64,000 bases of DNA from Trichormus sp. ATA11-4-KO1 (lineage in GTDB: Bacteria; Cyanobacteriota; Cyanobacteriia; Cyanobacteriales; Nostocaceae). Made by a program: the position numbers and the translations under genes. This document shows, piece after piece, positions 1 through 64,000 of the stretch. Under the pieces are notes generated by a model. It was not told the DNA's origin, made no database searches, and was given only the letters and a program-made list of their open reading frames with translations. Location of the stretch: assembly GCA_019358915.1 (NCBI GenBank), contig JAHHIM010000020.1, positions 1 to 64,000 of the forward strand. The letters are read 5' to 3'. How positions within the stretch are numbered: position 1 is the first letter of the stretch; the number at the start of each line of letters is the position of its first letter.

Positions 1-606
1 GTATCCAAAGACACGATAAAGAACTTTGAAAAGAATTGTCATTTACGGGAAATTGTTTAAACAATACTATGAGGTGACATAAGACACAAGCTAATTAATA
101 ATTTTTTTTAATTATGATGTATACTAAGTAGCAACTAAGCAGCAATTAATTTTAATGCAGGTATCTGCTTGATAAGTAATAAAGATTATCAATATAGCTA
201 AAATTACTTCTCAACGAAGAATTACAAAAGCCCAGATAGTGCCAAATATCATGGATTTGCAACAAATACAGCTAATTTATTTAGTCCTATGCAAAATTTA
301 GATGACTGTATATTGAGGCATATTCATCTAATAAACTACTGGTCATCTACCAAAAGACAGAAATAATTTAGGATCAGCTTAGATGTCCGCATCATGTCAA
401 TACAGTATTTTCTCAATAGAGTTGAAAATAAGACTGGTTTATTGACAAAGCTAAGTGTAGACCCACTGCGACTTTTTGTAGGCATAGCGTTGAGTTCTGC
501 AAACTAAATCAAACGCTAAATGCTGATTTTTAACTTTTTTTACAGTCAAGAGTAATTTAAATGCGTTTGCCCTGAGTATTAGTTCAACTAATAGATTTCA
601 GGATAT

Positions 607-628
607 TGATAATAATCTGATAATAATC
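607..628. promoter_or_regulatory. Direct repeat (TGATAATAATC)x2, candidate Fur-like or other regulator site
   Basis: Perfect 11-bp tandem repeat containing GATAAT hexamers, about 730 bp upstream of the first cluster gene. Not a canonical 7-1-7 Fur palindrome. Confidence 0.25.
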
Positions 629-757
629 CCAATAGTTTAGGTTGTTGCTAATGCCACTAATTTTCGTTATAGTAATTTGGTTCAAATAAAAATAGCTCTC
701 AATAAGTTAGTCAAGTTTACCCCAGTAAATCGCTAGCATTAGCGTTTATACAGCGTT

Positions 758-890
758 AGAGGATGTTTTAAAAGTTTTGGGCAAATTATATTCGCTACTA
801 CACAAACGTAGACGCTACGCGTCATGTCTGTGTAGCCCTGAATGACTGTCGTCAAAACTAGTATAAATGGATACTTTGCAAACAACCTCT
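758..890. mobile_element. MITE-like/dispersed repeat with 18-bp imperfect terminal inverted repeats
   Basis: AGAGGATGTTTTAAAAGT (758-775) matches the reverse complement of ACTTTGCAAACAACCTCT (873-890) at 15/18. No coding capacity. Resembles small repeats common in Nostocales. Confidence 0.55.
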
Positions 891-1345
891 TAAAGCTATC
901 AGTGGTTAGCTAAACTAATCATCAAAAATCGAAACCTAAGTCGAAGAATTAAATATACTTTTTTTTACTCGACTCATAAAACTTGATTTGGTTAGCTACT
1001 GGGTTTGAGGTTTTGAGATTAATAAATTTCGTAAATACTTGGTAGTAGTTATGGATTTGTGTAATGAAAACACTCCAAAATATAGGGATGCTCAAAATAT
1101 TATTCACTCCATCTTAATAGTGAGATTGAACGATAGTTAAAATTGATCAAAGTTTTTGTGGCGCACCAATAATTTAGCGTTATTTCCTTCAGCTTTTAGT
1201 ATTGCTGAAAATAGAGAGGCTGGTAATTCATATTAGTGCGTAGATATCTCAACTGACATTTTGTGTAGATGTTAAACATTTGCTCTTGATTATTCTCTTG
1301 AGAGTGAGAGTCAAAGTAGCAGTTTATCAGGGTGACATTTAACTT

Positions 1346-4300
1346 GTGAACACAAAAATGAGTAATTTTTCTCATACTTTTCTTGAACCTTCTAGCAACT
1401 TTTCTACATTTGTCGATGTACTGCGCTTCAGAAGTTCTACGCAGCCAAACCGAGATGCTTTTACCTTCTTGCTGGATGGGGAGACAGAACAAGCAACATT
1501 AACCTATCAAGAATTGGATAGGCGATCGCGTCGCATAGCTGCTCAATTACAAAAATTAGGTTTGACTGGAGAACGAGCCTTACTACTTTATCCAGCCGGA
1601 CTAGATTTTTTAGTGGCTTTTTGTGGTTGTTTGTATGCGGGAGTTGTGGCTGTAACTGCATATCCCCCGCGAAATCAGCGCAATACACCACGAATCAAAG
1701 CTATTGCCACAGATGCACAAGCAGCGATCGCGCTGACGACAACAGAAATTCTGCCGACAGTGCGGTCTTTAATGACGGAAAAGACTGACATAAAATCTTT
1801 ACAGTGGCTAGCTACTGATAATCTTGCAGAGGGCATAGAAGACAGTTGGCAAGAACCCGCTATTCATCGAGATACCTTAGCTTTTCTGCAATACACCTCT
1901 GGCTCTACAGGCACACCCAAGGGTGTAATGATTAGTCATGGCAACTTACTACATAATGCTGATACAACTTATCAATTCATGGAGCATTCTCCAGAAAGTA
2001 AGTTTGTCACATGGTTACCCATGTATCACGATATGGGTCTGATTGGAGGAATCTTGCAACCTTTTTATGGAGGTTTTCCTTGTATAATTATGCCTCCGAC
2101 TTCCTTTCTTCAACGTCCTTATCGTTGGTTGCAAGCTATCTCTCAGTACAAAGGCACAACCAGTGGTGGGCCTAACTTTGCCTATGATTTATGTACTCAC
2201 AAAATTACTGCTGAACAAAAAGCAACTCTTGATTTGAGTAGTTGGAATGTTGCATTTAATGGTGCTGAACCTGTTCGTCACGACACTTTAGAACGGTTTG
2301 CCGCAGCTTTTGCAGAGTGTGGCTTTCAAAAAGAGGCTTTCTATCCTTGTTATGGCATGGCGGAAACAACTCTTATGGTTTCTGGCGTACAGAAGGCAAC
2401 AGCACCGAGAATTAAAACAGTTGAAAAGTCTGCATTAGAATTTAATCGAGTAGTTGAATTATCTGCTAACGATGAGGATGTATACCATTTTGTCAGTTGT
2501 GGTCGCATCATCCCAGAACAAAAAGTAGTTATTGCCAATCCAGAAACACTCAGTAGTTGCAAACCTGGTGAAATTGGGGAAATTTGGGTATCTGGGCCGA
2601 GTGTTGGTCAAGGTTATTGGCATCGCCCAGAGGAAACAGCAGAAATATTCCGTGCCTATCTGCAAGATACAGGAGAAGGGCCTTTTTTACGCACGGGTGA
2701 CTTAGGCTTTCTGCACAACGACGAAGTTTTTATTACAGGTAGAGCCAAAGATTTAATTATTATTCGCGGCCGCAATCTTTACCCCCAAGATATAGAATTG
2801 ACCGCAGAACGCAGTCATCCATCATTACGTCCTGGTGCTGGGGCTGCATTTACAGTAGAGATTAACAACGCAGAAAGATTAGTAGTTGTACAAGAATTAG
2901 AGTTTCGCGCCAAGTCAAATTTAGAAGCAGTTATTTCAGCTATTCGCCAAGCAATTACTGAAGAGCATGAAGTACAAGTTTATGCAGCTGTCTTGATTAA
3001 ACCAGGTAGTATCCCCAAAACTTCTAGTGGTAAGATTCAGCGACGTGCTACTCGCACTCAATTTCAAAATGGCGAACTGAATGTAGTTACAAGTAACACT
3101 CTCAAAATTAGTGATATTGCCAGAAAAGAAACTCGTTTACAACGTGCTGAACTTTTGGCGCTTTCCCCACGGGAATGTCAACCAATTCTCGAAACATATC
3201 TGATTGAACTCTTGGCAAGAGTCTTTTCAATCACACCAGATGATATTAATCCTCAAGAACCATTAAGTACGATGGGACTTGACTCATTAAAAGCATTTGA
3301 AATCAAAAATCGCATTGAAGTTGACTTAGAAGTAGAAGTATCTGTAGCAGACTTTTTTGAAGGGATGAGTGTACGCTCGCTTGTCACCAAGATTCTCGCT
3401 CAAATGACAACAAACGCGCTACCGTCTCTATCCCTGACTCAACAACAGATAAATACATCTATTTATCCTCTCTCTTTTACCCAGCAGGGCTTGTGGTTTA
3501 TCAATCAGCTAACTCCCAATACTTCTACATATAACATTCCTATAGTTATTAGCCTCCAAGGTCAGGTTAATTTAACAATTTTACAAGACAGTCTCAACGA
3601 AATTATCAAACGACACGAAGTCTTACGCACAAGTTTTACAGTAGTAGACGGACAACCCGTCCAAGTAATTAATCAAGCTGTACCCTTAACTTTGGCGGTT
3701 GAAGATTTACGTGTACTGGCTGAAAGCGATCGCAATCTTACAGCACAACATTTGATTAATGAGTTAGCACAGGAGCCTTTTGACTTATCTGCTCCATCAC
3801 TTTTACGTGCCCAAGTTTTACAATTAAGTGATAAAAATTATCATTTAATTGTCACTCTACATCATACAATTGCAGATGGTTGGTCTATAGGAGTTTTGCT
3901 CAGAGAACTAGCTGCACTGTATGAAGCATTTTCTGTTGGTAAACTCTCCCCATTGCCTGAATTACCCATTCAGTACAGAGATTTTGTCAACTGGCAACGC
4001 CAATCAATTAATTCCCAAAGGATTCAATCTTTACTGACCTATTGGCAGCAAAAGTTGCAGGGTGAACTTCCTGTATTAAACTTACCAACAGATCGTCCGC
4101 GATCGCCTGTGCAAACCTTCAAAGGTAGTCGAGCGAAATTAGTTCTTTCTCCCACTCTGAGAAAAGAACTGAAAAATTTCAGCCGTCAGCAGGGAGTAAC
4201 TTTATTTATGACCTTGCTCACAGCCTTCAAAATCTTGCTATATCGCTACACAGGTCAAACAGATATTGTAGTTGGTTCACCAATAGCCAATCGAAATAGA

Positions 4301-6706
4301 GCAGAAATCGAATCATTAATAGGATTATTTGTCAATGTTTTAGCACTGCGAACAGACTTATCTGGTGACCTTAGTTTTCAGGAGTTGTTAGCGCGGGTGA
4401 AATTAACAGCTTTAGAAGCGTATGTTCACCAAGACTTACCTTTTGAGAAGTTAGTAGAGGAATTACAGCCAAACAGGGATCTGAGCTACAATCCCCTATT
4501 TCAAGTAATGTTCGTACTGCAAAACGTTCCCAAACCTCATGTCAGTCTTACGGATGTATCAATTACCTATGAAGAAGCTGAAAATGGCACGTCTAAGTTT
4601 GATTTGACATTGTTTATGGATGATTCGGAGGAAAGTTTAGTTGCAACTTGCGAGTACAACACGGATTTATTTAATGCAGATACTATTAACCGAATGCTGG
4701 GACATTTCCAGACATTGTTAGAAAGCATAGTTAGCGATCCCCAACAATGTATTTCACAGGTGCAAATATTAACGCCATTTGAAGAAAAACAGTTATTAAT
4801 TGATTGGAATGATACTGAAACAGATTATCCTCAAGATAAATGCATTCATCAGTTGTTTGAGGAACAAGTAGAGAAAACGCCAGATGCTGTTGCAGTCGTT
4901 TTTGAGAATCAAGAATTAACTTATCGGGAGTTGAATAATCGAGCCAATCAACTAGCGCACTACTTACAAAAATTGGGTGTTAAGCCAGAGATGCTGGTTG
5001 GTATTTGCATGGAGCGATCGCTAGAAATGGTAGTTGCAGTATTAAGTATTTTAAAAGCTGGTGGAGCTTACTTACCATTAGATCCTGCATATCCCCAAGA
5101 GCGTTTAGCCTTCATCTTAGAAGATACTCAAAGTCCAATACTGCTAACTCAAAAGAGGTTTATAGAGAAATTGCCAACTGATGGTATTAAGGTAGTTTGT
5201 CTAGATTCACATGGGGATGGAATGGCTTCCGAGTTGTCAGAAAACCTTATTTGTAAGACAAATTCTACTAATCTAGCTTATGTCATTTACACCTCTGGCT
5301 CCACTGGTAAGCCTAAAGGAACGTTAATTCCGCATCAAGGATTACTCAATTACTTAACTTGGTGTACTCAGTCATATCCCATTGAGCAAGGTAAAGGAAC
5401 TATTGTTCACTCATCTCTTGCTTTTGATTTAACCATCACAGGTCTATTTTCACCTTTATTAGTTGGGCGACAAGTAGAACTAATTCCTGAAGACCAAAGT
5501 ATCGAATCTTTAGGAAACAAACTGCGCCAAGAGTCAAACTTGAGTCTTGTTAAAATTACACCAGCCGAATTACTATTACTTTCTCAGCAATTATCACCAC
5601 AAGAAGCAGCAGGTATTACCAAAGCTTTCATCATTGGCGGAGAGAACCTCTTAGCTGAGAACATTACCTTCTGGAAAACCTTTGCACCCGAAACATTATT
5701 AGTAAATGAATATGGCCCGACAGAAACTGTCGTAGGCTGTTGTGTTTATCGAGTCCCCCAGGATGATATTGAGTCAAATTCTGTTTTGATTGGTCAGCCA
5801 ATCGCTAATACACAATTATATGTCTTAGACCAACACTACCAGCCAGTACCTATAGGAGTTCCAGGCGAACTATATATTGGTGGTGCAGGTTTAGCACGGG
5901 GTTATCTGAATCAACCAGAACTGACATCTGTGAAATTCATTCCCCATCCCTTTAGTCATGAACCAGGAACGCGATTATACAAAACCGGGGACTTGGCTCG
6001 TTATTGTGCAGATGGCAATTTAGAGTTTTTAGGACGAATTGACCATCAAGTCAAAGTGCGCGGTTACCGAATTGAACTAGGAGAAATTGAGAGTTTACTG
6101 GGACAACACCCAGAAATTCAAGCAGCCGTGGTAATGATGCGGGAGGATGAACCAAATAATCAGCGTTTAGTGGCTTATTTTGTTAGCAACACCCAGACAC
6201 CACCTAAAACTAGCAATCTCCGTAAATTTCTTAAACAACAGCTACCAGAATACATGCTACCTTCGGTGTTCGTACAGCTAAAGGCGCTGCCGTTAACAAC
6301 GAATGGCAAAATAGATCGTCGAGCATTGCCAGTACCAGATAGCGATCGCCCAGAGTTAGCAGAGGTTTATGTAGCTCCTCGTTCTGAAATAGAAAGGGCG
6401 ATCGCCCGCATTTGGCAAGAAGTGTTGCATCTAGATAAAGTAGGTATTCATGATAACTTCTTTGATCTTGGGGGACATTCACTACTAATGCTGCAAGTAA
6501 ATCATCAACTGCGGGCAATTTTGCAGCAAGACATAACAGTAGTAACGATGTTTCAAAATCCAACTATATATTCACTCGCACAATATTTAAGTCAAAAACA
6601 AAAACCTTCTTTTACAGGAACACGCGATCGCGCGAATAGACAAATTGAGGCTATCAATCGCCAAAAACAATTATTAAGCAAACAAGGTAAAAATATTTAT
6701 GGTTAG
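1346..6706 (+). CDS. NRPS loading protein: FAAL-ACP-C-A(Asn)-PCP
   Basis: FAAL motifs (FLQYTSGSTGTPKG, WLPMYHDMGLIG, CYGMAE); ACP GLDSL; C HHTIADG; A-domain code read as DLTKIGEVGK (Asn); PCP GGHSL. Start may be ATG 1358. Confidence 0.93.
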   Translation: MNTKMSNFSHTFLEPSSNFSTFVDVLRFRSSTQPNRDAFTFLLDGETEQATLTYQELDRRSRRIAAQLQKLGLTGERALLLYPAGLDFLVAFCGCLYAGVVAVTAYPPRNQRNTPRIKAIATDAQAAIALTTTEILPTVRSLMTEKTDIKSLQWLATDNLAEGIEDSWQEPAIHRDTLAFLQYTSGSTGTPKGVMISHGNLLHNADTTYQFMEHSPESKFVTWLPMYHDMGLIGGILQPFYGGFPCIIMPPTSFLQRPYRWLQAISQYKGTTSGGPNFAYDLCTHKITAEQKATLDLSSWNVAFNGAEPVRHDTLERFAAAFAECGFQKEAFYPCYGMAETTLMVSGVQKATAPRIKTVEKSALEFNRVVELSANDEDVYHFVSCGRIIPEQKVVIANPETLSSCKPGEIGEIWVSGPSVGQGYWHRPEETAEIFRAYLQDTGEGPFLRTGDLGFLHNDEVFITGRAKDLIIIRGRNLYPQDIELTAERSHPSLRPGAGAAFTVEINNAERLVVVQELEFRAKSNLEAVISAIRQAITEEHEVQVYAAVLIKPGSIPKTSSGKIQRRATRTQFQNGELNVVTSNTLKISDIARKETRLQRAELLALSPRECQPILETYLIELLARVFSITPDDINPQEPLSTMGLDSLKAFEIKNRIEVDLEVEVSVADFFEGMSVRSLVTKILAQMTTNALPSLSLTQQQINTSIYPLSFTQQGLWFINQLTPNTSTYNIPIVISLQGQVNLTILQDSLNEIIKRHEVLRTSFTVVDGQPVQVINQAVPLTLAVEDLRVLAESDRNLTAQHLINELAQEPFDLSAPSLLRAQVLQLSDKNYHLIVTLHHTIADGWSIGVLLRELAALYEAFSVGKLSPLPELPIQYRDFVNWQRQSINSQRIQSLLTYWQQKLQGELPVLNLPTDRPRSPVQTFKGSRAKLVLSPTLRKELKNFSRQQGVTLFMTLLTAFKILLYRYTGQTDIVVGSPIANRNRAEIESLIGLFVNVLALRTDLSGDLSFQELLARVKLTALEAYVHQDLPFEKLVEELQPNRDLSYNPLFQVMFVLQNVPKPHVSLTDVSITYEEAENGTSKFDLTLFMDDSEESLVATCEYNTDLFNADTINRMLGHFQTLLESIVSDPQQCISQVQILTPFEEKQLLIDWNDTETDYPQDKCIHQLFEEQVEKTPDAVAVVFENQELTYRELNNRANQLAHYLQKLGVKPEMLVGICMERSLEMVVAVLSILKAGGAYLPLDPAYPQERLAFILEDTQSPILLTQKRFIEKLPTDGIKVVCLDSHGDGMASELSENLICKTNSTNLAYVIYTSGSTGKPKGTLIPHQGLLNYLTWCTQSYPIEQGKGTIVHSSLAFDLTITGLFSPLLVGRQVELIPEDQSIESLGNKLRQESNLSLVKITPAELLLLSQQLSPQEAAGITKAFIIGGENLLAENITFWKTFAPETLLVNEYGPTETVVGCCVYRVPQDDIESNSVLIGQPIANTQLYVLDQHYQPVPIGVPGELYIGGAGLARGYLNQPELTSVKFIPHPFSHEPGTRLYKTGDLARYCADGNLEFLGRIDHQVKVRGYRIELGEIESLLGQHPEIQAAVVMMREDEPNNQRLVAYFVSNTQTPPKTSNLRKFLKQQLPEYMLPSVFVQLKALPLTTNGKIDRRALPVPDSDRPELAEVYVAPRSEIERAIARIWQEVLHLDKVGIHDNFFDLGGHSLLMLQVNHQLRAILQQDITVVTMFQNPTIYSLAQYLSQKQKPSFTGTRDRANRQIEAINRQKQLLSKQGKNIYG

Positions 6707-9700
6707 CACTACATATAATAATTCCCTAGAAGGCATCGCCATAGTAGGGATGGCGGGGCGTTTCCCCAGTGCTAAAAATCTAGAAGAATTTTGGCAGAAT
6801 TTACAAAATGGGATAGAGTTGATTTCCATCTTCACAGACGAAGAGGTGATATCCGATGGCATAAATCCAGCAATTCTGAGCGATCGCAGTTATGTAAAAG
6901 CTAGTGCTGTATTAGAAAATATCGATTTATTTGATGCGGCATTTTTTAATTTTAATCCCAAAGAAGCAGAAGTTACTGACCCGCAACACCGTTTCTTCTT
7001 AGAGTGTGCTTGGGAAGCATTAGAAAACGCTGGCTATGATACCACCAGATATACAAGTCGCATTGGAGTTTATGCTGGTGCTAGTTTCAATAACTATTAT
7101 TCTTTTGATTTAAACCGCGATCGCCTGGGTTCAGCCCAATGCTATCAAACGCTAATTGGTAACGATAAAGATTTCCTGACAACTCGTGTTTCTTATAAAT
7201 TAAATCTTACCGGCCCAAGCATTACAGTCCAAACAGCTTGCTCTACGTCATTAGTTGCAACCACACTTGCTTGCCAAAGTTTGTTGAACTATCAATGTGA
7301 TATGGCTTTGGCTGGTGGAGTTTCTATTCACGTTCCCCAAAAATCAGGTTATTTGTACGAACAGGGGGGAACACTTTCTCCTGATGGTCATTGTCGTGCT
7401 TTTGATGCCAAAGCCCAAGGAACAACCATTGGTAATGGTGTGGGAGTTGTTGTTCTCAAGCGATTAAGCGACGCTTTAGCAGATGGTGATTGCATTCATG
7501 CTGTAATTAAAGGTGCAGCTATCAATAATGATGGTTCTGGTAAAGTAGGCTACACAGCCCCTAGCGTGAATGGTCAAGCGGAAGTTATTGCTGAAGCGAT
7601 GATGCTGGCGGGAGTTGAGCCTGAGACAATTAGCTATATTGAAGCTCATGGTACTGGTACAGCTTTAGGCGATCCCATTGAAATTGCTGCACTCTCTCAA
7701 GTCTTTCGTAGTAGTACTAACCAAAAAGGCTTTTGTGCTATTGGTTCAGTAAAGACAAATATCGGTCATTTAGATGCAGCAGCTGGGATTACCGGATTAA
7801 TTAAAACAGTTTTAGCCCTGAAACACAAGCAAATACCACCAAGCTTGAATTTTGAGCAACCCAATCCTCAGATTGATTTTGCCAATAGCCCTTTTTATGT
7901 CAATACAAAATTGACAGAATGGAAAACTAATGGTGTTCCTCGTCGGGCTGGTGTGAGTTCTTTAGGTATTGGTGGGACTAATGCTCATGTGATTGTAGAA
8001 GAAGCACCAGTACAAGTCAAAAGTCAAAAGTCAAAAGGCAAAAGTAAATATCTACTGTGTCTATCGGCTAAAACTGATTCAGCCTTGGAGACAGCAACAG
8101 CTAATTTAGCTAATCACCTCCAGCTACATCCAGAACTAGACTTAGCGGATGTTGCCTATACATTGCAAGTAGGGCGTGCTGAATTTAATCATCGACGTGT
8201 ACTAGTATGCCAAGATACAGAAGATGCCGCTAATGCCTTGCAGTTGCCAGATCATCACAGAATTTTGACGCGTTGCGTTGACAGTGGCGATCACTCCATA
8301 GTCTTCATGTTCCCTGGACAGGGCGCTCAGTATGTAGATATGGGTAAAGAACTTTACCAAACTGAGCCGATTTTTCAAGAACAAATCGATTTGTGCTGTG
8401 AATTGCTGCAACCTCATCTGGGGTTAGATTTGCGTTCTGTTATTTATCCCACTGAGTCTGAGTTACAAGCCGCAGCAGAAAAACTCCAACAAACTGCCAT
8501 TACCCAGCCTGCATTGTTTGTAGTTGAATATGCGTTAGCTAAGTTGTGGATGTCTTGGGGAATTTCTCCTAGCACCATGATTGGTCATAGCATTGGCGAA
8601 TATGTTGCAGCTTGTCTTGCTGGTGTATTTTCCTTGGAGGATGCTTTGGCTCTGGTTGCTATCCGTGGGCGATTGATGCAACAACTTCCAGTCGGTGCTA
8701 TGCTCTCGGTTGCAAAATCAGCCGCAGAGATGAAAAACTTACTCAATGAAAATTTATCTTTAGCCGCCAGTAATGCTCCTGCTTTGTGCGTCGTTTCCGG
8801 AACTCATGCAGCTATAGACACAATTCATCAGCAACTCACAGCATTAGATGTAGAGTGTCGCCGTCTGCGTACCTCTCATGCCTTTCATTCGGAGATGATG
8901 GAACCTATCATGGAGCCATTCATTAAAGAAGTTAAAAAAGTTAAACTCAATCCTCCTCAGATTCCCTTGATCTCTAACGTCACTGGTACTTGGATCACAG
9001 CAGAACAAGCTACAAATCCACATTACTGGGGAACACATTTACGGCAAACAGTAGAGTTTACCGCAGGTATATCTACATTGTTGCAAGAACCCAATCGCAT
9101 CCTCCTAGAAGTTGGGCCAGGGCGCAGTTTGTGTACTTTGGCTCAAAAGCATTCCGACGTTGTAGGGCTGTGTTCATTACGACATCCCCAGGAAAAACAA
9201 TCAGATGTAGCATTTTTACTGACTACACTAGGTAAACTCTGGTTATACGGAGTACAAATCGAATGGTCAGGATTTTATCTTAACGAGCACCGTTATCGTC
9301 TTCCTTTACCGACCTATCCCTTCGAGCGCCAGCGTTATTGGATTGAAGACCGTAAACAATCAGAAAAGAGTACTAAAACCACATCATTGGGTAAAAATTC
9401 AGACATTACAGACTGGTTTTATCTACCTTTGTGGAAACAGTCGCTACCTCCAAGAGAACACCCAGAACTAACCGTACAAAAATCTAGCACTTTAGTTTTT
9501 ACTAATGAGTTGAGCATCAGTTCCCAATTAGTACAACAACTAAAAACACATCATCAAGATGTCATTCTGGTGAAAATAAGTTCAAAGTTTGCCAAGTTGA
9601 GTGAGCATGAATATAGCCTCAATCCTCAACAAAGTAGTGACTACGAGCTTTTGTGGCGAGAACTACAAGCACAAAATAATTTACCCACCAAAATTGTGCA

Positions 9701-11339
9701 TTTATGGAATATTACAGCAAATAATTACATCGATAACCAATTGGAATGGCTCGACAAAATGCAAGTCAGGGGCTTTTATGGTTTGCTATTTATAGCTCAG
9801 GCAATTAGTAAACTAAATATTGCCAATAACTTGCAAATTACAGTAATTTCTAATAATATGCAATCAGTGACCGGAGAAGAAAATCTCTGTCCTGAAAAAG
9901 CAACTTTGCTCGGAGCAATTAAAGTCATTCCCCAAGAGTATTCAAATATTCGTTGTCGCAATATTGATATTTTAATTCCCGCAGCAGGAAGTCCACAAGA
10001 GAATAAACTAACAAATTTTCTCTTACAAGAAATTATCAATTCTACTGCTAATTCAATTGTTGCTTACCGTGGTAATCATCGATGGGTACAAACTTTTGAA
10101 CCTATGCAATTACATCCATCTCCCAAAGAAACACCACAATTAAAAGAAAAAGGAGTTTATTTGATTACAGGTGGTTTGGGAGGAATTGGATTGATTTTAG
10201 CGGCACATCTGGCAAAAACTGTAAAAGCTAAATTAATCTTGACAGGAAGGTCTGTAATTCCTGCTAAAGAAGATTGGTCAAAATGGCTAAAAAATCATGA
10301 TGAACATCATCCGATTAGCGCCAAAATTAAGCAATTACAGGAATTAGAAACCCTCGGTGCAGAAGTTTTAACAATTAGTGCTGATGTTGGCAACTTTGAA
10401 CAAATGCAAGCAGCCATTGTGCAAGCAGAATTAATATTTGGTCAAATCAATGGAGTAATTCATGCTGCTGGTATTACCGAAGAAAAATCATTTGCATTTA
10501 TAGAACAGACTCATAAAGTTGACTGTGAACTGCAATTCCAACCCAAAGTATATGGATTATTAATATTAGAAAAAATATTCAAAAATAAAAAGCTGGATTT
10601 TTGTGTATTAATGTCTTCTTTATCCTCAATTTTAGGAGGATTAGGATTTATGGCTTACACTGCGGTTAATAGTTTTATGGATGCTTTTGTGCATCAGCAT
10701 AACCAAAATAATGCTATGGTGTGGACAAGTGTTAATTGGGATGCTTGGGATACTTTTAAAGAAAATCAGCAAACTCAATCATATCTTGCTACTGGATTAG
10801 CGAATTTGGCTATCAAACCCCAGGAAGGTATAGAAGCTTTTCAAAGAATTTTAAATTTTGGTCACATCAATCAAGTTGTTGTCTCCACTGGAGAACTACA
10901 AACAAGAATTAATCAATGGGTGGATTCAGCCGCTTTTGAGGAAAAAACAGTTGGCCAAAAACCTAATTTTTCCCTTCATCCCAGACCGAACTTACAAAAT
11001 CCCTATGTTGCTCCTAAAAATGAAATCGAGCAAAAGATAGCAGTGATTTGGCAAGAACTGATTGGCGCAGAAAAAGTAGGGATTTACGATAACTTTTTTG
11101 AGTTGGGCGGTGATTCACTTTTAATGGTGCAAATGCGGAGTAGGCTACAAAAAGTTTTTAATTGTAATGTTTCTACTGCTGAGTTATTTGAATATCCCAC
11201 CATCAGTAGCTTATCAGAATATTTCAACCGCCAAAATCATGAACAACCAGCTTTTGAACTAGCTCAGGAACGTGCCAAAAAGCAAGAAGCGGCAATTGCT
11301 GAAGAAATACAGCTAATGAAGCAAAGAAGGAGAGTATGA
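6699..11339 (+). CDS. Type I cis-AT PKS module: KS-AT-KR-ACP
   Basis: KS TACSTS/HGTGT/NIGH; AT GHSIG and HAFHS (malonyl-type); KR GGLGGIG and YTAVN; ACP GGDSL. Overlaps both neighbouring genes. Confidence 0.93.
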   Translation: MVSTTYNNSLEGIAIVGMAGRFPSAKNLEEFWQNLQNGIELISIFTDEEVISDGINPAILSDRSYVKASAVLENIDLFDAAFFNFNPKEAEVTDPQHRFFLECAWEALENAGYDTTRYTSRIGVYAGASFNNYYSFDLNRDRLGSAQCYQTLIGNDKDFLTTRVSYKLNLTGPSITVQTACSTSLVATTLACQSLLNYQCDMALAGGVSIHVPQKSGYLYEQGGTLSPDGHCRAFDAKAQGTTIGNGVGVVVLKRLSDALADGDCIHAVIKGAAINNDGSGKVGYTAPSVNGQAEVIAEAMMLAGVEPETISYIEAHGTGTALGDPIEIAALSQVFRSSTNQKGFCAIGSVKTNIGHLDAAAGITGLIKTVLALKHKQIPPSLNFEQPNPQIDFANSPFYVNTKLTEWKTNGVPRRAGVSSLGIGGTNAHVIVEEAPVQVKSQKSKGKSKYLLCLSAKTDSALETATANLANHLQLHPELDLADVAYTLQVGRAEFNHRRVLVCQDTEDAANALQLPDHHRILTRCVDSGDHSIVFMFPGQGAQYVDMGKELYQTEPIFQEQIDLCCELLQPHLGLDLRSVIYPTESELQAAAEKLQQTAITQPALFVVEYALAKLWMSWGISPSTMIGHSIGEYVAACLAGVFSLEDALALVAIRGRLMQQLPVGAMLSVAKSAAEMKNLLNENLSLAASNAPALCVVSGTHAAIDTIHQQLTALDVECRRLRTSHAFHSEMMEPIMEPFIKEVKKVKLNPPQIPLISNVTGTWITAEQATNPHYWGTHLRQTVEFTAGISTLLQEPNRILLEVGPGRSLCTLAQKHSDVVGLCSLRHPQEKQSDVAFLLTTLGKLWLYGVQIEWSGFYLNEHRYRLPLPTYPFERQRYWIEDRKQSEKSTKTTSLGKNSDITDWFYLPLWKQSLPPREHPELTVQKSSTLVFTNELSISSQLVQQLKTHHQDVILVKISSKFAKLSEHEYSLNPQQSSDYELLWRELQAQNNLPTKIVHLWNITANNYIDNQLEWLDKMQVRGFYGLLFIAQAISKLNIANNLQITVISNNMQSVTGEENLCPEKATLLGAIKVIPQEYSNIRCRNIDILIPAAGSPQENKLTNFLLQEIINSTANSIVAYRGNHRWVQTFEPMQLHPSPKETPQLKEKGVYLITGGLGGIGLILAAHLAKTVKAKLILTGRSVIPAKEDWSKWLKNHDEHHPISAKIKQLQELETLGAEVLTISADVGNFEQMQAAIVQAELIFGQINGVIHAAGITEEKSFAFIEQTHKVDCELQFQPKVYGLLILEKIFKNKKLDFCVLMSSLSSILGGLGFMAYTAVNSFMDAFVHQHNQNNAMVWTSVNWDAWDTFKENQQTQSYLATGLANLAIKPQEGIEAFQRILNFGHINQVVVSTGELQTRINQWVDSAAFEEKTVGQKPNFSLHPRPNLQNPYVAPKNEIEQKIAVIWQELIGAEKVGIYDNFFELGGDSLLMVQMRSRLQKVFNCNVSTAELFEYPTISSLSEYFNRQNHEQPAFELAQERAKKQEAAIAEEIQLMKQRRRV
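8014..8048 (+). repeat. STRR-type heptamer repeat (AAGTCAA)x~5 within the KS-AT linker
   Basis: aagtcaa aagtcaa aagtcaa aaggcaa aagtaaa, translated as VKSQKSKGKSK. Confidence 0.7.
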
Positions 11340-14300
11340 TGAGTAATCAATTAAAAGGTATAGCTATTATTGGCATGGCAGGCCGCTTTCCGGGAGCCAA
11401 AAGCGTAAATGAGTTTTGGCAAAACTTGTGTAACGGAGTAGAGTCTATTTCCTACTTCAGTGATGAAGAATTATTAGCAGCCGGTGTAGACTCTGCTGAT
11501 TTGAGCGATCGCAACTACGTGAAAGCTGGGTTTGTGCTAGAAGATATCGAAATGTTTGACGCAGCATTTTTTGGCTTTTCTCCTAGAGAAGCTGAACTGC
11601 TTGATCCTCAGCAGCGAGTTTTTTTGGAGTGTGCTTGGGAAGCACTGGAAAATGCTGGTTATAACCCGAAAGCAGATAATAACTTAACTGGTTTATATGC
11701 AGGGGGAAACTTAAGTACTTATTTGTTCTATAATCTGGCTTCACACCCTGACCTATTGAAATCGCTACATCTGCCAATTACCCTGGGTAATGACAAAGAC
11801 TTTATTCCTACACGAGTTTCCTACAAATTGAATTTGAAAGGGCCGAGTGTCAATGTTGGTACAGCTTGTTCTACTTCATTAGTAGCTGTTCATCTAGCGT
11901 GTCGGGGTTTATTAAGCTATCAATGCGATATGGCGTTGGCTGGTGGTGTTGCGATTCAAGTTCCCCAAGTAGCAGGTTACTTATACCAATCTGGTGGTAT
12001 GGCTTCTGCTGACGCTCATACTCGTACCTTTGATGCTAAAGCTACTGGTGGACCTTTTGGTAGAGGTGCAGGTGTTGTTGTACTCAAGAGATTAGAAGAT
12101 GCCGTAGCTGATGGTGATTATATTTATGGAGTGATCAAAGGTTCAGCCATTAATAACGATGGTGCCATGAAAGTCAGCTATACAGCACCAAGTGTAAATG
12201 GACAAGCAGAAGTTATCGCTGAAGCTCAAGCGATCGCCTCTTTTGCTCCTGAGACAATTACTTATATTGAAACTCATGGGACAGCTACAGCCCTTGGCGA
12301 TCCGATTGAAATTCGGGCATTAGAAAAGGTATTTCGTGCGGGAACTCATAAAAAGAATTTTTGTGCCATTGGTTCAGTCAAAACCAATATCAGTCATTTG
12401 AATACCGCAGCTGGAGTTGCAAGTTTAATTAAAACTGCCTTGGCTTTAAAACATCAACAAATACCCCCCAGCTTGTATTTTGAAGAACCATCACCTGAGA
12501 TAGACTTTGCCAACAGTCCTTTTTTCGTTAATACTCAACTGTCTGCATGGCCAAAAAACAATACACCCCGTCGCGCTGGGGTGAGTTCTTTTGGTCTGGG
12601 GGGGACTAATGCTCATGTTGTATTAGAAGAAGCTCCTGATGTAGAGCAGGGTAGCAGGGAAGCAGAGGAGCAGGGGAGAAACTATCAGCTGTTAGTACTT
12701 TCTGCCAAAACGAATTCTGCATTAGAGACTGCAACTGCAAATTTAGTTAATCATCTGCAACAGCATCCCGAACTCAACCTTGCTGATGTAGCTTATACAT
12801 TACAAGTTGGTCGTCATCCTTTTAACCATCGGCGCACAGTTGTTTGCCAAGATATTCCAGATGCTATAGTTGCTCTCCAGAATCCCAAACGTGTTTTGAC
12901 CAGTACAGAAGAAACCAATGAACGCCCCGTAGCTTTCATGTTTACTGGTTTGGGAACACAGTACATCAATATGGCTGAGGAACTGTATCAAGTCGAGCCA
13001 ACTTTCCGTGAACATATTGATATTTGTTGTTCTTTGTTTCAACCTTTATTGGGTGTTGACCTGAAACAAGTTATTTATCCTACTTCTGAATCAGCACAGC
13101 AAGCGACAAAAGAAAACACAGGCATAGATTTACGCCAGATGTTGGGACGTAATACCCAACCAGCAGATCCCGCTACCCAAAAACTCAATCAAACTTCTCT
13201 CACTCAGCCAGCACTATTTACCATTGAATATGCTTTAGCTCAGTTGTGGATGTCCTGGGGTATGCGTCCAGTGGCGATGATTGGCTATAGTCTTGGTGAA
13301 TATGTGGCAGCGACATTGGCCGGGGTATTATCTCTCAAAGATGCGGTAACTTTAGTTGCTAAAAGAGCGCAAATGATTCAAGAGTTACCATCAGGAGCAA
13401 TGCTGGCGGTTCCTTTATCAGAAGAAGAAGTACAACCTTTTTTAAGTCCTCATCTTTCATTATCGGCAATTAACGGCGCATCGCAATGTGTGTTAGCGGG
13501 AACAATAGAGGCGGTAAGAGAATTAGAACAACAGCTTACAGCCAAGGGAGTAGCTTGTCGGCGATTGCAGACATCCCATGCTTTTCATTCTTTCATGATG
13601 CAAGCGATCGCTGATTCTTTCACCACACTGGTGCAAACTATTAATCTCCAACCACCACAAATTCCTTACCTGTCAAATGTTACCGGAATTTGGATTACAG
13701 CAGAGCAAGTCACAAATCCCGGCTACTGGACACAGCACATGTGCCAACCTGTGCGCTTTGCTGATGGCGTCAATCAGTTGTGGAAACAACACAATCCTGT
13801 TTTGTTAGAGATTGGGGCGGGACAAGCATTAAGCAGTTTAGCAATGCAATGTTTAGATAATGTTACTGATGATGACTTAGTAGTATTATCTTCGTTGCGT
13901 TACGCTTATGAGCAACAATCTGATGTTGCCTTTATCTTAAATACATTAGGGCAACTATGGCTGGCTGGGGCTAAAATAGATTGGTCAGGATTTCATACCC
14001 ATGAGCGCCGATATCGCTTACCTTTGCCAACATATCCCTTTGAGCGACAAAGATATTGGATTAAACCGCAAAAGTTATCTCCAGTACAGAGCAATTCCCA
14101 GCCCAAGTTAACAGCATCAGCACTTTGGCAATCTTTGATAGAGGCTGGTCAACTCCAAGCTAGCGTTGGTGCTGAGGAATTTAATGAGCAAGTTTATCAA
14201 GAGAAAAGAGAGTGGTTGGATCGTTTATGCGTTGCTTATATTAACCTTGCCTTAAGACGTTTAGGAGCTTTTAACAATCCCTCCAAAAAGTATTCTTTGC

Positions 14301-17206
14301 AAGAATTGTTTGAGCAATGTGAGATTATTCCTCGCTATCAAGAATTGTTGGGTCGATGGTTGGAAATATTGGTAGAGCAAGGTCAGTTACATCAAGAACA
14401 AGGGTTGTTTACTAACTTGCTGCCACTTTCATTAGAGGCTGTGAATGAGCTGTTAGCAGAAGTGAAAGCCAGATGGACAGATGCACCACAAGAAATCGAT
14501 TTACTGCAACTTTATGGCGAAAATATGGTGGCCATCTTAACTGGTGAAAAGGAACCCTTGGAATTTCATGTTTCTACTTTAGTTAAAGAGGGAGAATTTT
14601 CTATTCAAAGCTCGCCTTCGCATAATTACTACAACTCAATCATGCGGGCTTGTATAAAAAACATTGTGCAGTCATTATCACCAGAAGTGAAGCTCAGCGT
14701 TTTAGAAATTGGTGCGGGAACTGGTACTGCTACAGCCGAATTATTACCTATATTGCCGTCAGAACAAACTCATTACACCTTCACCGATGTAGGAGGTTTT
14801 TTCCTCAACGCTGCTCAAAAGAAATTTAGTGATTATCCATTTCTAGAATATCGATTGTTAGACATTGAGCGATCGCCACAAGAACAAGGATACGAAAATC
14901 ACAGTTTTGATATCATAGTGGCATTTAAGGTATTACACGTAGCTCGAAACATAGGAGAAACTCTGGAACGCGTCCGCTCTTTACTCGCGCCTAATGGCAT
15001 ACTTCTAATTTGGGAGACAACTGAAGCCACCTTGGAAACAGAGGTCATTGATGCCTTAATCATGAATCCCATAGAAGACCCAGAAAGCGATCGCAATATG
15101 GGTAATCCTTTTTTATCTCAGGAACAATGGCAAACAGAACTTAAATCTCACGGTTTTATACAAGTAACCGCTTTATCAGACTTCGCACCATTTACAGACC
15201 ATGTAATTGTCGCTCAAGCTTCTGCATCAGCTACGCATGAAGTCCCAGCAGCATTTACAGCGTTGCTTCATGAACCAGATGCAAGCAAGACAAATCAAGT
15301 ATCAATAGGTAAACAGCCTAACATTGCTAATTGGTTCTACATCCCTTCATGGAAACGTTCACTACCACCACAAACCAAAGCTCAAATTAAACAAGCAGAA
15401 AACTGGTTGGTATTTGTCGATGAGTATGGGTTGGGTACTCCAATTGTGAATCAGCTCGAACTGGAGGGTCATAATGTGATCACCCTCAGAGTTGGGCAGC
15501 AATTTAGTAGCAGAAATACGCATACATATACAATAAATCCTCGACAAAGAGAAGATTACAGCACTCTGCTGCAAGAACTGCACAATCAAGACTTCATCCC
15601 CAACAGAATTATTCATCTATGGAGTGTCACACAGTCAGAACTTGTAGACTGGAACACAACCCAAGAACAAGGATTCCAAAGTTTGTTGTTTTTGGTACAA
15701 GCGCTAGGAAAACAGAACTTTACCGATGAGTTACAACTTGCAGTCATCTCCAATAATATACAAGCAATCACTGGAGTAGAAACTATTTGTCCAGAAAAAG
15801 CGACTTTACTGGGATTAGTGAAAGTCATTCCCCAAGAATATGCAAATATTCAATGTCGCAGTATTGATGTAACTATTCCCTCACCAGGAAATTGGCAAGA
15901 AGAGAAATTTATCAATCAACTGCTGAGAGAAATTCACGGTAATTCTTCTGACTCAATAATTGCTTACCGTGGTTGGGAACGTTGGGTACAAACCTTTGAG
16001 TCTGTGCAATTAGCAGCAAACATTCCTGATACACCCCAGTTAAGAGAAAAAGGAATCTACTTAATTACTGGTGGACTTGAAGACATAGGACTTGTAGTAG
16101 CCGAACATCTAGCCAAGACAGTACAGGCAAAACTGCTGATTTTAGAAGCTGAAGATTTTCCCCATTATCAAGAGTGGGAACAATGGCTGACAACTCACGA
16201 TCAGCAAGATAACATCAGCTGCAAGATTCTCAAAGCGCAGGAACTAGAAAAGCTGGGTGCAGAAGTCTTAATTAAAAACGTTGATTTAGTGAATTTAGCA
16301 CAAATGCAAAGTGCTATTTTTCAAACCCAAGAACAGTTTGGTCAACTCAATGGAGTATTCCACACAGCTAAAATGCCTGTAGAGAAGTTATTCACTCCTA
16401 TTGCAGAGATAGACCCAACAAAGTGCGAACAGCAATTTCAACAAAAGAGGCAAGAACTCTTAGTATTAGAAGAGATTTTGCAGTTTCAAAAACTTGACTT
16501 TTGTTTATTAATGTCTTCATTAACCTCTGTTTTAGGAGGATTAGGCTCTGTTAGCTACTCAGCAACTAGTCTTTTGATGGATACTTTTGCTTACCAGCAT
16601 AATCAGAAAAATCCTGTAACTTGGATGAGTATTAACTGGGATGCATGGCAATTGGAAACAGACAATCAAGAAATATTTGCTAGTACAAGCTTGGCAGAAT
16701 TCGCCATCCAGCCCCAAGAAGTTATTAAAGCTCTTGAAAGTATTCTTTTATGGAGCCAATATCATCAAATAGTTGTTTCGACTGGTAATTTACAATCTAG
16801 AATTGACCAATGGATTAGGCTAGAATCTTCACAAGAAAAAAGAACTACCCAACAAAATAATTTATCTTCTCGTCACTCAAGACCGAATTTAAAAAATGCT
16901 TATGTTACTCCTAGTAACGATGTAGAGCACAAGCTGGCTAATATTTTTCAAGAGTTATTAGGTATTGAGCCAATCGGGATTCATGATAACTTCTTTGCAT
17001 TAGGTGGTGACTCACTCACAGGAACTGTACTTATCTCTCAGGTTCGCAAACATTTCCAGGTAGAATTACCTGTGCGTTCTCTCTTTGAAGCGCCTACTGT
17101 ATCTGAGTTAGCTTTGGTAATTGAAGAAATTATTATAGAAGAAATAGAACAATTATCTTTCAATGCGGAAACAGATAAAACTTTTGATATGCAGTTGTCA
17201 AATTAG
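11336..17206 (+). CDS. Type I PKS module: KS-AT-MT-KR(degenerate)-ACP
   Basis: KS TACSTS/HGTAT/NISH; AT GYSLG and HAFHS; SAM-binding LEIGAGTG with VLH; KR cofactor motif reads GGLEDIG; ACP GGDSL. Confidence 0.9.
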   Translation: MMSNQLKGIAIIGMAGRFPGAKSVNEFWQNLCNGVESISYFSDEELLAAGVDSADLSDRNYVKAGFVLEDIEMFDAAFFGFSPREAELLDPQQRVFLECAWEALENAGYNPKADNNLTGLYAGGNLSTYLFYNLASHPDLLKSLHLPITLGNDKDFIPTRVSYKLNLKGPSVNVGTACSTSLVAVHLACRGLLSYQCDMALAGGVAIQVPQVAGYLYQSGGMASADAHTRTFDAKATGGPFGRGAGVVVLKRLEDAVADGDYIYGVIKGSAINNDGAMKVSYTAPSVNGQAEVIAEAQAIASFAPETITYIETHGTATALGDPIEIRALEKVFRAGTHKKNFCAIGSVKTNISHLNTAAGVASLIKTALALKHQQIPPSLYFEEPSPEIDFANSPFFVNTQLSAWPKNNTPRRAGVSSFGLGGTNAHVVLEEAPDVEQGSREAEEQGRNYQLLVLSAKTNSALETATANLVNHLQQHPELNLADVAYTLQVGRHPFNHRRTVVCQDIPDAIVALQNPKRVLTSTEETNERPVAFMFTGLGTQYINMAEELYQVEPTFREHIDICCSLFQPLLGVDLKQVIYPTSESAQQATKENTGIDLRQMLGRNTQPADPATQKLNQTSLTQPALFTIEYALAQLWMSWGMRPVAMIGYSLGEYVAATLAGVLSLKDAVTLVAKRAQMIQELPSGAMLAVPLSEEEVQPFLSPHLSLSAINGASQCVLAGTIEAVRELEQQLTAKGVACRRLQTSHAFHSFMMQAIADSFTTLVQTINLQPPQIPYLSNVTGIWITAEQVTNPGYWTQHMCQPVRFADGVNQLWKQHNPVLLEIGAGQALSSLAMQCLDNVTDDDLVVLSSLRYAYEQQSDVAFILNTLGQLWLAGAKIDWSGFHTHERRYRLPLPTYPFERQRYWIKPQKLSPVQSNSQPKLTASALWQSLIEAGQLQASVGAEEFNEQVYQEKREWLDRLCVAYINLALRRLGAFNNPSKKYSLQELFEQCEIIPRYQELLGRWLEILVEQGQLHQEQGLFTNLLPLSLEAVNELLAEVKARWTDAPQEIDLLQLYGENMVAILTGEKEPLEFHVSTLVKEGEFSIQSSPSHNYYNSIMRACIKNIVQSLSPEVKLSVLEIGAGTGTATAELLPILPSEQTHYTFTDVGGFFLNAAQKKFSDYPFLEYRLLDIERSPQEQGYENHSFDIIVAFKVLHVARNIGETLERVRSLLAPNGILLIWETTEATLETEVIDALIMNPIEDPESDRNMGNPFLSQEQWQTELKSHGFIQVTALSDFAPFTDHVIVAQASASATHEVPAAFTALLHEPDASKTNQVSIGKQPNIANWFYIPSWKRSLPPQTKAQIKQAENWLVFVDEYGLGTPIVNQLELEGHNVITLRVGQQFSSRNTHTYTINPRQREDYSTLLQELHNQDFIPNRIIHLWSVTQSELVDWNTTQEQGFQSLLFLVQALGKQNFTDELQLAVISNNIQAITGVETICPEKATLLGLVKVIPQEYANIQCRSIDVTIPSPGNWQEEKFINQLLREIHGNSSDSIIAYRGWERWVQTFESVQLAANIPDTPQLREKGIYLITGGLEDIGLVVAEHLAKTVQAKLLILEAEDFPHYQEWEQWLTTHDQQDNISCKILKAQELEKLGAEVLIKNVDLVNLAQMQSAIFQTQEQFGQLNGVFHTAKMPVEKLFTPIAEIDPTKCEQQFQQKRQELLVLEEILQFQKLDFCLLMSSLTSVLGGLGSVSYSATSLLMDTFAYQHNQKNPVTWMSINWDAWQLETDNQEIFASTSLAEFAIQPQEVIKALESILLWSQYHQIVVSTGNLQSRIDQWIRLESSQEKRTTQQNNLSSRHSRPNLKNAYVTPSNDVEHKLANIFQELLGIEPIGIHDNFFALGGDSLTGTVLISQVRKHFQVELPVRSLFEAPTVSELALVIEEIIIEEIEQLSFNAETDKTFDMQLSN
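12644..12675 (+). repeat. Octamer tandem repeat (GAGCAGGG-like)x4 within the KS-AT linker
   Basis: gagcaggg tagcaggg aagcagag gagcaggg, translated as EQGSREAEEQG. Confidence 0.65.
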
Positions 17207-17226
17207 GTTAGTTCAGGATAAAAATC

Positions 17227-18090
17227 ATGAAAATTCAAGTTGTAGGTGTAGTTGGAGCAGGTGTGATGGGAATTGGGTTAGCCCAAAATCTCGCCCAAAC
17301 TGGTCATCAAGTAATTCTAGTAGATATTTCCGCAGAAATTTTGGAACGTGCCCAGGCACAAATCAAAAAAAACATTCGTTTTCAAGGGTTTTTCAATAAA
17401 AATGAAAAATTAGAAAATCCAGAAGATATTCTACATAAAATCAAGTTTTCTCAAAATTATAATTTTTTTGAAAAAGCTGAATTTGTGATTGAAAATGTTA
17501 CGGAAAAGTGGGATCTTAAGAAAGAAATATATCCACAGCTTGATGCCATCTGTCCCGATAACACCGTATTTGCAGCCAATACTTCTGCTATTTCCATTAC
17601 TCGTATTGCTTCAGTCACTAAACGTGCTGACAAAGTTATTGGAATGCACTTCATGAACCCAGTGCCAATGAAGCCGATAGTGGAAATGATTCGCGGGTAT
17701 CATACATCTGATGAAACAATTTCAACAGCAAAAGAATTATTATCACAGATGGGTAAAGAAGGCATTCTCGTCAACGATTCTCCTGGTTTTGTTTCCAATC
17801 GAGTTCTCATGTTGACGATAAATGAAGCCATTTTTTTACTACAAGACCAAGTTGCTTCAGTGGAAGAAGTGGATAGAATTTTCAAAACTTGTTTTGGTCA
17901 CAAGATGGGACCTTTGGAAACTGCCGACTTAATTGGATTAGATACAATTCTTTTCTCCATAGAAGTTTTGTATGAAAGTTTCAATGATAGTAAATATAGA
18001 CCTTGCCCAATGCTAAAAAAAATGGTAGATGCAGGATTGCATGGTCGTAAAACTGGACAAGGTTTCTATGCTTATAGCGAAGCAATTTGA
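17227..18090 (+). CDS. 3-hydroxyacyl-CoA dehydrogenase family (FkbK/ZmaG-like glyceryl-ACP dehydrogenase)
   Basis: GAGVMG Rossmann motif, GMHFMNP, PGFVSNR, MGPLETADLIGLD. Clustered with ACP, ACAD and FkbH. Confidence 0.88.
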   Translation: MKIQVVGVVGAGVMGIGLAQNLAQTGHQVILVDISAEILERAQAQIKKNIRFQGFFNKNEKLENPEDILHKIKFSQNYNFFEKAEFVIENVTEKWDLKKEIYPQLDAICPDNTVFAANTSAISITRIASVTKRADKVIGMHFMNPVPMKPIVEMIRGYHTSDETISTAKELLSQMGKEGILVNDSPGFVSNRVLMLTINEAIFLLQDQVASVEEVDRIFKTCFGHKMGPLETADLIGLDTILFSIEVLYESFNDSKYRPCPMLKKMVDAGLHGRKTGQGFYAYSEAI

Positions 18091-18137
18091 AGTCAAAAAG
18101 TCAAATATAATTGTATTAAAAATAAGTGAATTAAATA

Positions 18138-18389
18138 ATGTCAGAAATTCCTGCAAAGATTAAAGAATTCCTATCCCGTTTTTTTCGTAATCATGACTTA
18201 CAGCTAGATGAGGATATCTTCGCTCTTGGTTTTGTCAACTCTATGTTTGCTATGCAACTTGTCTTATTTATTGAACAAGAATTTCAGATTACTATTGAAA
18301 ACGAAGACTTAGATTTTGCCAACTTTAAAACAATCAATGCTATGACTTGTCTGATAGAAAGCAAAATAAATTTAGTTCCGCAAACATAA
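18138..18389 (+). CDS. Stand-alone acyl carrier protein (FkbJ/ZmaD-like)
   Basis: 83 aa acidic protein; GFVNSMFAMQLV with the phosphopantetheine Ser. Confidence 0.88.
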   Translation: MSEIPAKIKEFLSRFFRNHDLQLDEDIFALGFVNSMFAMQLVLFIEQEFQITIENEDLDFANFKTINAMTCLIESKINLVPQT

Positions 18390-18430
18390 GTTTTTGACAT
18401 TTGTAAAACTTTTTATATGGAAGTCAAAAC

Positions 18431-19612
18431 ATGAAAATTGAGTTGACTGCTCAACAAAAAGACGCTCAAGCTGAATTTAGAGCTTTCGTCAACGCAGAAA
18501 TTTTTCCATACGCCAATCAATACGACCAAGCAGAATATACTCCGCCCCAACTCATTGAAAAATTTGCTGAACAAGGATATTTGGGTGCTATATTACCCAA
18601 GAAATTTGGTGGTAAAAGTATAGATATTATCACCTATGGTCTTCTCAATGAAGAAGTTGGACGGGGCTGTTCTTCGCTAAGAAGTTTACTCACCGTGCAT
18701 AGCATGGTTGCTTATGCTTTGTGTAAATGGGGTACTAAATCTCAAAAAGAATATTGGTTACCTAAATTAGCATTTGGTGAAGTAATAGCGGCTTTCGCCT
18801 TAAGTGAACCTAATGTGGGTAGTGATGCTAAAAGTATAGAAACCACGGCGACAGTTTCTGGTGATGCTTATATCTTAAATGGGCAGAAAAAGTGGATTAC
18901 CTACGGACAAATTGCGGATGTTTTTTTAGTATTTGCTCAATGTGCAGGTAAACCCTCCGCTTTTTTAGTAGAAAAAAATAGTCCTGGACTTGTCATCAAA
19001 CCTATTTCTGGGATGTTAGGCGTTAAAGCTTCCATGTTAGCCGAGCTACATTTTCAGGATTGTCGGATTCCCCAAGAAAATTTAGTAGGTAAGTTAGGTT
19101 TTGGTTTTGCTTATGTTGCTGCTTCTGCACTCTCTTATGGAAGATACAGTGTAGCATGGGGTGCCGTGGGAATTGCTCAAGCTTGTTTAGAAGCTTGCAT
19201 TCAATACACGAGTGAACGCCAACAGTTTGGTGTGTATCTCAAAGAACATCAATTGATTCGACAAATGATCACAGAAATGATAGCTAATGTGAAAGCTGCA
19301 CGATTACTGTGCTATCAAGCTGGCTATCTTAAAGAAATAGGCGATCGCACTTCGATAAGTGAGACTTCAATTGCTAAATATTTTGCCTCTACCACTGCAA
19401 CCAAAATCGCTAATGATGCTGTACAAATTCACGGAGCTAATGGTTGTACAAATGAATATTCTGTCGCTAGATATTTGCGAGATGCCAAAATTATGGAAAT
19501 CATCGAAGGTAGCACACAAATACAACAAATAACTATTGCTGATTACGGTTATCAAGAGTATATGTCACAATCTACTCCCACTATGCCTGAAAAATTATTG
19601 GCAAGGATGTGA
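18431..19612 (+). CDS. Acyl-CoA/ACP dehydrogenase (FkbI/ZmaE-like)
   Basis: FALSEPNVGSDA, LNGQKKWIT, QIHGANG, IIEGSTQIQ. Confidence 0.9.
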   Translation: MKIELTAQQKDAQAEFRAFVNAEIFPYANQYDQAEYTPPQLIEKFAEQGYLGAILPKKFGGKSIDIITYGLLNEEVGRGCSSLRSLLTVHSMVAYALCKWGTKSQKEYWLPKLAFGEVIAAFALSEPNVGSDAKSIETTATVSGDAYILNGQKKWITYGQIADVFLVFAQCAGKPSAFLVEKNSPGLVIKPISGMLGVKASMLAELHFQDCRIPQENLVGKLGFGFAYVAASALSYGRYSVAWGAVGIAQACLEACIQYTSERQQFGVYLKEHQLIRQMITEMIANVKAARLLCYQAGYLKEIGDRTSISETSIAKYFASTTATKIANDAVQIHGANGCTNEYSVARYLRDAKIMEIIEGSTQIQQITIADYGYQEYMSQSTPTMPEKLLARM

Positions 19613-19616
19613 AAAC

Positions 19617-20687
19617 ATGGTTAGTATTAAAGGTGAAGTTTTCAATCATCAACAAGCTGCGAAAACTTCTATTAAATGTGTAGTTTGGGATTTAGATAAC
19701 ACAGTCTGGGATGGCGTGTTGTTGGAAGATGACTGCGTTTCTTTACGAAATCAGGCAGTTGAGATTATCAAAACCTTGGATAGTCGCGGCATTTTACAAT
19801 CTATTGCCAGTAAAAATGATGCTGCCAAAGCAATGGCTAAACTCCAAGAGTTTGAATTACATGAATATTTTCTCTATCCCCAAATTAACTGGAATTCCAA
19901 ATCTAGTTCTATTCAGGAAATATCTCAGTCTCTTAATCTAGGAATTGATGCATTTGCCTTTATAGATGACCAATTATTTGAATTAGAAGAAGTTAACTTT
20001 TCATTACCTGAAGTGCTATGTATTGATGCAGCGAAATTAACAAATTTACTAGATATGCCAGAAATGAATCCTCGTTTTATTACGGAAGATTCAAAACAAA
20101 GGCGATTAATGTATATTAGTGATATAGTTAGAAATAATTCCGAAAAAAGTTTTGTTGGTACTCAAGAGGAATTTTTAGCTACACTCAATATGACTTTTAC
20201 AATCTCTTCTGCCCAGGAAGATGATTTACAAAGAGCCGAAGAATTAACAGTCAGAACCAATCAATTGAATACAACAGGTCATACGTATTCCTATGATGAA
20301 CTAAATTATTTTCGGCAATCAGATCAGCATAAATTGTTAATTGCCAGTTTGGAGGATAAGTACGGTAGCTACGGCAAAATTGGATTAGTTCTTGTGGAAT
20401 GCCAAGAGTTGGTATGGACTATAAAACTTTTGCTAATGTCTTGTCGTGTGATGTCTAGAGGTATCGGCACAATTATGCTGAACTATATGATGGCATTGGC
20501 TAAAAATAACAATGTTCGTCTGCGTTCTGAGTTCGTTGCTAACGATCGCAATAGAATGATGTATGTGTCTTACAAGTTTGCTGGATTCCAGGAAATCGCC
20601 AAGCACGGAGATTTGCAAATTTTAGAAAATGACCTCACACGCATTCAACCCTTTCCCGAATATGTAAACGTCAAAATTCTCAATTAG
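19617..20687 (+). CDS. FkbH-like HAD-IIIC glyceryl transferase/phosphatase
   Basis: WDLDNT (DxDxT), RTNQLN, LMSCRVMSRG. ATG 19617 is preferred over the TTG at 19536, which overlaps the upstream gene. Confidence 0.9.
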   Translation: MVSIKGEVFNHQQAAKTSIKCVVWDLDNTVWDGVLLEDDCVSLRNQAVEIIKTLDSRGILQSIASKNDAAKAMAKLQEFELHEYFLYPQINWNSKSSSIQEISQSLNLGIDAFAFIDDQLFELEEVNFSLPEVLCIDAAKLTNLLDMPEMNPRFITEDSKQRRLMYISDIVRNNSEKSFVGTQEEFLATLNMTFTISSAQEDDLQRAEELTVRTNQLNTTGHTYSYDELNYFRQSDQHKLLIASLEDKYGSYGKIGLVLVECQELVWTIKLLLMSCRVMSRGIGTIMLNYMMALAKNNNVRLRSEFVANDRNRMMYVSYKFAGFQEIAKHGDLQILENDLTRIQPFPEYVNVKILN

Positions 20688-20714
20688 AAGTGCTTGTAGC
20701 TTGATAGGGGCATT

Positions 20715-23700
20715 ATGGACAACACAAAAGACAAACTTTTACAACGACGATCAAAGCTTTCACCTGCTCAGCGCGCCCTGCTGGAAAAACGGCTGCGGGG
20801 TGAAGTTGATTCTCAATTAAAAGTCATTCCCAGACGTTCTCAAATAAGTCCTGCGCCCCTATCTTTTGCCCAGCAAAGGTTGTGGTTTCTTCATCAATTA
20901 GATCCCGATAATCCTTACTATAGTGAGCTAGCGTGTGTACAGCTCTTGGGTACGCTGAATATAGATGCTCTAGAAAAAAGTTTCAACGAAATTGTGCAAC
21001 GCCATGAAGCCTTACGTACTACTTTTGAGATAGTTGCAGAACAAGCAGTTCAAGTTATTCATCCTACTGTAACTGTCAGAGTTCCAGTGGTGAACTTGCG
21101 CTTAATGCCAGAAGTTGAACGACAAGTACAAATTGAGCAGTTAACCACACAGATAGCTCAAAAACCCTTTGACTTGGCAACTGCTCCGTTATTGCGGACT
21201 ATGCTGCTGCAAATAGATGCACAAGAATATTTACTGCTATTCACGATTCATCATATTGTTGTTGATGGCTGGTCTATTGGATTATTCATTCGTGAATTAG
21301 CCGCACTTTATGAAGCCTTTTCTATAGGCAAAACATCTCCTCTTCCTGAACTTCCTATCCAGTATGCAGACTTTGCCATTTGGCAACGTCAGTGGTTGCA
21401 AGGGGAATTACAAAAGACGCAACTTGATTATTGGAAGCAACAGTTGGCAGGCGCTGCAACCTTGGTTTTACCCACAGATAGACCAAGGCCAGCAGTCCAA
21501 AGCTTCCGAGGTGCAGTGGCTTCTTTTGAGCTATCAGCAAGCTTAACTGATATGCTTAGGGATTTGAGCAACGCCGAAGGGGTAACCCTGTTTATGACTC
21601 TTTTGGCTGCGTTTCAAGCTTTACTTTACCGTTACACAGGGCAAGAAGACATTTGCGTTGGTTCCCCAATTGCAAACCGCAACCAAAGCGAGATTCAAGG
21701 GTTGATTGGTTTTTTTGTCAATACCCTTGTGCTGCGAACTCATCTTTCTGGTAATCCCTCTTTTTTGGAATTGTTGAATCGAGTGCGCGAGGTATGCGTA
21801 GGTGGGTATGCCCATGCAGATATACCTTTTGAGCAGTTGGTAGAAGAACTGCAACCAGAAAGAAACCTCAGTCATATGCCTTTGTTTCAGGTAATGTTTG
21901 CCTTACAGGAAGATACCCAAAAGGAATTGACACTACCTGGTTTAAGTTTGAATTGGCTACCTGCGGATACTCGGACTGCTAGGTTTGATTTAACTCTGCA
22001 CATTGTAGATGCTAAACCAGAATTGAGGGGGTTATTAGAATACAGAACCGATTTGTTTGATACTGCAACTATTACTCGGATAGTAAAGCATTTTCAGACT
22101 TTACTAGAAGGGATTATAGCAAATCCACAAGCAAGGTTATCCGACTTACCACTATTGACGGCTGATGAGTTACATCAGCAATTACTGGAGTGGAATAATA
22201 CAAAAGTTGAATATCCTCAACAGCAATGCATTCATCAGTTATTTGAAGCGCAAGTAGAACGCACACCTGATGCAATAGCAGTAGTCTTTGAGGATGAACA
22301 GTTAACTTATTGGGAATTAAATACCAGAGCGAATCAATTAGCACACTATTTGCGATCGCTGGGAGTAAAACCAGAGGTATTGGTGGGGATTTGTGTGGAG
22401 CGTTCCTTGGATATGGTTATCGGACTATTAGCCATCCTCAAAGCTGGTGGCGCATACGTACCCCTAGATCCAAACTATCCCAAAGAACGATTAGCATTTA
22501 TCCTAAAAGACACTCAGGCTCCAGTGTTACTAACTCAAGCATCTCTTATGGAAGTAATGCCGCAACACAAAGCTCAAGTTGTTTCTTTAGATACTGATTG
22601 GCATCTGATTGAACAACAAAGTCCAGACAATTTATTCTCTCAACTAACTCCTGATAACCTGGCTTATATCATTTATACCTCTGGTTCAACAGGCAGACCC
22701 AAAGGTGTAATGATTAAACACAGTAGCACAGTTGCAATGTTGAATTGGGCAAACAAAACCTACACAATTGAAGATAGGAAAGGAGTTTTGGCATCCACTT
22801 CAATTTGCTTCGACCTTTCGGTTTTTGAGTTGTTTGTGCCTCTGTGTTGCGGTGGCAAGCTTATTTTAATTGAGAATGCCCTATATTTATCAACTTTGCC
22901 AACAGCCTTTAATGTAACCTTAATTAATACTGTCCCAAGTATAATTTTACAGTTATTCAAAAATAATGCTATTCCAACTTCAGTCCAGACTGTGAATTTA
23001 GCAGGAGAAGCACTTCACAATCAACTCGTACAGCAACTTTATTGCCAGGATAATATAAAACAAATATTTAACTTATATGGGCCTTCTGAAGATACAACTT
23101 ATTCAACTTCGGCTTGGATACACAAGGGTACTAACAACACCCCACCGATTGGTTTCCCAATTCACAACACGCAGACTTATTTGTTAGATCAGAATTTACA
23201 ACTTGTTCCTATAGGCGTACCAGGAATGTTGTATGTTGGCGGTGCAGGTTTAGCCCGTGGTTATCTAAACAAACCAGAACTGACTGCGGAGAAATTTATT
23301 CCCAATCCTTACACAAAATTGCCAGGGGAAAGGTTATATAAAACTGGAGATTTAGCCCGCTATTTACCAAATGGAGAACTAGAATACATTGGTCGCATTG
23401 ACTATCAAGTAAAAGTTCGTGGTTTCCGTATTGAAATAGGAGAAATTGAAGCATTTATTCTTCAGCATCTGGGAGTACAAGAAGCTGTAGTTACAGTTCA
23501 TTCTTCGGCAACAGATTCTCAACAAATAGTTGCCTATGTAGTCCCCAAATCCCAGCAAACGCCAACGATTTCTGAACTACGCAGTTTTTTGAAAACTAAG
23601 TTGCCAAACTACATGGTGCCAACAGCTTTTGTTATCTTGCAGGCACTACCTCTGACACCTAATGGTAAGATTGACCGTAAGGCATTAAAAGCACCTGATA

Positions 23701-25391
23701 CAGCAAGAAATCAAGATAAAGAACTAGTAATACCGCGTAATTGTCTAGAAGCCAAGCTGACAGAAATTTGGGTAGATGTGCTGGGCGTGGAACAAGTGGG
23801 TATTTTCGATAACTTTTTTGAATTAGGTGGGGATTCTATCCTTGCCATTGTAGTTATTACCAGAGCTAACCAAGCAGGTTTAAAACTGACCGTTAAACAG
23901 TTATTTCAACATCAAACAGTTGCCGATTTGACATCTGTAGCAGTAACAAAAAAGGTAACCCAAGCTGAACAAGGGCTGATAACAGGTTTAGTCTTTCTCA
24001 CACCGATCCAGAAATGGTTCTTTGAACAAAATCTCCTCGCACCCCATCACTGGAACCAAGCAGTTTTACTAGAAGTTAAACATGTTCTTGACCTAGCTGT
24101 ATTAGAAAAATCCATACAGCAATTGTTATTACACCATGATGCTCTCCGCTTACGATTTGAGCAAACAGAGTCTGGTTGGCAGCAGATTATAGCTAGCTTA
24201 GATGTAAAAATCCCCTTAATACATTTGGATTTCTCTGATTTATCAGAAAACGAACAGGAACTAGCCATCGAAGCAGCAGCCACCAAATTACAAGCTAGTT
24301 TGAATCTCTCAGATGGTTTACTAATGCGAGTTGCTTTGTTTGACTTAGGGTATCGACCAAGGCATTTGTTGATTATCATCCATCATTTAGTTGTAGATGG
24401 CGTTTCTTGGCGGATTTTACTGGAAGATTTGGAGACAGTATACCAACAATTCAATCAAGGCAAAAAGATACAACTGCCATCAAAGACAACTTCGTGGAAA
24501 TATTGGTCGCAATGCCTACAAGAATATGCACAATCAACTACTCTTGAGCAAGAATGGGACTATTGGCTGCGAGAATCTTGGCAACAGATTACTCCTTTAC
24601 CAGTTGATTTTTCTGACGGTGAAAATACAGTAGCTTCGACTCAAAACATCTCAATTGTTCTGACGGTAGAACAGACTCAAGCCTTACTAAAAAAAGTGCC
24701 AAAAGCTTATAATACACAAATTAACGATGTCTTGCTCACGGCACTAGTACAAGCTTTTTATCAATGGACTGGGAAGAATTTTGTATTACTAGCTCTAGAA
24801 GGTCATGGGCGAGAAGAAATTTTCGCTGGTGTCGATTTGTCACGCACGGTAGGTTGGTTTACATCGATTTTTCCAGTGCTATTAGATTTGAGGGAAACGT
24901 CTCATCCTATAGAGGCGTTGAAATTAATTAAAGAGCAACTGCGGGGTATTCCCAATAAAGGCATGGGTTATGGTGTCCTACGTTATTTGAGTCAGAATAA
25001 TCCAAAAGTTGAGTTATTGCGATCGCTTCCCCAACCTGAGGTAGTCTTCAATTACTTAGGTCAGTTCGATCAAACATTTTCAGACTCATCAATATTTAAA
25101 ATTTCTCAGGACGCTCAAGGACAAACACGCAATTCGTTGAACGGGGAAGCCTATATCCTCAGTATCGATGCTTTGGTAATTGATCAGCAATTAAGAATAA
25201 ATTGGACTTACAGCGAAAAAATACATCGACGAAGCACGATTGAAAGACTAGCACAAGGATTTTTAGAAGCATTACAAACACTCATCACTCATTGCCAATC
25301 TCCTGAAATTGGCGGATATACACCTTCTGATTTTCCAGAAGCAGACTTGAGTCAAGAAGATTTGGAACGGTTTTTAGAAAGAATCAATTAA
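20715..25391 (+). CDS. NRPS: C-A(Ala)-PCP-E (D-Ala module) with C-terminal COM tail
   Basis: C HHIVVDG; code DLFNNALTYK (Ala); PCP GGDSI; E motifs LTPIQKWF, HHLVVDGVSW, EGHGRE, RTVGWFT, FNYLGQFD; tail YTPSDFP. Confidence 0.92.
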   Translation: MDNTKDKLLQRRSKLSPAQRALLEKRLRGEVDSQLKVIPRRSQISPAPLSFAQQRLWFLHQLDPDNPYYSELACVQLLGTLNIDALEKSFNEIVQRHEALRTTFEIVAEQAVQVIHPTVTVRVPVVNLRLMPEVERQVQIEQLTTQIAQKPFDLATAPLLRTMLLQIDAQEYLLLFTIHHIVVDGWSIGLFIRELAALYEAFSIGKTSPLPELPIQYADFAIWQRQWLQGELQKTQLDYWKQQLAGAATLVLPTDRPRPAVQSFRGAVASFELSASLTDMLRDLSNAEGVTLFMTLLAAFQALLYRYTGQEDICVGSPIANRNQSEIQGLIGFFVNTLVLRTHLSGNPSFLELLNRVREVCVGGYAHADIPFEQLVEELQPERNLSHMPLFQVMFALQEDTQKELTLPGLSLNWLPADTRTARFDLTLHIVDAKPELRGLLEYRTDLFDTATITRIVKHFQTLLEGIIANPQARLSDLPLLTADELHQQLLEWNNTKVEYPQQQCIHQLFEAQVERTPDAIAVVFEDEQLTYWELNTRANQLAHYLRSLGVKPEVLVGICVERSLDMVIGLLAILKAGGAYVPLDPNYPKERLAFILKDTQAPVLLTQASLMEVMPQHKAQVVSLDTDWHLIEQQSPDNLFSQLTPDNLAYIIYTSGSTGRPKGVMIKHSSTVAMLNWANKTYTIEDRKGVLASTSICFDLSVFELFVPLCCGGKLILIENALYLSTLPTAFNVTLINTVPSIILQLFKNNAIPTSVQTVNLAGEALHNQLVQQLYCQDNIKQIFNLYGPSEDTTYSTSAWIHKGTNNTPPIGFPIHNTQTYLLDQNLQLVPIGVPGMLYVGGAGLARGYLNKPELTAEKFIPNPYTKLPGERLYKTGDLARYLPNGELEYIGRIDYQVKVRGFRIEIGEIEAFILQHLGVQEAVVTVHSSATDSQQIVAYVVPKSQQTPTISELRSFLKTKLPNYMVPTAFVILQALPLTPNGKIDRKALKAPDTARNQDKELVIPRNCLEAKLTEIWVDVLGVEQVGIFDNFFELGGDSILAIVVITRANQAGLKLTVKQLFQHQTVADLTSVAVTKKVTQAEQGLITGLVFLTPIQKWFFEQNLLAPHHWNQAVLLEVKHVLDLAVLEKSIQQLLLHHDALRLRFEQTESGWQQIIASLDVKIPLIHLDFSDLSENEQELAIEAAATKLQASLNLSDGLLMRVALFDLGYRPRHLLIIIHHLVVDGVSWRILLEDLETVYQQFNQGKKIQLPSKTTSWKYWSQCLQEYAQSTTLEQEWDYWLRESWQQITPLPVDFSDGENTVASTQNISIVLTVEQTQALLKKVPKAYNTQINDVLLTALVQAFYQWTGKNFVLLALEGHGREEIFAGVDLSRTVGWFTSIFPVLLDLRETSHPIEALKLIKEQLRGIPNKGMGYGVLRYLSQNNPKVELLRSLPQPEVVFNYLGQFDQTFSDSSIFKISQDAQGQTRNSLNGEAYILSIDALVIDQQLRINWTYSEKIHRRSTIERLAQGFLEALQTLITHCQSPEIGGYTPSDFPEADLSQEDLERFLERIN

Positions 25392-25411
25392 GAAGGTAAA
25401 AATTAAACAAA

Positions 25412-26809
25412 ATGAGAGAAAATATCGAAGATATATACCCCCTATCTCCCATACAGCATGGTATGCTGTTTCACAGGTTGCAAGCCCCAGAAATGGGACT
25501 ATATCATATACAATTAGTCTATACTTTCAGTGGCAATCTCAACATTGCTGCATTTATATACGCTTGGCAGCAAGTCACAAACCGCCACACAATCTTGCGT
25601 ACAAGCTTCTATTGGGAAGAATTAGATAAACCATTACAAGTGGTGCATCAACAAGTAGAAGTACCTGTAGAGTACCAAAATTGGCGACAACTTGAGCAAT
25701 TTGAACAACAAGAGCGTTTAAAGTCTTTTCTTGATAGCGATCGCCTACAGAGTTTTGATTTTTCCCAAGCACCTCTAATGCGTGTGGCTATCATCCAAAT
25801 TCAGGAAAACTCCTACTATCTTGTTTGGAGTCATAACCTAATTATTCTAGATGGTTGGTCATATCCATTAGTATTAAATGATGTGATTGAAATTTATGAA
25901 GCGTGCTGTCTTGGTCAAGATGCGCCCTTATCCAAGGGTAGTTGCTTTAAAGATTACATAAAATGGCTCAAACAGCAAGATTTAGTAAAAGCTGAGGAGT
26001 TTTGGCGACAGCAACTCCGTGGAGTCAAACAACCAACTCCTTTAACTAACTTATACTCAAATACCTCATCCAATGAAGAAAACTATGAGGATATACAAAT
26101 TAGCCTATCTCAAGAAACTACAAATAATCTAAATTTATTGGCAAGACAGCATCACCTCACCATGAATACTCTAGTTCAGGGAGCTTGGGCTATACTTCTG
26201 TATTACTACAGTGGCAAAAATGATGTAGTCTATGGCTGTACTACTTCTGGTCGTCCAGTAGATTTAGAGGGTTCGGAATCAATGGTAGGGGAAATGGTTA
26301 ATACCTTACCAGTACATGTCAAGGTAAACATGGATGAGTATTTATTACCTTGGCTGCAAGAATTACAAAATCAATTAATAGATATTCGTGAGTATGAATA
26401 TTACCCGTTGGTAAATATTCAAAAATGCAGCAAAGTGCCAGGAAATGTGCCTTTATTTGAAAGCATCGTGGTGTTTGAGAATCAAAAAACAGGCAAATTT
26501 TTGGAACAATGGGGAAGTTTAAACATCTGTGAGAGAATTAACTTTTACAAAACTAACTATCCTCTAACTATAGTTGGATATCCTGGCTCAGAACTGACAC
26601 TCGGAATTAATTATGATTTTCACCGCTTTGATGCGGCAACAATCATGAATATATTGGAACATCTAAAGAGACTGCTTGAAGGCATAGTGACGAATCCGCA
26701 AGTATGTCTTCAAAAATTATTGTTGTTTATAGAACAAAAACGCCACATTGAATTATTAAGTTTAGAAACAGAAATGTCATTAGATTTTGATTTTGTGTCA
26801 ACCAATTAA
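25412..26809 (+). CDS. Stand-alone DCL-like condensation domain lacking the catalytic His
   Basis: N-terminal ENIEDIYPLSPIQHGMLFH; active-site region WSHNLIILDGWS instead of HHxxxDG. Confidence 0.85.
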   Translation: MRENIEDIYPLSPIQHGMLFHRLQAPEMGLYHIQLVYTFSGNLNIAAFIYAWQQVTNRHTILRTSFYWEELDKPLQVVHQQVEVPVEYQNWRQLEQFEQQERLKSFLDSDRLQSFDFSQAPLMRVAIIQIQENSYYLVWSHNLIILDGWSYPLVLNDVIEIYEACCLGQDAPLSKGSCFKDYIKWLKQQDLVKAEEFWRQQLRGVKQPTPLTNLYSNTSSNEENYEDIQISLSQETTNNLNLLARQHHLTMNTLVQGAWAILLYYYSGKNDVVYGCTTSGRPVDLEGSESMVGEMVNTLPVHVKVNMDEYLLPWLQELQNQLIDIREYEYYPLVNIQKCSKVPGNVPLFESIVVFENQKTGKFLEQWGSLNICERINFYKTNYPLTIVGYPGSELTLGINYDFHRFDAATIMNILEHLKRLLEGIVTNPQVCLQKLLLFIEQKRHIELLSLETEMSLDFDFVSTN

Positions 26810-28140
26810 TGTCAGAAGGCATTATGTTAACATTTGACATCTTCCTAAAAATATTGTGTAATTCATTCAAAAATAATCACACCATGAATATATTTGAAAA
26901 ATGTGAATCAAACGTCAGGAGCTATTGCCGTAATTTTCCCGACATCTTTCATAGAGCTAAAGGTTCTCTCATTTATTCTGACTCAGGTAGAGAGTATATT
27001 GATTTTTTTGCGGGAGCAGGTGCTTTAAATTATGGACATAATCATGACTATATCAAACAAAAGGTCATCTCATATTTAGAAGCTGATGGCATAGCACATG
27101 GTTTAGATATGTATACTTCAGCCAAGGAGAAGTTTTTATCCAAATTTCATGAAATTGTCTTAACTTCAAAAAAACTCGATTATCGCGTTCAGTTTTGTGG
27201 TCCAACAGGAACAAATGCAGTAGAAGCGGCTTTAAAACTAGCGAGAAAAGTCAAACAAAGAACAGGCATATTCTCCTTCATGGGAGCATATCATGGCATG
27301 ACATTAGGCAGCCTATCTATTAGCGGCAACACTACAATTAAATCGAGTGCAATTGGTACATCCAGTAATGTCACATTTATGCCTTATCCCTATGGATTCA
27401 TGGCAAGTTTTGATACAATAGAATATATAGAGTCGGTGTTAAATGATGTCAACTCCGGAATTGAAAAACCAGCAGCAATCATCTTTGAAACAGTGCAAGC
27501 TGAAGGTGGAGTTGTTGTCGCTCCTATTGAATGGATGCAAAGATTAAGAAATTTGTGTGACGAGAATGATATTTTATTGATCTGTGATGATATTCAAGTC
27601 GGCTGTGGTCGAACTGGCTCTTTCTTTTCTTTTGAAAGAGCAGATATTATTCCTGATATGGTAGTACTTTCTAAATCTATTAGTGGATATGGTTTTCCCA
27701 TGTCACTATTATTGATTAAACCAGAATTAGATATCTGGGAACCGGGTGAACATAATGGCACTTTTCGGGGTAATCAATTAGCATTTATCGGCGCAACAGC
27801 AGCTTTAGAGTATAGAGAAAGTAGTAATCTTGAACAAGATGTCAAAGGTAAAGAGCTTCTTTTAAAAAAATTTCTTACTCAAGAAATAGCGCCAATCAAT
27901 GAAAATATAGCTATACGTGGAATTGGTATGATTTGGGGTATTGATGTAAAAAATTTTGGGGGTCAGAGTTTCGCCAAAAGTATCACATCGCGTTGCTTTG
28001 AATTAGGTGTAATAGTTGAATGTGCAGGTAGAAATGATACTGTAATTAAAATTTTACCACCTTTGATAATTGATACAACCACCTTAGAAAAGGGTTGCTC
28101 AATTATTAAAAAAGCTTTTGATGATTGCTTGTCAAATTAA
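26809..28140 (+). CDS. Diaminobutyrate-2-oxoglutarate aminotransferase (class III PLP; EctB/PvdH-like)
   Basis: ESNVRSYCR, DFFAGAGALNYGHN, DDIQVGCGRTG, LSKSISG (PLP Lys), GEHNGTFRGN. True start may be ATG 26884. Confidence 0.9.
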   Translation: MSEGIMLTFDIFLKILCNSFKNNHTMNIFEKCESNVRSYCRNFPDIFHRAKGSLIYSDSGREYIDFFAGAGALNYGHNHDYIKQKVISYLEADGIAHGLDMYTSAKEKFLSKFHEIVLTSKKLDYRVQFCGPTGTNAVEAALKLARKVKQRTGIFSFMGAYHGMTLGSLSISGNTTIKSSAIGTSSNVTFMPYPYGFMASFDTIEYIESVLNDVNSGIEKPAAIIFETVQAEGGVVVAPIEWMQRLRNLCDENDILLICDDIQVGCGRTGSFFSFERADIIPDMVVLSKSISGYGFPMSLLLIKPELDIWEPGEHNGTFRGNQLAFIGATAALEYRESSNLEQDVKGKELLLKKFLTQEIAPINENIAIRGIGMIWGIDVKNFGGQSFAKSITSRCFELGVIVECAGRNDTVIKILPPLIIDTTTLEKGCSIIKKAFDDCLSN

Positions 28141-28186
28141 ATTGACATCCGTTCACACTTCAAAAAAACACTTATCAGGAGAAAAT

Positions 28187-30955
28187 ATGATGCAGACATC
28201 ATACTTTAATGACTTATTATCTCAAAGAATTTACTGGCTAAATAAGTTGTCAGGAGAACTACCAGAAACAAATCTGATGCTGGATTTTGTCAGACCTTTA
28301 GTTTCTAGTAATAAAAACAAATCTCTTAGCTTTAACTTATCAAATGACTTATCTCAAGCCATTATTAAGTTAACTCAAGGTTCTTACTTTTCCACTTACT
28401 GGGTACTAGTATCTGCATTGAATATCTTGCTGCAAAAATACACTCAAAATAATGATGTTATTGTGGGAATACCTATATATGAACAAATTGGTACAGATTG
28501 TGTAAGTAGCAAAGTAATTCCTTTGAGGACTCAGGTAAATCCCCAAGTTTTATGCAAAGATTATCTTTTAACAGTTAAAAAGGAAATTATCAGTGCTTTC
28601 AACAATCAAAACTATCATTTTGATGAATTAATTCAGTTGTTATATCTGCCTACAGTTCCTAATCGTTGCTCACTCTTTGATATAGTAATTTTATTGGAAA
28701 ATATTCATGATAAAAAGCATTTAGGTCAGCTTAATAATGATATTACAATTTCCTTTTCAGTCAACCCTGAAGGTATTAATGGCTATATTGAGTATAAAGA
28801 AGATTTATTTAAAGATGAAAATATAAAATTGGTAAGTAGATATTATACTAATGTTATTGCAAATCTGATTGATAACTTAAATGTCAAAATATCGGATATT
28901 GCTTTATTAAAAGACGCAGATAAACACCAGCTATTAACAAAATTCAATGACAATAGTAAAGACTATCCAATTGAGCAGACAATTAATCAATTATTTGAAC
29001 AGCAGGTAGCCAAAAATCCCAACAAAATAGCTGTTATTCATAACTCAAACAAATTAACTTATCAAGAACTCAATCAAAAAGCTAACCAAATTGCCAAATT
29101 ATTGCGGAAATCAGGAATTAAGAAAGGTGAGTTTGTAGGAATTTTTAAAAGCCGTGATCTCAATTTTTTGGTAGCGATTCTGGCAGTATATAAAGCAGGT
29201 GGAGCATACGTACCTATTGATAGTACTTATCCGCCAAATCGAATTCAATATATGCTATCTAATAGCAATGTCAGGTTTTTATTCACAGATTTTTCACTAC
29301 TAAATGTTTTAGAACAATTGGTGGGAGAGTGTGAAAAATTGGAGTCTATTATTTGTTTAGATGATGTAACTCCTGAACATCTATCGCTTACAAATCAGTC
29401 TAATTTAAATATATATAATAAATATAATTATTATCAGTTACCTCATGACAACATAGAAAATATTAATAATGCTGTAGACCCAGCTTATATGCTTTATACT
29501 TCTGGGTCTACAGGACTACCCAAAGGGGCAATTGTCAGACATGACGGTGCAATTAATCATATTTATGCTCAATTTGATGCTTTAGAATTAAATGAAGAGT
29601 TTTGTTTCCTGCAAAGTGCGCCTGCTTCAACTGATATTTCTGTTTGGCAATTTCTGGCACCAATTTTAATTGGAGGAAAGACTGTAATTATCGATATTGA
29701 AACTGTGGCAATTCCTGAAAAATTATTTAAAGTAATTAAATCCGAGAAAATTACAGTTGTAGAATTAGTACCAACATTATTTGGAGGTTTACTAGAGTAT
29801 ACTTCCCAACTACGAAGCCATGAAAGAGTATTACCAGATTTAAAGTGGATGATGTTATCTGGTGAATCTGTTTCAATTCAATGGGTAAATAAATGGTTGG
29901 AAATGTACCCAGAAATTAAAATTGCTAATGCTTATGGACCGACAGAGGCCTCTGATGATATTACTCAATTAATTGTGGACAAGCCTTTTCCTGAGAACCA
30001 AAGAACAGTTCCCATTGGTAAACCATTAGCCAACTTAAATCTCTATATTTTAGATGAGGAAATGCAATTATTACCTATTGGCGCTCCTGGAGAAATTTGT
30101 GTATCGGGAATTGGTGTAGGTAATGGATACTGGAAAAACGAAGAAAAAACCAAATTAAGTTTTGTTCCTAACCCCTTTACAGATGCTAATAATGATTTCC
30201 CGGGAAATTGCAGAGATTTAATTTATAAAACTGGAGATTTAGGAAGATGGCTACCTGATGGCAATATTGAATTTCTGGGACGTATTGATCATCAGGTAAA
30301 AATTCGTGGTTTTCGGGTAGAATTGGGTGAAATTGAAACGTTTTTAGGTCAACATCCACTCGTACGTGAAAATATAGTTTTAGTTCAGCAAGAAGAAACA
30401 GGTAACGCTCAATTACTTGCTTATGTGGTGGCAAAAACGGAAGTAGTTCCTAGTATTAGTGAATTGCGTAGCTTTTTGAAGGAAAAATTACCTGATCACA
30501 TGATTCCTTCTATTTTTGTAATGTTGGAAAATCTTCCGTTGGCACCAAGTGGTAAAGTAGACCGTAAAACTTTACCTCAAGCAGATAATCTGCGTCCGGA
30601 ACTAGAAACAGCTTATATATCTCCGCGAAATGAGATAGAGCGAATAGTTGCCGATATTTGGCAGAAAATACTGAAAGTAGAAAAAGTCGGTATTCAAGAT
30701 AACTTTTTTGACCTTGGTGGTCATTCGCTAAATATGCTTCAGGTTTACAGTAAACTGCGGGAACTTTTTAAAGCTGACTTAGCAATAACTGATCTGTTTA
30801 AATATCCCACAATTAACTCAATATCTAGATATTTAAGTCAAGAAGAAGATAATAATATCCTTGACAAACAAAGTAATGAATTAAACGAAGAATTGGCAGT
30901 AGGCAAAATTAGATTAAAACAACGATTTTTACGCAATCAACAACAAAATACCTAA
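28187..30955 (+). CDS. NRPS: truncated C (C-terminal lobe only)-A(Dab)-PCP
   Basis: Begins at YWLNKLSGELP, a mid-C-domain motif; code DIWEMSADDK (Dab-like); PCP GGHSL. AGGAG precedes ATG 28187 (ORF track start 28118). Confidence 0.88.
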   Translation: MMQTSYFNDLLSQRIYWLNKLSGELPETNLMLDFVRPLVSSNKNKSLSFNLSNDLSQAIIKLTQGSYFSTYWVLVSALNILLQKYTQNNDVIVGIPIYEQIGTDCVSSKVIPLRTQVNPQVLCKDYLLTVKKEIISAFNNQNYHFDELIQLLYLPTVPNRCSLFDIVILLENIHDKKHLGQLNNDITISFSVNPEGINGYIEYKEDLFKDENIKLVSRYYTNVIANLIDNLNVKISDIALLKDADKHQLLTKFNDNSKDYPIEQTINQLFEQQVAKNPNKIAVIHNSNKLTYQELNQKANQIAKLLRKSGIKKGEFVGIFKSRDLNFLVAILAVYKAGGAYVPIDSTYPPNRIQYMLSNSNVRFLFTDFSLLNVLEQLVGECEKLESIICLDDVTPEHLSLTNQSNLNIYNKYNYYQLPHDNIENINNAVDPAYMLYTSGSTGLPKGAIVRHDGAINHIYAQFDALELNEEFCFLQSAPASTDISVWQFLAPILIGGKTVIIDIETVAIPEKLFKVIKSEKITVVELVPTLFGGLLEYTSQLRSHERVLPDLKWMMLSGESVSIQWVNKWLEMYPEIKIANAYGPTEASDDITQLIVDKPFPENQRTVPIGKPLANLNLYILDEEMQLLPIGAPGEICVSGIGVGNGYWKNEEKTKLSFVPNPFTDANNDFPGNCRDLIYKTGDLGRWLPDGNIEFLGRIDHQVKIRGFRVELGEIETFLGQHPLVRENIVLVQQEETGNAQLLAYVVAKTEVVPSISELRSFLKEKLPDHMIPSIFVMLENLPLAPSGKVDRKTLPQADNLRPELETAYISPRNEIERIVADIWQKILKVEKVGIQDNFFDLGGHSLNMLQVYSKLRELFKADLAITDLFKYPTINSISRYLSQEEDNNILDKQSNELNEELAVGKIRLKQRFLRNQQQNT

Positions 30956-30978
30956 CAAATAATTAGTAATATACAATT

Positions 30979-33900
30979 ATGAAAGTCTCAGCAGATTTAA
31001 GTAATATAACTGGTTTAGAAATAGCGATTATTGGTATGAGTGGCTGTTTTTCTGGCGCTCAAAATATTGAGGAGTTTTGGCAAAATCTGCGAGATGGAGT
31101 GGAATTAATCCATAGATTTTCCGATCAAGAATTAGAAAAATTAGGTATAGAAGCTGCCTTATTAAAAGACCCAAATTATGTTAAAGCCGAGGGTGTAGTT
31201 AATGGTATAGACTTATTTGATGCTTCATTCTTCGACATCAGTCCGAGGGAAGCTGAAGTTATGGACCCTTCACTGCGTTTTTTCTTGGAACATTCATGGA
31301 AAGCACTTGAAGACGCAGGTTATAGCTGTGAAGCCTATAAAAAACCAATTGCAGTCTATGCCGGTGCAAGTTTTGACAGTTATCTACTTAATATATATTC
31401 AAATTACGAGCTTGTAGCCTCTCTTGGTGATAGACAGATAGAAAAAGGAACTTCTCCAAGTTGTGTTACTACACTTACTTCTTATAAATTAAACTTACAA
31501 GGGCCGAGTTATACAGTTCAAACCACCTGCTCCAGCTCATTAGTTGCTGTACATTTAGCTTGTCAAAGTTTGCTCAGTGGTGAGTGTAATATTGCTTTAG
31601 CCGGAGGAGTTTCAATATCGACAGCAGATGGTTATTTATATCAAGAAGGAGGAATTGAATCACCCGATGGACATTGCCGTGCTTTTGATGCAAAAGCTGC
31701 GGGAACCGTCAGAGGCAGGGGTTTAGGTGTTATCGTTCTCAAGCGTTTAGAAGAAGCGATCGCCGATGGAGATACCATCCATGCTATTATTAAAGGCTCT
31801 GCTATTAATAACGATGGGTCAGATAAAGTTAGCTACACGGCACCCAGCGTCAATGGTCAAGCCAAGGTAATTAGAGCCGCTCAGGTAATGGCTGAGGTCG
31901 AACCCGATACCATTACCTATATCGAAGCACACGGCACTGGAACTGCTTTAGGTGATCCCATTGAAATATCTGCGTTAACACAAGCTTTTCGGACTAAAAC
32001 ACTCAAAAAAGGCTTTTGTGGCATTGGTTCTGTGAAAACTAACATAGGACATTTAGATGCAGCTGCAGGAATCGCAGGTTTGATTAAGACTGTACTAGCT
32101 TTAAAACACAAACAAATTCCGCCTAGTTTGAACTTTGAAGAACCATCACCCCAAATAGATTTCGCCAATAGTCCTTTTTATATCAATCACAAATTATCTG
32201 AGTGGAAAACTAACGGTATCCCTCGCCGTGCAGGTGTTAGTTCCTTCGGTTTTGGCGGCACAAATGCCCATGTGATTTTGGAAGCAGCTCCAGTAATTGA
32301 ACCCTCCAGTCCTTCTCGTCCCTGGCAATTATTATTACTTTCAGCTAAGACGAATACAGCACTGGAAACTGCTACCGAAAATCTGGCTAATCATCTCAAA
32401 AAGCATCCAAATTTAAATCTCGCTGATGCTGCTCATACTTTGCAAGTGGGGCGCTGGACTCTGAATCATCGCCGCATGGTAGTTTGCCAAAATCAAGAAG
32501 ATGCAATTAAGGCACTGCAAGACCCGCAAAGAGCATTCATCCATTATCAAGAACCTTGTAATCGCCCAGTTGCGTTTATGTTTTCTGGGCAAGGTTCGCA
32601 ATATGTAAATATGGGTCGGGAATTATACGACAGCGAAATTATATTTAGAGAACAAGTTGATTACTGCTGCAAACTGCTTAAACCTCACTTAAAATTAGAC
32701 TTGCGTATAGTTCTTTATCCCAACGAAGAAACATCTCAAGCAGCAACACAAAAATTGCAGCAAACAGCAATTACTCAACCAGCCCTGTTCGTCATTGAAT
32801 ACGCTCTTGCTAAGTTATGGATGACATGGGGTGTACGCCCACAGATGATGATTGGTCACAGTATAGGAGAGTATGTAGCTGCGACTTTGGCTGGAGTGTT
32901 TTCTTTAGAAGATGCTTTATTCATAGTAGCCACAAGAGGAAAACTCATGCAGGAGTTACCTGGTGGTGCTATGCTCTCAATTCAGCTTCCAGAAAAGGAA
33001 GTACAAAAATTCCTAGAAAAAGAAATATCTCTAGCTGCAAGTAATGCGCCTTCTTCCTGCGTGGTATCTGGTACCACAGAAGCAATAGAGAACTTGCAAC
33101 ATAAATTACAACAAATAGGTGTAAGTTGTAGGCCTTTGCATACTTCCCATGCCTTTCATTCTCCAATGATGACATCCGTCATTGAAAGCTTTGTGCAATT
33201 GTTACAAACAGTCAAACTCAATCCGCCTCAAAGTCCTTTTGTGTCAAACGTTAGTGGAACTTGGATAACAACAGCCCAAGCAACAGACCCCAATTATTGG
33301 GCAAAACATTTAAGGCAACCTGTACGTTTTTGTGAAGGAATTATTGAGTTAGCTAAAACCCCAGAAATATTATTCTTAGAAGTAGGCCCTGGAAGGACTT
33401 TAAGCACTTTTGTTAAACAACAACAAAAAGCAGAATCTTTAGTACTGACCTCAATGCGCCATCCCCAAGAGCAGCAGTCTGATGTCGAATTTTTATTGAA
33501 TAGTTTAGGTAAGCTATGGCTAGTGGGGGTGAAAGTAGATTGGTCTGGTTTTTACTCCTATGAGCGTCGTCATCGCATTCCTTTACCAACTTATCCGTTT
33601 GAACGCCAGCGTTACTGGATTGAGGTAAATAAAAACGCGACTCTGGCTATGAAGCAACAGCAATCGACAGACAAAAAGCCAGATATTGCTGACTGGTTTT
33701 ACATTCCTCGTTGGAAAGAATCTACACCGCTCCAGCTTTTTCCCCAAGAGAAACTAGTAGAACAAAAATTATGTTGGTTAGTGTTTGTTGATACCTATGG
33801 AGTGGGCACAGAAATTGCCGAACGACTCAAACAACAAGGTCAGGATGTAATTAGCGTCAAATTTGCAGATAATTTTGCAAAAATTAGTGACTGTATATAT

Positions 33901-35715
33901 ACAATTAATCCTCAGCAAAGGGATGACTATGATAGTTTGCTGCAAGCATTACAACAAAAGAATTGGATTCCACAAAGAATTGCCCATTGTTGGAGCGTTA
34001 CTCCCAACGATGTTGTATCTAGTCAAGAGCTAGACGAACAAACACAAAATCAATTTTTTGAAGATTTTCAGTATCTCGGTTTCTGGAGCTTGCTTTTTTT
34101 GGCGCAGGCATGGGGAAAACGAGATATTAAGAATTGTTTGAAGTTGATGGTCGTAACTAGTAATTTATATGATGTCACTGGTGAAGAAAAATTATGCCCC
34201 TCAAAGGCAACCTTATTAGGTCCATGTAAGGTAATTCCCAAGGAATATTCCCATATAAATTGCTGTACTATTGATATAGTAATTAACTCTGCAAAAACCC
34301 TATTAGAACCCAAAGTTTTAAATAATCTCATCCTAGAATTTACAGCAGAGCCAAGTAATGACATAGTTGTCTATCGTGGCAATCGTCGCTGGATTCAATC
34401 CTTCGAGCCTGTGCGTTTAGAGCAGAGCATAGCTGATAAAACTAAGTTAAGGGAGGGAGGGGTTTACTTAATTACTGGTGGATTAGGTGGCATTGGTTTA
34501 GTATTAGCAGAACACCTAGCAAAGACTGTGCAGGCTAAATTGGTGCTGGTGGGACGCAAGCAACTTCCTGAAAAAGATAATTGGTCTCAATGGTTAGCAA
34601 CTCATGATGAGCAAGATAAGGTGAGCCAGATAATTCATCATGTGCAATTATTGGAGAGTTTTGGTGCAGAAGTTTTGGTAATTAGTGCTGATGTAACTAA
34701 TTTCGCACAAATGCAATCTGTAATTGCTCAGTCAGTAGAAAAATTTGGTCAGATTCATGGTGTAGTCCATGCAGCTGGTGTTGCTGGTGGAGGTATCATA
34801 CAACTCAAAACCCAGGAGATAGCAAATAAGGTACTAGCACCAAAAGTTAGAGGAACAATAGTACTCAAGCAAGTTTGTCAGAGAATTAATCTAGATTTCT
34901 TGGTGCTGTGCTCATCTCAAAGCTCTATTTTGGGTGAATTTGGACAGGTTGATTATTGTGCAGCTAATAACTTTTTAGATGTATATGCCTATAATGTTAA
35001 TAAATCTGGACTGTTAACAATATCAATCGACTGGGACACTTGGCAAGAAGTCGGTATGGCAGTGGAAACTGTTGTCCCAAATGAAATTAAACAAATAAGG
35101 GAAAAAGAGCGAAATAAAGGAATCAAGTCTCAAGAAGGAATCGAAGCTTTTAATCGTATTTTGTCAGTTAATCTACCTCATGTTATTGTATCGACACAAG
35201 ATTTTGCAGCTTTAATTGAGCATAATAATTCTTTCAAGTATCTCGAAGAAGGATTAGCATCTTTAGAAGATAAATTAGCTTCAACAAGCCTTTCTCAAGC
35301 AATCCATCCCCGTCCTCATCTACGTAATGATTATGTTGCTCCTCGCAATGAAGAGGAAGTAATTGTGGCTCAAATCTGGCAAAATTTGCTAGGAATTAAA
35401 CAGATAGGTATTTATGATAATTTTTTTGAATTGGGAGGAGATTCCTTATTAGCCACTCAACTTTTTTCTCGGTTACATAAAGAGTTTCCAGTCAAACTGT
35501 CTTTGCATAGCTTTTTTGCTGCGCCCACTATCATTGAACAAGCCTTAATAGTTAAACAGAGTCACAATTCAGGAGAAAATAGTAACCTCAAAATGATAGA
35601 AAGAATCGAGCGAAGTAATGAACAACAAACATTAGCCAAGCTTGATGAAATTTCTGATCAAGAAATTGAGCTATTACTTAATAATATGTTAGCAAGCAAA
35701 GAGGCTAACCAATGA
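30979..35715 (+). CDS. Type I PKS module: KS-AT-KR-ACP
   Basis: KS TTCSSS/HGTGT/NIGH; AT GHSIG and HAFHS; KR GGLGGIG and YCAAN; ACP GGDSL. Confidence 0.93.
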   Translation: MKVSADLSNITGLEIAIIGMSGCFSGAQNIEEFWQNLRDGVELIHRFSDQELEKLGIEAALLKDPNYVKAEGVVNGIDLFDASFFDISPREAEVMDPSLRFFLEHSWKALEDAGYSCEAYKKPIAVYAGASFDSYLLNIYSNYELVASLGDRQIEKGTSPSCVTTLTSYKLNLQGPSYTVQTTCSSSLVAVHLACQSLLSGECNIALAGGVSISTADGYLYQEGGIESPDGHCRAFDAKAAGTVRGRGLGVIVLKRLEEAIADGDTIHAIIKGSAINNDGSDKVSYTAPSVNGQAKVIRAAQVMAEVEPDTITYIEAHGTGTALGDPIEISALTQAFRTKTLKKGFCGIGSVKTNIGHLDAAAGIAGLIKTVLALKHKQIPPSLNFEEPSPQIDFANSPFYINHKLSEWKTNGIPRRAGVSSFGFGGTNAHVILEAAPVIEPSSPSRPWQLLLLSAKTNTALETATENLANHLKKHPNLNLADAAHTLQVGRWTLNHRRMVVCQNQEDAIKALQDPQRAFIHYQEPCNRPVAFMFSGQGSQYVNMGRELYDSEIIFREQVDYCCKLLKPHLKLDLRIVLYPNEETSQAATQKLQQTAITQPALFVIEYALAKLWMTWGVRPQMMIGHSIGEYVAATLAGVFSLEDALFIVATRGKLMQELPGGAMLSIQLPEKEVQKFLEKEISLAASNAPSSCVVSGTTEAIENLQHKLQQIGVSCRPLHTSHAFHSPMMTSVIESFVQLLQTVKLNPPQSPFVSNVSGTWITTAQATDPNYWAKHLRQPVRFCEGIIELAKTPEILFLEVGPGRTLSTFVKQQQKAESLVLTSMRHPQEQQSDVEFLLNSLGKLWLVGVKVDWSGFYSYERRHRIPLPTYPFERQRYWIEVNKNATLAMKQQQSTDKKPDIADWFYIPRWKESTPLQLFPQEKLVEQKLCWLVFVDTYGVGTEIAERLKQQGQDVISVKFADNFAKISDCIYTINPQQRDDYDSLLQALQQKNWIPQRIAHCWSVTPNDVVSSQELDEQTQNQFFEDFQYLGFWSLLFLAQAWGKRDIKNCLKLMVVTSNLYDVTGEEKLCPSKATLLGPCKVIPKEYSHINCCTIDIVINSAKTLLEPKVLNNLILEFTAEPSNDIVVYRGNRRWIQSFEPVRLEQSIADKTKLREGGVYLITGGLGGIGLVLAEHLAKTVQAKLVLVGRKQLPEKDNWSQWLATHDEQDKVSQIIHHVQLLESFGAEVLVISADVTNFAQMQSVIAQSVEKFGQIHGVVHAAGVAGGGIIQLKTQEIANKVLAPKVRGTIVLKQVCQRINLDFLVLCSSQSSILGEFGQVDYCAANNFLDVYAYNVNKSGLLTISIDWDTWQEVGMAVETVVPNEIKQIREKERNKGIKSQEGIEAFNRILSVNLPHVIVSTQDFAALIEHNNSFKYLEEGLASLEDKLASTSLSQAIHPRPHLRNDYVAPRNEEEVIVAQIWQNLLGIKQIGIYDNFFELGGDSLLATQLFSRLHKEFPVKLSLHSFFAAPTIIEQALIVKQSHNSGENSNLKMIERIERSNEQQTLAKLDEISDQEIELLLNNMLASKEANQ

Positions 35716-38700
35716 CAAACACTCACGATAATACTATTCATGGACTTTCCTCACAAACAAAACGTGAGCTTTTAGCAAAATTGCTGCAAGAAAAAGTGGG
35801 GAAGCCTCAAATTTTCCCCATGTCTTTTGCTCAACAAAGAATTTGGTTTATAGACCAATTACAGCCTGGAAATTTTGCTAATCATATATGGGCAGCTTTG
35901 CATATTCAGGGTTGCTTAAATCAAGTTTCATTATTACAAACTCTGAACGAAATCGTGCATCGCCATGAGGTTTTGCGAACTACTTTCGCAACTATATCAG
36001 AACAACCTGTTCAGGTGATTATTCCTAATTTAAACTTGGATTTACCAATTATCAATCTGGAAAATCTATCTAAGATTGAGCAAGGAACTGAAGTTAAAAA
36101 GTTAGTTAGACAAGAAATAGAAAAACCCTTCAATTTGAGCCAACCTCCATTACTGCGAGCTACTTTGCTGCGTCTAGGTGAGATAGAACATATTGTAGTG
36201 TTTACAATGCACCACATTATCTCTGATGGTTGGTCAATGGGAGTGCTAATTCAAGAAGTCGCAGCACTTTATGAAGCCTTCTCAAAAGGACAACCCTCAC
36301 CCTTAGCAGAATTGCCAATTCAATACGTAGACTTCGCTGCTTGGCAACGACAATGGCTACAACAAGAAGTATTAAAATCACAAATATCTTATTGGAAAAA
36401 ACAGTTAGAGGGCGTACCCAAATTATTGGAATTACCCACTAACTACCCAAGACCAGCAATTCAAACTTTCCGGGGTGCAACCTATTCATTTAAGTTATCT
36501 GATGAATTATCTATAGCCTTAAATAAGTTAAGCCAGCAGCATGGAATTACCTTATTTATGACCCTGTTGGCAGCTTGGCAAACACTGCTATGGCATTATA
36601 CGGGTAATGAAGATATTGTAGTTGGGTCGCCCATTGCTAATCGCAACCGATCTGAACTAGAAGGATTAATTGGATTTTTTGCCAATACAATTGTACTGAG
36701 AACTAATTTGGCAGGTAATCCCAGGTTTACAGAGCTACTCAAACGGGTGCAGGAAGTAGCATTGGGAGCTTATGCTCACCAAGACTTGCCTTTTGAGTTG
36801 TTAGTTGAAGAACTACAGCCACAGCGAGACTTAAGTCATACACCGCTATTTCAAGTGATGTTTGTGCTTCAGAATGCTCCCATGTCTGCGTTAGAGTTAC
36901 CTGGTTTAACTATTAGTCCGTTAAATTTTGATAATGGCACGGCCAAGTTTGATTTGACTCTAGACATGACAGAAACCGAACAGGGACTATTTGGCACTTT
37001 AGAATACGATACTGATTTGTTTACGGAAACTTCCATAAAAAGAATGGCGGGTCATTTGCAAACTTTGCTAGCAGGAATTGTAACTAATCCACAGCAGCGT
37101 CTTGCAGAATCATCACTGCTCACAGAATCTGAAAAACATCAATTACTTGTAGAGTGGAACAATACAAAAATTGAGTATTCTCAGTGTCAATGTATTCATC
37201 AATTGTTTGAGGCGCAAGTAGAACGGAAACCTGATGCTATAGCTGTAGTATTTGCAGACCAACAGTTAACCTATCAGGAACTCAACAACAGAGCCAATCA
37301 ACTAGCACATTATTTGCAACTACTGGGAGTGCAACCAGAGGTCTTGGTAGGAATTTGTGTAGAGCGATCGCTTGATATGATCATTGGCATATTAGCTATC
37401 CTCAAGGCTGGTGGTGCATACATCCCACTAGACCCTAATTATCCCCAAGAACGATTAGCATTCATCCTCGAAGATACCCACGTGTCGGTGGTGTTGACTC
37501 AAGCCTCGCTGTTGACAAAAATACCCCAACACCAAGCACAAGTCATTTGTTTAGATGCTGATTGGCAAACAAATACCCAACAAAGCCAAGAAAATTTATT
37601 CTCCCAACTCACTCCTGATAACTTGGCTTATGTTATCTATACCTCTGGTTCCACAGGTAAGCCCAAGGGTGTGCAAATTACCCACAAGGCTTTGAGCAAC
37701 TTTCTGTTGGCGATGAAACAAACCCCTGGAATCACCGCAGAAGACATCTTACTCGCAGTCACGACCTATTCTTTTGATATTGCAGCATTAGAATTATTTT
37801 TACCAATCATCATCGGCGCGCGCTCAGTCATTGTTAGCCGGGAAATAGCCGTAGATGGAATACAGTTGTCAGCAAAACTAATTGACTCAAAAGCTACAGT
37901 TATGCAAGCCACACCAGCTACTTGGCAGTTACTTTTAACAGCAGGTTGGAGTGGTAATCGTCAATTAAAAATTCTTTGTGGTGGCGAAGCTTTACCCGTA
38001 CATTTAGCTCATCAATTACGTCAACAATGTGCTTCTTTGTGGAATATGTACGGCCCTACCGAAACCACAATTTGGTCAGCAGCATCAGAGGTCAAAACTG
38101 ATAGCGAAGTTGTATCCATTAGTCAGCCAATTGCCAATACGCAATTATATATCTTAGACCAATATAACCAGTTAGTTCCTGTAGGTGTAGCAGGCGAATT
38201 ACATATAGGCGGGGATGGATTGGCGCGTGGGTATTTCCTCCGTCCTGATATTACAGCAGAAAAATTTATTCCTCATCCCTACGCTAAAAACATAGGAGAA
38301 AGGTTATACAAAACTGGAGATTTAGCCCGTTATCTGCCGAATGGAGAGATAGAGTACATTGGTCGGATTGACTATCAAGTAAAAGTACGTGGTTTTCGGA
38401 TTGAACTAGGCGAAATTGAAGCTGTCATCAATCAATATCCCGCAGTTCGAGAAACCATAGTCACAGTACGAGAAGATGAAGTAGATTCTCAGAGTTTAGT
38501 AGCTTATGTAGTTCCTCAAGTTCAGCAAAGATTGGTAACTACAGAATTGCGAAGATTCTTAGAGTCAAAGTTGCCTAGTTACATGATACCGGGGGCTGTT
38601 GTCATGCTGGAGGCGCTGCCACTCACGCCTAATGGTAAAGTTGACCGCAAAGCTTTACCTGCTCCTGATTTGACATTGTTATCATCAGTTAATCTGCTGA

Positions 38701-40397
38701 CTGCGACTACACCGATTGAGAATTTATTAACGGGTATTTGGGCGGAAGTACTTGGTATTAATCAAATAGGTGTTGAGCAAAATTTCTTTGAATTGGGAGG
38801 ACACTCTTTAATTGCGACTCGCGTTATTTCCCAAATTCGCCAAGTGTTTCAAGTAGAGTTACCTTTAAGTTATTTGTTTGCAAAACCAACTATTGCTGGA
38901 CTAGCAAAAGAAATTGAAAAAGCGATTCAGGCAAACTCAGGAGTTGAACAGACGAATATTGAGCGAGTTGAGCGATCGCCACAATTACCGCTATCATTTG
39001 CTCAACAAAGACTGTGGTTTCTCGACCAGTTGGAACCAAACAACAGTGCCTATAACATTTTCCACGCTGTAAGGATTCAGGGTTCGCTCAACATTGTTGC
39101 ACTCAAGCAGAGTTTCCAGGAAATTGTGCAGCGTCATGAAGCTTTGCGAACCAGCTTTCAAACTATAGATGGTCAACCAATACAGGTTATTGCTCCCATC
39201 CTAAATCTGTCCATCCCCGTCATAGATTTAAGTGAATGCTCTTTATTAGAACAAGAACTAGAGATCCATCAGTTAGCCACACAAGAGGCGCAACAACCTT
39301 TTGACTTAACCCAATGCCCTTTACTCAGGGTGACTCTAGTGCAATTGCACGCACAAGAATACATCATCCTGCTGACAATACACCACATTGTCTCAGATGC
39401 CTGGTCAATGGGGATATTAGTTGAGGAATTAGCAGCGCTGTACCCCGTCTTTTGCACTGGTAAGCCTTTGCAACTTGCGGAATTACCTATCCAGTATGCA
39501 GATTTTGCAGTTTGGCAGCGCCAATGGTTCCAAAAAGATGTATTACAAACCCAGCTTGCTTATTGGAAACAACAACTAGGTAGTACATGTCCCCGATTAG
39601 CATTGCCTAAACCATCTTTGCGTGCAACTGTTGAAACTAACCAAGGTGCAAAGCAATCATTTACATTGTCTCCAGAGATAAGTGAGGCGATTAATCTGCT
39701 AAGTCGTGAAAAAGGGGTAACTTTATTCATGACATTGCTAGCAGCTTTCCAAGTGTTGCTTTATTGTTTTACAGGTACTCAAGATATCCGAATTGGTTCA
39801 CCCATCGCCAACCGCAACCGAGTGGAGATTGAAAAACTGATTGGATTCTTTGTCAATACCTTGGTGCTACGTATCGACTTATCTGGTAATCCTAGTTTCT
39901 CAGAATTATTGGTGCGATCGCGTCAAGTTACCTTAGAAGCCTATGCACATCAATACTTGCCTTTTGAAAAACTCGTAGAAGAACTACAACCACAAAGAAA
40001 TTTAAATCATCATCCATTGTATCAAGCATGGTTTGTCCTCCAAAATACTCCCATGCCGCCGTTAGAACTACCAAATTTAACCCTCACTTCATTTGAGGTT
40101 GACAGCAATCCAGTGCGACATGATTTACTTTTAGAAATTTGGCCAAGTCCAGAAGGTCTTAAAGGCAGGTTTGAGTATAAAACTGACTTATTTGACAAGG
40201 CTAGTATTTCTCGATTGATTAAATATTTAAACACACTTCTAAGCCATGTTGTTGCACATCCAAATACAACGCTCAATGAACTAGCAACAATGATTGCTCA
40301 AATTGATAGAGAACAACAGAAACTGCAAAAACAAGAACTTCAAGCCACAGAACATCAGAAATTAAAGATGATTAAACGAAAAACTATCCGCAATTAA
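35712..40397 (+). CDS. NRPS: C-A(Gly)-PCP-C
   Basis: C1 HHIISDG; code DILQLGMIWK (Gly); PCP GGHSL; terminal LCL-type C HHIVSDA. Confidence 0.92.
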   Translation: MTNTHDNTIHGLSSQTKRELLAKLLQEKVGKPQIFPMSFAQQRIWFIDQLQPGNFANHIWAALHIQGCLNQVSLLQTLNEIVHRHEVLRTTFATISEQPVQVIIPNLNLDLPIINLENLSKIEQGTEVKKLVRQEIEKPFNLSQPPLLRATLLRLGEIEHIVVFTMHHIISDGWSMGVLIQEVAALYEAFSKGQPSPLAELPIQYVDFAAWQRQWLQQEVLKSQISYWKKQLEGVPKLLELPTNYPRPAIQTFRGATYSFKLSDELSIALNKLSQQHGITLFMTLLAAWQTLLWHYTGNEDIVVGSPIANRNRSELEGLIGFFANTIVLRTNLAGNPRFTELLKRVQEVALGAYAHQDLPFELLVEELQPQRDLSHTPLFQVMFVLQNAPMSALELPGLTISPLNFDNGTAKFDLTLDMTETEQGLFGTLEYDTDLFTETSIKRMAGHLQTLLAGIVTNPQQRLAESSLLTESEKHQLLVEWNNTKIEYSQCQCIHQLFEAQVERKPDAIAVVFADQQLTYQELNNRANQLAHYLQLLGVQPEVLVGICVERSLDMIIGILAILKAGGAYIPLDPNYPQERLAFILEDTHVSVVLTQASLLTKIPQHQAQVICLDADWQTNTQQSQENLFSQLTPDNLAYVIYTSGSTGKPKGVQITHKALSNFLLAMKQTPGITAEDILLAVTTYSFDIAALELFLPIIIGARSVIVSREIAVDGIQLSAKLIDSKATVMQATPATWQLLLTAGWSGNRQLKILCGGEALPVHLAHQLRQQCASLWNMYGPTETTIWSAASEVKTDSEVVSISQPIANTQLYILDQYNQLVPVGVAGELHIGGDGLARGYFLRPDITAEKFIPHPYAKNIGERLYKTGDLARYLPNGEIEYIGRIDYQVKVRGFRIELGEIEAVINQYPAVRETIVTVREDEVDSQSLVAYVVPQVQQRLVTTELRRFLESKLPSYMIPGAVVMLEALPLTPNGKVDRKALPAPDLTLLSSVNLLTATTPIENLLTGIWAEVLGINQIGVEQNFFELGGHSLIATRVISQIRQVFQVELPLSYLFAKPTIAGLAKEIEKAIQANSGVEQTNIERVERSPQLPLSFAQQRLWFLDQLEPNNSAYNIFHAVRIQGSLNIVALKQSFQEIVQRHEALRTSFQTIDGQPIQVIAPILNLSIPVIDLSECSLLEQELEIHQLATQEAQQPFDLTQCPLLRVTLVQLHAQEYIILLTIHHIVSDAWSMGILVEELAALYPVFCTGKPLQLAELPIQYADFAVWQRQWFQKDVLQTQLAYWKQQLGSTCPRLALPKPSLRATVETNQGAKQSFTLSPEISEAINLLSREKGVTLFMTLLAAFQVLLYCFTGTQDIRIGSPIANRNRVEIEKLIGFFVNTLVLRIDLSGNPSFSELLVRSRQVTLEAYAHQYLPFEKLVEELQPQRNLNHHPLYQAWFVLQNTPMPPLELPNLTLTSFEVDSNPVRHDLLLEIWPSPEGLKGRFEYKTDLFDKASISRLIKYLNTLLSHVVAHPNTTLNELATMIAQIDREQQKLQKQELQATEHQKLKMIKRKTIRN

Positions 40398-40412
40398 ATC
40401 AGAAAATTAACA

Positions 40413-41471
40413 ATGACAAATACCAGTTTTAATAAAAAAATCAAAAAATTGGGGATTATCAATCGTAAATCTGTCAGTGTATCCCCAGACGAATTAATCA
40501 AAATCTCGTATTTGCAACCCAAAACCTCTCTTCCTTTAATTGTGCAACCAAATGTAGAATCCTTAAATCTGATAGTTTGGACTCAGCATAATCGCCCTTG
40601 GATTGAAAAGAATTTATTGCAACATGGAGGCATACTTTTTCGAGATTTTAACGTCAAAAATATAACTGAATTTGAGCAATTTATGCAAGCAATTTCAGGA
40701 AACTTGCTGCAATATTCTTATCGTTCTACGCCACGTACTCAGGTCAGTGAAAATATTTATACTTCTACTGAATATCCGGCAACTCATTTCATTCCTTTAC
40801 ATAATGAAATGTCTTACTCTCGTACTTGGCCGATGAAAATTGCCTTTTTTTGTATTAATAAAGCGCCACAAGGAGGAGAAACGCCAATTGCAGATAGTCG
40901 CCGGATTTTTGCTCGTTTAGATACAAAAATTAAAGAAAAGTTCCTGCAAAAACAAGTAATGTATGTGCGAAACTATGGAATAGGATTAGATTTATCCTGG
41001 CAGAATGTCTTTAATACTAATAACAAATCTGAAGTAGAAGCATATTGCCAGAAAATAGGAATTGAATTAGAGTGGAAAGATAGTGATACTTCCGGTATCA
41101 GCTTAAAAACTCGTCAAATCTGTCAAGCCGTTGCCAAGCATCCCCAGACATCCGAAATAGTTTGGTTTAATCAAGCTCATTTATTCCATGTATCTAATCT
41201 AGAACCAACTATTCGCGCACAGCTTTTGGCTGATTTCTCAGAAGAAAATTTACCTCGCAATAGTTATTACGGTGATGGTTCTGCCATTGAGACTTCGATA
41301 TTAGAAGAAATTCGAGAAATTTATCAGCAAGAAGCAATTATTTTTCCTTGGCAAGCAGGAGATATATTGCTACTGGATAATATGCTGGCTGCACATGGTA
41401 GGATGCCATTTCAAGGCTCACGTAAGGTTGTAGTCGGGATGGCTGAAGAATACAATTGTCAGGAAGTTTAG
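40413..41471 (+). CDS. Stand-alone TauD/SyrP-like Fe(II)/2OG dioxygenase (putative aspartyl beta-hydroxylase)
   Basis: YTSTEYP, PLHNEMSY (HxE), GGETPIAD, WFNQAHLFH, DNMLAAHGR. Directly precedes an Asp module. Confidence 0.88.
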   Translation: MTNTSFNKKIKKLGIINRKSVSVSPDELIKISYLQPKTSLPLIVQPNVESLNLIVWTQHNRPWIEKNLLQHGGILFRDFNVKNITEFEQFMQAISGNLLQYSYRSTPRTQVSENIYTSTEYPATHFIPLHNEMSYSRTWPMKIAFFCINKAPQGGETPIADSRRIFARLDTKIKEKFLQKQVMYVRNYGIGLDLSWQNVFNTNNKSEVEAYCQKIGIELEWKDSDTSGISLKTRQICQAVAKHPQTSEIVWFNQAHLFHVSNLEPTIRAQLLADFSEENLPRNSYYGDGSAIETSILEEIREIYQQEAIIFPWQAGDILLLDNMLAAHGRMPFQGSRKVVVGMAEEYNCQEV

Positions 41472-41486
41472 TGCAAAAAACAGGTT

Positions 41487-44400
41487 TTGAATATGCAAAA
41501 ACAACAAATTTCAGGATTTAGATTATCTCCCCAACAAAAGCATTTATGGTTATTACAACAAAATGATTTAACTGCACCATATCGCGTCCAGTGTGCAGTT
41601 CTAATCACCGAAAAATTGAAGACTGATGTGTTAAAAACAGCATTACAAAATGTTGTTAATCAATATGAGATTCTGCGGACTACTTTTTCTTTCCTTCCCG
41701 GAATGGAAATACCATTACAAGTGATAGTTGATAATTATAATATTTCTCTGACTGAATTTAATTTCACTGATTTGTCCTGGCAAGAGCAAGAAAGTAAAAT
41801 TGAGTCACTATTGACTGAAATAAAAACAGTACATTTTAATTTAGAAAATAATCCACCATTCCAAGCATACATTGTCAGTTTATCCTCAGAAAAATATATA
41901 CTAATATTAAATTTATCTGCATTAATCGCAGATAGCTCAACTCTCAAATATTTGATAAATAAAATTAGTACTTCATACTCAGCCTGCTTACAAGGTCAAG
42001 ATATTAGTAATGAACCAATACAATATGCAGATATTGCTGAATGGCAAAACGAACTTCTAGATTCAGAAGAGTCAGAGCTAGGGAAAGAGTATTGGCGCAA
42101 ACAAGATATTACTTCTATTGATAATTTGCATCTTTGGTTTGAAAATCAACAAATTGAAACTTCAGAATTTCAGCCTCAATGTATTTCTTTAACTATCAAT
42201 AATGATTTAGTAAAACAAATAGAATCATTAACTCATATATATAATGTCAATAAATGTGATTTTCTGCTAGCTTGTTGGCTAATAATGCTTTGGAAAATCA
42301 CCAGACAGCCAGATATGTTTATTGGTGTTGCTAGTGATGGGAGAAAATATGAAGAATTAGACCAAGCTTTAGGACTGTTAACTAAGTATTTACCACTTTG
42401 TTTTCATTTAGAAGCAGAATTTAAATTTAGTGAAATATTAAAACAAGTAACTGAGTCTGCAAATAACGCCTACGAATGGCAAGAATATTTTACCTGGGAG
42501 GAAACATTTAAATCAGAAGCTTTTTGTCCATTTAGTTTTGAATTTGCAGAAAATTATTCTGTTGCAGACCTATCATTTTCTCTATATAAACAGTATTCTT
42601 GTATCGATAAATTTAAAATTAATTTAATTTGCATTGACAAAAGTGATAGTTTAATTACTGAATTACATTTTGATGCAAATTTGTATAATACTCAAGATAT
42701 CCAAACTTTATCAGAACAGTTCAAAACTTTATTAGAAGATGCAATTGCCAATCCTGAAGCTACCATTAGTCAGCTAAATATTCTCAGCGATCGCACATTA
42801 CAAAAAATTCTCGTTGAGTTCAACAATACAACTGTCGATTATCCCTCAAATAAGTGCCTACATCAGCTATTTGAAGAACAAGTAGCACGCACACCAGAGC
42901 AAATAGCTGTTATCTTTGAGCAACAACAACTAACTTATACACAGTTAAATGCACGAGCTAATCAACTAGCTCATTACTTGCGCCAGCACGGAGTAGGATC
43001 TGAAGTAGTGGTTGCACTGTATATGGAGCGATCGCTAGAATTAATTATCGGATTATTAGCTATTCTCAAAGCTGGTGGAGCTTATATTCCCCTAGATCCA
43101 GCGTATCCCCAAGAGCGTTTAGCCTGGATGCTGGCAGATGCCAAAGTACCAATATTATTAACTCAACAGCAGCTAGTCAAAACCCTCCCCGAACATTCAG
43201 CACAGGTAATATGCTGGGATCAGGAAGAGGATGCGATCGCTCACCAGAGCCAGGAAAATCCTCATAGCAGCGTGAATCCTGAAAATTTGGTCTATGTATT
43301 GTTCACATCTGGCTCTACTGGCAAACCCAAAGGAGTTGCAGTTGAGCATCGACAACTGAGTAACTACCTCAACGCGATCGTTCAAACGCTAGACTTATCT
43401 GGATGTAACAGCTTTGCTCACATTTCTACCTTTGCAGCTGATTTAGGCAACACCATTATCTTTCCTTCCCTTTGTACAGGCGGATGTCTGCACATAGTTT
43501 CCTCAGAACGGATTTCCAACCCAGAAGCACTAGCAGACTATTTTCACCAACACCCCATCGATTGCCTTAAGATTGTTCCTGCTCACCTGGCAGCTCTAAT
43601 GACAGCTTCTCAACCAGAAAAAATCTTACCTCGACAACGCCTGATTTTAGGTGGTGAGGCTTGTAATTGGCAGTTAATTGAGCAAATTCAGCAATTAACT
43701 ACTGAGTGCCGCATTTTTAACCACTACGGCCCCACGGAAACTACTGTCGGTGTACTAACCTACCCCATTGAGCCAGGAAAAACCCCACTTAACTCTAATA
43801 CAGTTCCCATTGGGCGACCAATTCCTAATACGCAAATCTATATATTAGACTCTTGCTTACAACCAGTACCCATAGGAGTGCCTGGTGAGTTACACATTGG
43901 TGGTGCAAGTGTAACTAGAGGCTACCTCAATCATCCCGACTTAACAAATCAAAAGTTTATTACCAATCCTTTCATAAAAACAGGATGTCTCTACAAAACC
44001 GGAGATTTAGCTCGCTACTTACCAGATGGAAACATTGAGTTTCTCGGCAGAATTGACCAGCAAGTTAAAATTCGCGGTTACCGTATTGAGTTAGGAGAGA
44101 TTGAGATAGTACTCAAACAACACCCATCGATGCGGGAGGCTGTGGTTATCTGCCATGAAGAACAAACAGGTAACAAGCGGCTAATTGCTTATGTAGTAGT
44201 AAAAACACAATCTGCCCTAAATAATACCCATCTGCGCGAATTTTTGCAGGAAAAGCTACCCCAGTATATGCTGCCGTCGGTATTCATGCAGTTGCAGGCT
44301 TTACCGTTATTGCCCAATGGCAAAATAAACCGCCAAGCTTTACCAGTACCCGATACCAGCAAGGCAGAGTTTGCTGTCGCACCTCGTACCCAGGTTGAAG

Positions 44401-44753
44401 AAGTGTTAGCTGGAATTTGGGCAGATATTCTAGAACTACCGCAAGTTGGTATCTATGACAACTTCTTTGAGGTAGGTGGAGATTCGATTCTCAGCATTCG
44501 CATTGTTGCTAAAGCCAATCAAGCGGGTTTACAACTTACCCCCAAGCAGATGTTTGAATATCAGACAATTGCCGAACTCGCAGCCGTGGTGCAGGTAAAT
44601 CAAGAGAAGCAACTGGAAGAGGAAATTCCGTTGACACCCCCTCAACCTCCGTCTCACAACAGCGCAAGTTATACACCCTCCGACTTTCCGCAAGCAAATT
44701 TAAACCAAAAAGATTTAGATAATTTTCTGACAAAACTCAATCAAAAAAAATGA
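41487..44753 (+). CDS. NRPS: interface-like degenerate C-A(Asp)-PCP with E-domain remnant and COM tail
   Basis: N-terminal GFRLSPQQ; active-site region LSALIAD; code DLTKIGHVGK (Asp); PCP GGDSI; ends IPLTPPQ...YTPSDFP. Start may be ATG 41493. Confidence 0.88.
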   Translation: MNMQKQQISGFRLSPQQKHLWLLQQNDLTAPYRVQCAVLITEKLKTDVLKTALQNVVNQYEILRTTFSFLPGMEIPLQVIVDNYNISLTEFNFTDLSWQEQESKIESLLTEIKTVHFNLENNPPFQAYIVSLSSEKYILILNLSALIADSSTLKYLINKISTSYSACLQGQDISNEPIQYADIAEWQNELLDSEESELGKEYWRKQDITSIDNLHLWFENQQIETSEFQPQCISLTINNDLVKQIESLTHIYNVNKCDFLLACWLIMLWKITRQPDMFIGVASDGRKYEELDQALGLLTKYLPLCFHLEAEFKFSEILKQVTESANNAYEWQEYFTWEETFKSEAFCPFSFEFAENYSVADLSFSLYKQYSCIDKFKINLICIDKSDSLITELHFDANLYNTQDIQTLSEQFKTLLEDAIANPEATISQLNILSDRTLQKILVEFNNTTVDYPSNKCLHQLFEEQVARTPEQIAVIFEQQQLTYTQLNARANQLAHYLRQHGVGSEVVVALYMERSLELIIGLLAILKAGGAYIPLDPAYPQERLAWMLADAKVPILLTQQQLVKTLPEHSAQVICWDQEEDAIAHQSQENPHSSVNPENLVYVLFTSGSTGKPKGVAVEHRQLSNYLNAIVQTLDLSGCNSFAHISTFAADLGNTIIFPSLCTGGCLHIVSSERISNPEALADYFHQHPIDCLKIVPAHLAALMTASQPEKILPRQRLILGGEACNWQLIEQIQQLTTECRIFNHYGPTETTVGVLTYPIEPGKTPLNSNTVPIGRPIPNTQIYILDSCLQPVPIGVPGELHIGGASVTRGYLNHPDLTNQKFITNPFIKTGCLYKTGDLARYLPDGNIEFLGRIDQQVKIRGYRIELGEIEIVLKQHPSMREAVVICHEEQTGNKRLIAYVVVKTQSALNNTHLREFLQEKLPQYMLPSVFMQLQALPLLPNGKINRQALPVPDTSKAEFAVAPRTQVEEVLAGIWADILELPQVGIYDNFFEVGGDSILSIRIVAKANQAGLQLTPKQMFEYQTIAELAAVVQVNQEKQLEEEIPLTPPQPPSHNSASYTPSDFPQANLNQKDLDNFLTKLNQKK

Positions 44754-46171
44754 AAACAGAAAACATCGAAGATATTTACGAACTGTCACCAATACAAAAA
44801 GGGATTCTGTTTCACAGCTTATTTGCTCCGGAATTGGGACTGTATTTTTTTCAGATGCCCTTTGTTTTGCGTGGTCATCTTAATGTTGCAGCTTTTGAGC
44901 AAGCTTGGCAAGAAGTAGCAGCTAGACACACAATCTTACGCACTGGTTTTTATTGGGAAGACATTAACAAACCACTACAAGTGGTGTATCGAGAAATCCA
45001 AATAACTCTAGATGAGCATGATTGGCGGGAAATAGATTCTAGTCAACAGCAACAGCAATTAAAGTCATTTCTGGAGAGCGATCGCCAGCGAGGCTTTGAT
45101 ATGTCTCAAGAATGTTTAATGCGTCTGAGTTTGTTCCGCCTCACAGATGATTGTTATCAATTTGTTTGGAGCCGACACTTTATCGTTTTAGATGGGTGGT
45201 CAGTACCTATAGTGCTGAATGAGGTAATTCAAATTTATGAAGGACTTTGTCAAGGTAAGCAAGTATCGTTAACACCCAGCATTCCCTATCGGCATTACAT
45301 CAACTGGTTGCAAAAGCAAAATATATCTGAAGCAGAGGTATTCTGGCGACAAGCATTGCATGGTTTAAAAACCCCTACTTCCTTACAAAAGTTAAATGCA
45401 AAAAATCTTTCTCCCCAGGAAGCAAAATATGAAGAACAACGCATCACTGTATCGACAGCAACCACAACAGCCCTACAGTTTCTAGCAAGACAGCATCAGC
45501 TGACGCTGAGTACACTTTTTCAGGGATTATGGGCTATTCTTTTGAGTCACTATAGTGGTGAAAAAAAAGTCCTTTATGGGTGTACTGTTGCTGGTCGTCC
45601 TATCGAACTAGTCAGAGAAGAACCACTTTTAGGATTATTTGTTAACAGCTTGCCTGTATGGGTGGACGTGGACGCTGAACAATTTCTGCTGGTGTGGCTG
45701 AAGCAACTTCAAAAACAAATAGTTGAAATGCGCCAGTATGAATGGACACCATTGGTAGAGATTCAAGGATGGAGTGAAATACCACGTAGCTTACCTTTAT
45801 TTGAGAGCATTTTAGTCTATGAAAACGCACCAGTAGAGAAAATTTTACAAGAAGGGCATAGTATTATAGATATCTCAAATTCATCTATATTCTCTGATTC
45901 AAGTACTTTTTATAAGACTAACTATCCTATCGCAATAGCTGTTTATCCAGGTTCCAGTTTTTGTATTGGCATTGATTATGATTTCCGCCGCTTCGACGCT
46001 GCAACAATTACTGGCATATTGCAGCATTTTGATATCTTACTCCAAAACATAATAAATCATCCTGAAGTGCGTATTCAGGAATTATCTTTGCTGACGGATC
46101 GAGAGCAAAACATCTCTGTGATGTTGGAAAAACAAATAATATTTAATTTTAATTTAACTGCGTGCAATTAG
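44750..46171 (+). CDS. Second stand-alone DCL-like condensation domain lacking the catalytic His
   Basis: ENIEDIYELSPIQKGILFH; WSRHFIVLDGWS. Paralogue of 25412-26809. Confidence 0.85.
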   Translation: MKTENIEDIYELSPIQKGILFHSLFAPELGLYFFQMPFVLRGHLNVAAFEQAWQEVAARHTILRTGFYWEDINKPLQVVYREIQITLDEHDWREIDSSQQQQQLKSFLESDRQRGFDMSQECLMRLSLFRLTDDCYQFVWSRHFIVLDGWSVPIVLNEVIQIYEGLCQGKQVSLTPSIPYRHYINWLQKQNISEAEVFWRQALHGLKTPTSLQKLNAKNLSPQEAKYEEQRITVSTATTTALQFLARQHQLTLSTLFQGLWAILLSHYSGEKKVLYGCTVAGRPIELVREEPLLGLFVNSLPVWVDVDAEQFLLVWLKQLQKQIVEMRQYEWTPLVEIQGWSEIPRSLPLFESILVYENAPVEKILQEGHSIIDISNSSIFSDSSTFYKTNYPIAIAVYPGSSFCIGIDYDFRRFDAATITGILQHFDILLQNIINHPEVRIQELSLLTDREQNISVMLEKQIIFNFNLTACN

Positions 46172-46251
46172 GAATATGAGGATAGTGGAATTTATTACCT
46201 CAATCTGATTAAGCTTATTTTAATACATCTTTCTTTTCCCAAACTTTAATC

Positions 46252-47142
46252 ATGATTACTTCATCTTCAATAATTGACAAACACTACAAACTTTCACATC
46301 AAGAATTTATTTCAAGTTATGTAAAGCCAGCAAAACCAGTCATCATTTCTGGATTAATTGAAAATTGGGATGCTTTTGGTAAATGGTCATTAGATTTTTT
46401 GCAAGAAAGTGCCCCAGAAATTAATATTTGTGCTAAGGAGTTTACTAACGGCACCATAAAAACTAACAATTTTACACTCAAAGAGTATACAAAAATCATT
46501 AAAGAATTTGAAATAAAAAACAAATATCATGAAAATGTTGCATCACCTCCTTATTGCCATGATATTCCTCTGTTTAGCTTAGTTCCTCATCTCATTAGAG
46601 ATGTTCAATTTCCCACAAATTATTTACCAAAATGGTATACAGAAAAATGGTGGCGCTATTGTCAATTTTTTATAGGAGCATCTAATAGCCTAACTCCATT
46701 ACATTTTGATTGTCTTTTAACAAATAATCTTTTTTTCCAAATTGTTGGACGCAAAAAATTTACTATACTCACATATGAGGACAAAAAATATTGTTATCGA
46801 TATGATTGGCGATGGTTTAAGGTCAATCCAGAGAATCCTGATTTTGATAAGTATCCAAAATATAAAAATGCTAGACCAATTGAAATTATTGTAAATCCTG
46901 GCGATATTTTATATATGCCTCCTGGTACTTTGCATCATGTAAGAAGTTTAGATATGTCAATTTCTTTTAATATTGATTGGCATACCAACAGCAGCGTAAT
47001 TAATAGTTTAACAGCTTGTTTAAAAGGGATGCCAATGCAAAACGTTTATTATAATTTTTTATTAACATTAGGCTTGGTTTTTCAAGTACCTCCTCAAATA
47101 ATTTTTAAATTTTACAAAACTTATCTAAATTATATTTCCTAA
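46252..47142 (+). CDS. JmjC/cupin_8-family Fe(II)/2OG oxygenase
   Basis: KPVIISGLIENW; TPLHFD (HxD); QIVGRKKF; PGDILYMPPGTLHHV. Confidence 0.85.
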   Translation: MITSSSIIDKHYKLSHQEFISSYVKPAKPVIISGLIENWDAFGKWSLDFLQESAPEINICAKEFTNGTIKTNNFTLKEYTKIIKEFEIKNKYHENVASPPYCHDIPLFSLVPHLIRDVQFPTNYLPKWYTEKWWRYCQFFIGASNSLTPLHFDCLLTNNLFFQIVGRKKFTILTYEDKKYCYRYDWRWFKVNPENPDFDKYPKYKNARPIEIIVNPGDILYMPPGTLHHVRSLDMSISFNIDWHTNSSVINSLTACLKGMPMQNVYYNFLLTLGLVFQVPPQIIFKFYKTYLNYIS

Positions 47143-47294
47143 TGTAAAACAGCTAAATTGTATATTTTAGTTGATATTAAAGCATATTGCGATCGCTAAA
47201 AATGAAATGAGTGTTCAAATATAAAATAGTTTTTTGATAATTATTTGACACGATAAATTGACCAAGATTACAATTCACATAAAAAAGGTAACAA

Positions 47295-50200
47295 ATGACA
47301 ATTAATCAGCAAATTCAAGATTTAATTACTCCTGAAGAGTTATTTTCACAAAAATTTTATTGGGTAAATCAGCTATCTGGAGAACTACCAGAATCAAATT
47401 TCATCACAGATTTCATTAGACCTGCAATTTATCGAGGAAAGAATAAGTCTGTTGAGTTTAATTTACCAGATAAATTATCAGCATCTCTGATTAAGTTTAC
47501 AAATCATTCTTATCTATCCATTTATTTATTGCTTGTCTCAGCGCTTGGTATATTGTTGCGAAAATATACTGGTAGTAATGATGTAATTATTGGTTCGCCA
47601 ACTTATCAGAATGCAGAAATTAACGAAAATACAAGTAATAAAATTTTACCTTTACGCTTGTATGTAGATAGTCAAGTTACCTTTAAAGATTTTCTGCTTC
47701 ATGTTAAAGAAAAAATGGTTAGCGCCTATAGCCATCAAGATTATAATTTTGATGAATTAGTTAGCTTATTGGAAATACCAAAAACACCAAACAGATGCCC
47801 AATTTTTGATATTGCAATTTTATTAGAAAACATTCACGAATATATTAACATAAATAATGATGTAACATTTGCTTTTAAAGTAACTGGAAACTCTATCCAA
47901 GGTCAGGTAAAATATGTCGATAGTCTTTTTCAAGAAACAACTATTAAGACTATTATTAAATATTACCTGAATATCCTGGAAGCTATTATTTCTGATTGTT
48001 ATACACAAATTGTCGATATTTCCTTCCTCAAAGCAGAAGATGAATATAAAATTCTATCAGCTTTTAACAATAATTTGCAAGCAGGATATCCCTTAAATCA
48101 GACTATCAACCAGTTATTTGAACAGCAGGTAGAGCAAACACCAAACCGCATAGCAGCAGTTTTTGGCAATCTTGAACTCACTTACCAAGAATTAAATCAA
48201 AAAGCCAATCAACTCGCTAGATTTTTACAGAATTTAGGAGTCAAACAAAGAGAATTCGTGGGAATTCTCAAAGAGCGAGATATTAATTTTCTTATCGGCA
48301 TACTTGCCATATATAAAGCTGGTGGAGCTTACGTACCAATTGATAGTACGTATCCCTCAGATAGAATCAAGTACATGGTATATAACAGCGAAGTGAAGAT
48401 TCTTTTAACAGATTCTTCTTGCTTAAATATACTCATAAATTTACAAAAAGATTGTCCGCACCTACAATTCCTAGTCTGTTCAGATATCAAACCTCAGGTA
48501 GCAAATTTCAATCAGTTAATAAATATTGACATATACGATCAAAGAGATTTTAAGAATTTACCACAAGAAAATTTAGAAATTATTAATGTAGCCAGCGATC
48601 CGGCATATATGCTCTATACTTCGGGGTCAACTGGTTTACCTAAGGGGGCAATTGTTAGGCATGATGGTGCAATCAATCATATTTATGCTCAGTTTGATGC
48701 TTTAGAGTTGAATGAAGATTTTTGTTTTCTCCAAAGCGCTGCTGCTTCTACAGATATTTCTGTCTGGCAATTTCTAGCACCGCTATTAATTGGTGGAAAA
48801 ACAGTCATAGTCGATATTGAAAGCGGTTTTGTACCTGAAAAGTTATTTAAAGTTCTTCAAGAACAAAGAATAACTGTTGTTGAATTAGTACCAGCAGTAT
48901 TTGGCGGATTAATAGACTATATTTCTCAATTATTACCTCACCAAAGATTGTTACTTGATTTGAAGTGGATGATGGTAGTAGGAGAACCAGTATCAGTTCA
49001 AAGGCTAAATCAATGGTTGAGGATTTATCCTTCCATCAAAGTAGCTGATGCTTACGGTCCAACTGAAGCTGCTGATGATATTACTCAGTACATTGTAGAA
49101 AAACCTTTACCAGAGAGCCAACGAACAGTTCCTATTGGTAAACCATTAGCAAACTTAAATATTTATATTCTTGACCCAAAACTCAACTTATTACCAATTG
49201 GAGTTCCTGGGGAAATTTGTGTTGCAGGAATTGGAGTGGGTAATGGTTACTGGAAAAATGAAGAAAAAACAAATTTAAGCTTTGTTGCCAATCCTTTTCC
49301 CCACACTACTAAATTATTACCAGAAACTTACCGAGATTTAATTTATAAAACCGGAGATTTAGGAAGATGGTTACCTGATGGGAATATTGAGTTTTTAGGA
49401 CGTATTGATCATCAAGTAAAAATTCGTGGCTTTCGTGTTGAACTGGGAGAAATAGAGGCTCTACTAGCAAAGCATCCAGCAATCAGGGAGGCTGTAGTTA
49501 TACTCAGGGAAGATATCCCTGGTGAAAAACGTTTGGTAGCTTATATGATTGTATCCAGCGACCAAATACCAACAAACGACCCAGCAGTTAGCAGTGAATT
49601 AATCCTAGAGCTACGCAATTCACTCAAAGAAAGATTGCCAGACTATATGATACCGTCAGCTTTCTTACTGCTGGAAGCATTTCCCCTGAGTCCTAGTGGC
49701 AAAATAGACCGTAAGGCATTACCAGTACCAGATTGGTCACAACGAAATTTAGCGCAGTCTTATATTGCACCCCGCACACCTACAGAGGAAATGATAGCTG
49801 GTATTTGGTCGCAGGTGCTTGGTGTTGAGCAAGTGGGTGTTGATGATAACTTTTTTGACCTGGGAGGACATTCCTTATTAGCAACTTTGGTTGTTTCCCA
49901 GTTGCGGAATGTATTCCACATAGAACTACCTTTGCGTAATATTTTTGACTTTCCCACAGTGGTAACCTTAGCAAAGTCTGTGGAGATAATGAAGCAGTCA
50001 CAGGAGCATCTCCAGTCACCGCCCATAGTACCCATCCCCCGGAATGGTAAGGAGCCACTGTCATTTGCACAACAACGGTTGTGGTTTATCGACCAGTTAG
50101 AACCAAACAACCCTGCCTATAACCACTTTAATGCTGTACGTATTACAGGTGCGCTCAACATAGTTGCATTAAAACAGAGCCTCAATGAAATTATCAGACG

Positions 50201-52421
50201 ACATGAAGCTTTGCGAACGAGTTTTCCGGCCGCAGATGGTCAACCAATTTGTGCGATCGCCCCAGCTTTGACCTTAGAACTACCTGTGGTAGAGTTGCAA
50301 GTATTGTCGGCAAATCAGCGAGAAGCAGAGGTGTTGCAGCTAGCTCAACAAGAAGCAGCACAACCGTTTGATTTAGCCCAGTCACCTTTGTTGCGAGCAA
50401 AATTGTTGAAGTTAGACGCAGCAGAGTATGTTTTACTCCTGACAATACACCATATTATTTTTGATGGCTGGTCTAGTGGGGTACTTAACCAAGAAATAGT
50501 CACACTTTACGAAGCTTTTTCTTCTGGAAAGCCTTCACCCTTGGCAGAACTTTCTATCCAATATGCTGATTTTGCTTACTGGCAGCGACAATGGTTGCAA
50601 GGTAAAACACTAGAAACCCAACTGTCCTACTGGCAAAAACAGTTAGCAGGTGCTTCTACAAGTTTGGATCTACACAAAATAGCCAGCAACTTCTCATCTA
50701 CTGTCAAAATAGAGGCTACAGAGGCATCCTTCTTACTTTCCCCTGAGCTATCCGAACAAATCAAAAAACTCAGCCGCCAAGAGGGAGTCACACTGTTTAT
50801 GACCCTACTGGCAATTTTTCAAATACTTTTATATCGCTACACAAATCAGGATGACATTATAGTTGGCACTGATGTCGCCAACCGCAATCGAGCCGAAATT
50901 GAACCACTAATCGGTTTCTTTGTCAACTTGCTGGTTTTACGCACCGACTTATCTGGCAACCCTAGTTTTCAAGAACTGCTAGGGCGGGTGCGTGAAGTCA
51001 CTTTGGGGGCTTATGCCCACCAAGACTTACCTTTTGCCAAGTTAGTAGAAGAATTACGTCCAGATAGAAATTCTAGTGCCACACCACTATTTCAGGTGTT
51101 ATTTGTTCTGCAAAATGTTCCTATGCCTACTGTAGAACTTTCAGACCTCACCCTCGCACCGATGGAGATTGATAACGGTCTAGCAAAGTTTGATTTAGCT
51201 TTATTTTTGGCAGAAACACCATCAGGAATTGTGGGGACTTGGAAGTATAATACCGATTTATTTAATGCTGCTACTATTACTCGCATCTCAGAGCATTTTG
51301 CCATTTTATTGCAGAGTATTGTTGCTCAACCTGATGCCAGAATTAACACTTTAGAAATGCTAACTGAAGTTGAAAAGAAACAACAAATGATGGAACAAGC
51401 AAAACAAGAACAAAGCAAACTGAAAAAGTTTATGCAGGTTAAGCCTAAGGCGATGAAGTTGCCACAGGGACAACTAATCACCACCGATTATCTACAGCCT
51501 GGTGAAACACTTCCCCTCGTGATTAAACCTGCTGTTGAGCAAATTGATCTGATTGACTGGGTGAAAAGTCACAAAGAATTAATTGAATCAAAATTGTTAT
51601 CTCATGGTGCTTTGCTGTTTAGAGGTTTTAATATTGATTCACCATCAGCATTTGAGAATTTAGCACAAGCTATTTGTCCACAGTTGTTTGGTGAGTATGG
51701 CGATTTACCACGCGAGGGAATAGGCGGGAAAGTTTACGGTTCTACCCCATATCCATCAGACCAAGCTATTTTATTTCACAACGAAAGTTCACATCTACAC
51801 TGCTGGCCTTTAAAAATTTGGTTTTTCTGCTTGCAAAGTCCTCAAGTTGGTGGCGAAACACCTATAGTGGATTGTCGCAAAGTATATCAGTTACTTGATC
51901 CGAAGTTGCGATCGCACTTTGAACAAAAGCAATTAATGTATGTTCGTAACTACATTCAAGGTTTGGATGTCAGCTGGCAAGAATTTTTCCATACAAGCGA
52001 TCGCACAGTAGTTAAAAAATACTGTCATCAAGCTAAGATTGATTTTGAGTGGAAGGAAGAGGATCATTTTTTGACTCGGCAAGTACGGCCTGCTATAACC
52101 AAGCATCCTCAAACTGGTGAGTTAATCTTTTTCAACCAAATTCAGCTGCATCATGTATCTTGCTTAGAACCAGCCGTCAAAGACTCTTTGTTATCAACTT
52201 TTGGCGCAGAAAAACTGCCCCGAAATGTTTATTATGGCGATGGTTCTCCTATTGAAGATGCTGTAGTCGAGGAAATTTGCTCAGTTTACGAGCAAGCCAA
52301 AGTGAGTTTTCCTTGGCAGCAAGGTGATGTGTTAATGCTGGATAATATGCTGACTGCACATGGTCGTAACCCTTATGTGGGGCCACGTAAAATTTTGGTG
52401 GCTATGGGTGAAATGCACTAA
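47295..52421 (+). CDS. NRPS: truncated C-A(Dab-like)-PCP-C-TauD (fused beta-hydroxylase)
   Basis: YWVNQLSGELP near the start; code DIWEMVADDK; PCP GGHSL; C HHIIFDG; C-terminal GSTPYP, LFHNESSH, DNMLTAHGR. Confidence 0.9.
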   Translation: MTINQQIQDLITPEELFSQKFYWVNQLSGELPESNFITDFIRPAIYRGKNKSVEFNLPDKLSASLIKFTNHSYLSIYLLLVSALGILLRKYTGSNDVIIGSPTYQNAEINENTSNKILPLRLYVDSQVTFKDFLLHVKEKMVSAYSHQDYNFDELVSLLEIPKTPNRCPIFDIAILLENIHEYININNDVTFAFKVTGNSIQGQVKYVDSLFQETTIKTIIKYYLNILEAIISDCYTQIVDISFLKAEDEYKILSAFNNNLQAGYPLNQTINQLFEQQVEQTPNRIAAVFGNLELTYQELNQKANQLARFLQNLGVKQREFVGILKERDINFLIGILAIYKAGGAYVPIDSTYPSDRIKYMVYNSEVKILLTDSSCLNILINLQKDCPHLQFLVCSDIKPQVANFNQLINIDIYDQRDFKNLPQENLEIINVASDPAYMLYTSGSTGLPKGAIVRHDGAINHIYAQFDALELNEDFCFLQSAAASTDISVWQFLAPLLIGGKTVIVDIESGFVPEKLFKVLQEQRITVVELVPAVFGGLIDYISQLLPHQRLLLDLKWMMVVGEPVSVQRLNQWLRIYPSIKVADAYGPTEAADDITQYIVEKPLPESQRTVPIGKPLANLNIYILDPKLNLLPIGVPGEICVAGIGVGNGYWKNEEKTNLSFVANPFPHTTKLLPETYRDLIYKTGDLGRWLPDGNIEFLGRIDHQVKIRGFRVELGEIEALLAKHPAIREAVVILREDIPGEKRLVAYMIVSSDQIPTNDPAVSSELILELRNSLKERLPDYMIPSAFLLLEAFPLSPSGKIDRKALPVPDWSQRNLAQSYIAPRTPTEEMIAGIWSQVLGVEQVGVDDNFFDLGGHSLLATLVVSQLRNVFHIELPLRNIFDFPTVVTLAKSVEIMKQSQEHLQSPPIVPIPRNGKEPLSFAQQRLWFIDQLEPNNPAYNHFNAVRITGALNIVALKQSLNEIIRRHEALRTSFPAADGQPICAIAPALTLELPVVELQVLSANQREAEVLQLAQQEAAQPFDLAQSPLLRAKLLKLDAAEYVLLLTIHHIIFDGWSSGVLNQEIVTLYEAFSSGKPSPLAELSIQYADFAYWQRQWLQGKTLETQLSYWQKQLAGASTSLDLHKIASNFSSTVKIEATEASFLLSPELSEQIKKLSRQEGVTLFMTLLAIFQILLYRYTNQDDIIVGTDVANRNRAEIEPLIGFFVNLLVLRTDLSGNPSFQELLGRVREVTLGAYAHQDLPFAKLVEELRPDRNSSATPLFQVLFVLQNVPMPTVELSDLTLAPMEIDNGLAKFDLALFLAETPSGIVGTWKYNTDLFNAATITRISEHFAILLQSIVAQPDARINTLEMLTEVEKKQQMMEQAKQEQSKLKKFMQVKPKAMKLPQGQLITTDYLQPGETLPLVIKPAVEQIDLIDWVKSHKELIESKLLSHGALLFRGFNIDSPSAFENLAQAICPQLFGEYGDLPREGIGGKVYGSTPYPSDQAILFHNESSHLHCWPLKIWFFCLQSPQVGGETPIVDCRKVYQLLDPKLRSHFEQKQLMYVRNYIQGLDVSWQEFFHTSDRTVVKKYCHQAKIDFEWKEEDHFLTRQVRPAITKHPQTGELIFFNQIQLHHVSCLEPAVKDSLLSTFGAEKLPRNVYYGDGSPIEDAVVEEICSVYEQAKVSFPWQQGDVLMLDNMLTAHGRNPYVGPRKILVAMGEMH

Positions 52422-52495
52422 GCACAAAATTTTCTTGAGAAATTATCGCAAAATTTATGATAATATATCTCAAATAATCCATAACACTCATCTTG

Positions 52496-52795
52496 TACTT
52501 AGCCCTAGCCATGAGAAATCGTCGGCTATACAAACATCAAAACTTTGTGGCTTCCCGTAGGGTAGTCCATCCGCGCAGATAACGGAAAATTAAATCTTTT
52601 TTCCTTCCTACTTCCTCACTGACAAAGAAAACAACACTCAAAAACCTTACGCCATCAACCTCTGTATTACTGATTTCTCCGTGTTCTCTGAGTCTCTGTG
52701 GTTCATTTATTCTGTTGAGAACTCCGTTTAAGAGTCACCATTCATAACCAAATAAAAAACCTACACCTGTTAGCTTCCCACTCCCCACTCCCCAC
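52496..52795. repeat. Intergenic cluster of degenerate Nostocales-type short repeats
   Basis: Contains cccgtagggt (also at ~58584), ctctgagtctctgtggtt and cccactccccactcccc heptamer repeats within a 411-bp gap. Confidence 0.4.
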
Positions 52796-52832
52796 CTACA
52801 CAAAATAAATTCAAAAATCAAAGCAGATTACT

Positions 52833-55800
52833 ATGCAAGCTGAAACAATTGAGGGCTTTCGACTCTCTCCACAGCAAAAAAGTTTGTGGTTACTCCAACA
52901 AGATAGTGATGTTTATCGCGCCCAATGTAGCATTTTAATTGCAGGCAAAATTAAAATAGAAGTTCTGCAAGCAGCCTTACAGCAAATTATCAATCAGCAT
53001 GAAATTTTCCGGACTACATTTCATCGTCGTCCTGGCATAAAATTTCCTATTCAAGTAATAGCAGATAGTTGTAATATATCCTGGAATAATATCAATCTCA
53101 GTGATTTAGCTGGGCAGGAACAACAAAATAAAATTGCAGAATTATTGCAGCAAGAGAAGTCTTATGTTTGTCAATTTGAGCAAAGTCCATTATTACGTTC
53201 TTGCCTGTTAACTTTATCAGAACAACAGTATCTTTTAATATTGACTTTGCCGTCATTGTGTGCAGATAGCTGGACAATCAAAAATTTAGTCAAAGAAATC
53301 AGCGATAATTATGCTGCACATTTAGATGGTAAAGAAATACCAGAGCCAGGAGTACAGTACATTCAATTTTCTGAATGGCAGAATGAACTGATAGAAGCAG
53401 AAGAAGCAGAAACAGGAAAAAATTACTGGCAAGGACAAAATTTCGTCAACCAAATTCCTCATATACTGCCTTTCGAGAGTAAGTTTATCGACACATTTGA
53501 GACTGATTGTTACTCTATCAATATAGATTCCAGTTTAGTGAAAAAGCTGGAAGCGATCGCTACTATAAATAAAACTACAATTAGTGAATTATTACTAGCT
53601 TGTTGGCAAATATTATTCTACAGAATATTAAAACAATCAGATATTTTTGTAAGTACTGTTTTTCATGGCAGAAACTACGAAGAACTACATACAATAATGG
53701 GTCTATTAGCTAAATGGCTACCAATTCGTTGTAGTTTTCAAGATAATTTTAAATTTAAGGAAATTTTATCGCAAACGAGCGAAACTCTACGCAATCACCA
53801 TCAATACCAGGAATATTTTATTGGTGAAGAAGAAACAGAAACAACCGCCAAATTGCCAATAAGCTTTGAGTTTGAGGAACATCCAAGCACTTATTACAGC
53901 GATGGGGTTTCGTTTTCTCTTCATCAGCAGTATGTCTGTTTTGATAGATTCAAAATCAAGCTTTCCTGCATACGTACAGAAGCTTATTTATGTGCAGAAT
54001 TTCATTACGATACTAATTTATTTGTACAAGCAGATATTGCCAGATTAGCAGAACAATTTCTGACTTTAGTAGCAAGTGTAGCTAACAATATAGAGTCTAC
54101 AGTTAGTGAGTTAGAAATTCTCAGCGATCGCCAACGACAACAATTATTAATTGATTTCAATCAAACTCATATTAATCATCCAAAAGATAAGTGTATTCAT
54201 CATCTGTTTGAAGCACAGGTAGAGCAAACACCACACAACATTGCTGTTGTATTTCAAGAAGAACAACTAACATATATTGAACTGAATAATCGCGCCAACC
54301 AATTAGCTCACTACCTACAAAAATTAGGAGTTGATACAGAAACACTAGTAGGTATTTATTTAGAGCGATCGCACCTCAACATTATTGCTCTTTTAGCTAT
54401 TCTCAAAGCTGGTGCAGCTTACGTACCACTAGATCCAGCATTACCACCAGAAGCTTTAGAATTTCGGTTACAGGATGTGCAAGCGTCAGTTTTATTAACC
54501 CAAGATTCACTAGTTCAACAACTTTCGGAAACTGCTGTACAAGTCATTTGCTTAGATAAAAACTGGGAAGTAATTACCCAAGAAAATCAAAGTAATCCTC
54601 AAACTTTGGTAAAACCAGAAAATTTAGTTTATGCTATTTTCACCTCTGGTTCTACAGGTAAACCCAAAGCAGTTGGCGTTGAACATCAGCAACTCCTCAA
54701 TTACTTATACGGTGTTGTAGATAGACTCGACTTGCCAAAAGGCGGAAGCTTCGCTACTGTTTCCACATTTGCGGCTGACTTGGGTAACACAGTCATCTTC
54801 GCAGCGTTGTGTCACGGTGGATGTCTGCATATCTTATCTCAAGAGCAAGCATCAGATCCCCAAGCACTAGCAGATTACTTCCAACAGCATCCCATCGACT
54901 GCTTAAAGATTGTTCCCTCTCACTTAGCTGCTTTAATAGCATCCTCTCCTCCTCAGACTCTCCTCCCTCGTCAGTGTCTAATTTTGGGTGGAGAAGTCAG
55001 CAGTTGGGATTTAATTGAGAAAATTCAAGCACAAGCACCAAAATGTCAGATTTTTAACCATTATGGCCCGACAGAAACAACTGTAGGAGTGCTAACTTAC
55101 CCAGTTTACAGCCGAAAATATAGCCATAATTCACACACAGTACCTCTGGGTAAACCCTTAGCTAATACCCAAGTTTACGTACTAGACACACAGCTACGTC
55201 CCGTACCCATAGGCGTACCAGGCGAACTTTATATTGGTGGCGCGTCACTCAGTAGAGGTTACCTCAATCGACCGGAACTAACAACCGAGAGGTTTATTCA
55301 AAATCCTTTCATACCCGAAGCAAAATTATACAAAACCGGAGACTTAGTACGTTACTTGCCAGATGGAAATCTAGAATTTCTCGGAAGAAGTGACAACCAA
55401 GTGAAAATTCGTGGCTTCCGTATTGAATTAGGGGAAATTGAAGCTACCTTGAGACAGCATCCTAGTGTACAGGAAGTTGTAGTCCTAGCAACACAGGAAA
55501 AACTTGGTGATCAGCGTTTAGTAGCGTATATAGTTGTCAATTCTCCATCAGGACTCACCAACCAAAAACTTGAATCTGCACTCCCAGGGGAACTACGCAA
55601 TTTCTGTTTGCAAAAGCTAACTGAGTATATGTTACCTTCAGCTTTTGTTTTCTTGAAAACACTGCCATTAACACCCAATGGTAAGATAGACCGTCAAGCC
55701 TTGCTAGCCATTGAACACACTCGTCCTCAGCTAGCACAGACTTATGTAGCACCACGTACTCCCACAGAAAAGCAGTTGGCTGAGATTTGGATAAATCTCT

Positions 55801-57188
55801 TGAATTTGACACAAGTTGGTATTCATGATAACTTCTTTGAATTAGGTGGACATTCCCTACTAATCACTCAGTTACTTGCCAAAGTCCGCAACACTTTTCA
55901 CGTAGATATACCTTTACGAGAATTTTTTAATGCAGCTACTATTGCTGATTTAGCTCAAAGCATTGACAACAAACAGGAAGTTAATTGCACCAATATTGAT
56001 CTCAATGCTGAAGCTGTTTTAGACCCAGAAATTCGTCCTGTAGGAAGTCCAGTAGATTACAGCGAAGTAAATTTCATTTTCTTAACAGGTGCAACTGGGT
56101 TTTTAGGAGTATTTTTACTTTACGAACTACTACAACAAACATCAGCAAAGATTTATTGTCTGGTGCGTGCTAACACAACTGTAGATGGTAAAAATAGGCT
56201 GCAAAACAGCTTACAATCTTACTTACTTTGGGATGAAAGTTTTAGCGATCGCATGATTCCCGTCATGGGAGATTTATCTCAACCGCGATTGGGATTGTCA
56301 GAGTCAGAGTTTAGCAATTTCGCCAGCCAAATAGATGTCATCTATCATAATGGTGCATTTGTCAACTTTACATACCCATATTCCCAACTCAAAGTAGCCA
56401 ACGTCTTAGGCACTCAAGAAGTATTAAGATTAGCGGCTCAAGTTAAAGTTAAGCCAGTACATTTTATTTCCACTATTGGTGTAGTTGGTGCAGCTGATTC
56501 CCAACTAGAAATAATTCGCGAAGATACCCCGAATAATCGCAGTGAAAATATCAAAAGTGGTTATACCCAGAGTAAATGGGTAGCCGAAAAATTAGTCAAA
56601 ATAGCAGGCGATCGCGGTATTCCCATTTCTATTTACAGACCAGGCCGCATTTCTGGACATTCAGTTACGGGTGTTTGCAACGTCAATGATCACACCTTCA
56701 GAATGATTAAAGGCTGTATTCAACTTGGTAGTGCGCCTCTTAATGACTCAATGGTGAATTTAACTCCCATTGATTATGCTAGCAAAGCAATTATTTATTT
56801 ATCTCGGCAAAAAGCATCCTTAGGCAAAGTGTTTCATATTATTAATCCTCAGCCTCAACCTTGGAATGAAATGATTAATATCATTGCTGATTTTGGTTAT
56901 GCACTCAAGCCAATTGCCTATGAAAAATGGCGCTTAGAACTACTACAAGCAGTCGAGCGATCGCCTGATAATGCTTTGTCTCCTTTAATTGGCACCTTTA
57001 CTGATAGCGAAACACCAAAAAGCAATGCAGAGGAGTCATCACCATCCCAATTAGATTATGAAAATACTCTCACTGGATTAGCAGAAACTGCAATTAATTG
57101 TCCACCAGTAAATGCCAAATTACTAAATACTTATTTCTCTTACTTAATTGACAGTGGCTTTTTAAATGCTCCACAGTTAATTATTTAG
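52833..57188 (+). CDS. Terminal NRPS: interface-like degenerate C-A(Asp)-PCP-thioester reductase (R)
   Basis: GFRLSPQQ; LPSLCAD; code DLTKIGHVGK; PCP GGHSL; R domain FLTGATGFLG, GYTQSKWVAE (YxxxK), YRPGRISG. Confidence 0.92.
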   Translation: MQAETIEGFRLSPQQKSLWLLQQDSDVYRAQCSILIAGKIKIEVLQAALQQIINQHEIFRTTFHRRPGIKFPIQVIADSCNISWNNINLSDLAGQEQQNKIAELLQQEKSYVCQFEQSPLLRSCLLTLSEQQYLLILTLPSLCADSWTIKNLVKEISDNYAAHLDGKEIPEPGVQYIQFSEWQNELIEAEEAETGKNYWQGQNFVNQIPHILPFESKFIDTFETDCYSINIDSSLVKKLEAIATINKTTISELLLACWQILFYRILKQSDIFVSTVFHGRNYEELHTIMGLLAKWLPIRCSFQDNFKFKEILSQTSETLRNHHQYQEYFIGEEETETTAKLPISFEFEEHPSTYYSDGVSFSLHQQYVCFDRFKIKLSCIRTEAYLCAEFHYDTNLFVQADIARLAEQFLTLVASVANNIESTVSELEILSDRQRQQLLIDFNQTHINHPKDKCIHHLFEAQVEQTPHNIAVVFQEEQLTYIELNNRANQLAHYLQKLGVDTETLVGIYLERSHLNIIALLAILKAGAAYVPLDPALPPEALEFRLQDVQASVLLTQDSLVQQLSETAVQVICLDKNWEVITQENQSNPQTLVKPENLVYAIFTSGSTGKPKAVGVEHQQLLNYLYGVVDRLDLPKGGSFATVSTFAADLGNTVIFAALCHGGCLHILSQEQASDPQALADYFQQHPIDCLKIVPSHLAALIASSPPQTLLPRQCLILGGEVSSWDLIEKIQAQAPKCQIFNHYGPTETTVGVLTYPVYSRKYSHNSHTVPLGKPLANTQVYVLDTQLRPVPIGVPGELYIGGASLSRGYLNRPELTTERFIQNPFIPEAKLYKTGDLVRYLPDGNLEFLGRSDNQVKIRGFRIELGEIEATLRQHPSVQEVVVLATQEKLGDQRLVAYIVVNSPSGLTNQKLESALPGELRNFCLQKLTEYMLPSAFVFLKTLPLTPNGKIDRQALLAIEHTRPQLAQTYVAPRTPTEKQLAEIWINLLNLTQVGIHDNFFELGGHSLLITQLLAKVRNTFHVDIPLREFFNAATIADLAQSIDNKQEVNCTNIDLNAEAVLDPEIRPVGSPVDYSEVNFIFLTGATGFLGVFLLYELLQQTSAKIYCLVRANTTVDGKNRLQNSLQSYLLWDESFSDRMIPVMGDLSQPRLGLSESEFSNFASQIDVIYHNGAFVNFTYPYSQLKVANVLGTQEVLRLAAQVKVKPVHFISTIGVVGAADSQLEIIREDTPNNRSENIKSGYTQSKWVAEKLVKIAGDRGIPISIYRPGRISGHSVTGVCNVNDHTFRMIKGCIQLGSAPLNDSMVNLTPIDYASKAIIYLSRQKASLGKVFHIINPQPQPWNEMINIIADFGYALKPIAYEKWRLELLQAVERSPDNALSPLIGTFTDSETPKSNAEESSPSQLDYENTLTGLAETAINCPPVNAKLLNTYFSYLIDSGFLNAPQLII

Positions 57189-57248
57189 AGCTTGACAGTA
57201 AATCATACCAATAAACAAACCACAGAGGCACAGAGAGCGCAAAGAAGA

Positions 57249-58463
57249 ATGAAAGAAAATATCAGAATGACTATACCAGGTCGAGTTACAGCCGCAGGAA
57301 CACGGCGTTACAGGGAAAAACATCAAAAGTATTGTGCATCCAATTTTTTTTATGCAGCTGGTGAACTGATTACCAGTTCTATTGGCATTGGGACGCTAAT
57401 TAATCAAATGGATGAGCAAACCGACCAACTGATGACGCAAGCGATCGCAGAATCAGTACGGTGCGGAGTAAACTTAATTGACACCTCAATTAGTTATGGC
57501 TACCAGCAAGCAGAACGTAGTATAGGAAAAGCTATCTATAATCTTCTTGAATCGGGAGAGGTATCCAGAGATGAACTGATTATCTGTACCAAAGGTGGAG
57601 TCATACCGCATCCAGAGAACAACCTAGCCGACTGGTTTCAGCACCACTATGTTGAGCCAAGTAACTGTAGAATCAACATGACAGATATCGCGGCATCACG
57701 TTACTGCATACACCCAGAATACCTGCAAGATCAGCTCAACCGCAGCCTCAAAAATCTCGGACTCCAAACCATCGATGTTTACTACATCCATAATCCCGAA
57801 AGACAGCTATTAGAAATTGCGCCTGATATTTTCTACAGTAAGTTACGCGCAGCTTTTGAGGTCATGGAAGATGCCGTAGATGCTGGAAAAATAGCTGCTT
57901 ATGGTCTAGCAACTTGGGAAGGTTTTCGTGTACCTCCAACTTCCCGCGAGCATTTAGATTTAGCAAAAATTAAGTCTATTGCTCAGGAAGTAGCTGGAAA
58001 TAAACAAGACCGATTCCGGTTCATCCAATTTCCCTTGAACATGGTAATGCTAGAAGCACTTCTGTCACCAACTCAGCAAATTGCCGGACAAAAAGTTCCC
58101 ATCTTAGAAGCTGCTTATCGTTTAGGCATGATTCCCGTAGCCAGTAATTCTATTTATCAAGGACAAATCGCTGGTAAAATTCCCGAACACATCGCTACTG
58201 CTTTGAGTGACAAACTGTGGACTGACTGTCAACGCGCACTCCAATACACCCGCAGCACTCCTGGTATTGCTACTGCTCTTGTGGGAATGAAAGGTATAAA
58301 ACATATAGAAGAAAACTTAGCTTTGAAAACTATTTCATCACTTGAGATAAATAACTTTCAGGCAGTTACACATGCAATTGTTCAAGTGTTAAAAAGTATG
58401 CAAATCGATGATACTTCTTGGACATTTGATTTATCTAAGCTATCTTATTCTAAAAACAATTAA
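57249..58463 (+). CDS. Aldo/keto reductase
   Basis: SSIGIGT; IDTSISY, CTKGG and YIHNPE give the Asp/Tyr/Lys/His tetrad. Start uncertain (57192 TTG, 57249 ATG or 57267 ATG). Confidence 0.85.
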   Translation: MKENIRMTIPGRVTAAGTRRYREKHQKYCASNFFYAAGELITSSIGIGTLINQMDEQTDQLMTQAIAESVRCGVNLIDTSISYGYQQAERSIGKAIYNLLESGEVSRDELIICTKGGVIPHPENNLADWFQHHYVEPSNCRINMTDIAASRYCIHPEYLQDQLNRSLKNLGLQTIDVYYIHNPERQLLEIAPDIFYSKLRAAFEVMEDAVDAGKIAAYGLATWEGFRVPPTSREHLDLAKIKSIAQEVAGNKQDRFRFIQFPLNMVMLEALLSPTQQIAGQKVPILEAAYRLGMIPVASNSIYQGQIAGKIPEHIATALSDKLWTDCQRALQYTRSTPGIATALVGMKGIKHIEENLALKTISSLEINNFQAVTHAIVQVLKSMQIDDTSWTFDLSKLSYSKNN

Positions 58464-58508
58464 CACAAAGATCAGGAATAAGTAGGACGTCGTAAATAAT
58501 TAAAGGTT

Positions 58509-58610
58509 TGTAGTGAGTTAGCGCGGTCTTGGGGGTTTCCCCATGAGCGACTAACGTACAGCCTGTGGCATCCGGAGGCATTACCCGTAGGGTAAGGACT
58601 TTAGTCCTTA
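58509..58610. repeat. Nested small dispersed repeats (SDR/REP-like)
   Basis: tgtagtgag, then gcgcggtcttgggggtttccccatgagcgact, then hairpins ttacccgtagggtaa and taaggactttagtcctta. Confidence 0.6.
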
Positions 58611-58652
58611 AATAATAGCTAGAGCCAAACACAGACTAACAGGAGCAAAAAA

Positions 58653-58883
58653 ATGTATCAAGACGACAAAGAAGATACCACGATTTACAAAGTTGTAGTC
58701 AATCACGAAGAGCAGTATTCCATCTGGCCTGCTGAGCGAGAAAATGCACTCGGCTGGCGGGATGCAGGCAAAAGTGGACTGAAGGCAGAATGTCTTGAGT
58801 ACATCAAGCAAGTCTGGACTGATATGAGACCACTAAGTTTAAGGAAGAAGATGGAAGAAACCACCCGCAGTCAGACTCACTAA
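58653..58883 (+). CDS. mbtH: MbtH-like protein
   Basis: [40 protein letters not shown] upstream. Confidence 0.95.
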
Positions 58884-59063
58884 ATTGAAATTCTCCCTTT
58901 GACAAAAGTCGTATGCAATACGGAGAGCGATTTTTTCGGGGGAGATGGGCAACAATTAACCAGGGGCGTTAAACATCAATCATCCCAAAGACCTGGAAAC
59001 TGGGTAGATGCAAATTCGGTGTAACGAACAGTGTGCTGAATATTAGTCCTCTCCGACAAAGAA

Positions 59064-59093
59064 TGTAGAGACGTTCCATGGAACGTCTCTACA
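59064..59093. repeat. Perfect 30-bp GTAG-type REP-like palindrome
   Basis: TGTAGAGACGTTCCATGGAACGTCTCTACA is its own reverse complement. Confidence 0.8.
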
Positions 59094-59403
59094 AGGTTTT
59101 GGAAACAGCATATTGAATTTTTGGAGATGTCTCCTAACACGCAAGAATTCTGTGATTTCATTAAAGACTTTTGCTTGGTTGTCGCCCTCCTTAATGTATT
59201 ATACAAGTAATAATATAAATTACAAACATGGGAAATTAAATAAAGTGAGTAAGAAATGAGCAAGTTTTGGTCTGGAAAGTGAGTAGTAGGAGCAAATAAG
59301 CTGTGGATCACTTTGGTAATAGCCACAGTTTTTTTTTGAAATCCAAATCAACCTGCTATTTCCATACCAACACTAGAGGCTAAACACCTCAAGGAGGGCA
59401 ACC

Positions 59404-60654
59404 ATGAGGACAAATGCTCATATCACCTTTTTTATACCAATTGAAAACAGGTTATTCATAGATGAAGTAGTCCAACACATGGCATTTTTTTTTATCAAAC
59501 GATTGCTTTGCTTTTTTCGTACCATAGCGGCTGTCGCTATTTTGCTTGTAGTACTAATCTATGCACCTCCTTCAGCTAAAGCTTCAGACCACCAAGACAC
59601 AACTTTTCTGGCCACTAAGCTGACTGCTGCTGATCTCACGGATTTGTTTGTATTTGAAAGTCCAAATGACCCTAATAATGCTGTCCTAGTAATGGACTTT
59701 GATCCTCTCATTGTTTCTAGGGAGAATAGGCCGTTCGACCCCAATGTTCTATATCAGTTCAAGGTTGATAACAATGGTGACAGTATCGAAGATGTCGTAC
59801 TCCAATTTAAAATAAATGGCACAGGCTCACAGCAAACTGTCACAGTATACGGACCAGACCGTCCCACAAAAGTAGGAACAGAATCCACCTTAGTTACAGC
59901 AAATTGGACAGGGCCACTCAACCAAGCATTCAGCACACATAACGGATTGAAGGTCTTCGTTGGCTTACGCAAAGACCCGTTCTTTTTCGATCTAGAGCAA
60001 TTCTTTAAAATTATCCCAGATCGCAACTATAACTTGCAACCTAATCCCAGTCCTCCCTTCCAAGTTCTTTCCTTTAGACCAGCAGGTCAAGCAAAAGATA
60101 CCCTAGCTCCATTTAATGTCCACTCAATCATTGTTGAGTTACCCAGGGAACTACTTGGTAGTGGCAAGATTGGTGCTTGGATAACAACTAGTGTAAAAAC
60201 GCCTAGACTCCAAAACGGTAACTTTGCTCAAATTGAACGGTTAGCAGTTCCAGCCTTGAATGAACTTTTTATGGACTTCAAAGCCCATAATAATAGTAAT
60301 CTTCAAACACCAACAAAAGATGCTAGCAATCAGTCCCAATTCATTCAAGCTTTTGTGAATGCAATTGGCAGACCTCAAGGTATAGCCAATGCAGTTATTT
60401 CTGTAGCAATTCCTGATGTCATCCAAGCTGACCTTTCTAAATCCAATGGTAGTTACTTTGGTTCTCAATTGGGTAACAACTTTGGTGGTAGAAGACCAAA
60501 AGATGACGTAATCGATGTCACAGCATCTGTCGTCTTTGGTGATGCAGTTACAGGAATTACGGCTGGTCAAATTCCGGCGTTAACTAGCGATAATGTCGGT
60601 CCCGACAATACTAACTTTCTGCCTACCTTTCCTTATTTAGGCAATCCTTTGTAA
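59404..60654 (+). CDS. DUF4331-family exported protein
   Basis: Hydrophobic signal ending AKA-SDHQD; ADLTDLFVF, GLRKDPFFFD, GRRPKDDVID; AAGGAGG RBS. Confidence 0.8.
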   Translation: MRTNAHITFFIPIENRLFIDEVVQHMAFFFIKRLLCFFRTIAAVAILLVVLIYAPPSAKASDHQDTTFLATKLTAADLTDLFVFESPNDPNNAVLVMDFDPLIVSRENRPFDPNVLYQFKVDNNGDSIEDVVLQFKINGTGSQQTVTVYGPDRPTKVGTESTLVTANWTGPLNQAFSTHNGLKVFVGLRKDPFFFDLEQFFKIIPDRNYNLQPNPSPPFQVLSFRPAGQAKDTLAPFNVHSIIVELPRELLGSGKIGAWITTSVKTPRLQNGNFAQIERLAVPALNELFMDFKAHNNSNLQTPTKDASNQSQFIQAFVNAIGRPQGIANAVISVAIPDVIQADLSKSNGSYFGSQLGNNFGGRRPKDDVIDVTASVVFGDAVTGITAGQIPALTSDNVGPDNTNFLPTFPYLGNPL

Positions 60655-60659
60655 AATTT

Positions 60660-62081
60660 ATGTATCTAAGAATACTATTATTAGTAGTGCTGGCTAGCCT
60701 ACTGATTTTACTAAGACCCTCTGATGCACAGGCAATTAGTTTAGGCTACACCAATAAATTAGTCAGCACATACTACCTTGTTGGGCAACTACTGACTGTT
60801 AAGCAGTCACAAGTAGTCAAGGATTCTCCTCTAGTCTTCCCTGATTATCTAGAGCGATCGCATATTATCAGCGTCTATGAGGAGAAAGTTGCTCAATCTC
60901 CCGATTCCTCAATATTCTTACGTCTACTAGCCGATCAATATTTGCGGCGCTTTCGAGAAGTTGGAGATATAGAAGATGTGTTACGAGCAGAACAGGCGGC
61001 ACGTAGCTCCCTAGCACTACAGCCGCACCATAATCAAGTTTCTTCTATGCTCTTAGCATCAGCTTTACTATCTCAACATAAGTTTAGACAGGCCTTAGAT
61101 GTATTAAATAATTCATCTGTTGATAATGCCAGCACTGTCTCGCTCAAAGCATCAATTCAAATGGAATTGGGTGACTATGAAGCAACCCATCAATTATTGC
61201 AGAATCTGACTGACCAAACATCTAACACTGGCCACAATGCAGTTGTTGCTCGTTATTTAGAGCTAACTGGCAATTTAACATCAGCACGGCAACTGTTAGA
61301 TGAAGCAATGCAGGAGATGGACTCTTTCTACACGAACCCAGCAGAAACCCGTGCTTGGTTTCATGTCCGGGCTGGGGATCTGGCTCTTGCGTCCGGGAAC
61401 TTTGTTCTGTCTGAGCAGCGATACCAAGAAGCTCTTGACCTCTTCCCTCGACATATAGCTGCGTTTACAGGACTAGCCCGCCTCTATGCCTCTGAGCATC
61501 GATGGCAAGATGCTCTCAATGCCGCGAATCAAGGTATAGAACTGATGCCGTTGGTAGAAACGCTTGGGTACAAAGCCGATGCCCAACTGGCTTTGGGAGA
61601 CCAAGCAGGTGCAGCTGCAACTGAAGATTTGATCGGGGTAGTAGCTGATCTCAGCAAGGTTAAAGGAATCTATGATCGCGCTTTAGCGATCTACTACACC
61701 GAACACGGAATCCACCTACCAGAAGCACTACAGATTGCCCGTAGTGAAGTAGTAGTGCGGGATGATATCTATGCAGAGGATACGCTGGCTTGGGCAGCTG
61801 CGGCTAATGGACAATGGCAAGAAGCACAACAGGCCGCACAACGGGCAACTCGCTATGGCACAGAAGATGCTTTGCTACAATTTCATGCTGGCATGATTGC
61901 GCTTCACTTAGGTAATCGTGAGGAAGCAATTAAACGACTAACTCAAGCTGTCAGCCTCAATCCTCACTTTCATCACAAGTACGCTGATGAAGCTCATCAA
62001 GTTTTGGCTAATTTAGTACCATCTATCTATCTGATTCAGGAAAATCACTTAACTCCTGACGTTATAAGAGGTTCTCTATGA
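60660..62081 (+). CDS. Tetratricopeptide-repeat protein with signal peptide
   Basis: N-terminal hydrophobic segment; multiple Ala/Leu-rich helical repeats (e.g. AIKRLTQAVSLNPHF). Confidence 0.8.
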   Translation: MYLRILLLVVLASLLILLRPSDAQAISLGYTNKLVSTYYLVGQLLTVKQSQVVKDSPLVFPDYLERSHIISVYEEKVAQSPDSSIFLRLLADQYLRRFREVGDIEDVLRAEQAARSSLALQPHHNQVSSMLLASALLSQHKFRQALDVLNNSSVDNASTVSLKASIQMELGDYEATHQLLQNLTDQTSNTGHNAVVARYLELTGNLTSARQLLDEAMQEMDSFYTNPAETRAWFHVRAGDLALASGNFVLSEQRYQEALDLFPRHIAAFTGLARLYASEHRWQDALNAANQGIELMPLVETLGYKADAQLALGDQAGAAATEDLIGVVADLSKVKGIYDRALAIYYTEHGIHLPEALQIARSEVVVRDDIYAEDTLAWAAAANGQWQEAQQAAQRATRYGTEDALLQFHAGMIALHLGNREEAIKRLTQAVSLNPHFHHKYADEAHQVLANLVPSIYLIQENHLTPDVIRGSL

Positions 62082-63532
62082 AAAAGCTGCTGCATCAGTT
62101 GGCTTGGATGACTGCAATCATCACCATGTGTTTATTTTGGATGCCGAGGGCAGATGCCCATCCTCTAGGCAATTTCACCATCAATCACTATGCGGGAGTC
62201 CAGGTAGCACCGGATGGTGTAGGGATTGATTATGTTCTGGATATGGCAGAAATCCCGGCTTTTCAGGAGATTAATCGCTTAGATACTAATCACAATCGCC
62301 AAACTGAGCCGTTAGAAACGGTTCAATACCCAGATCAAAAATGCCATGAGGCTAACTCACAGCTAGAACTGCTCATTAACAAACAGCTTTTAGCTTTGTC
62401 TGTGGTTAAATCAGCAGTCGAATTTCCTCTCGGTGTGGCAGGATTATCTACACTGCGTCTGAGTTGTAGCTTTCATGGAACAATCGAGTTATTGGGCGCG
62501 GATCAATTACTAGAGTTTGAAGATAAATTCTTCCCACAGCGTCTGGGTTGGCGTGAAATTACTGTGGTAGCCAATGGTGTTCCGGTTCAAGGTAATTTTG
62601 CCGCTTCTAGCATTAGTAACCGCTTGAGAGATTATCCCAATGACTTACTCAGTAGTCCTCTTGAGCAGCGTCATATTTCCTTGAAACTCAATCCATCTCT
62701 GATATCAAATAAACAAACACTACCACCGTCTGTTAAATCATCCAGTCACTCAGATAATGTTTTGATAGGAAGAGGCAATGATGTTTTTACTAACCTGATT
62801 ACCCAGGAAAATCATAATTTCTTGACTATCCTGATAGCTCTAGCGATCGCCTTTTTCTGGGGTGGTATACATGCTCTTTCCCCTGGTCATGGAAAAACTG
62901 TGGTGGGTGCTTATTTGGTAGGCTCTCGCAGCAAGCCCCAACACGCTCTATTTCTGGGGCTGATTATGACGATTACCCATACATCTGGCATATTTGCTTT
63001 AGGGCTGGTCACTCTTGGCACATCCCAGTTTATCTTGACAGAGCAATTGTACCCTTGGTTAAGTGTAATCTCTGGGATACTGGTAACTGTGATTGGTCTG
63101 AATTTGTTTATCAGGCGATGGCAAGGAAATCAGGTCTTTCATGTACATAGTTATCATCACCATCATGACCACGATCATGTACACCATGAGCATTCACATT
63201 ATAATGTGTCCTCTCTAACATGGTCTAGCATACTGGCACTAGGAATTTCTGGCGGTTTGTTACCTTGTCCTTCAGCCTTGGTAGTATTGCTAAGTGCGAT
63301 CGCGCTAGGAAAAATTGGCTTTGGACTAGCTCTGGTGTCTGCCTTTAGCTTAGGTCTAGCATCAGTACTTACTGGAATCGGCTTAATGTTGGTCTACGCT
63401 AAAGATAGGTTTGAGCATTTACCACTTCAGATACCCAAGATCAGAATGTTACCAATGGCAAGTGCTTTAGGCATTACCTTAATTGGCTTAGGTATTACTT
63501 CTCAGTCCTTATTGGGGCAACCTTGGAACTAA
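62078..63532 (+). CDS. Nickel/cobalt transporter (RcnA/NiCoT-like) with N-terminal periplasmic domain
   Basis: Signal then HPLGNFTINHY; GGIHALSPGHGKT; His-rich loop; GLLPCPSAL; several transmembrane segments. Confidence 0.82.
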   Translation: MKKLLHQLAWMTAIITMCLFWMPRADAHPLGNFTINHYAGVQVAPDGVGIDYVLDMAEIPAFQEINRLDTNHNRQTEPLETVQYPDQKCHEANSQLELLINKQLLALSVVKSAVEFPLGVAGLSTLRLSCSFHGTIELLGADQLLEFEDKFFPQRLGWREITVVANGVPVQGNFAASSISNRLRDYPNDLLSSPLEQRHISLKLNPSLISNKQTLPPSVKSSSHSDNVLIGRGNDVFTNLITQENHNFLTILIALAIAFFWGGIHALSPGHGKTVVGAYLVGSRSKPQHALFLGLIMTITHTSGIFALGLVTLGTSQFILTEQLYPWLSVISGILVTVIGLNLFIRRWQGNQVFHVHSYHHHHDHDHVHHEHSHYNVSSLTWSSILALGISGGLLPCPSALVVLLSAIALGKIGFGLALVSAFSLGLASVLTGIGLMLVYAKDRFEHLPLQIPKIRMLPMASALGITLIGLGITSQSLLGQPWN

Positions 63533-63575
63533 ATAAAATTGCTGAGTTTTGTAAAAATAACCCTGAATAACTATT

Positions 63576-64000
63576 ATGTCACAAGCAATTAAAGAATCCA
63601 TTGTTATTACTTCTGTTGTGATCGCTCTATCTCTAAGTGTTACCCTACCTTCTGAGGCATTCACAGCTTCATATTCAGGTGACACAACAAATGCACCAAC
63701 CTTTAACCGCCCTGAAACAGAAGGTTTTGAAGGTGGTACTAATCCACCCACAGCACTTTCTAGTAACGGTACTGCTGTTCCTTATTTCAGCCAACCCTTC
63801 TTTGTTAATACTACTGGCTCTTATGATATCGTCGGTTCTCAAGCTTTCCTGGGTATTCAATTTTTGTACCAGAATAGTTTTGACTCGACTACCCCATTAG
63901 CTAATTTACTCAACGGGAATGATCCTTTCCCTGATGAGGGTAACTCTGGTTTTAATGGGTTAAACTTAATAGCCAATAATCAATACTTTTTAGTCACTAC
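63576..64000 (+). CDS. Secreted protein, 5' part only (possibly PEP-CTERM type)
   Basis: Open frame to the window end, absent from the ORF track: MSQAIKESIVITSVVIALSLSVTLPSEAFTASYSGDTTNAPTFNRP..., with a signal-peptide-like N-terminus. The C-terminus is not visible. Confidence 0.65.
   Translation, partial: MSQAIKESIVITSVVIALSLSVTLPSEAFTASYSGDTTNAPTFNRPETEGFEGGTNPPTALSSNGTAVPYFSQPFFVNTTGSYDIVGSQAFLGIQFLYQNSFDSTTPLANLLNGNDPFPDEGNSGFNGLNLIANNQYFLVT

Follow-up and report, generated by a model that had tools for sequence, protein, structure and literature searches.

A FAAL-primed NRPS/PKS gene cluster of Trichormus sp. predicted to make an undescribed cyanochelin-like siderophore

Described cyanochelins and the layout of the cluster

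Few cyanobacterial siderophores have been characterised, with 24 structures counted in a recent preprint (bioRxiv 10.64898/2026.07.24.740629). Cyanochelins A and C both terminate in beta-OH-Asp-Gly-DHABA, and all three described cyanochelins carry an N-terminal oxazol(in)e or thiazol(in)e installed by a Cy domain, according to the available part of that preprint. The terminal thioester reductase (R) yields DHABA in cyanochelins A and C and ethanolamine in B (PMC12628792; bioRxiv 10.64898/2026.07.24.740629); in cyanochelin C, R reduces beta-OH-Asp to the alcohol DHABA. As excerpted there, the cyanochelin C cluster of Myxacorys spp. shares with our locus a FAAL fused to an NRPS, a split beta-OH-Asp module without E, an X-T-C-TauD arrangement, a terminal Asp-T-R, there giving DHABA, and a monomer-supplying transaminase; it also has an acylase and a transporter cassette. 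Features in common with the cyanochelin B cluster, on plasmid AP017310.1 of Leptolyngbya sp. NIES-3755, are a FAAL, a PKS carrying a C-methyltransferase, two Asp hydroxylases of which one is fused and the other stands alone, the same Asp codes, and the predicted R release as an alcohol and 2-hydroxy-2-methyl carbon, the latter proposed for cyanochelin B as part of the third ligand; that cluster also has a divergent TonB cassette (PMC12628792, in the parts available).

We analysed a window of 64,000 nucleotides of Trichormus sp. ATA11-4-KO1, in which 21 plus-strand open reading frames run co-oriented from 1346 to 58883 without internal stops and with gaps of −77 to 411 nt (Table 1). Pfam and NCBIfam calls placed ten extension modules in this line and confirmed the FAAL loading, R termination, precursor supply and MbtH protein proposed in the initial annotation. 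The line had also been called complete, which holds for the biosynthetic core and not beyond it, as the contig starts 1345 nt upstream of g1 and no transporter gene lies within the window. Sequence inspection found catalytic motifs kept in KS (TTCSSS in g12), AT, two KRs, E, both TauD domains, JmjC, R and the aldo-keto reductase (AKR). A frameshift artefact behind the split genes was ruled out by identical splits in four relatives (G130, G105, G192 and G371).

Table 1. Genes of the cluster, with predicted roles
Gene	Domains or family	Position	Strand	Predicted role and remarks
g1	FAAL-T-C-A(Asn)-T	1346..6706	+	acyl loading and module 1
g2	KS-AT(malonyl, GHSIG/HAFH)-KR-T	6699..11339	+	module 2
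g3	KS-AT(GYSLG)-MT-KR(degenerate)-T	11336..17206	+	module 3; likely hydroxymalonyl plus methylation, 3-keto retained
g4	3-hydroxyacyl-CoA dehydrogenase family	17227..18090	+	glyceryl-ACP oxidation
g5	stand-alone ACP	18138..18389	+
g6	acyl-CoA dehydrogenase family	18431..19612	+
g7	FkbH	19536..20687	+	probable start ATG at 19617; TIGR01686 276 bits (cut-off 146.65)
g8	C-A(Ala)-T-E	20715..25391	+	module 4, D-Ala
g9	stand-alone DCL-type C	25412..26809	+	without second His (HNLIILDG)
g10	diaminobutyrate-2-oxoglutarate transaminase	26809..28140	+	NF006733 615.6 bits (cut-off 438); TIGR02407 576.9 (cut-off 552.2)
g11	half-C-A(Dab, DIWEMSADDK)-T	28118..30955	+	module 5
g12	KS-AT(malonyl)-KR-T	30979..35715	+	module 6
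g13	C-A(Gly)-T-C	35712..40397	+	module 7 and C domain of module 8
g14	stand-alone TauD-type Asp beta-hydroxylase	40413..41471	+	54.8% to cyanochelin B CcsK, 49.4% to fused hydroxylase
g15	interface-type C*-A(Asp)-T, without E	41487..44753	+	module 8; 51% to CcsL
g16	stand-alone DCL-type C	44750..46171	+	without second His (RHFIVLDG)
g17	JmjC/Cupin_8 dioxygenase	46252..47142	+	likely Dab C3-hydroxylase
g18	half-C-A(DIWEMVADDK)-T-C-TauD	47295..52421	+	module 9; C and fused hydroxylase of module 10
g19	interface-type C*-A(Asp)-T-R	52833..57188	+	module 10 and reductive release; TIGR01746 369.9 bits (cut-off 213.35)
g20	aldo-keto reductase	57192..58463	+	likely aldehyde to alcohol
g21	MbtH-like protein	58653..58883	+

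Aspartate, hydroxymalonyl and diaminobutyrate modules

Like the FAAL domain of g1, which is expected to prime acylation, the two Asp modules are cyanochelin features, each combining an Fe/2OG beta-hydroxylase with an interface-type C domain. The Asp codes of g15 and g19 are identical to those of cyanochelin B, g14 pairs with its stand-alone hydroxylase, and the TauD domain of g18 pairs with its fused one (63.4%). For hydroxylases of this kind, the NRP-metallophore rule of antiSMASH applies CyanoBH_Asp1/2 profile cut-offs. However, domain identities to the AP017310.1 cluster are only 40-63%, and the available description of that line (PMC12628792) includes a flavin monooxygenase domain, a thiazoline and R acting on Gly, with no FkbH cassette and no Dab. 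The 3′ half of our cluster, C / TauD / interface-A(Asp)-T ... C-TauD / interface-A(Asp)-T-R, reproduces the published cyanochelin C layout in which R gives DHABA, and reductive release is therefore not new. By published description, cyanochelin C differs in having a methyloxazoline (Cy), an acylase inside the cluster and Gly between the two Asp, where (OH-)Dab stands here, and in the available part no PKS or hydroxymalonyl is described (bioRxiv 10.64898/2026.07.24.740629).

The initial annotation had likened the release to that of nostocyclopeptide and missed the cyanochelin family. In nostocyclopeptide-type release, the aldehyde closes a macrocyclic imine, which requires a free N-terminal amine and a retained aldehyde; here the N-terminus is acylated during assembly and an AKR follows R. 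Two beta-OH-Asp modules, the last of which closes with A(Asp)-T-R, match the cyanochelin A/C terminus, and the release is therefore cyanochelin-like. The R domain of g19 has intact motifs, and its product, predicted from sequence, is probably an alcohol rather than an aldehyde, although nostocyclopeptide-type closure may follow deacylation. A narrow literature query found no precedent for an AKR after R.

Alignments gave the A-domain codes DLTKIGEVGK (g1), DLFNNALTYK (g8), DIWEMSADDK (g11), DILQLGMIWK (g13), DLTKIGHVGK (g15 and g19) and DIWEMVADDK (g18). We take the g1 code to specify Asn. The A domain of g8 has the McyA A domain as its top PDB match, with identical pocket residues. By these codes, the colinear order Asn, D-Ala, Dab, Gly, Asp, Dab, Asp stands as first proposed. 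Domain calls found no E domain in the first module, and no Cy domain or motif occurs among the C domains of the line.

The zwittermicin A hydroxymalonyl-ACP pathway uses FkbH, an ACP, two dehydrogenases and an AT with Tyr in the GHSxG motif (PMC4207774, in part), and g4-g7 contain this four-gene set. The g3 AT reads GYSLG, that is, the GYSxG of ACP-tethered extender ATs, and GYS marks such ATs in ZmaA and ZmaF (PMC4207774). Cassette and motif together support the hydroxymalonyl unit of the initial annotation. Additionally, among 138 modules surveyed, FkbH lies in the same DNA for 20 of 21 GYS ATs, the remaining one having FkbH ~17 kb off. Nevertheless, the g3 AT reads A-C-R and HAFH, as do the malonyl ATs of g2 and g12, and lacks the hydrophobic MXW carrier motif and a non-HAFH motif; the ZmaA AT instead has GAAH and a hydrophobic carrier-binding motif, and ACP-specific ATs are described as hydrophobic where g3 has a basic residue, Arg (PMC4207774). 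A PDB ranking of the g3 AT as ZmaA-like was uninformative because the malonyl-type g2 AT also ranks ZmaA first.

The MT of g3 has the CurJ C-methyltransferase as its top PDB match and keeps the C-MT scaffold with His and Glu; the ANVLH motif of CurJ reads FKVLH here and FQVLH in three relatives. No stand-alone O-methyltransferase occurs in the cluster. The following KR, which the first reading did not record, is defective in its nucleotide-binding motif (GGLEDIG); in 10 of 12 GYS+MT modules this domain is either broken or deleted, and the broken form is conserved across relatives. Unlike in zwittermicin, as far as the pathway is described in PMC4207774, the extender would thus be followed by methylation and a dead KR, and no aminomalonyl genes were seen. 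As far as our searches reach, a module of GYS-type AT, methyltransferase and dead KR tied to a hydroxymalonyl cassette is new.

The Dab A domains share the pocket type D-x-W-E-x-x-A-D-D with SulM A3 (PDB 9N1U), in which the residue at position 6 (N2411) modulates how well a C3-substituted substrate is accepted (PMC12042044, in part). SulM A3 activates Dap for a monobactam, whereas a Dab transaminase adjoins here and position 6 is S in g11 and V in g18. That the sole characterised A domain of this type in the available part of PMC12042044 takes Dap counts against the Dab reading. The JmjC gene tracks one Dab pocket residue (64/65 vs 2/40), a link not significant after phylogenetic correction by independent pairs on a quick tree (p 0.06-0.125), and two S-type Dab modules also have the gene. 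The g17 gene sits between g16 and g18, a spot left empty in the G130 ortholog, whose pocket is T-type. The Dab(OH) suggested initially thereby gains comparative support. An Atlas search with g17 matched only unnamed Cupin_8 clusters, and a narrow literature query returned no precedent for a cupin Dab hydroxylase. A homolog on a Rhizobium plasmid sits amid insertion sequences and is uninformative.

In the two stand-alone C domains, the second His of the HHxxxDG motif is missing, a loss that the first reading had not recorded. The catalytic His is missing in 48/104 C domains preceding such Dab modules, and its loss is therefore a family trait; no precedent with Dab emerged among the papers listed by a narrow query. 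A D-configuration at g15, suggested by the DCL type of g16, was rejected because 36/104 such C domains follow a module without E. Within the reach of our searches, both the JmjC hydroxylase tracking a Dab pocket residue and the His-less C domains ahead of Dab modules appear to be new.

Proposed product and competing readings

We propose that this intact FAAL-primed NRPS/PKS line likely makes an undescribed cyanochelin-like siderophore, with a probability of about 0.78 for the siderophore role; the exact predicted structure is doubtful. The predicted iron ligands are one beta-hydroxy-Asp and one terminal DHABA, with the third likely from a hydroxymalonyl-derived alpha-hydroxy carbonyl. Two predicted building blocks, the hydroxymalonyl-derived tertiary alcohol and hydroxylated diaminobutyrate, are unreported in described cyanochelins. 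Counted against a siderophore are the unlinked receptor, the lack of a Cy domain, weak FurA-like sites, HAFH and the basic residue in the g3 AT, the non-significant JmjC link, the His-less stand-alone C domains and the occurrence of beta-OH-Asp in a non-siderophore, turnercyclamycin.

From the observed domain order, motifs and homologies, we infer a putative route. FAAL would put a fatty acid onto Asn, and module 2 would add and reduce a malonyl unit. The g4-g7 proteins would produce hydroxymalonyl-ACP, which g3 would add and C-methylate with the 3-ketone left, giving a 2-hydroxy-2-methyl-3-oxo unit. Module 4 would add D-Ala; Dab supplied by g10 would be extended by g12 to 4,6-diamino-3-hydroxyhexanoate, followed by Gly. 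The g14 enzyme would hydroxylate the Asp of module 8, with L-erythro configuration expected under a rule that the cyanochelin papers cite, and g17 would give 3-hydroxy-Dab at module 9. On the last Asp, the fused TauD would introduce the hydroxyl group, after which R would release the chain and g20 would complete reduction to the alcohol DHABA. The product would then be exported, may lose its acyl chain to an acylase encoded on contig C36, and would be taken up through a TonB cassette that likely lies beyond the contig end. For this structure, the predicted [M+H]+ is 885.380 in deacylated form (C32H56N10O19) and 1067.547, 1095.578 or 1123.609 when a C12, C14 or C16 acyl chain is retained; the predicted y-ions are m/z 136.060, 252.119, 383.141, 440.162, 584.252 and 655.289.

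More speculatively, and on balance improbable as a joint claim, heterocyst-forming cyanobacteria may share a siderophore class, widespread yet unrecognised, in which another ligand takes the place of the cyanochelin azoline. In such a class, the hydroxymalonyl, C-methylation and dead-KR module would make a tertiary alpha-hydroxy ketone, and an acylase would free the first residue's amine to form a five-membered cyclic imine on the ketone, providing the same N/alpha-hydroxy iron ligand without Cy (predicted [M+H]+ 867.369). A dedicated JmjC Dab C3-hydroxylase would be paired with one A-domain pocket residue, and the His-less C domains would rely on the Dab side-chain amine. If our main proposal of a cyanochelin-like siderophore is right, it offers a concrete mass target for a new cyanobacterial siderophore, links iron capture with a hydroxymalonyl chemistry described for antibiotics, and yields a testable rule in which one pocket residue predicts 3-hydroxy-Dab in about a hundred family clusters.

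The same role with other chemistry has only slightly less than an even chance. The MT, which departs from CurJ at the ANVLH motif, could O-methylate (2-methoxy-3-oxo, of the same mass), against which stand its C-MT scaffold and kept His and Glu. The g3 AT, given its HAFH, could load malonyl, although GYS co-occurs with the cassette. JmjC could act on another residue or on both Dab, as its presence with two S-type modules would allow, yet g17 sits exactly where the T-type-pocket ortholog has no gene. Dab could also be joined via its gamma-amine, the His-less C domains reflecting an unusual acceptor amine.

A siderophore role is also favoured over a reading that we consider quite unlikely, namely a cationic lipopeptide with antimicrobial or allelopathic activity, to which beta-OH-Asp would be incidental. 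The ketide-extended Asn and Dab, the hydroxymalonyl unit and the two diamino acids resemble zwittermicin, amicoumacin and paenilamicin, and five relatives (G196, G204, G209, G293 and G253) have the 5′ half and no beta-OH-Asp module in their fetched DNA. However, four of these five still adjoin or surround TonB receptors, the line ends as cyanochelins do, and a D-Asn prodrug motif would need an E domain that the first module lacks. Induction by cell density, which would suit such a role, is described for Nostoc punctiforme pks4, a line without known product in the available part of PMC7660261; this large hybrid PKS/NRPS likewise has dehydrogenases, an aminotransferase and a dioxygenase, differs in its glycosyltransferase genes, and was likened by gene content, not module order. 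Least likely is a silent or decaying relic without product, as suggested by same-genus G001, whose fetched DNA shows no more of the line than the cassette, the 3′ end and a remnant of g3, by disrupted receptor genes in this genome and by the His-less g9 and g16, since 21/21 frames are open at ortholog length, the His loss is a family trait and the broken KR is conserved.

Relatives, receptor and acylase

None of 17 inspected relatives, which leave out several co-located candidates (for example G225, G013, G255, G090, G194 and G306), has identical module order, and the initial statement that no characterised cluster shares this order holds among them and in the literature search. The combination then called unrecognised is uncharacterised, not unique, since the cassette, two beta-OH-Asp modules, Dab and R also occur in G073 and G181. 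FkbH cassette, Dab transaminase and TauD are each common in the family. No identical cluster was found in relatives: best identities among 389 family genomes (90% transaminase, 90% FkbH, 83% TauD, the last from the best 150 of 449 places) fell in different genomes, and g19 identity drops from 94% (G001) to 59% among 60 relatives. The 31 cyanochelin-like clusters that Galica reportedly listed in 2021 may have this cluster or a close relative among them. Literature searches found no hydroxymalonyl in cyanobacteria or Nostoc and, judging by titles, no hydroxymalonyl siderophore; a leptochelin link was dropped, its paper's text mentioning neither FkbH nor hydroxymalonyl.

Positions 1..195 (minus strand) match DNA ~20-60 nt before the TonB-receptor start in G130, G181, G209 and G293 (69-78%, blastn). 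This stretch is likely the promoter or 5′ leader of a divergent TonB-dependent receptor gene starting beyond the contig end, past which an 853-nt Logan contig of double depth extends. Twelve of the 17 related clusters have a TonB receptor in their fetched DNA, and in ten it is the immediate upstream neighbour of the FAAL gene. At its end, contig C62 carries the C-half of a receptor, and after this come FecB and ABC genes, one of them sharing 87.7% identity with the ABC gene that adjoins the G181 cluster. No end overlap between our contig (C20) and C62 was found; the C62 cassette is a candidate whose join is inferred, and the assembly physically links no receptor.

The acylase encoded at C36:20257-22356 shares 85-87% identity with acylases that adjoin related clusters; 8/17 relatives carry one. 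Together with the receptor-leader match, this points to a siderophore that possibly loses its acyl chain. The product may not stay the lipopeptide initially proposed. One DNA run, possibly the source itself, and no RNA sequencing run contained the cluster among the matches listed. A weak FurA-box-like site at 689..707 (+) matches the Anabaena FurA consensus (PMC4005646) at 14/19 positions, against a genome background of 0.19 per kb; sites upstream of related FAAL genes are similar. Two receptor genes are damaged elsewhere in this genome, one on C9 cut by a repeat and one on C21 split by a frameshift.

Cluster architecture and the cyanochelin-like 3′ half

Overall, we consider genes g1-g21 to be a real, intact and uncharacterised cyanochelin-like siderophore cluster, with a probability of roughly 0.78. 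The window covers the initial 64 kb of contig C20 in a genome of 5.97 Mb. Domain scans bore out the architecture claimed in the initial annotation, namely, FAAL loading, ten extension modules (three PKS and seven NRPS), a terminal reductase (R), precursor genes and MbtH, and they also placed an aldo-keto reductase gene within the cluster. Read with the numbering rule for ten-residue A-domain codes, the domains carry DLTKIGEVGK (which we take to be the Asn code), DLFNNALTYK (Ala; top PDB match, a McyA domain), DIWEMSADDK and DIWEMVADDK (diamino acid), DILQLGMIWK (Gly) and two copies of DLTKIGHVGK (Asp). Both Asp codes are the same as in the cyanochelin B Asp modules, whereas the cyanochelin B Gly modules have DILQLGLIWK.

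Judged by its sequence, the 3′ half of the cluster is of cyanochelin design. The series from the g13 C domain, the stand-alone TauD hydroxylase g14 and g15, through g16-g18, to g19 (Asp-T-R) mirrors the cyanochelin layout, with a diamino acid replacing Gly. Compared with the cyanochelin B hydroxylases, g14 matched the stand-alone enzyme at 54.8% and the fused one at 49.4%, and the TauD domain of g18 matched the fused one at 63.4% and the stand-alone one at 48.0%. Among eight other R-ended lines, the gene after R encodes an aldo-keto reductase in G001 and G181 and an aminotransferase-like protein in the other six (G073, G130, G371, G016, G002 and G192); neither is listed for cyanochelin B. Gramicidin LgrE and myxochelin MxcL are precedents for alcohol or amine formation after R. 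From the gene type and by analogy, we infer that the aldo-keto reductase would yield an alcohol and the aminotransferase-like protein an amine. Cyanochelins A and C both terminate in β-OH-Asp-Gly-DHABA, in which DHABA is the alcohol from R-reduced β-OH-Asp (10.64898/2026.07.24.740629), and the release of cyanochelin B is likewise reductive (PMC12628792). Reductive release and paired β-OH-Asp are already known.

The cluster would work like a cyanochelin line. However, the described cyanochelins have in common a heterocycle made by Cy, which the present cluster lacks; therefore, we class it as cyanochelin-like rather than as a cyanochelin. Literature searches, whose scope excluded MIBiG, Galica 2021 and the bulk of subscription papers, gave no published match for the hydroxymalonyl/methyl module, the ketide-extended Dab or the JmjC-linked OH-Dab. 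The three genes after MbtH are probably not part of the cluster, because none was seen at the corresponding place in those related clusters that were annotated.

Coordinates of features in the window and elsewhere (C, contigs; G, family genomes; L, fetched loci)
Feature	Location	Strand	Description
g1-g21	window 1346-58883	+	21 genes
g3 KS	window 11336-12650		variant His motifs HGTAT and NISHL; catalytic Cys and both His retained
Short dispersed repeats	window 58464-58652 and 58884-59403		many genomic copies; on both sides of the MbtH gene
DUF4331, TPR protein, NicO/DsbD-like nickel/cobalt transporter	window 59404-63532	+	three genes after MbtH
TonB-receptor gene	C9:62-1297		cut by a 127-nt repeat end common to two other contigs
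TonB-receptor gene	C21:13508-16200		split by a frameshift
TonB-receptor gene	C62:13026-14474		C-half at contig end
Penicillin-amidase-family acylase	C36:20257-22356		beside DevBCA
G001 cassette and g3 remnant	G001:C22:125000-165205 (L031-L033)		adjoin a different, cyclisation-domain-rich cluster
Methylocystis iwaonis (methanotroph) plasmid NZ_AP027144.1	L172:3843-20909		acylase, cyclic-peptide exporter, Dab transaminase, MbtH, g17-type JmjC, FAAL-NRPS with DIWELCADDK module
Rhizobium tropici CIAT 899 plasmid b	L171:9908-10849		g17 homolog alone among insertion sequences

Module 3 and the diamino-acid modules

The AT motif is GYSLG in g3 (KS-AT-MT-KR-T) but GHSIG in the malonyl-type modules g2 and g12. 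The corresponding motif is GYSFG in the ZmaA AT (hydroxymalonyl-ACP) and GYSLG in the ZmaF AT (PMC4207774). GYS(I/L)G occurred in 21 of 138 KS-AT modules of the fetched DNA, with FkbH in the same DNA for 20 and ~17 kb off for the last, a co-occurrence that is not an unbiased test because several loci were picked by FkbH. The g3 AT keeps HAFH and the basic carrier motif, which counts against hydroxymalonyl loading. Its top PDB match, ZmaA, was uninformative, since the g2 AT is also topped by ZmaA. The g3 MT has a CurJ-type C-methyltransferase scaffold (E 3.5e-48, PDB) in which the motif preceding the catalytic His is altered. Its named homologs (62-82%; five of six loci) belong to Scytonema, Nodularia, Calothrix, Cyanocohniella and Nostoc, which makes a heterocyst-forming cyanobacterium the likely host. 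Across 12 GYS-plus-MT modules, the KR glycine was changed to Glu in eight, the KR was absent in two, and it was kept in two. We lean towards a 2-hydroxy-2-methyl-3-oxo unit as the predicted product of module 3; O-methylation, which would be isobaric, is a possible alternative. A 2-hydroxy-2-methyl carbon is present in cyanochelin B, whose line has a flavin monooxygenase domain, and that 2-hydroxyl plus the thiazoline nitrogen is the proposed third ligand (PMC12628792).

The Dab-module pocket type matches SulM A3 (PDB 9N1U), which binds Dap and whose pocket, according to its authors, is in no other known cluster (PMC12042044). Since the transaminase adjoining the Dab module passes Dab-transaminase cut-offs, Dab is the likely substrate of the diamino-acid modules. 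With 106 of the 121 other transaminase places fetched, 105 half-C-A modules were read, including the two in the window. Where code position 6 is Val, 64 of 65 modules had a g17-type JmjC gene between them and the C domain; where it is Ser, Thr or Gly, 2 of 40 did. The single Val exception carried its JmjC gene at another place in the cluster. A tree built from 100 of these domains (five dropped, anchor motif not found) showed 6-7 changes of the JmjC/pocket state; ~4-5 independent pairs followed the association and 0 opposed it, which is not significant (p 0.06-0.125). Position 6 corresponds to SulM N2411, and replacing that residue by Thr increased activity towards a C3-methyl substrate (PMC12042044). 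The top PDB match of g17 was JMJD5, which carries an arginyl hydroxylase annotation. A single cyanobacterial match beyond the family, among 400 order genomes, lies between a C domain and the transaminase. Because of the JmjC/pocket pairing, SulM N2411 and the g17 homologs beside Dab genes, 3-hydroxy-Dab is likely at module 9. Homologs of g17 (43-48%) were also seen on five Rhizobium plasmids, of which that in the table was inspected. Small SAM-methyltransferase-like genes (~254 aa, motif only) lie inside the Dab cassette of L122, L123, L128, L163 and L167, suggesting N-methyl-Dab variants.

Of 104 C domains ahead of Dab modules (one failed alignment dropped), 48 have no second His. The other DCL-type domains all keep it (0 of 20 without), and it is missing from one of three C domains preceding half-C modules with unread code; several different residues replaced it. 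The Dab side-chain amine may take the His role, or these domains may form a gamma-amine linkage.

Uptake, maturation and possible iron regulation

Apart from the NicO/DsbD-like gene in the table, no transporter lies in the window. Bases 1-195 align at 69-78% with DNA ~20-60 nt ahead of a divergent TonB-receptor start in G130, G181, G209 and G293. Because the C20 break falls in a double-depth segment and the assembly has no contig <10 kb, the receptor 5′ part may be missing from the assembly. After the receptor C-half ending C62 (64-66% to receptors adjoining the G192 and G073 clusters) come FecB and a set of three ABC genes, of which one is 87.7% identical to a cluster-adjacent gene of G181, and we infer a C20-C62 join. 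For 17 related clusters, chosen from the best matches, the fetched DNA held a receptor in 12 and an acylase in eight. The single penicillin-amidase-family acylase of the genome is 85-87% to those of G181 and G105, and the cyanochelin C authors credit deacylation to such an acylase (10.64898/2026.07.24.740629). Two FurA-like sites in the window (each 14/19 against the consensus of PMC4005646) and 16 with ≤5 mismatches in 11 upstream regions, compared with ~3 in shuffles, weakly suggest FurA control.

Distribution and mosaic relatives

Among 389 family genomes, the query included, a strong match was present in 112 genomes for the transaminase, 107 for FkbH and 221 for TauD. By gene comparison, the family clusters are mosaics, because no single relative gives the best match for all genes. 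The 5′ block (FAAL-NRPS, PKS, GYS-MT-PKS, cassette) also occurs in G073, G105, G181, G192, G196, G204 and G253, and G130 is near-colinear with the 3′ block and has no JmjC gene. The 5′ block, Dab, two β-OH-Asp modules and R are joined in G073 and G181, in orders different from the present one. None of the 17 related clusters has the present module order, and none combines a JmjC gene, β-OH-Asp modules and a GYS-MT module. In the same-genus genome G001, the 3′ end is kept at 93-95%, and only a remnant of g3 lies beside the cassette, which likely serves another line; the adjoining cluster has its own GYS-MT-KR module. A very frequent family cluster type (L011-L027, L090-L118) has the order interface-A(Asn)-T, KS-AT-KR-T(-E), C, JmjC, transaminase, half-C-A(DIWEMVADDK)-T, KS-AT-KR-T; a PLP decarboxylase of ~550 aa then lies inside the PKS line, and PKS-fused E domains are frequent.

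Follow-up and report, generated by a model that had tools for sequence, protein, structure and literature searches.

A split module in a cyanobacterial siderophore-type gene cluster: a free-standing condensation domain without HHxxxDG histidines next to an isolated C-lobe

How a peptide chain could be extended by a condensation (C) domain that has lost the histidines of its HHxxxDG motif is the question raised by a siderophore-type gene cluster of the cyanobacterium Trichormus sp. ATA11-4-KO1. The window, that is, the whole 64,000-nt stretch of DNA that was analysed, contains two copies of the arrangement concerned, and all features described below lie on the forward strand. The role of the second His of the motif is called a long-standing open question of NRPS enzymology in a review whose examples include mutations of this residue that do not always abolish C-domain activity (PMC11546977). 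Elsewhere its loss is said usually to mark a C domain as inactive, and antiSMASH 8 flags such domains (PMC12230676).

A His-less C domain and an isolated C-lobe in neighbouring genes

The donor side of copy 1 is a C-A-T-E protein (20715-25391) with two Pfam Condensation matches, an AMP-binding and a PP-binding match. The second Condensation match was taken as the E domain because this segment of the window matches E domains (40-81% identical) that lie just upstream of the C domain in most of the related loci described below. The A-domain pocket reads DLFNNALTY, which we take to be an Ala code, so that the donor would be D-Ala. Directly after this E domain, in the position of a DCL-type domain, a separate gene (25412-26809) encodes a 465-aa protein (VWSHNLIILDGWS) with the complete two-lobe C fold of ~450 aa: residues 6-441 match Pfam Condensation (PF00668) over profile positions 2-449 of 456 (322 bits), residues 3-450 align with the solved McyB C1 domain (8hlk; 407 bits), and the monomer model has a pLDDT of 81.2 and a pTM of 0.80. 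In place of HHxxxDG the sequence reads NLIILDG (25835-25855), and a gap-free HMMER alignment to 8hlk (NHHHIILDGWS) puts N142 at the first His and L143 at the second, catalytic His. An HHxxxDG with its second His is absent from both free C domains of the window (the copy 2 motif is HFIVLDG), although both retain D, G, W and S in the motif region. The initial annotation had described a stand-alone full C domain with both histidines lost, and the Pfam match and the structure-based alignment agree with this. Its statement that the D-Ala-Dab (2,4-diaminobutyrate) bond lacks a canonical catalytic His also holds. No other C domain lies between the two T domains. The His of SHNL, whose placement at the catalytic position was the point to be checked, lies two positions before the second His in the alignment to 8hlk, and three of the five closest NL-type orthologues seen have Ser in its place; it is therefore no substitute catalytic residue.

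The start codon of the next gene (26809-28140) overlaps the stop codon of the free C gene (TAATG). Its product is an EctB-type diaminobutyrate--2-oxoglutarate transaminase, an enzyme of L-Dab supply, scoring 576.9 bits against the equivalog TIGR02407 (curated cut-off 552.2) and 615.6 bits against NF006733 (cut-off 438). Members of this family use free aspartate semialdehyde as substrate. In the third ORF, 28118-30955, the Condensation match is confined to profile positions 189-456 (residues 31-273); AMP-binding and PP-binding matches come after it. Its true start is the ATG at 28187, giving 922 aa: an AGGAG lies just upstream, the database record has 922 aa, and homologue alignments begin at residues 22-23. 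The protein thus opens with an isolated, ADA/C*-like C-terminal lobe (half-C; 28187-28987), and continues with an A and a T domain (28988-30955; GGHSL at 30716). That it begins with the C-terminal lobe only, as first annotated, is confirmed by structure comparison, in which the half-C model (pLDDT 81) covers about half of solved C domains (Foldseek TMq 0.75-0.80, TMt 0.40-0.46). An alignment of 35 half-C sequences has a mean column identity of 55%; 18 positions are invariant, among them the His of ENIH, which is specific to the family, and C5-C7-like motifs are recognisable. The C-lobes nearest to half-C are of the LCL type (26-29% identity); the C-lobe of its partner C shares only 21% identity with it, so the two have different origins. 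Half-C-A-T proteins form 188 clusters at 90% identity. The lobe is N-terminal in the ~905-928-aa majority and in 12 of 12 longer members checked (residues 1-31), and no fusion of a C domain to half-C was seen among the family members. Downstream, a KS-AT-KR-ACP module (30979-35715) receives the chain, which would end in Dab.

Dab is the likely substrate of the A domain, as had been proposed, given the adjacent EctB and the pocket DIWEM[S/V/T]ADD with its three acidic residues, that is, gene context and charge. This pocket occurs in 48 of 48 cassette-type A domains of the related loci and in both window copies (DIWEMSADD in copy 1); the polymyxin Dab code differs from DIWEMSADD. A further suggestion, that the Dab side chain assists catalysis in place of the His, is weakened: HH is present in four of four in-line C domains that stand before an A domain with this pocket, and also in the C domain preceding Dab in PvdL (PDB 9up2, 9lcq; motif NHHILIDAW; 307 bits to the free C). 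Since the four same-pocket in-line domains keep HH, Dab as acceptor is by itself not enough to free a C domain from the His. PvdL module 4 (pyoverdine) is one of the close known parallels, a DCL after E by which a D-residue is linked to Dab on the way to a siderophore; it differs in being in-line, in keeping HH and in lacking half-C, and presumably also in that no Dab transaminase is encoded between the domains. A Cy (heterocyclisation) identity was rejected: instead of DxxxxD the free C reads N....D, and other members read HF, HM, HL, NH or HH.

Recurrence of the cassette and repeated loss of the second histidine

The best 80 of 600 confirmed relatives were kept, giving 87 C domains in 80 loci in addition to the two in the window. 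Free-ended C domains, meaning those that stand alone or form the last domain of the upstream protein, were followed by half-C-A-T, with cupin and/or EctB genes in between, in all 46 cases with enough downstream DNA (80 loci and window together). The layout, found in many cyanobacteria, is a free-ended C, an optional JmjC cupin (between C and EctB in many cassettes), EctB and half-C-A-T; both E and T domains occur upstream of the cassette C. Conversely, half-C was present in 11 of 401 genomes of the phylum, the window's own among them, and free C and EctB lie directly upstream of it in 10 of the 10 others, a set that shares at least two contigs with the first search. The genome survey proposed in the initial annotation thus upholds free C and the half-C protein as obligate partners, in both directions; His loss does not define the cassette, since 18 of the 46 cassette C domains keep HH. 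With 46 occurrences in 46 cases, and purifying selection acting on it (see below), the arrangement is not a product of chance. The cassette is apparently an undescribed variant of a known machine and no one-off defect.

In a tree of 88 C domains, the cassette C domains form one clade (SH-aLRT 100; 50 rows, made up of the 46 cassette cases and four with context cut off), whose sister is a clade of in-line C domains. The motifs of the 46 cassette domains are HH (18), HF (16), HM (5), HL (3), NH (3) and NL (1), whereas the 32 in-line domains have HH (31) or PH (1). F, M or L thus stands at the position of the second His in 25 of 46 cassette C domains, and 32 of 32 in-line relatives keep this His; its state changes four times on the tree, with at least three losses within the cassette clade. 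The rest of the active site is unchanged: R63, D147, G148, W149, S150, R281 and N297 are invariant in 29 of 29 aligned sequences, those of both window copies and of the His-less members among them. In three of three loss clades the second His was lost together with an I296V change beside N297, a pattern in the alignment that looks like repacking and not like decay. Two residues close in sequence to active-site elements are specific to the clade: C276 is present in 98% of the cassette domains, where in-line domains have V, A, T or S, and Y379 in 100%, where in-line domains have E or D. Comparison of the window with one locus (L089) gave dN/dS values of 0.17 for the C domain (N-lobe 0.155), 0.16 for EctB, 0.15 for the A domain and 0.33 for half-C, which evolves faster than the other parts. 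Catalysis of the amide bond by the His-less free C would fit the invariant remaining active site and the dN/dS of 0.17, but the His-less members could also be impaired versions, as 18 of 46 keep HH. As to a putative role of half-C in adenylation or module activity, purifying selection and the invariant positions indicate constraint only.

Predicted assembly in trans and competing explanations

The free C ends in a conserved tail (residues 437-465; 26720-26806), a predicted docking peptide that aligns with the stretch in which the C-A linker of the in-line sister domains begins. Residues 445-465 have a pLDDT below 50 in the monomer model, and 96% of cassette C domains share L451. Modelling of a complex, as had been suggested for the products of the genes at 25412 and 28187, favours an interaction: the free C-half-C pair scored 0.76 against 0.00 for the best of three controls, and tail residues 440-462 are predicted to pack against half-C helices. 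Contact agreement between runs was at least 93%, and partner pLDDT at least 81. Among solved complexes 116 of 157 attained this mark, among mismatched pairs 2 of 215, counts that apply only roughly here because our own alignments were used for the complex. The model may also borrow the intramolecular C-linker-A contacts of solved NRPS structures.

The explanation that we favour, with roughly even confidence, is a split Dab module assembled in trans, in which half-C serves as support and docking pad and the full C condenses without the His. The free-ended DCL-type C would take the D-Ala-ending chain from the upstream C-A-T-E protein, EctB would make L-2,4-diaminobutyrate and the 922-aa protein would load it. 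The orphan C-lobe may support its own A domain, by analogy with the ADA and C* domains of aminoadipate-activating enzymes, and may also be the landing pad predicted for the tail of the free C, so that the two proteins would come together in trans as one elongation module. Within its intact tunnel the full C would then form the amide bond, in the cassette clade by positioning the two thioesters and without depending any longer on the second His, before the chain passes to the KS encoded at 30979.

Loss of the catalytic His in 25 of 46 members would also be understandable if the free C were a non-catalytic scaffold that only docks, or that recruits EctB or the cupin to a carrier-bound substrate, like the X domain of glycopeptide NRPSs or the interface domains of siderophore NRPSs, the bond forming unaided or by another enzyme. 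The C and half-C genes are always separated by a tailoring gene (EctB, cupin), the free C stop and the ectB start overlap, and C-like recruiters of this kind are known. We nevertheless consider this unlikely: between the T-E for D-Ala and the T domain for Dab there is no further C, Cy or equivalent domain, D147, G148, R63, R281 and N297 are invariant, the N-lobe has a dN/dS of 0.155, 18 of 46 members retain HH, and the EctB family acts on a free, not a carrier-bound, substrate. Membership among the X/interface recruiters, in which a degenerate site stands beside a separate working domain, was rejected on the absence of another C and on the invariant non-His residues. A similarly small probability attaches to the idea that the one-and-a-half C directs the chain to the gamma-amine of Dab (an isopeptide) or cyclodehydrates it to a tetrahydropyrimidine (a cyclic amidine), the His being unnecessary or unwanted. 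Dab does offer two amines, the kinship of the free C with the PvdL C preceding Dab is clear, C276 and Y379 lie near active-site elements in sequence, and a lost second His is always replaced by a large hydrophobic residue; yet that PvdL domain has HH and lacks a half-C, there is no convergence on the Cy-type DxxxxD in the motifs (with F, M or L at the second His and N at the first), and HH and His-less cassettes have the same downstream partners (KS or C).

That half-C is a recombination scar, an acceptor-side lobe carried in with A(Dab)-T and ectB behind an existing C and merely not disturbing the fold, appears quite improbable. Its affinity to LCL-type lobes, its dN/dS, the highest of the parts, and the same-pocket A domains that work in ordinary C-A-T modules agree with such an origin. 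Against it, no cassette in the several cyanobacterial orders lacks the lobe, the lobe is always N-terminal and has 18 invariant positions including the ENIH His, it is the predicted docking surface, and ADA and C* domains set a precedent for function. We regard as highly improbable that the His-less C is a decaying or skipped module, with the Dab protein starting a separate chain. The N-terminal half-C-A-T resembles the ACVS initiation module and the His motif is degenerate, but the dN/dS of 0.17, the conserved four-gene order with all frames intact, the docking prediction that passes its controls and the NL-type orthologues 79-89% identical across genera speak against it. Beyond the favoured split module lies an outside possibility of a distinct two-protein condensing machine, in which the trans-docked C-lobe changes the presentation of the Dab thioester and has led to a His-independent clade. 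C276, Y379 and the ENIH His may contribute to it, a gamma-amide or cyclic amidine could be the product, and the cassettes would then belong to widespread cyanobacterial beta-hydroxy-Asp/Dab lipopeptide siderophores.

Relation to known domains and the second copy

As a kind, half-C is not new: in the account we draw on, isolated C-lobes N-terminal to A domains have been described as C* and ADA and are needed for A-domain or module activity, ADA being reported necessary for adenylation and C* for tripeptide formation (PMC7884236). Like C* of ACV synthetase and ADA of Lys2-type alpha-aminoadipate reductases, half-C is a lone C-lobe without N-lobe or HHxxxDG at the start of a protein, N-terminal to an A domain; C* and ADA, however, belong to aminoadipate-activating initiation modules or reductases for which no full C partner is described (PMC7884236). 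Half-C differs in its C5-C7-like motifs, its place in an elongation step, its free-ended C and EctB partners and its predicted tail binding, and the likeness described is one of architecture. For the free C, parallels in trans action are VibH, in which mutation of the second His is tolerated, and streptothricin ORF18, from which it is naturally absent and which works with HQxxxDM, at least in the review's treatment; their acceptors are soluble amines, whereas that of the cassette is presumably carrier-bound Dab (PMC11546977). In the cassette, moreover, F, M or L takes the place of the second His, in recurrent losses within one clade. The X domain and the interface domains (beta-hydroxy-Asp siderophore NRPSs) share with the free C its fold, a degenerate His motif and adjacent genes for trans-acting tailoring enzymes, but they sit beside a working C or TE and have no bond-making duty, whereas the cassette has no other condensing domain and an otherwise invariant active site.

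The cassette offers a natural series within one architecture, in which orthologous C domains with HH, HF, HM, HL, NH and NL, all under selection, are directly comparable in vitro. A C tail docked on an orphan C-lobe would be a new way of joining NRPS proteins, and would widen the ADA/C* idea, which comes from aminoadipate enzymes of fungi and actinobacteria, to elongation modules of cyanobacteria. Genome-mining tools that call His-less C domains inactive would mispredict such clusters, and the cassette marks a family of Dab-containing, probably siderophore-type lipopeptides.

Copy 2 of the window begins with a free-standing C domain of 473 aa (44750-46171) that falls in the same cassette clade as copy 1 and is preceded by a T domain without E. 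Its motif (45176-45196) has kept the first His and lost the second. It is followed by a JmjC/cupin_8 oxygenase (46252-47142; Cupin_8 match 7e-37) and by a protein (47295-52421) that, according to its domain matches and pocket, consists of half-C (47295-48104), A (DIWEMVADD), T, C and TauD domains. The best PDB relatives of the cupin are chains of the arginyl hydroxylase JMJD5 (97 bits).

The cluster and its free condensation domain

The large ORFs of the window all lie on the + strand and, by ORF and domain scan, make up a single hybrid PKS/NRPS cluster. It opens with FAAL-ACP-C-A-T (from 1346), KS-AT-KR-ACP (from 6699) and KS-AT-cMT-KR-ACP (from 11336), followed at 17227-20687 by genes for a 3-hydroxyacyl-CoA dehydrogenase, an 83-aa ACP (18138-18389; PP-binding, 29.7 bits), an acyl-CoA dehydrogenase and an FkbH protein (TIGR01686, 276 bits). 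This is the set for a hydroxymalonyl- or methoxymalonyl-ACP extender, and no separate O-methyltransferase was found among the window ORFs of at least 150 aa. After a C-A-T-E protein (from 20715) come a stand-alone condensation domain (free C, 25412), a class-III aminotransferase of EctB type (26809) and a half-C-A-T protein (ORF from 28118, start at 28187). KS-AT-KR-ACP (from 30979), C-A-T-E (35712-40397), TauD (from 40413) and C-A-T (from 41487) lead to a second copy of the cassette, with a free C (from 44750), a cupin_8 gene (from 46252) and half-C-A-T-C-TauD (from 47295), and the cluster closes with C-A-T-R (from 52833) and an aldo-keto reductase (from 57192).

Specificity pockets of the A domains were read with anchors based on GrsA numbering, and among the codes obtained we take DLTKIGHVG, DILQLGMIW, DLFNNALTY and DVGEIGSID to be the standard ones for Asp, Gly, Ala and Orn, respectively. 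The module upstream of the free C has an Ala pocket and an E domain, and should therefore deliver D-Ala. The pockets of the two half-C proteins, DIWEMSADD in copy 1 and DIWEMVADD in copy 2, contain three acidic residues each.

In copy 1 the free C spans a whole C domain, with a match to Pfam profile positions 2-449 of 456 and a monomer model of pLDDT 81.2; its residues 3-450 can be aligned to McyB C1, a C domain of solved structure. There NHHHIILDGWS pairs gap-free with WSHNLIILDGWS of the free C, so that N142 replaces the first His and L143 the catalytic second His of HHxxxDG. That is, both His are lost, as the initial annotation had stated. The annotation had left room for the His of SHNL (His141) to occupy the catalytic position; in the alignment this residue falls two positions ahead of it, and of the five closest NL-type orthologues seen, three have Ser instead (protein-search relatives P0008 and P0016, and locus L089). 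Being both out of register and not conserved, His141 was rejected as a substitute base. A Cy-like motif was likewise ruled out, the free C motif not being DxxxxD.

The gene between the free C and the half-C protein encodes a Dab-forming transaminase scoring above the curated EctB cut-off, and its start overlaps the free C stop codon. The initial annotation had the NRPS protein that follows (ATG at 28187 preceded by AGGAG; 922 aa in its database record) open with no more than a C-terminal C-lobe, and this held: its N-terminus covers Pfam profile positions 189-456 alone, and the model of this lobe (pLDDT 81, pTM 0.82) superposes on half the length of solved C domains. Isolated C-lobes ahead of A domains are already known as C* in ACV synthetases and as the adenylation-activating ADA lobe of Lys2-type reductases, and deletion of such lobes is described as abolishing ACV formation or adenylation (PMC7884236).

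Recurrence of the cassette

A protein search with the free C gave 1629 relatives at E <= 0.001, of which the best 120 are nearly all about 465 aa long and almost all cyanobacterial; the nearest homologues among the matches listed bear the names Nostoc, Rivularia, Calothrix and Nodularia, which puts the source organism with the Nostocales-type cyanobacteria. From 600 confirmed genomic relatives we then took the best 80 together with 8 kb of flanking DNA, and located domain pieces cut from the window in their ORFs, defined from stop to stop, which yielded 87 C domains at 40% identity or more. Every free-ended C (stand-alone, or fused at the C-terminal end of an upstream protein) with enough downstream DNA, 44 cases in the loci plus the two window copies, is followed by an optional cupin_8, an optional EctB, half-C-A-T, and then a KS or C. 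Ten further C domains fall outside the classes: eight at contig or locus ends, that of L070, where about 3 kb of unassigned DNA separates the C from a cupin, and that of L058. L058 comes from an acidobacterial MAG (Pyrinomonadaceae); behind its free C, which has a PL motif, lie TauD and an A-T protein that lacks a half-C (L058:7992-15501). L036 and L064 are on one contig of a Richelia MAG, where the half-C runs through two frames, owing to a frameshift or an assembly error.

In the reciprocal direction, a half-C search of 401 genomes of the phylum gave 11 positives at E <= 1e-40, the window's genome included. Of the other ten, five are from a family with 45 genomes and five from one with 25, and all ten carry a free C and EctB directly upstream of the half-C, with at least two contigs of this test also being among the 80 free C loci. 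The initial annotation had proposed a genome survey for co-occurrence of His-less C, half-C and Dab A domains; free C and half-C occur together in both directions, in all 46 context-complete cases and in 10 of 10 genomes.

The half-C-A-T family comprises 188 clusters at 90% identity (E <= 1e-30), mostly of 905-928 aa. In all 12 longer members checked the half-C sits at residues 1-31, and none of these 12 has it fused behind a full C; an HMMER ranking with a half-C profile against a representative library of 1.84 billion proteins is dominated by megasynthetases that sum many C-lobe scores, and does not bear on such fusions. One relative, P0362 (1232 aa), has a Methyltransf_21 domain (PF05050) inserted in its A domain.

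Loss of the motif histidines under constraint

A maximum likelihood tree was built from 88 C domains (IQ-TREE quick search, LG+G4), omitting the C domain of L020, from which no motif was obtained. All cassette C domains group together (SH-aLRT 100), in a clade whose 50 rows are 46 cassette members and 4 with truncated context. Nine of the 10 rows in the sister group are in-line C domains, as in ordinary C-A-T modules, and the L058 free C lies outside the cassette clade. At the two His sites the 46 cassette domains read HH in 18, HF in 16, HM in 5, HL and NH in 3 each and NL in 1, with PH in none, whereas the 32 in-line domains read HH in 31 and PH in 1, the other five types being absent. The copy 2 free C in the window, with HFIVLDG, retains the first His. 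On the tree the second His switches between present and absent four times, at least three of these changes being losses within the cassette clade, and its replacement there is a large hydrophobic residue every time. Across the tabulated loci no correlation was visible between motif type and upstream E or T, downstream KS or C, or cupin presence.

Apart from the His sites, the catalytic frame is preserved: R63, D147, G148, W149, S150, R281, P282 and N297 are invariant in an alignment of 29 sequences that includes His-less members. C276 (98%) and Y379 (100%) mark cassette C domains with or without the His, the in-line domains having V, A, T or S and E or D at these positions. That a newly acquired base makes up for the missing His in these clades was rejected, since the sole change recurring in all three loss clades is I296V, adjoining N297.

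Nei-Gojobori dN/dS was estimated between the window and its L089 orthologue, which is 82% identical and also lacks both His. The free C gave 0.17, and its N-lobe, carrying the mutated motif, 0.155; EctB gave 0.16, the A domain 0.15, the T domain 0.13 and the half-C 0.33. These low ratios and the intact frame indicate that the His-less free C is a working protein whose role, whatever that be, does not need the His. That the module is decaying is accordingly a reading we hold to be very improbable, the repeated motif losses notwithstanding.

The half-C is also conserved as a family: over 35 aligned domains the mean column identity is 55%, with 18 invariant positions, and the His of an ENIH motif (window 28697-28708, residues 171-174) is present in 35 of 35, where ordinary C-lobes have QNxP. 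Within the window's genome assembly (5.97 Mb, 73 contigs) its closest non-cassette relatives are LCL-type C-lobes at 26-29% identity, as against 21% for the C-lobe of its own partner, so that the one-and-a-half C is of mixed origin and not a duplication. A mixed origin might be taken for a recombination scar, with the half-C a mere remnant; given the invariant positions and its presence in every cassette, we regard this as a slim chance.

Predicted docking, mechanism and product

The initial annotation had envisaged a dedicated complex of the free C with the half-C of the 28187 product. Folding the two together from their respective alignments, in three runs and with three controls, gave a predicted complex scoring 0.76 against 0.00 for the best control. 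Among solved complexes 116 of 157 reach this mark, and among mismatched pairs 2 of 215, a calibration that is only rough here because the alignments were our own. At least 93% of contacts are shared between the runs, with partner pLDDT of at least 81. The predicted interface core comprises, on the free C side, the C-terminal tail 440-462 along with 213-217, 265-268 and 410-417, and on the half-C side residues 6-19, 61-73, 98-101 and 124-140; ENIH would lie outside it. In the monomer model the tail is disordered (pLDDT <50 at 445-465), its motif is conserved (L451 in 96% of cassette C domains), and it aligns to the start of the C-A linker of in-line sister domains. All this fits a tail that would act as a docking peptide, for which its own C-terminus and the N-terminus of its partner would both have to be free, although the C-linker-A contacts in solved NRPS structures may have influenced the model. 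Such docking would match the observation that the two proteins are never fused.

We propose, with about an even chance of being right, that the Dab module is assembled in trans and that the free C condenses by positioning, not by His catalysis. EctB would supply Dab, which the A domain, propped by the ADA-like half-C, would load onto the T domain; the free C, docked by its tail on the half-C, would join the D-Ala-ended chain to Dab-S-T in its intact tunnel, and the KS encoded at 30979 would then receive the chain. There is precedent for C domain activity without the second His (PMC11546977). That the free C is instead a non-catalytic scaffold we think unlikely.

Assistance by the Dab side-chain amine, one of the readings offered by the initial annotation, proved insufficient: the in-line C keeps HH in four of four cases before A domains with the same DIWEM pocket, and so does the C domain ahead of the Dab module of PvdL (pyoverdine). 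The four in-line modules are L002:1261-8001, L018:2-4789, L018:13591-17376 and L025:1-4686, and in L002 and L018 at least they share a cluster with a cassette. Gamma-amide or amidine chemistry, for which Dab does offer a second amine, is in our view unlikely.

In copy 2 a JMJD5-like JmjC oxygenase (97 bits to arginyl C3-hydroxylase chains) stands in the place of EctB. In many loci cupin and EctB lie side by side between C and half-C, which makes Dab hydroxylation by the cassette cupin a reasonable guess. Both Asp modules (pocket DLTKIGHVG; 40413-44753 and 51500-57188) open with a weakly scoring C (216 and 229 bits) and have a TauD oxygenase ahead of them, in one case as a separate protein and in the other as the C-terminal end of the preceding one. 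Such an arrangement would be expected for beta-hydroxy-Asp, as in siderophores of the cyanochelin type. The C-A-T-E protein at 35712-40397 is odd in having an E domain on an achiral residue, given its presumed Gly pocket (DILQLGMIW). The terminal C-A-T-R module and the aldo-keto reductase behind it (52833-58463) suggest reductive release via an aldehyde to an alcohol. Read from pockets and domains, the order of units in the predicted product would be fatty acyl, Asn, two ketide units, D-Ala, Dab, one ketide unit, Gly (from the module with the E domain), beta-hydroxy-Asp, (hydroxy-)Dab and beta-hydroxy-Asp, with reductive release, i.e. a cyanochelin-like beta-hydroxy-Asp lipopeptide siderophore.

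The clusters of cyanochelin B (PMC12628792), cyanochelin C (preprint) and leptochelin (PMC11240249) differ in architecture, and the parts of these sources consulted show no cassette and mention neither Dab nor a transaminase. No earlier description of the cassette was found in the openly accessible full-text literature on stand-alone or truncated C domains, cyanobacterial Dab NRPS, and PvdL with tetrahydropyrimidine. The individual parts (C domain, C*/ADA lobe, EctB) are of known kinds; what appears to be new is their obligate combination, together with the predicted docking mode and the decay of the His motif across the clade. Genes for a DUF4331 protein, a TPR protein and a DsbD_2/NicO-like membrane protein follow immediately downstream of the cluster (59404-63532) and may be related to metal handling.

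Follow-up and report, generated by a model that had tools for sequence, protein, structure and literature searches.

A putative docking pair of a C-terminal tail and a dead C-lobe at two split Dab modules of a cyanobacterial NRPS cluster

In an NRPS cluster of the cyanobacterium Trichormus sp. ATA11-4-KO1, analysed here over a window of 64,000 nucleotides (contig JAHHIM010000020.1), a condensation (C) domain lacking the HHxxxDG motif's second histidine occurs twice as a separate protein, each time ahead of a subunit that opens with half a C domain (half-C), an A domain coded for diaminobutyrate (Dab) and a PCP. This raises the question of how a C domain at the end of one subunit is coupled to the A domain of the next, and of whether such a C domain still condenses. 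The second copy is arranged as follows:

41487..44753, + strand: donor subunit of C2, with an interface-like C, A, PCP and a TPSDF-type end, presumably COM-like
44750..46171, + strand: C2, a separate condensation domain that derives from DCL domains and belongs to the Dab-specific split clade (Pfam Condensation 7-453, tree)
45176..45196, + strand: C2 active-site motif HFIVLDG (Phe144 for the second His)
45911..45913, + strand: C2 Tyr388, clade signature, at the D-donor gate Glu position of DCL domains
46088..46168, + strand: predicted C-terminal docking tail of C2, residues 447-473, helix then IIFNF (complex model, co-occurrence)
46252..47142, + strand: JmjC (Cupin_8) oxygenase, candidate Dab hydroxylase (Pfam; HxD...H present)
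47295..48080, + strand: half-C 2, isolated LCL-type C-lobe, predicted tail receptor
48090..49994, + strand: A domain (DIWEMVADD, Dab or hydroxy-Dab) and PCP of copy 2
50055..52421, + strand: C domain (HHIIFDG intact) with fused TauD hydroxylase, the rest of the half-C 2 ORF

The half-C protein of this copy extends past its PCP as C-TauD, up to 52421. The donor subunit of C2 has no E domain, and its A code is taken to be of the Asp type. The first copy lies upstream:

20715..25391, + strand: donor subunit of C1, C-A-PCP-E, with a TPSDF-type end as on the C2 donor
25412..26809, + strand: C1, first stand-alone C, motif NLIILDG, Tyr379, 465 aa
26786-26794, + strand: FDF tail of C1
26809..28140, + strand: diaminobutyrate-2-oxoglutarate transaminase, Dab supply (TIGR00709, 460 bits, cut-off 401.6)
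28187..30955, + strand: half-C 1, A (DIWEMSADD) and PCP

Judging from the sequence, the half-C protein of copy 1 probably starts at 28187 or 28190 and not at 28118, since an AGGAG is located upstream, and the Pfam Condensation match of half-C 1 spans profile positions 189-456 only. C2 is an intact stand-alone protein of 473 aa whose motif region reads WSRHFIVLDGWSV, with His143 retained and Phe144 in place of the catalytic second His. In C1, this region reads WSHNLIILDGWSY, and both motif histidines are replaced (Asn142, Leu143). The two intact, FxF-ended C genes without the second His, ahead of half-C-A(Dab)-PCP, were described in the first-pass annotation and are confirmed by sequence and Pfam, and the tails and half-C starts quoted there read as stated. 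The single tailoring gene that it placed between C and half-C in each copy is correct for copy 2 (JmjC), but in copy 1 the inserted gene is the Dab-supplying aminotransferase. The pairwise alignment that it proposed gives 48.0% identity over 471 aa for C1 and C2 and 47.4% over 249 aa for the half-Cs. Every other C-type domain of the genome is at most 28% identical to them, and the device is therefore present in exactly two copies. In an alignment, 7 of the 9 positions of both A codes equal those of the PvdL Dab module.

It is probable that in both copies an NRPS module is split between C and A and held together by docking of tail and half-C, with the C domain still condensing. Each copy would be one elongation module cut between C and A, the two parts being separated by a supply or tailoring gene. 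Via a COM-type contact, the upstream subunit would pass its growing chain to the separate C domain, which would join it to Dab; domain order leaves no other complete C between the donor and acceptor carriers. By analogy with C* of ACV synthetase and with Lys2 ADA, the dead C-lobe before the A domain would preserve the C-lobe/A platform, and in the model this lobe also receives the tail (helix plus FxF) of the C protein upstream.

The idea that the FxF tail docks on the half-C, also put forward in the first-pass annotation, gains support from co-occurrence and from a complex model. Among loci that are related and thus not independent, a strict FxF within the last 14 residues was found at 20 of the 31 C ends before a half-C and at 0/190 other subunit ends (0/32 C before TauD/interface, 0/103 PCP, 0/55 E). 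A broader tail pattern, picked post hoc after the data had been viewed, covers 29/31. In 150 long NRPS representatives, mostly multimodular proteins from an unevenly sampled family, the strict FxF is present in 30 of the 68 that end with a whole C and in none of the other 82. The split arrangement is kept in 11 of 401 genomes of the phylum, and a metagenome scan with one half-C as the query matched the window's own contig only. Ordinary His-intact LCL or DCL domains are likewise found together with the tail and half-C, as are A domains for many substrates, non-Dab ones included, and docking would therefore be independent of both the His loss and Dab. At six loci (L038, L040, L042, L051, L052 and L119), the C domain is fused to the upstream subunit's end.

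The predicted structure of C2 alone has a pLDDT of 81.8, with low confidence for the tail. The complex of C2 and half-C 2 scored 0.82 in three runs, and the best of three controls scored 0.00. Of the solved pairs, 116 of 157 attain the score mark, and of the mismatched pairs 2 of 215; with our own alignments, these counts apply only approximately. At least 90% of the contacts were common to the runs, with a partner pLDDT of at least 83. The modelled interface consists of C2 residues 447-471 and 416-426, with no N-lobe residues. Within the tail, Leu459 (29/31) and Phe465 (25/31) are conserved. In 54 half-Cs, the positions of Lys20 and Lys131, which face the tail in the model, hold Lys/Arg 44 and 49 times, respectively, whereas in whole C-lobes the commonest residues are Glu/Leu at position 20 and Leu (15/70) and Arg (13) at position 131. 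All 54 tested half-Cs form one group (support 0.915) in a tree of half-Cs and whole C domains, a grouping that may reflect long-branch attraction. The latch span is 22 in half-Cs and 35 in whole lobes, and the half-Cs have lost an Arg that 70/70 whole lobes retain; in half-C 2, the latch is shortened and the floor-loop Arg is gone. Lobe complementation, in which the N-lobe of the C domain and the half-C form a new active site, was rejected, as the N-lobe lies outside the modelled interface and the half-C has lost these floor-loop and latch features. A fresh truncation of a neighbouring intact LCL-A(Dab) module is likewise unsupported as the origin of the half-C, as in the tree the lobes of these modules fall among whole C domains.

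The tail/half-C pair would serve generally to couple subunits at C|A junctions. A McyE-like representative ends in C and FNF and a McyA-like one begins with a half-C, with McyE presumably handing over to McyA, and a PmxA-like representative has the tail and the half-C at its two ends; all three were seen outside their genomic context. C|A subunit junctions are also present in many large uncharacterised synthetases. A general uncharacterised class of C|A docking, with an aromatic-acidic tail modelled on a dead C-lobe and shared with microcystin- and polymyxin-type synthetases, is quite likely. COM, PAX and SLiM/beta-hairpin pairs order subunits and work at E/C or PCP/C junctions, and passages of the docking review name no class for C|A junctions (PMC9113145), yet this hand-over from a C-ending to an A-starting subunit is present in the McyE/McyA-like and PmxA-like proteins. 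As in the SLiM/beta-hairpin system, a short C-terminal peptide would, according to the model, bind a folded N-terminal domain; the receptor there is a small beta-hairpin fold (PMC9113145, in part) and here a 260-aa C-lobe. COM domains belong to E/C junctions, unlike the tail/half-C pair, and the donor subunits of both C domains bear an end that is presumably COM-like. In the papers searched, all from the open literature, no description of a tail/half-C docking pair or of a His-less Dab C clade was found. Composed of a roughly 25-residue tail and a defined receptor, the pair might serve as a natural connector for engineering at C|A boundaries.

The loss of the second His was taken in the first-pass annotation as part of the conserved device, which did not hold. 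The second His is present in 70 of 121 close homologues. His-retaining orthologous clusters, named beforehand as evidence against the idea, were partly found, with the second His retained by 11 of the 28 split Dab modules whose context was verified, compared with 72 of 73 fused DCL domains. Given the latter, its loss is unusual and chemistry may have changed. In a tree, the Dab-specific split C domains are monophyletic (support 1.0), and all context-verified members feed a Dab-type A domain. Within this clade His was lost at least two times, and the two copies of the window lost it independently; His loss as a conserved core was rejected accordingly. Otherwise similar clusters hold a His-bearing (L115 and L037) or a His-less C (L108 and L112) in the same slot. 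In the L117 orthologue of C1, at 82% identity, the motif is free of His, as in copy 1, by which catalysis by a displaced His was also rejected. Across the split Dab loci, no strict match of the His state to the acceptor code was observed. All seven polyketide-donor cases retain His, and with beta-hydroxy-Asp donors 13 have Phe and 2 have His. Several C domains have been reported to be active without the second His (PMC10510592, in part).

With DCL domains such as McyB C1 (8hlk; McyB C1 is also the best PDB match of C2), TycB, SrfA-C and GrsB1, C1 and C2 share the two-lobed fold and ancestry, but they lack HHxxxDG, a fused A domain and the gate Glu, the second His is variable, a tail is added and the donor often has no E. 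Glu or Asp at GrsB1 position 386 is described as the D-stereo gate of DCL domains in passages of PMC10949931. C2 Tyr388 aligns to FEETNY of McyB, with equivalence to GrsB1 E386 taken from motif and spacing and not from a structure overlay. This position is Tyr in 120/121 homologues, both copies included, and in 28/28 split Dab C domains, compared with Glu in 51 of 73 fused DCL domains. Tyr388, Tyr276 and Cys278 are fixed clade changes, and Asp148, Gly149 and Arg283 are invariant in all 121 homologues. Of the split Dab C domains, 17/28 follow an E domain (copy 1 does, copy 2 does not) and 11/28 have a donor without one. The cyanobacterial Dab-accepting C domains would form a single clade able to do without the second His, and they would accept D, L or polyketide donors because Tyr replaces the D-stereo gate Glu. 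Speculatively, the free side-chain amine of Dab might help the reaction. With both His-bearing and His-less domains in one slot, the clade is a natural test series for the role of the 'catalytic' histidine.

A reading that keeps the docking but lets this clade do more than form the alpha-amide, with Tyr388 and its neighbours replacing His, is unlikely. Dab could undergo ring closure to an amidine such as the tetrahydropyrimidine of pyoverdine, or its side-chain amine could be acylated. The monophyly, the exclusive Dab-type acceptors, the fixed residues and the repeated His losses fit such a reading, and L038 and L052 hold an ordinary LCL-A(Dab) module beside a split one, hinting at separate jobs. 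PvdL activates L-Dab and makes the ring at its Dab module, according to parts of PMC9569983. The PvdL Dab module (9lco, 9lcp, 9lcq, 9up2) resembles the split modules in its DCL-type C, near-identical A code and pathway Dab aminotransferase, but its C is fused to the A domain without a half-C, carries both histidines (HHILIDA) and has Thr-His where the clade has Tyr-Lys at 388-389. Kinship with PvdL-type Dab C domains was not found, as a proteobacterial Dab C domain of this type (L090), taken as a stand-in for the lineage, falls outside the clade, and the DxxxxD motif of heterocyclisation (Cy) domains is absent from C1 and C2. In addition, the half-C lacks floor-loop and latch features that an active site needs, and the model has no lobe exchange.

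A half-C that does nothing but support the A domain structurally, while FxF binds elsewhere or is incidental, is distinctly improbable. ACV synthetase C* and the fungal Lys2/NPS3 ADA are, like the half-C, C-lobes of about 250 aa before an A domain, without N-lobe or HHxxxDG, and deletion of C* or ADA abolishes substrate activation (passages of PMC7884236). They activate aminoadipate in initiation or stand-alone enzymes and belong to modules without an upstream C (PMC7884236, in part), whereas the half-C opens a Dab-coded elongation subunit whose C is located on another protein. The model TIGR03443 matches the half-C protein from residue 23, far under the cut-off and driven by the A domain. The strict FxF is missing in 11/31 split modules, and the C domain of Acaryochloris pREB1 has no tail altogether, which also fits a mere helper. 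Against this, the tail/half-C pairing spans phyla and C subtypes, the tail is absent from all 190 other ends, and the model sets it on the half-C with every control at zero. A helper role can coexist with the docking that is preferred here. Isolated C-lobes were already known and a docking role for them is apparently new; if true, it gives them a job, the function of C* being called elusive in text of PMC7884236 in which the word 'docking' is missing.

That the His-less C is an inactive adaptor or a decaying gene, with another C condensing or the module skipped, is most improbable: a canonical catalytic residue is lost, in copy 1 and its L117 orthologue together with the other motif histidine, and such changes inactivate X domains (PMC8949500, in part), but the genes are under purifying selection, the remaining active site is invariant, the cluster holds no spare C and His-bearing versions fill the same slot. 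The first-pass annotation had also argued against decay, which was rejected with a dN/dS of 0.13-0.33 in 15/15 test pairs and the persistence of the arrangement in the phylum; His-less orthologue pairs (0.13-0.21) and His-bearing ones (0.18) are similar. An interface domain is a whole but inactive C that is built into the module it works for and recruits an oxygenase there. C1 and C2 were rejected as interface (I) or X domains; they share 20-22% identity with the interface-like domains of the cluster itself, in which the motif reads SALIADS and PSLCADS.

The cluster product is probably a beta-hydroxy-Asp lipopeptide siderophore, by analogy, because the gene set is like that of the Cyanochelin B cluster, a cyanobacterial FAAL-PKS-NRPS that has a terminal reductase and whose Asp beta-hydroxylases are partly fused and partly stand-alone (PMC12628792, in part). 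Neither Dab nor an aminotransferase is mentioned in the corresponding passages (PMC12628792), unlike in the window's cluster, and no TonB receptor is present on this contig. A joint reading, in which the docking class, a His-free C subtype (Dab-assisted or forming a cyclic amidine) and JmjC-made hydroxy-Dab at Val-coded modules all hold, is rather unlikely. Across the split Dab loci, the presence of the JmjC gene tracks Val in the A code. Among the 24 aminotransferase ends listed, none bears the tail of the C domains. As a separate observation, the five complete JmjC ends have a common F-x-F about 10 residues from the end.

The split Dab module (a stand-alone or tailed condensation (C) domain on one protein and half-C-A(Dab)-PCP on the next; Dab, diaminobutyrate) is judged to be a real feature, in which the C-terminal tail and the half-C probably form a new type of docking pair between NRPS subunits, together with a His-relaxed, Dab-specific C clade. 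The motifs, tails and half-C starts quoted in the first-pass annotation are all present in the sequence for both copies, C1 (25412-26809) with half-C 1 (at the start of the half-C-A-PCP protein 28187-30955) and C2 (44750-46171) with half-C 2 (47295 onward). The copies are 48% identical in the C and 47% in the half-C, and no third copy was found in the genome.

The half-C alone is predicted to fold as a C-lobe (pLDDT 86.4), and its best structural matches are LCL C-lobes. A profile search of 401 genomes of the phylum was bimodal: 11 genomes gave 12 matches below 1e-100, and whole C-lobes appeared from 1e-59; a tailed C lies upstream in all 11 genomes. From 67 candidates, 8 that were probably fragments or matched weakly were removed along with 5 near-duplicates, and the other 54 half-Cs were compared with 70 of 772 whole C-lobes. 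The half-Cs form one group (support 0.915, with long-branch attraction possible), their latch spans 19-24 residues versus 34-41 in whole C-lobes, and the floor-loop Arg found in 70/70 whole lobes is absent from them. At the level of sequence, the half-C is a distinct non-catalytic domain family rather than the result of chance truncation. A DIW-type code occurs in all 120 closest half-C proteins listed (one only partly read). More distant half-Cs from Acidobacteria (L069, L091, L095 and L097) accompany Asn-type and other substrates, and those among the long NRPS representatives accompany many A codes. At one locus (L055 10057-10779), the half-C appears as a separate 240-aa ORF ahead of its A domain, which may reflect either a frameshift or a genuine split.

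In the comparison loci, each of the 33 half-C ORFs has upstream of it a protein with a C domain at its C-terminus; this C is either stand-alone or follows a PCP, ACP or E in the same protein. The strict FxF motif terminates 20 of the 31 distinct C-ending proteins upstream of a half-C, and was found at 0/32 C ends facing TauD or interface subunits, 0/103 PCP ends and 0/55 E ends. A looser pattern, defined post hoc, covers 29/31 half-C-facing ends, but also 5/55 E ends. Degenerate tails occur in L050, L115 and L119. The Acaryochloris marina plasmid pREB1 (L133 17227-29243) encodes a C that keeps HH, a Dab aminotransferase and half-C-A(Dab), and this C has no FxF tail. C ends facing TauD or interface subunits carry basic, Lys/Arg-rich tails in the loci examined, which by their sequence mark a second kind of junction. 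The C-TauD unit is once split (35712-41471, basic-tailed C and stand-alone TauD) and once fused (50055-52421). In L077, L082, L100, L105 and L076, subunits end in a His-intact DCL-type C that carries another conserved tail (SFN/GFN then A/V/I-D/Y-L-E/D). In four of these loci the next protein is a short A-PCP lacking a half-C; this is possibly another C/A junction type.

The proposal that the FxF tail is a docking element for the half-C is supported, rather than demonstrated, by a modelled complex of C2 and half-C 2 with the tail at the interface. Using paired alignments of 31 loci, the model scored 0.82 in three runs, whereas none of three controls exceeded 0.00; at least 90% of contacts recur between the runs, with partner pLDDT of at least 83. 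Among solved pairs, 116 of 157 reach the 0.82 mark, as do 2 of 215 mismatched ones; these counts apply only approximately when our own alignments are used. In the model, the tail helix and IIFNF (447-471) and helix 416-426 of C2 meet half-C 2 at residues 12-28, 67-78, 131-147 and 232-236. This interface is unlike the one between N-lobe and C-lobe within a whole C domain, and PDB searches returned no comparable complex. The tail end is of low confidence in the model of C2 alone. By alignment, the modelled site corresponds to the start of the helix bordering the donor entry in whole C domains, placed from GrsB1 Asn256 (available text of PMC10949931), so the tail appears to reuse the vacated donor-side surface of the half-C. 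The half-C-specific basic residues Lys20, Lys67 and Lys131 at this site suit the acidic tails of the C partners.

Gene order, motifs, conservation and co-occurrence are observed and the tail on the half-C is modelled; from these we infer the remaining steps. The chain would be passed to the stand-alone C via the TPSDF-type end of the donor, the C would use its tail to dock on the following subunit, where it would join the chain to Dab on the PCP, and the half-C may also steady the A domain.

Isolated C-lobes before A domains, like the half-C, have precedents in ACVS C* and Lys2 ADA, whose function is described as elusive (PMC7884236, in part). Ramoplanin-type stand-alone modules also depend on an unexplained extension at the N-terminus (PMC8949500). 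Reviewed NRPS docking classes are COM, PAX and beta-hairpin, none being given for C/A in the portion available of PMC9113145, and the tomaymycin adaptor differs from the tail/half-C pair in recruiting a carrier protein (PMC11186497, abstract). An McyA N-terminal domain is not mentioned in the accessible text of PMC3640908. No description of the tail/half-C pair was found in the literature searched, mostly open-access main texts.

The pair also occurs in other synthetases. In the comparison genome G380, a 3487-aa protein ends in a His-intact C with FNF, a 2787-aa protein begins with a half-C, and the N-terminus of a neighbouring gene matches PDB McyB; we take the first two to be McyE-like and McyA-like, with hand-over from McyE to McyA. 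McyE-like and McyA-like proteins with these ends lie at L128 1206-11669 and L124 8659-17022; in this assembly the gene blocks D-E-G and A-B-C are convergently oriented. A Paenibacillus polymyxa protein consists of half-C-A-PCP-E, three further modules and a C with a FAF end, presumably the layout of polymyxin PmxA, and half-C-A-PCP-TE proteins of 1083 and 1091 aa fit PmxB. In the Paenibacillus representatives P0342, P0404 and P0405, PmxA-like and PmxB-like proteins start with a half-C, and the PmxA-like ones also have the FAF end.

At the HH position, C2 has His143-Phe144 and C1 Asn142-Leu143. The reading of His loss as a conserved mechanism was not supported: in 121 sequences without genomic context (C1 together with the top 120 of 479 homologues), the second His is retained in 70 and replaced in the remainder (H 70, F 38, M 9, Q 2, L 1, V 1). 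Among 28 non-identical split Dab modules in the fetched loci (distant L069 left out), the counts are H 11, F 12, L 4 and M 1; ordinary fused DCL domains have H in 72/73. A tree was built from 78 of the 116 non-redundant DCL-type domains, for which 22 fused non-Asp domains were drawn randomly. In it, the split Dab C domains all fall into one clade (support 1.0), neighboured by DCL domains after beta-hydroxy-Asp modules. The second His was lost at least twice, C1 and C2 sitting in two different His-less branches. Because the counts are mixed and the losses separate, the site is, as far as sequence tells, relaxed in this clade and not obligately changed. The dN/dS comparison suggested earlier gave 0.28 for C1/C2, with dS near saturation. 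Eight orthologue pairs lacking the His gave 0.13-0.21 and two pairs that keep it 0.18; the half-Cs lay at 0.13-0.33, and two ordinary DCL domains used as controls gave 0.18 and 0.32.

Asp148, Gly149 and Arg283 are invariant in the 121 sequences, and Tyr388 is present in 120. Tyr388 aligns to the Glu of McyB FEETNY, which motif and spacing equate with GrsB1 Glu386, shown to gate D donors (PMC10949931, in part). No E domain precedes 11/28 split Dab C domains, C2 included, which fits Tyr replacing the gate Glu. HHxxxD is almost always present outside Cy domains according to a large survey (PMC10212144), so natural His loss is unusual; a review states that activity persists in several C domains lacking the second His (PMC10510592). 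Special Dab chemistry by the His-less C seems improbable, and formation of a plain amide is the favoured reading of the sequences.

The A codes of both copies match the PvdL Dab module at 7/9 positions and fall within the double-Asp diamino-acid pocket type described for SulM A3 (PMC12042044, in part). Since these codes fit and the cluster encodes a Dab aminotransferase, Dab is the best call as predicted substrate of both A domains. The JmjC gene (46252-47142) goes with the Val-containing form of the Dab code (A domain 48090-49724), being adjacent in 5/7 Val-coded versus 0/21 Thr/Ser-coded Dab modules (one locus counted twice); the Val cases are the window, L032, L033, L036, L039, L050 and L063. 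The remaining two Val genomes hold an orthologue (65-66% identical), giving 7/7 adjacent or in the genome; none was found in three Thr/Ser genomes tested. Because of this tracking, and because Cupin-8 enzymes were proposed as amino-acid hydroxylases in laxaphycin clusters (PMC7524897, in part), hydroxy-Dab is likely at copy 2 by analogy. Two clusters (L038 1863-6695 and L052 1758-6608) contain an ordinary LCL-A(Dab) module plus a split Dab module, and are good cases for comparing Dab chemistry.

The window, at the start of contig C20 of this cyanobacterial genome, carries one FAAL-PKS-NRPS cluster, for which the labels MbtH, interface and COM are our assumption.

Gene order of the cluster and adjoining features
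First part: FAAL-ACP-C-A-PCP, two PKS subunits, dehydrogenase/ACP/FkbH extender cassette, C-A-PCP-E, C1, aminotransferase, half-C-A-PCP
Second part: PKS, C-A-PCP-C, TauD, interface-like C-A-PCP, C2, JmjC, half-C-A-PCP-C-TauD
End: interface-like C-A-PCP-reductase, aldo-keto reductase, MbtH-like ORF
17227-20687: 3-hydroxyacyl-CoA dehydrogenase, small ACP (18138-18389), acyl-CoA dehydrogenase, FkbH; presumably a hydroxymalonyl-type extender cassette, within a probable siderophore cluster
58653-58883: 76-aa ORF after the aldo-keto reductase, which we take to be MbtH-like
59404-63532: after the cluster, DUF4331, TPR protein, NicO-like metal transporter

The layout matches that of cyanochelin B: the line opens with FAAL, closes with a reductase and includes two Asp-type modules accompanied by hydroxylases (PMC12628792, in part), and therefore a beta-hydroxy-Asp lipopeptide siderophore is, by analogy, the likely product. 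No TonB receptor was found on contig C20, which begins at window base 1. A second FAAL-NRPS locus in the same genome (contig C49, L127 5894-10874) is broken into several frames. The donor subunit of C2 (41487-44753) is without an E domain, yet shares its TPSDF-type end with the E-bearing subunit 20715-25391. As this end is kept and related clusters (L108-L112) have E at the position, the E domain looks cleanly deleted.
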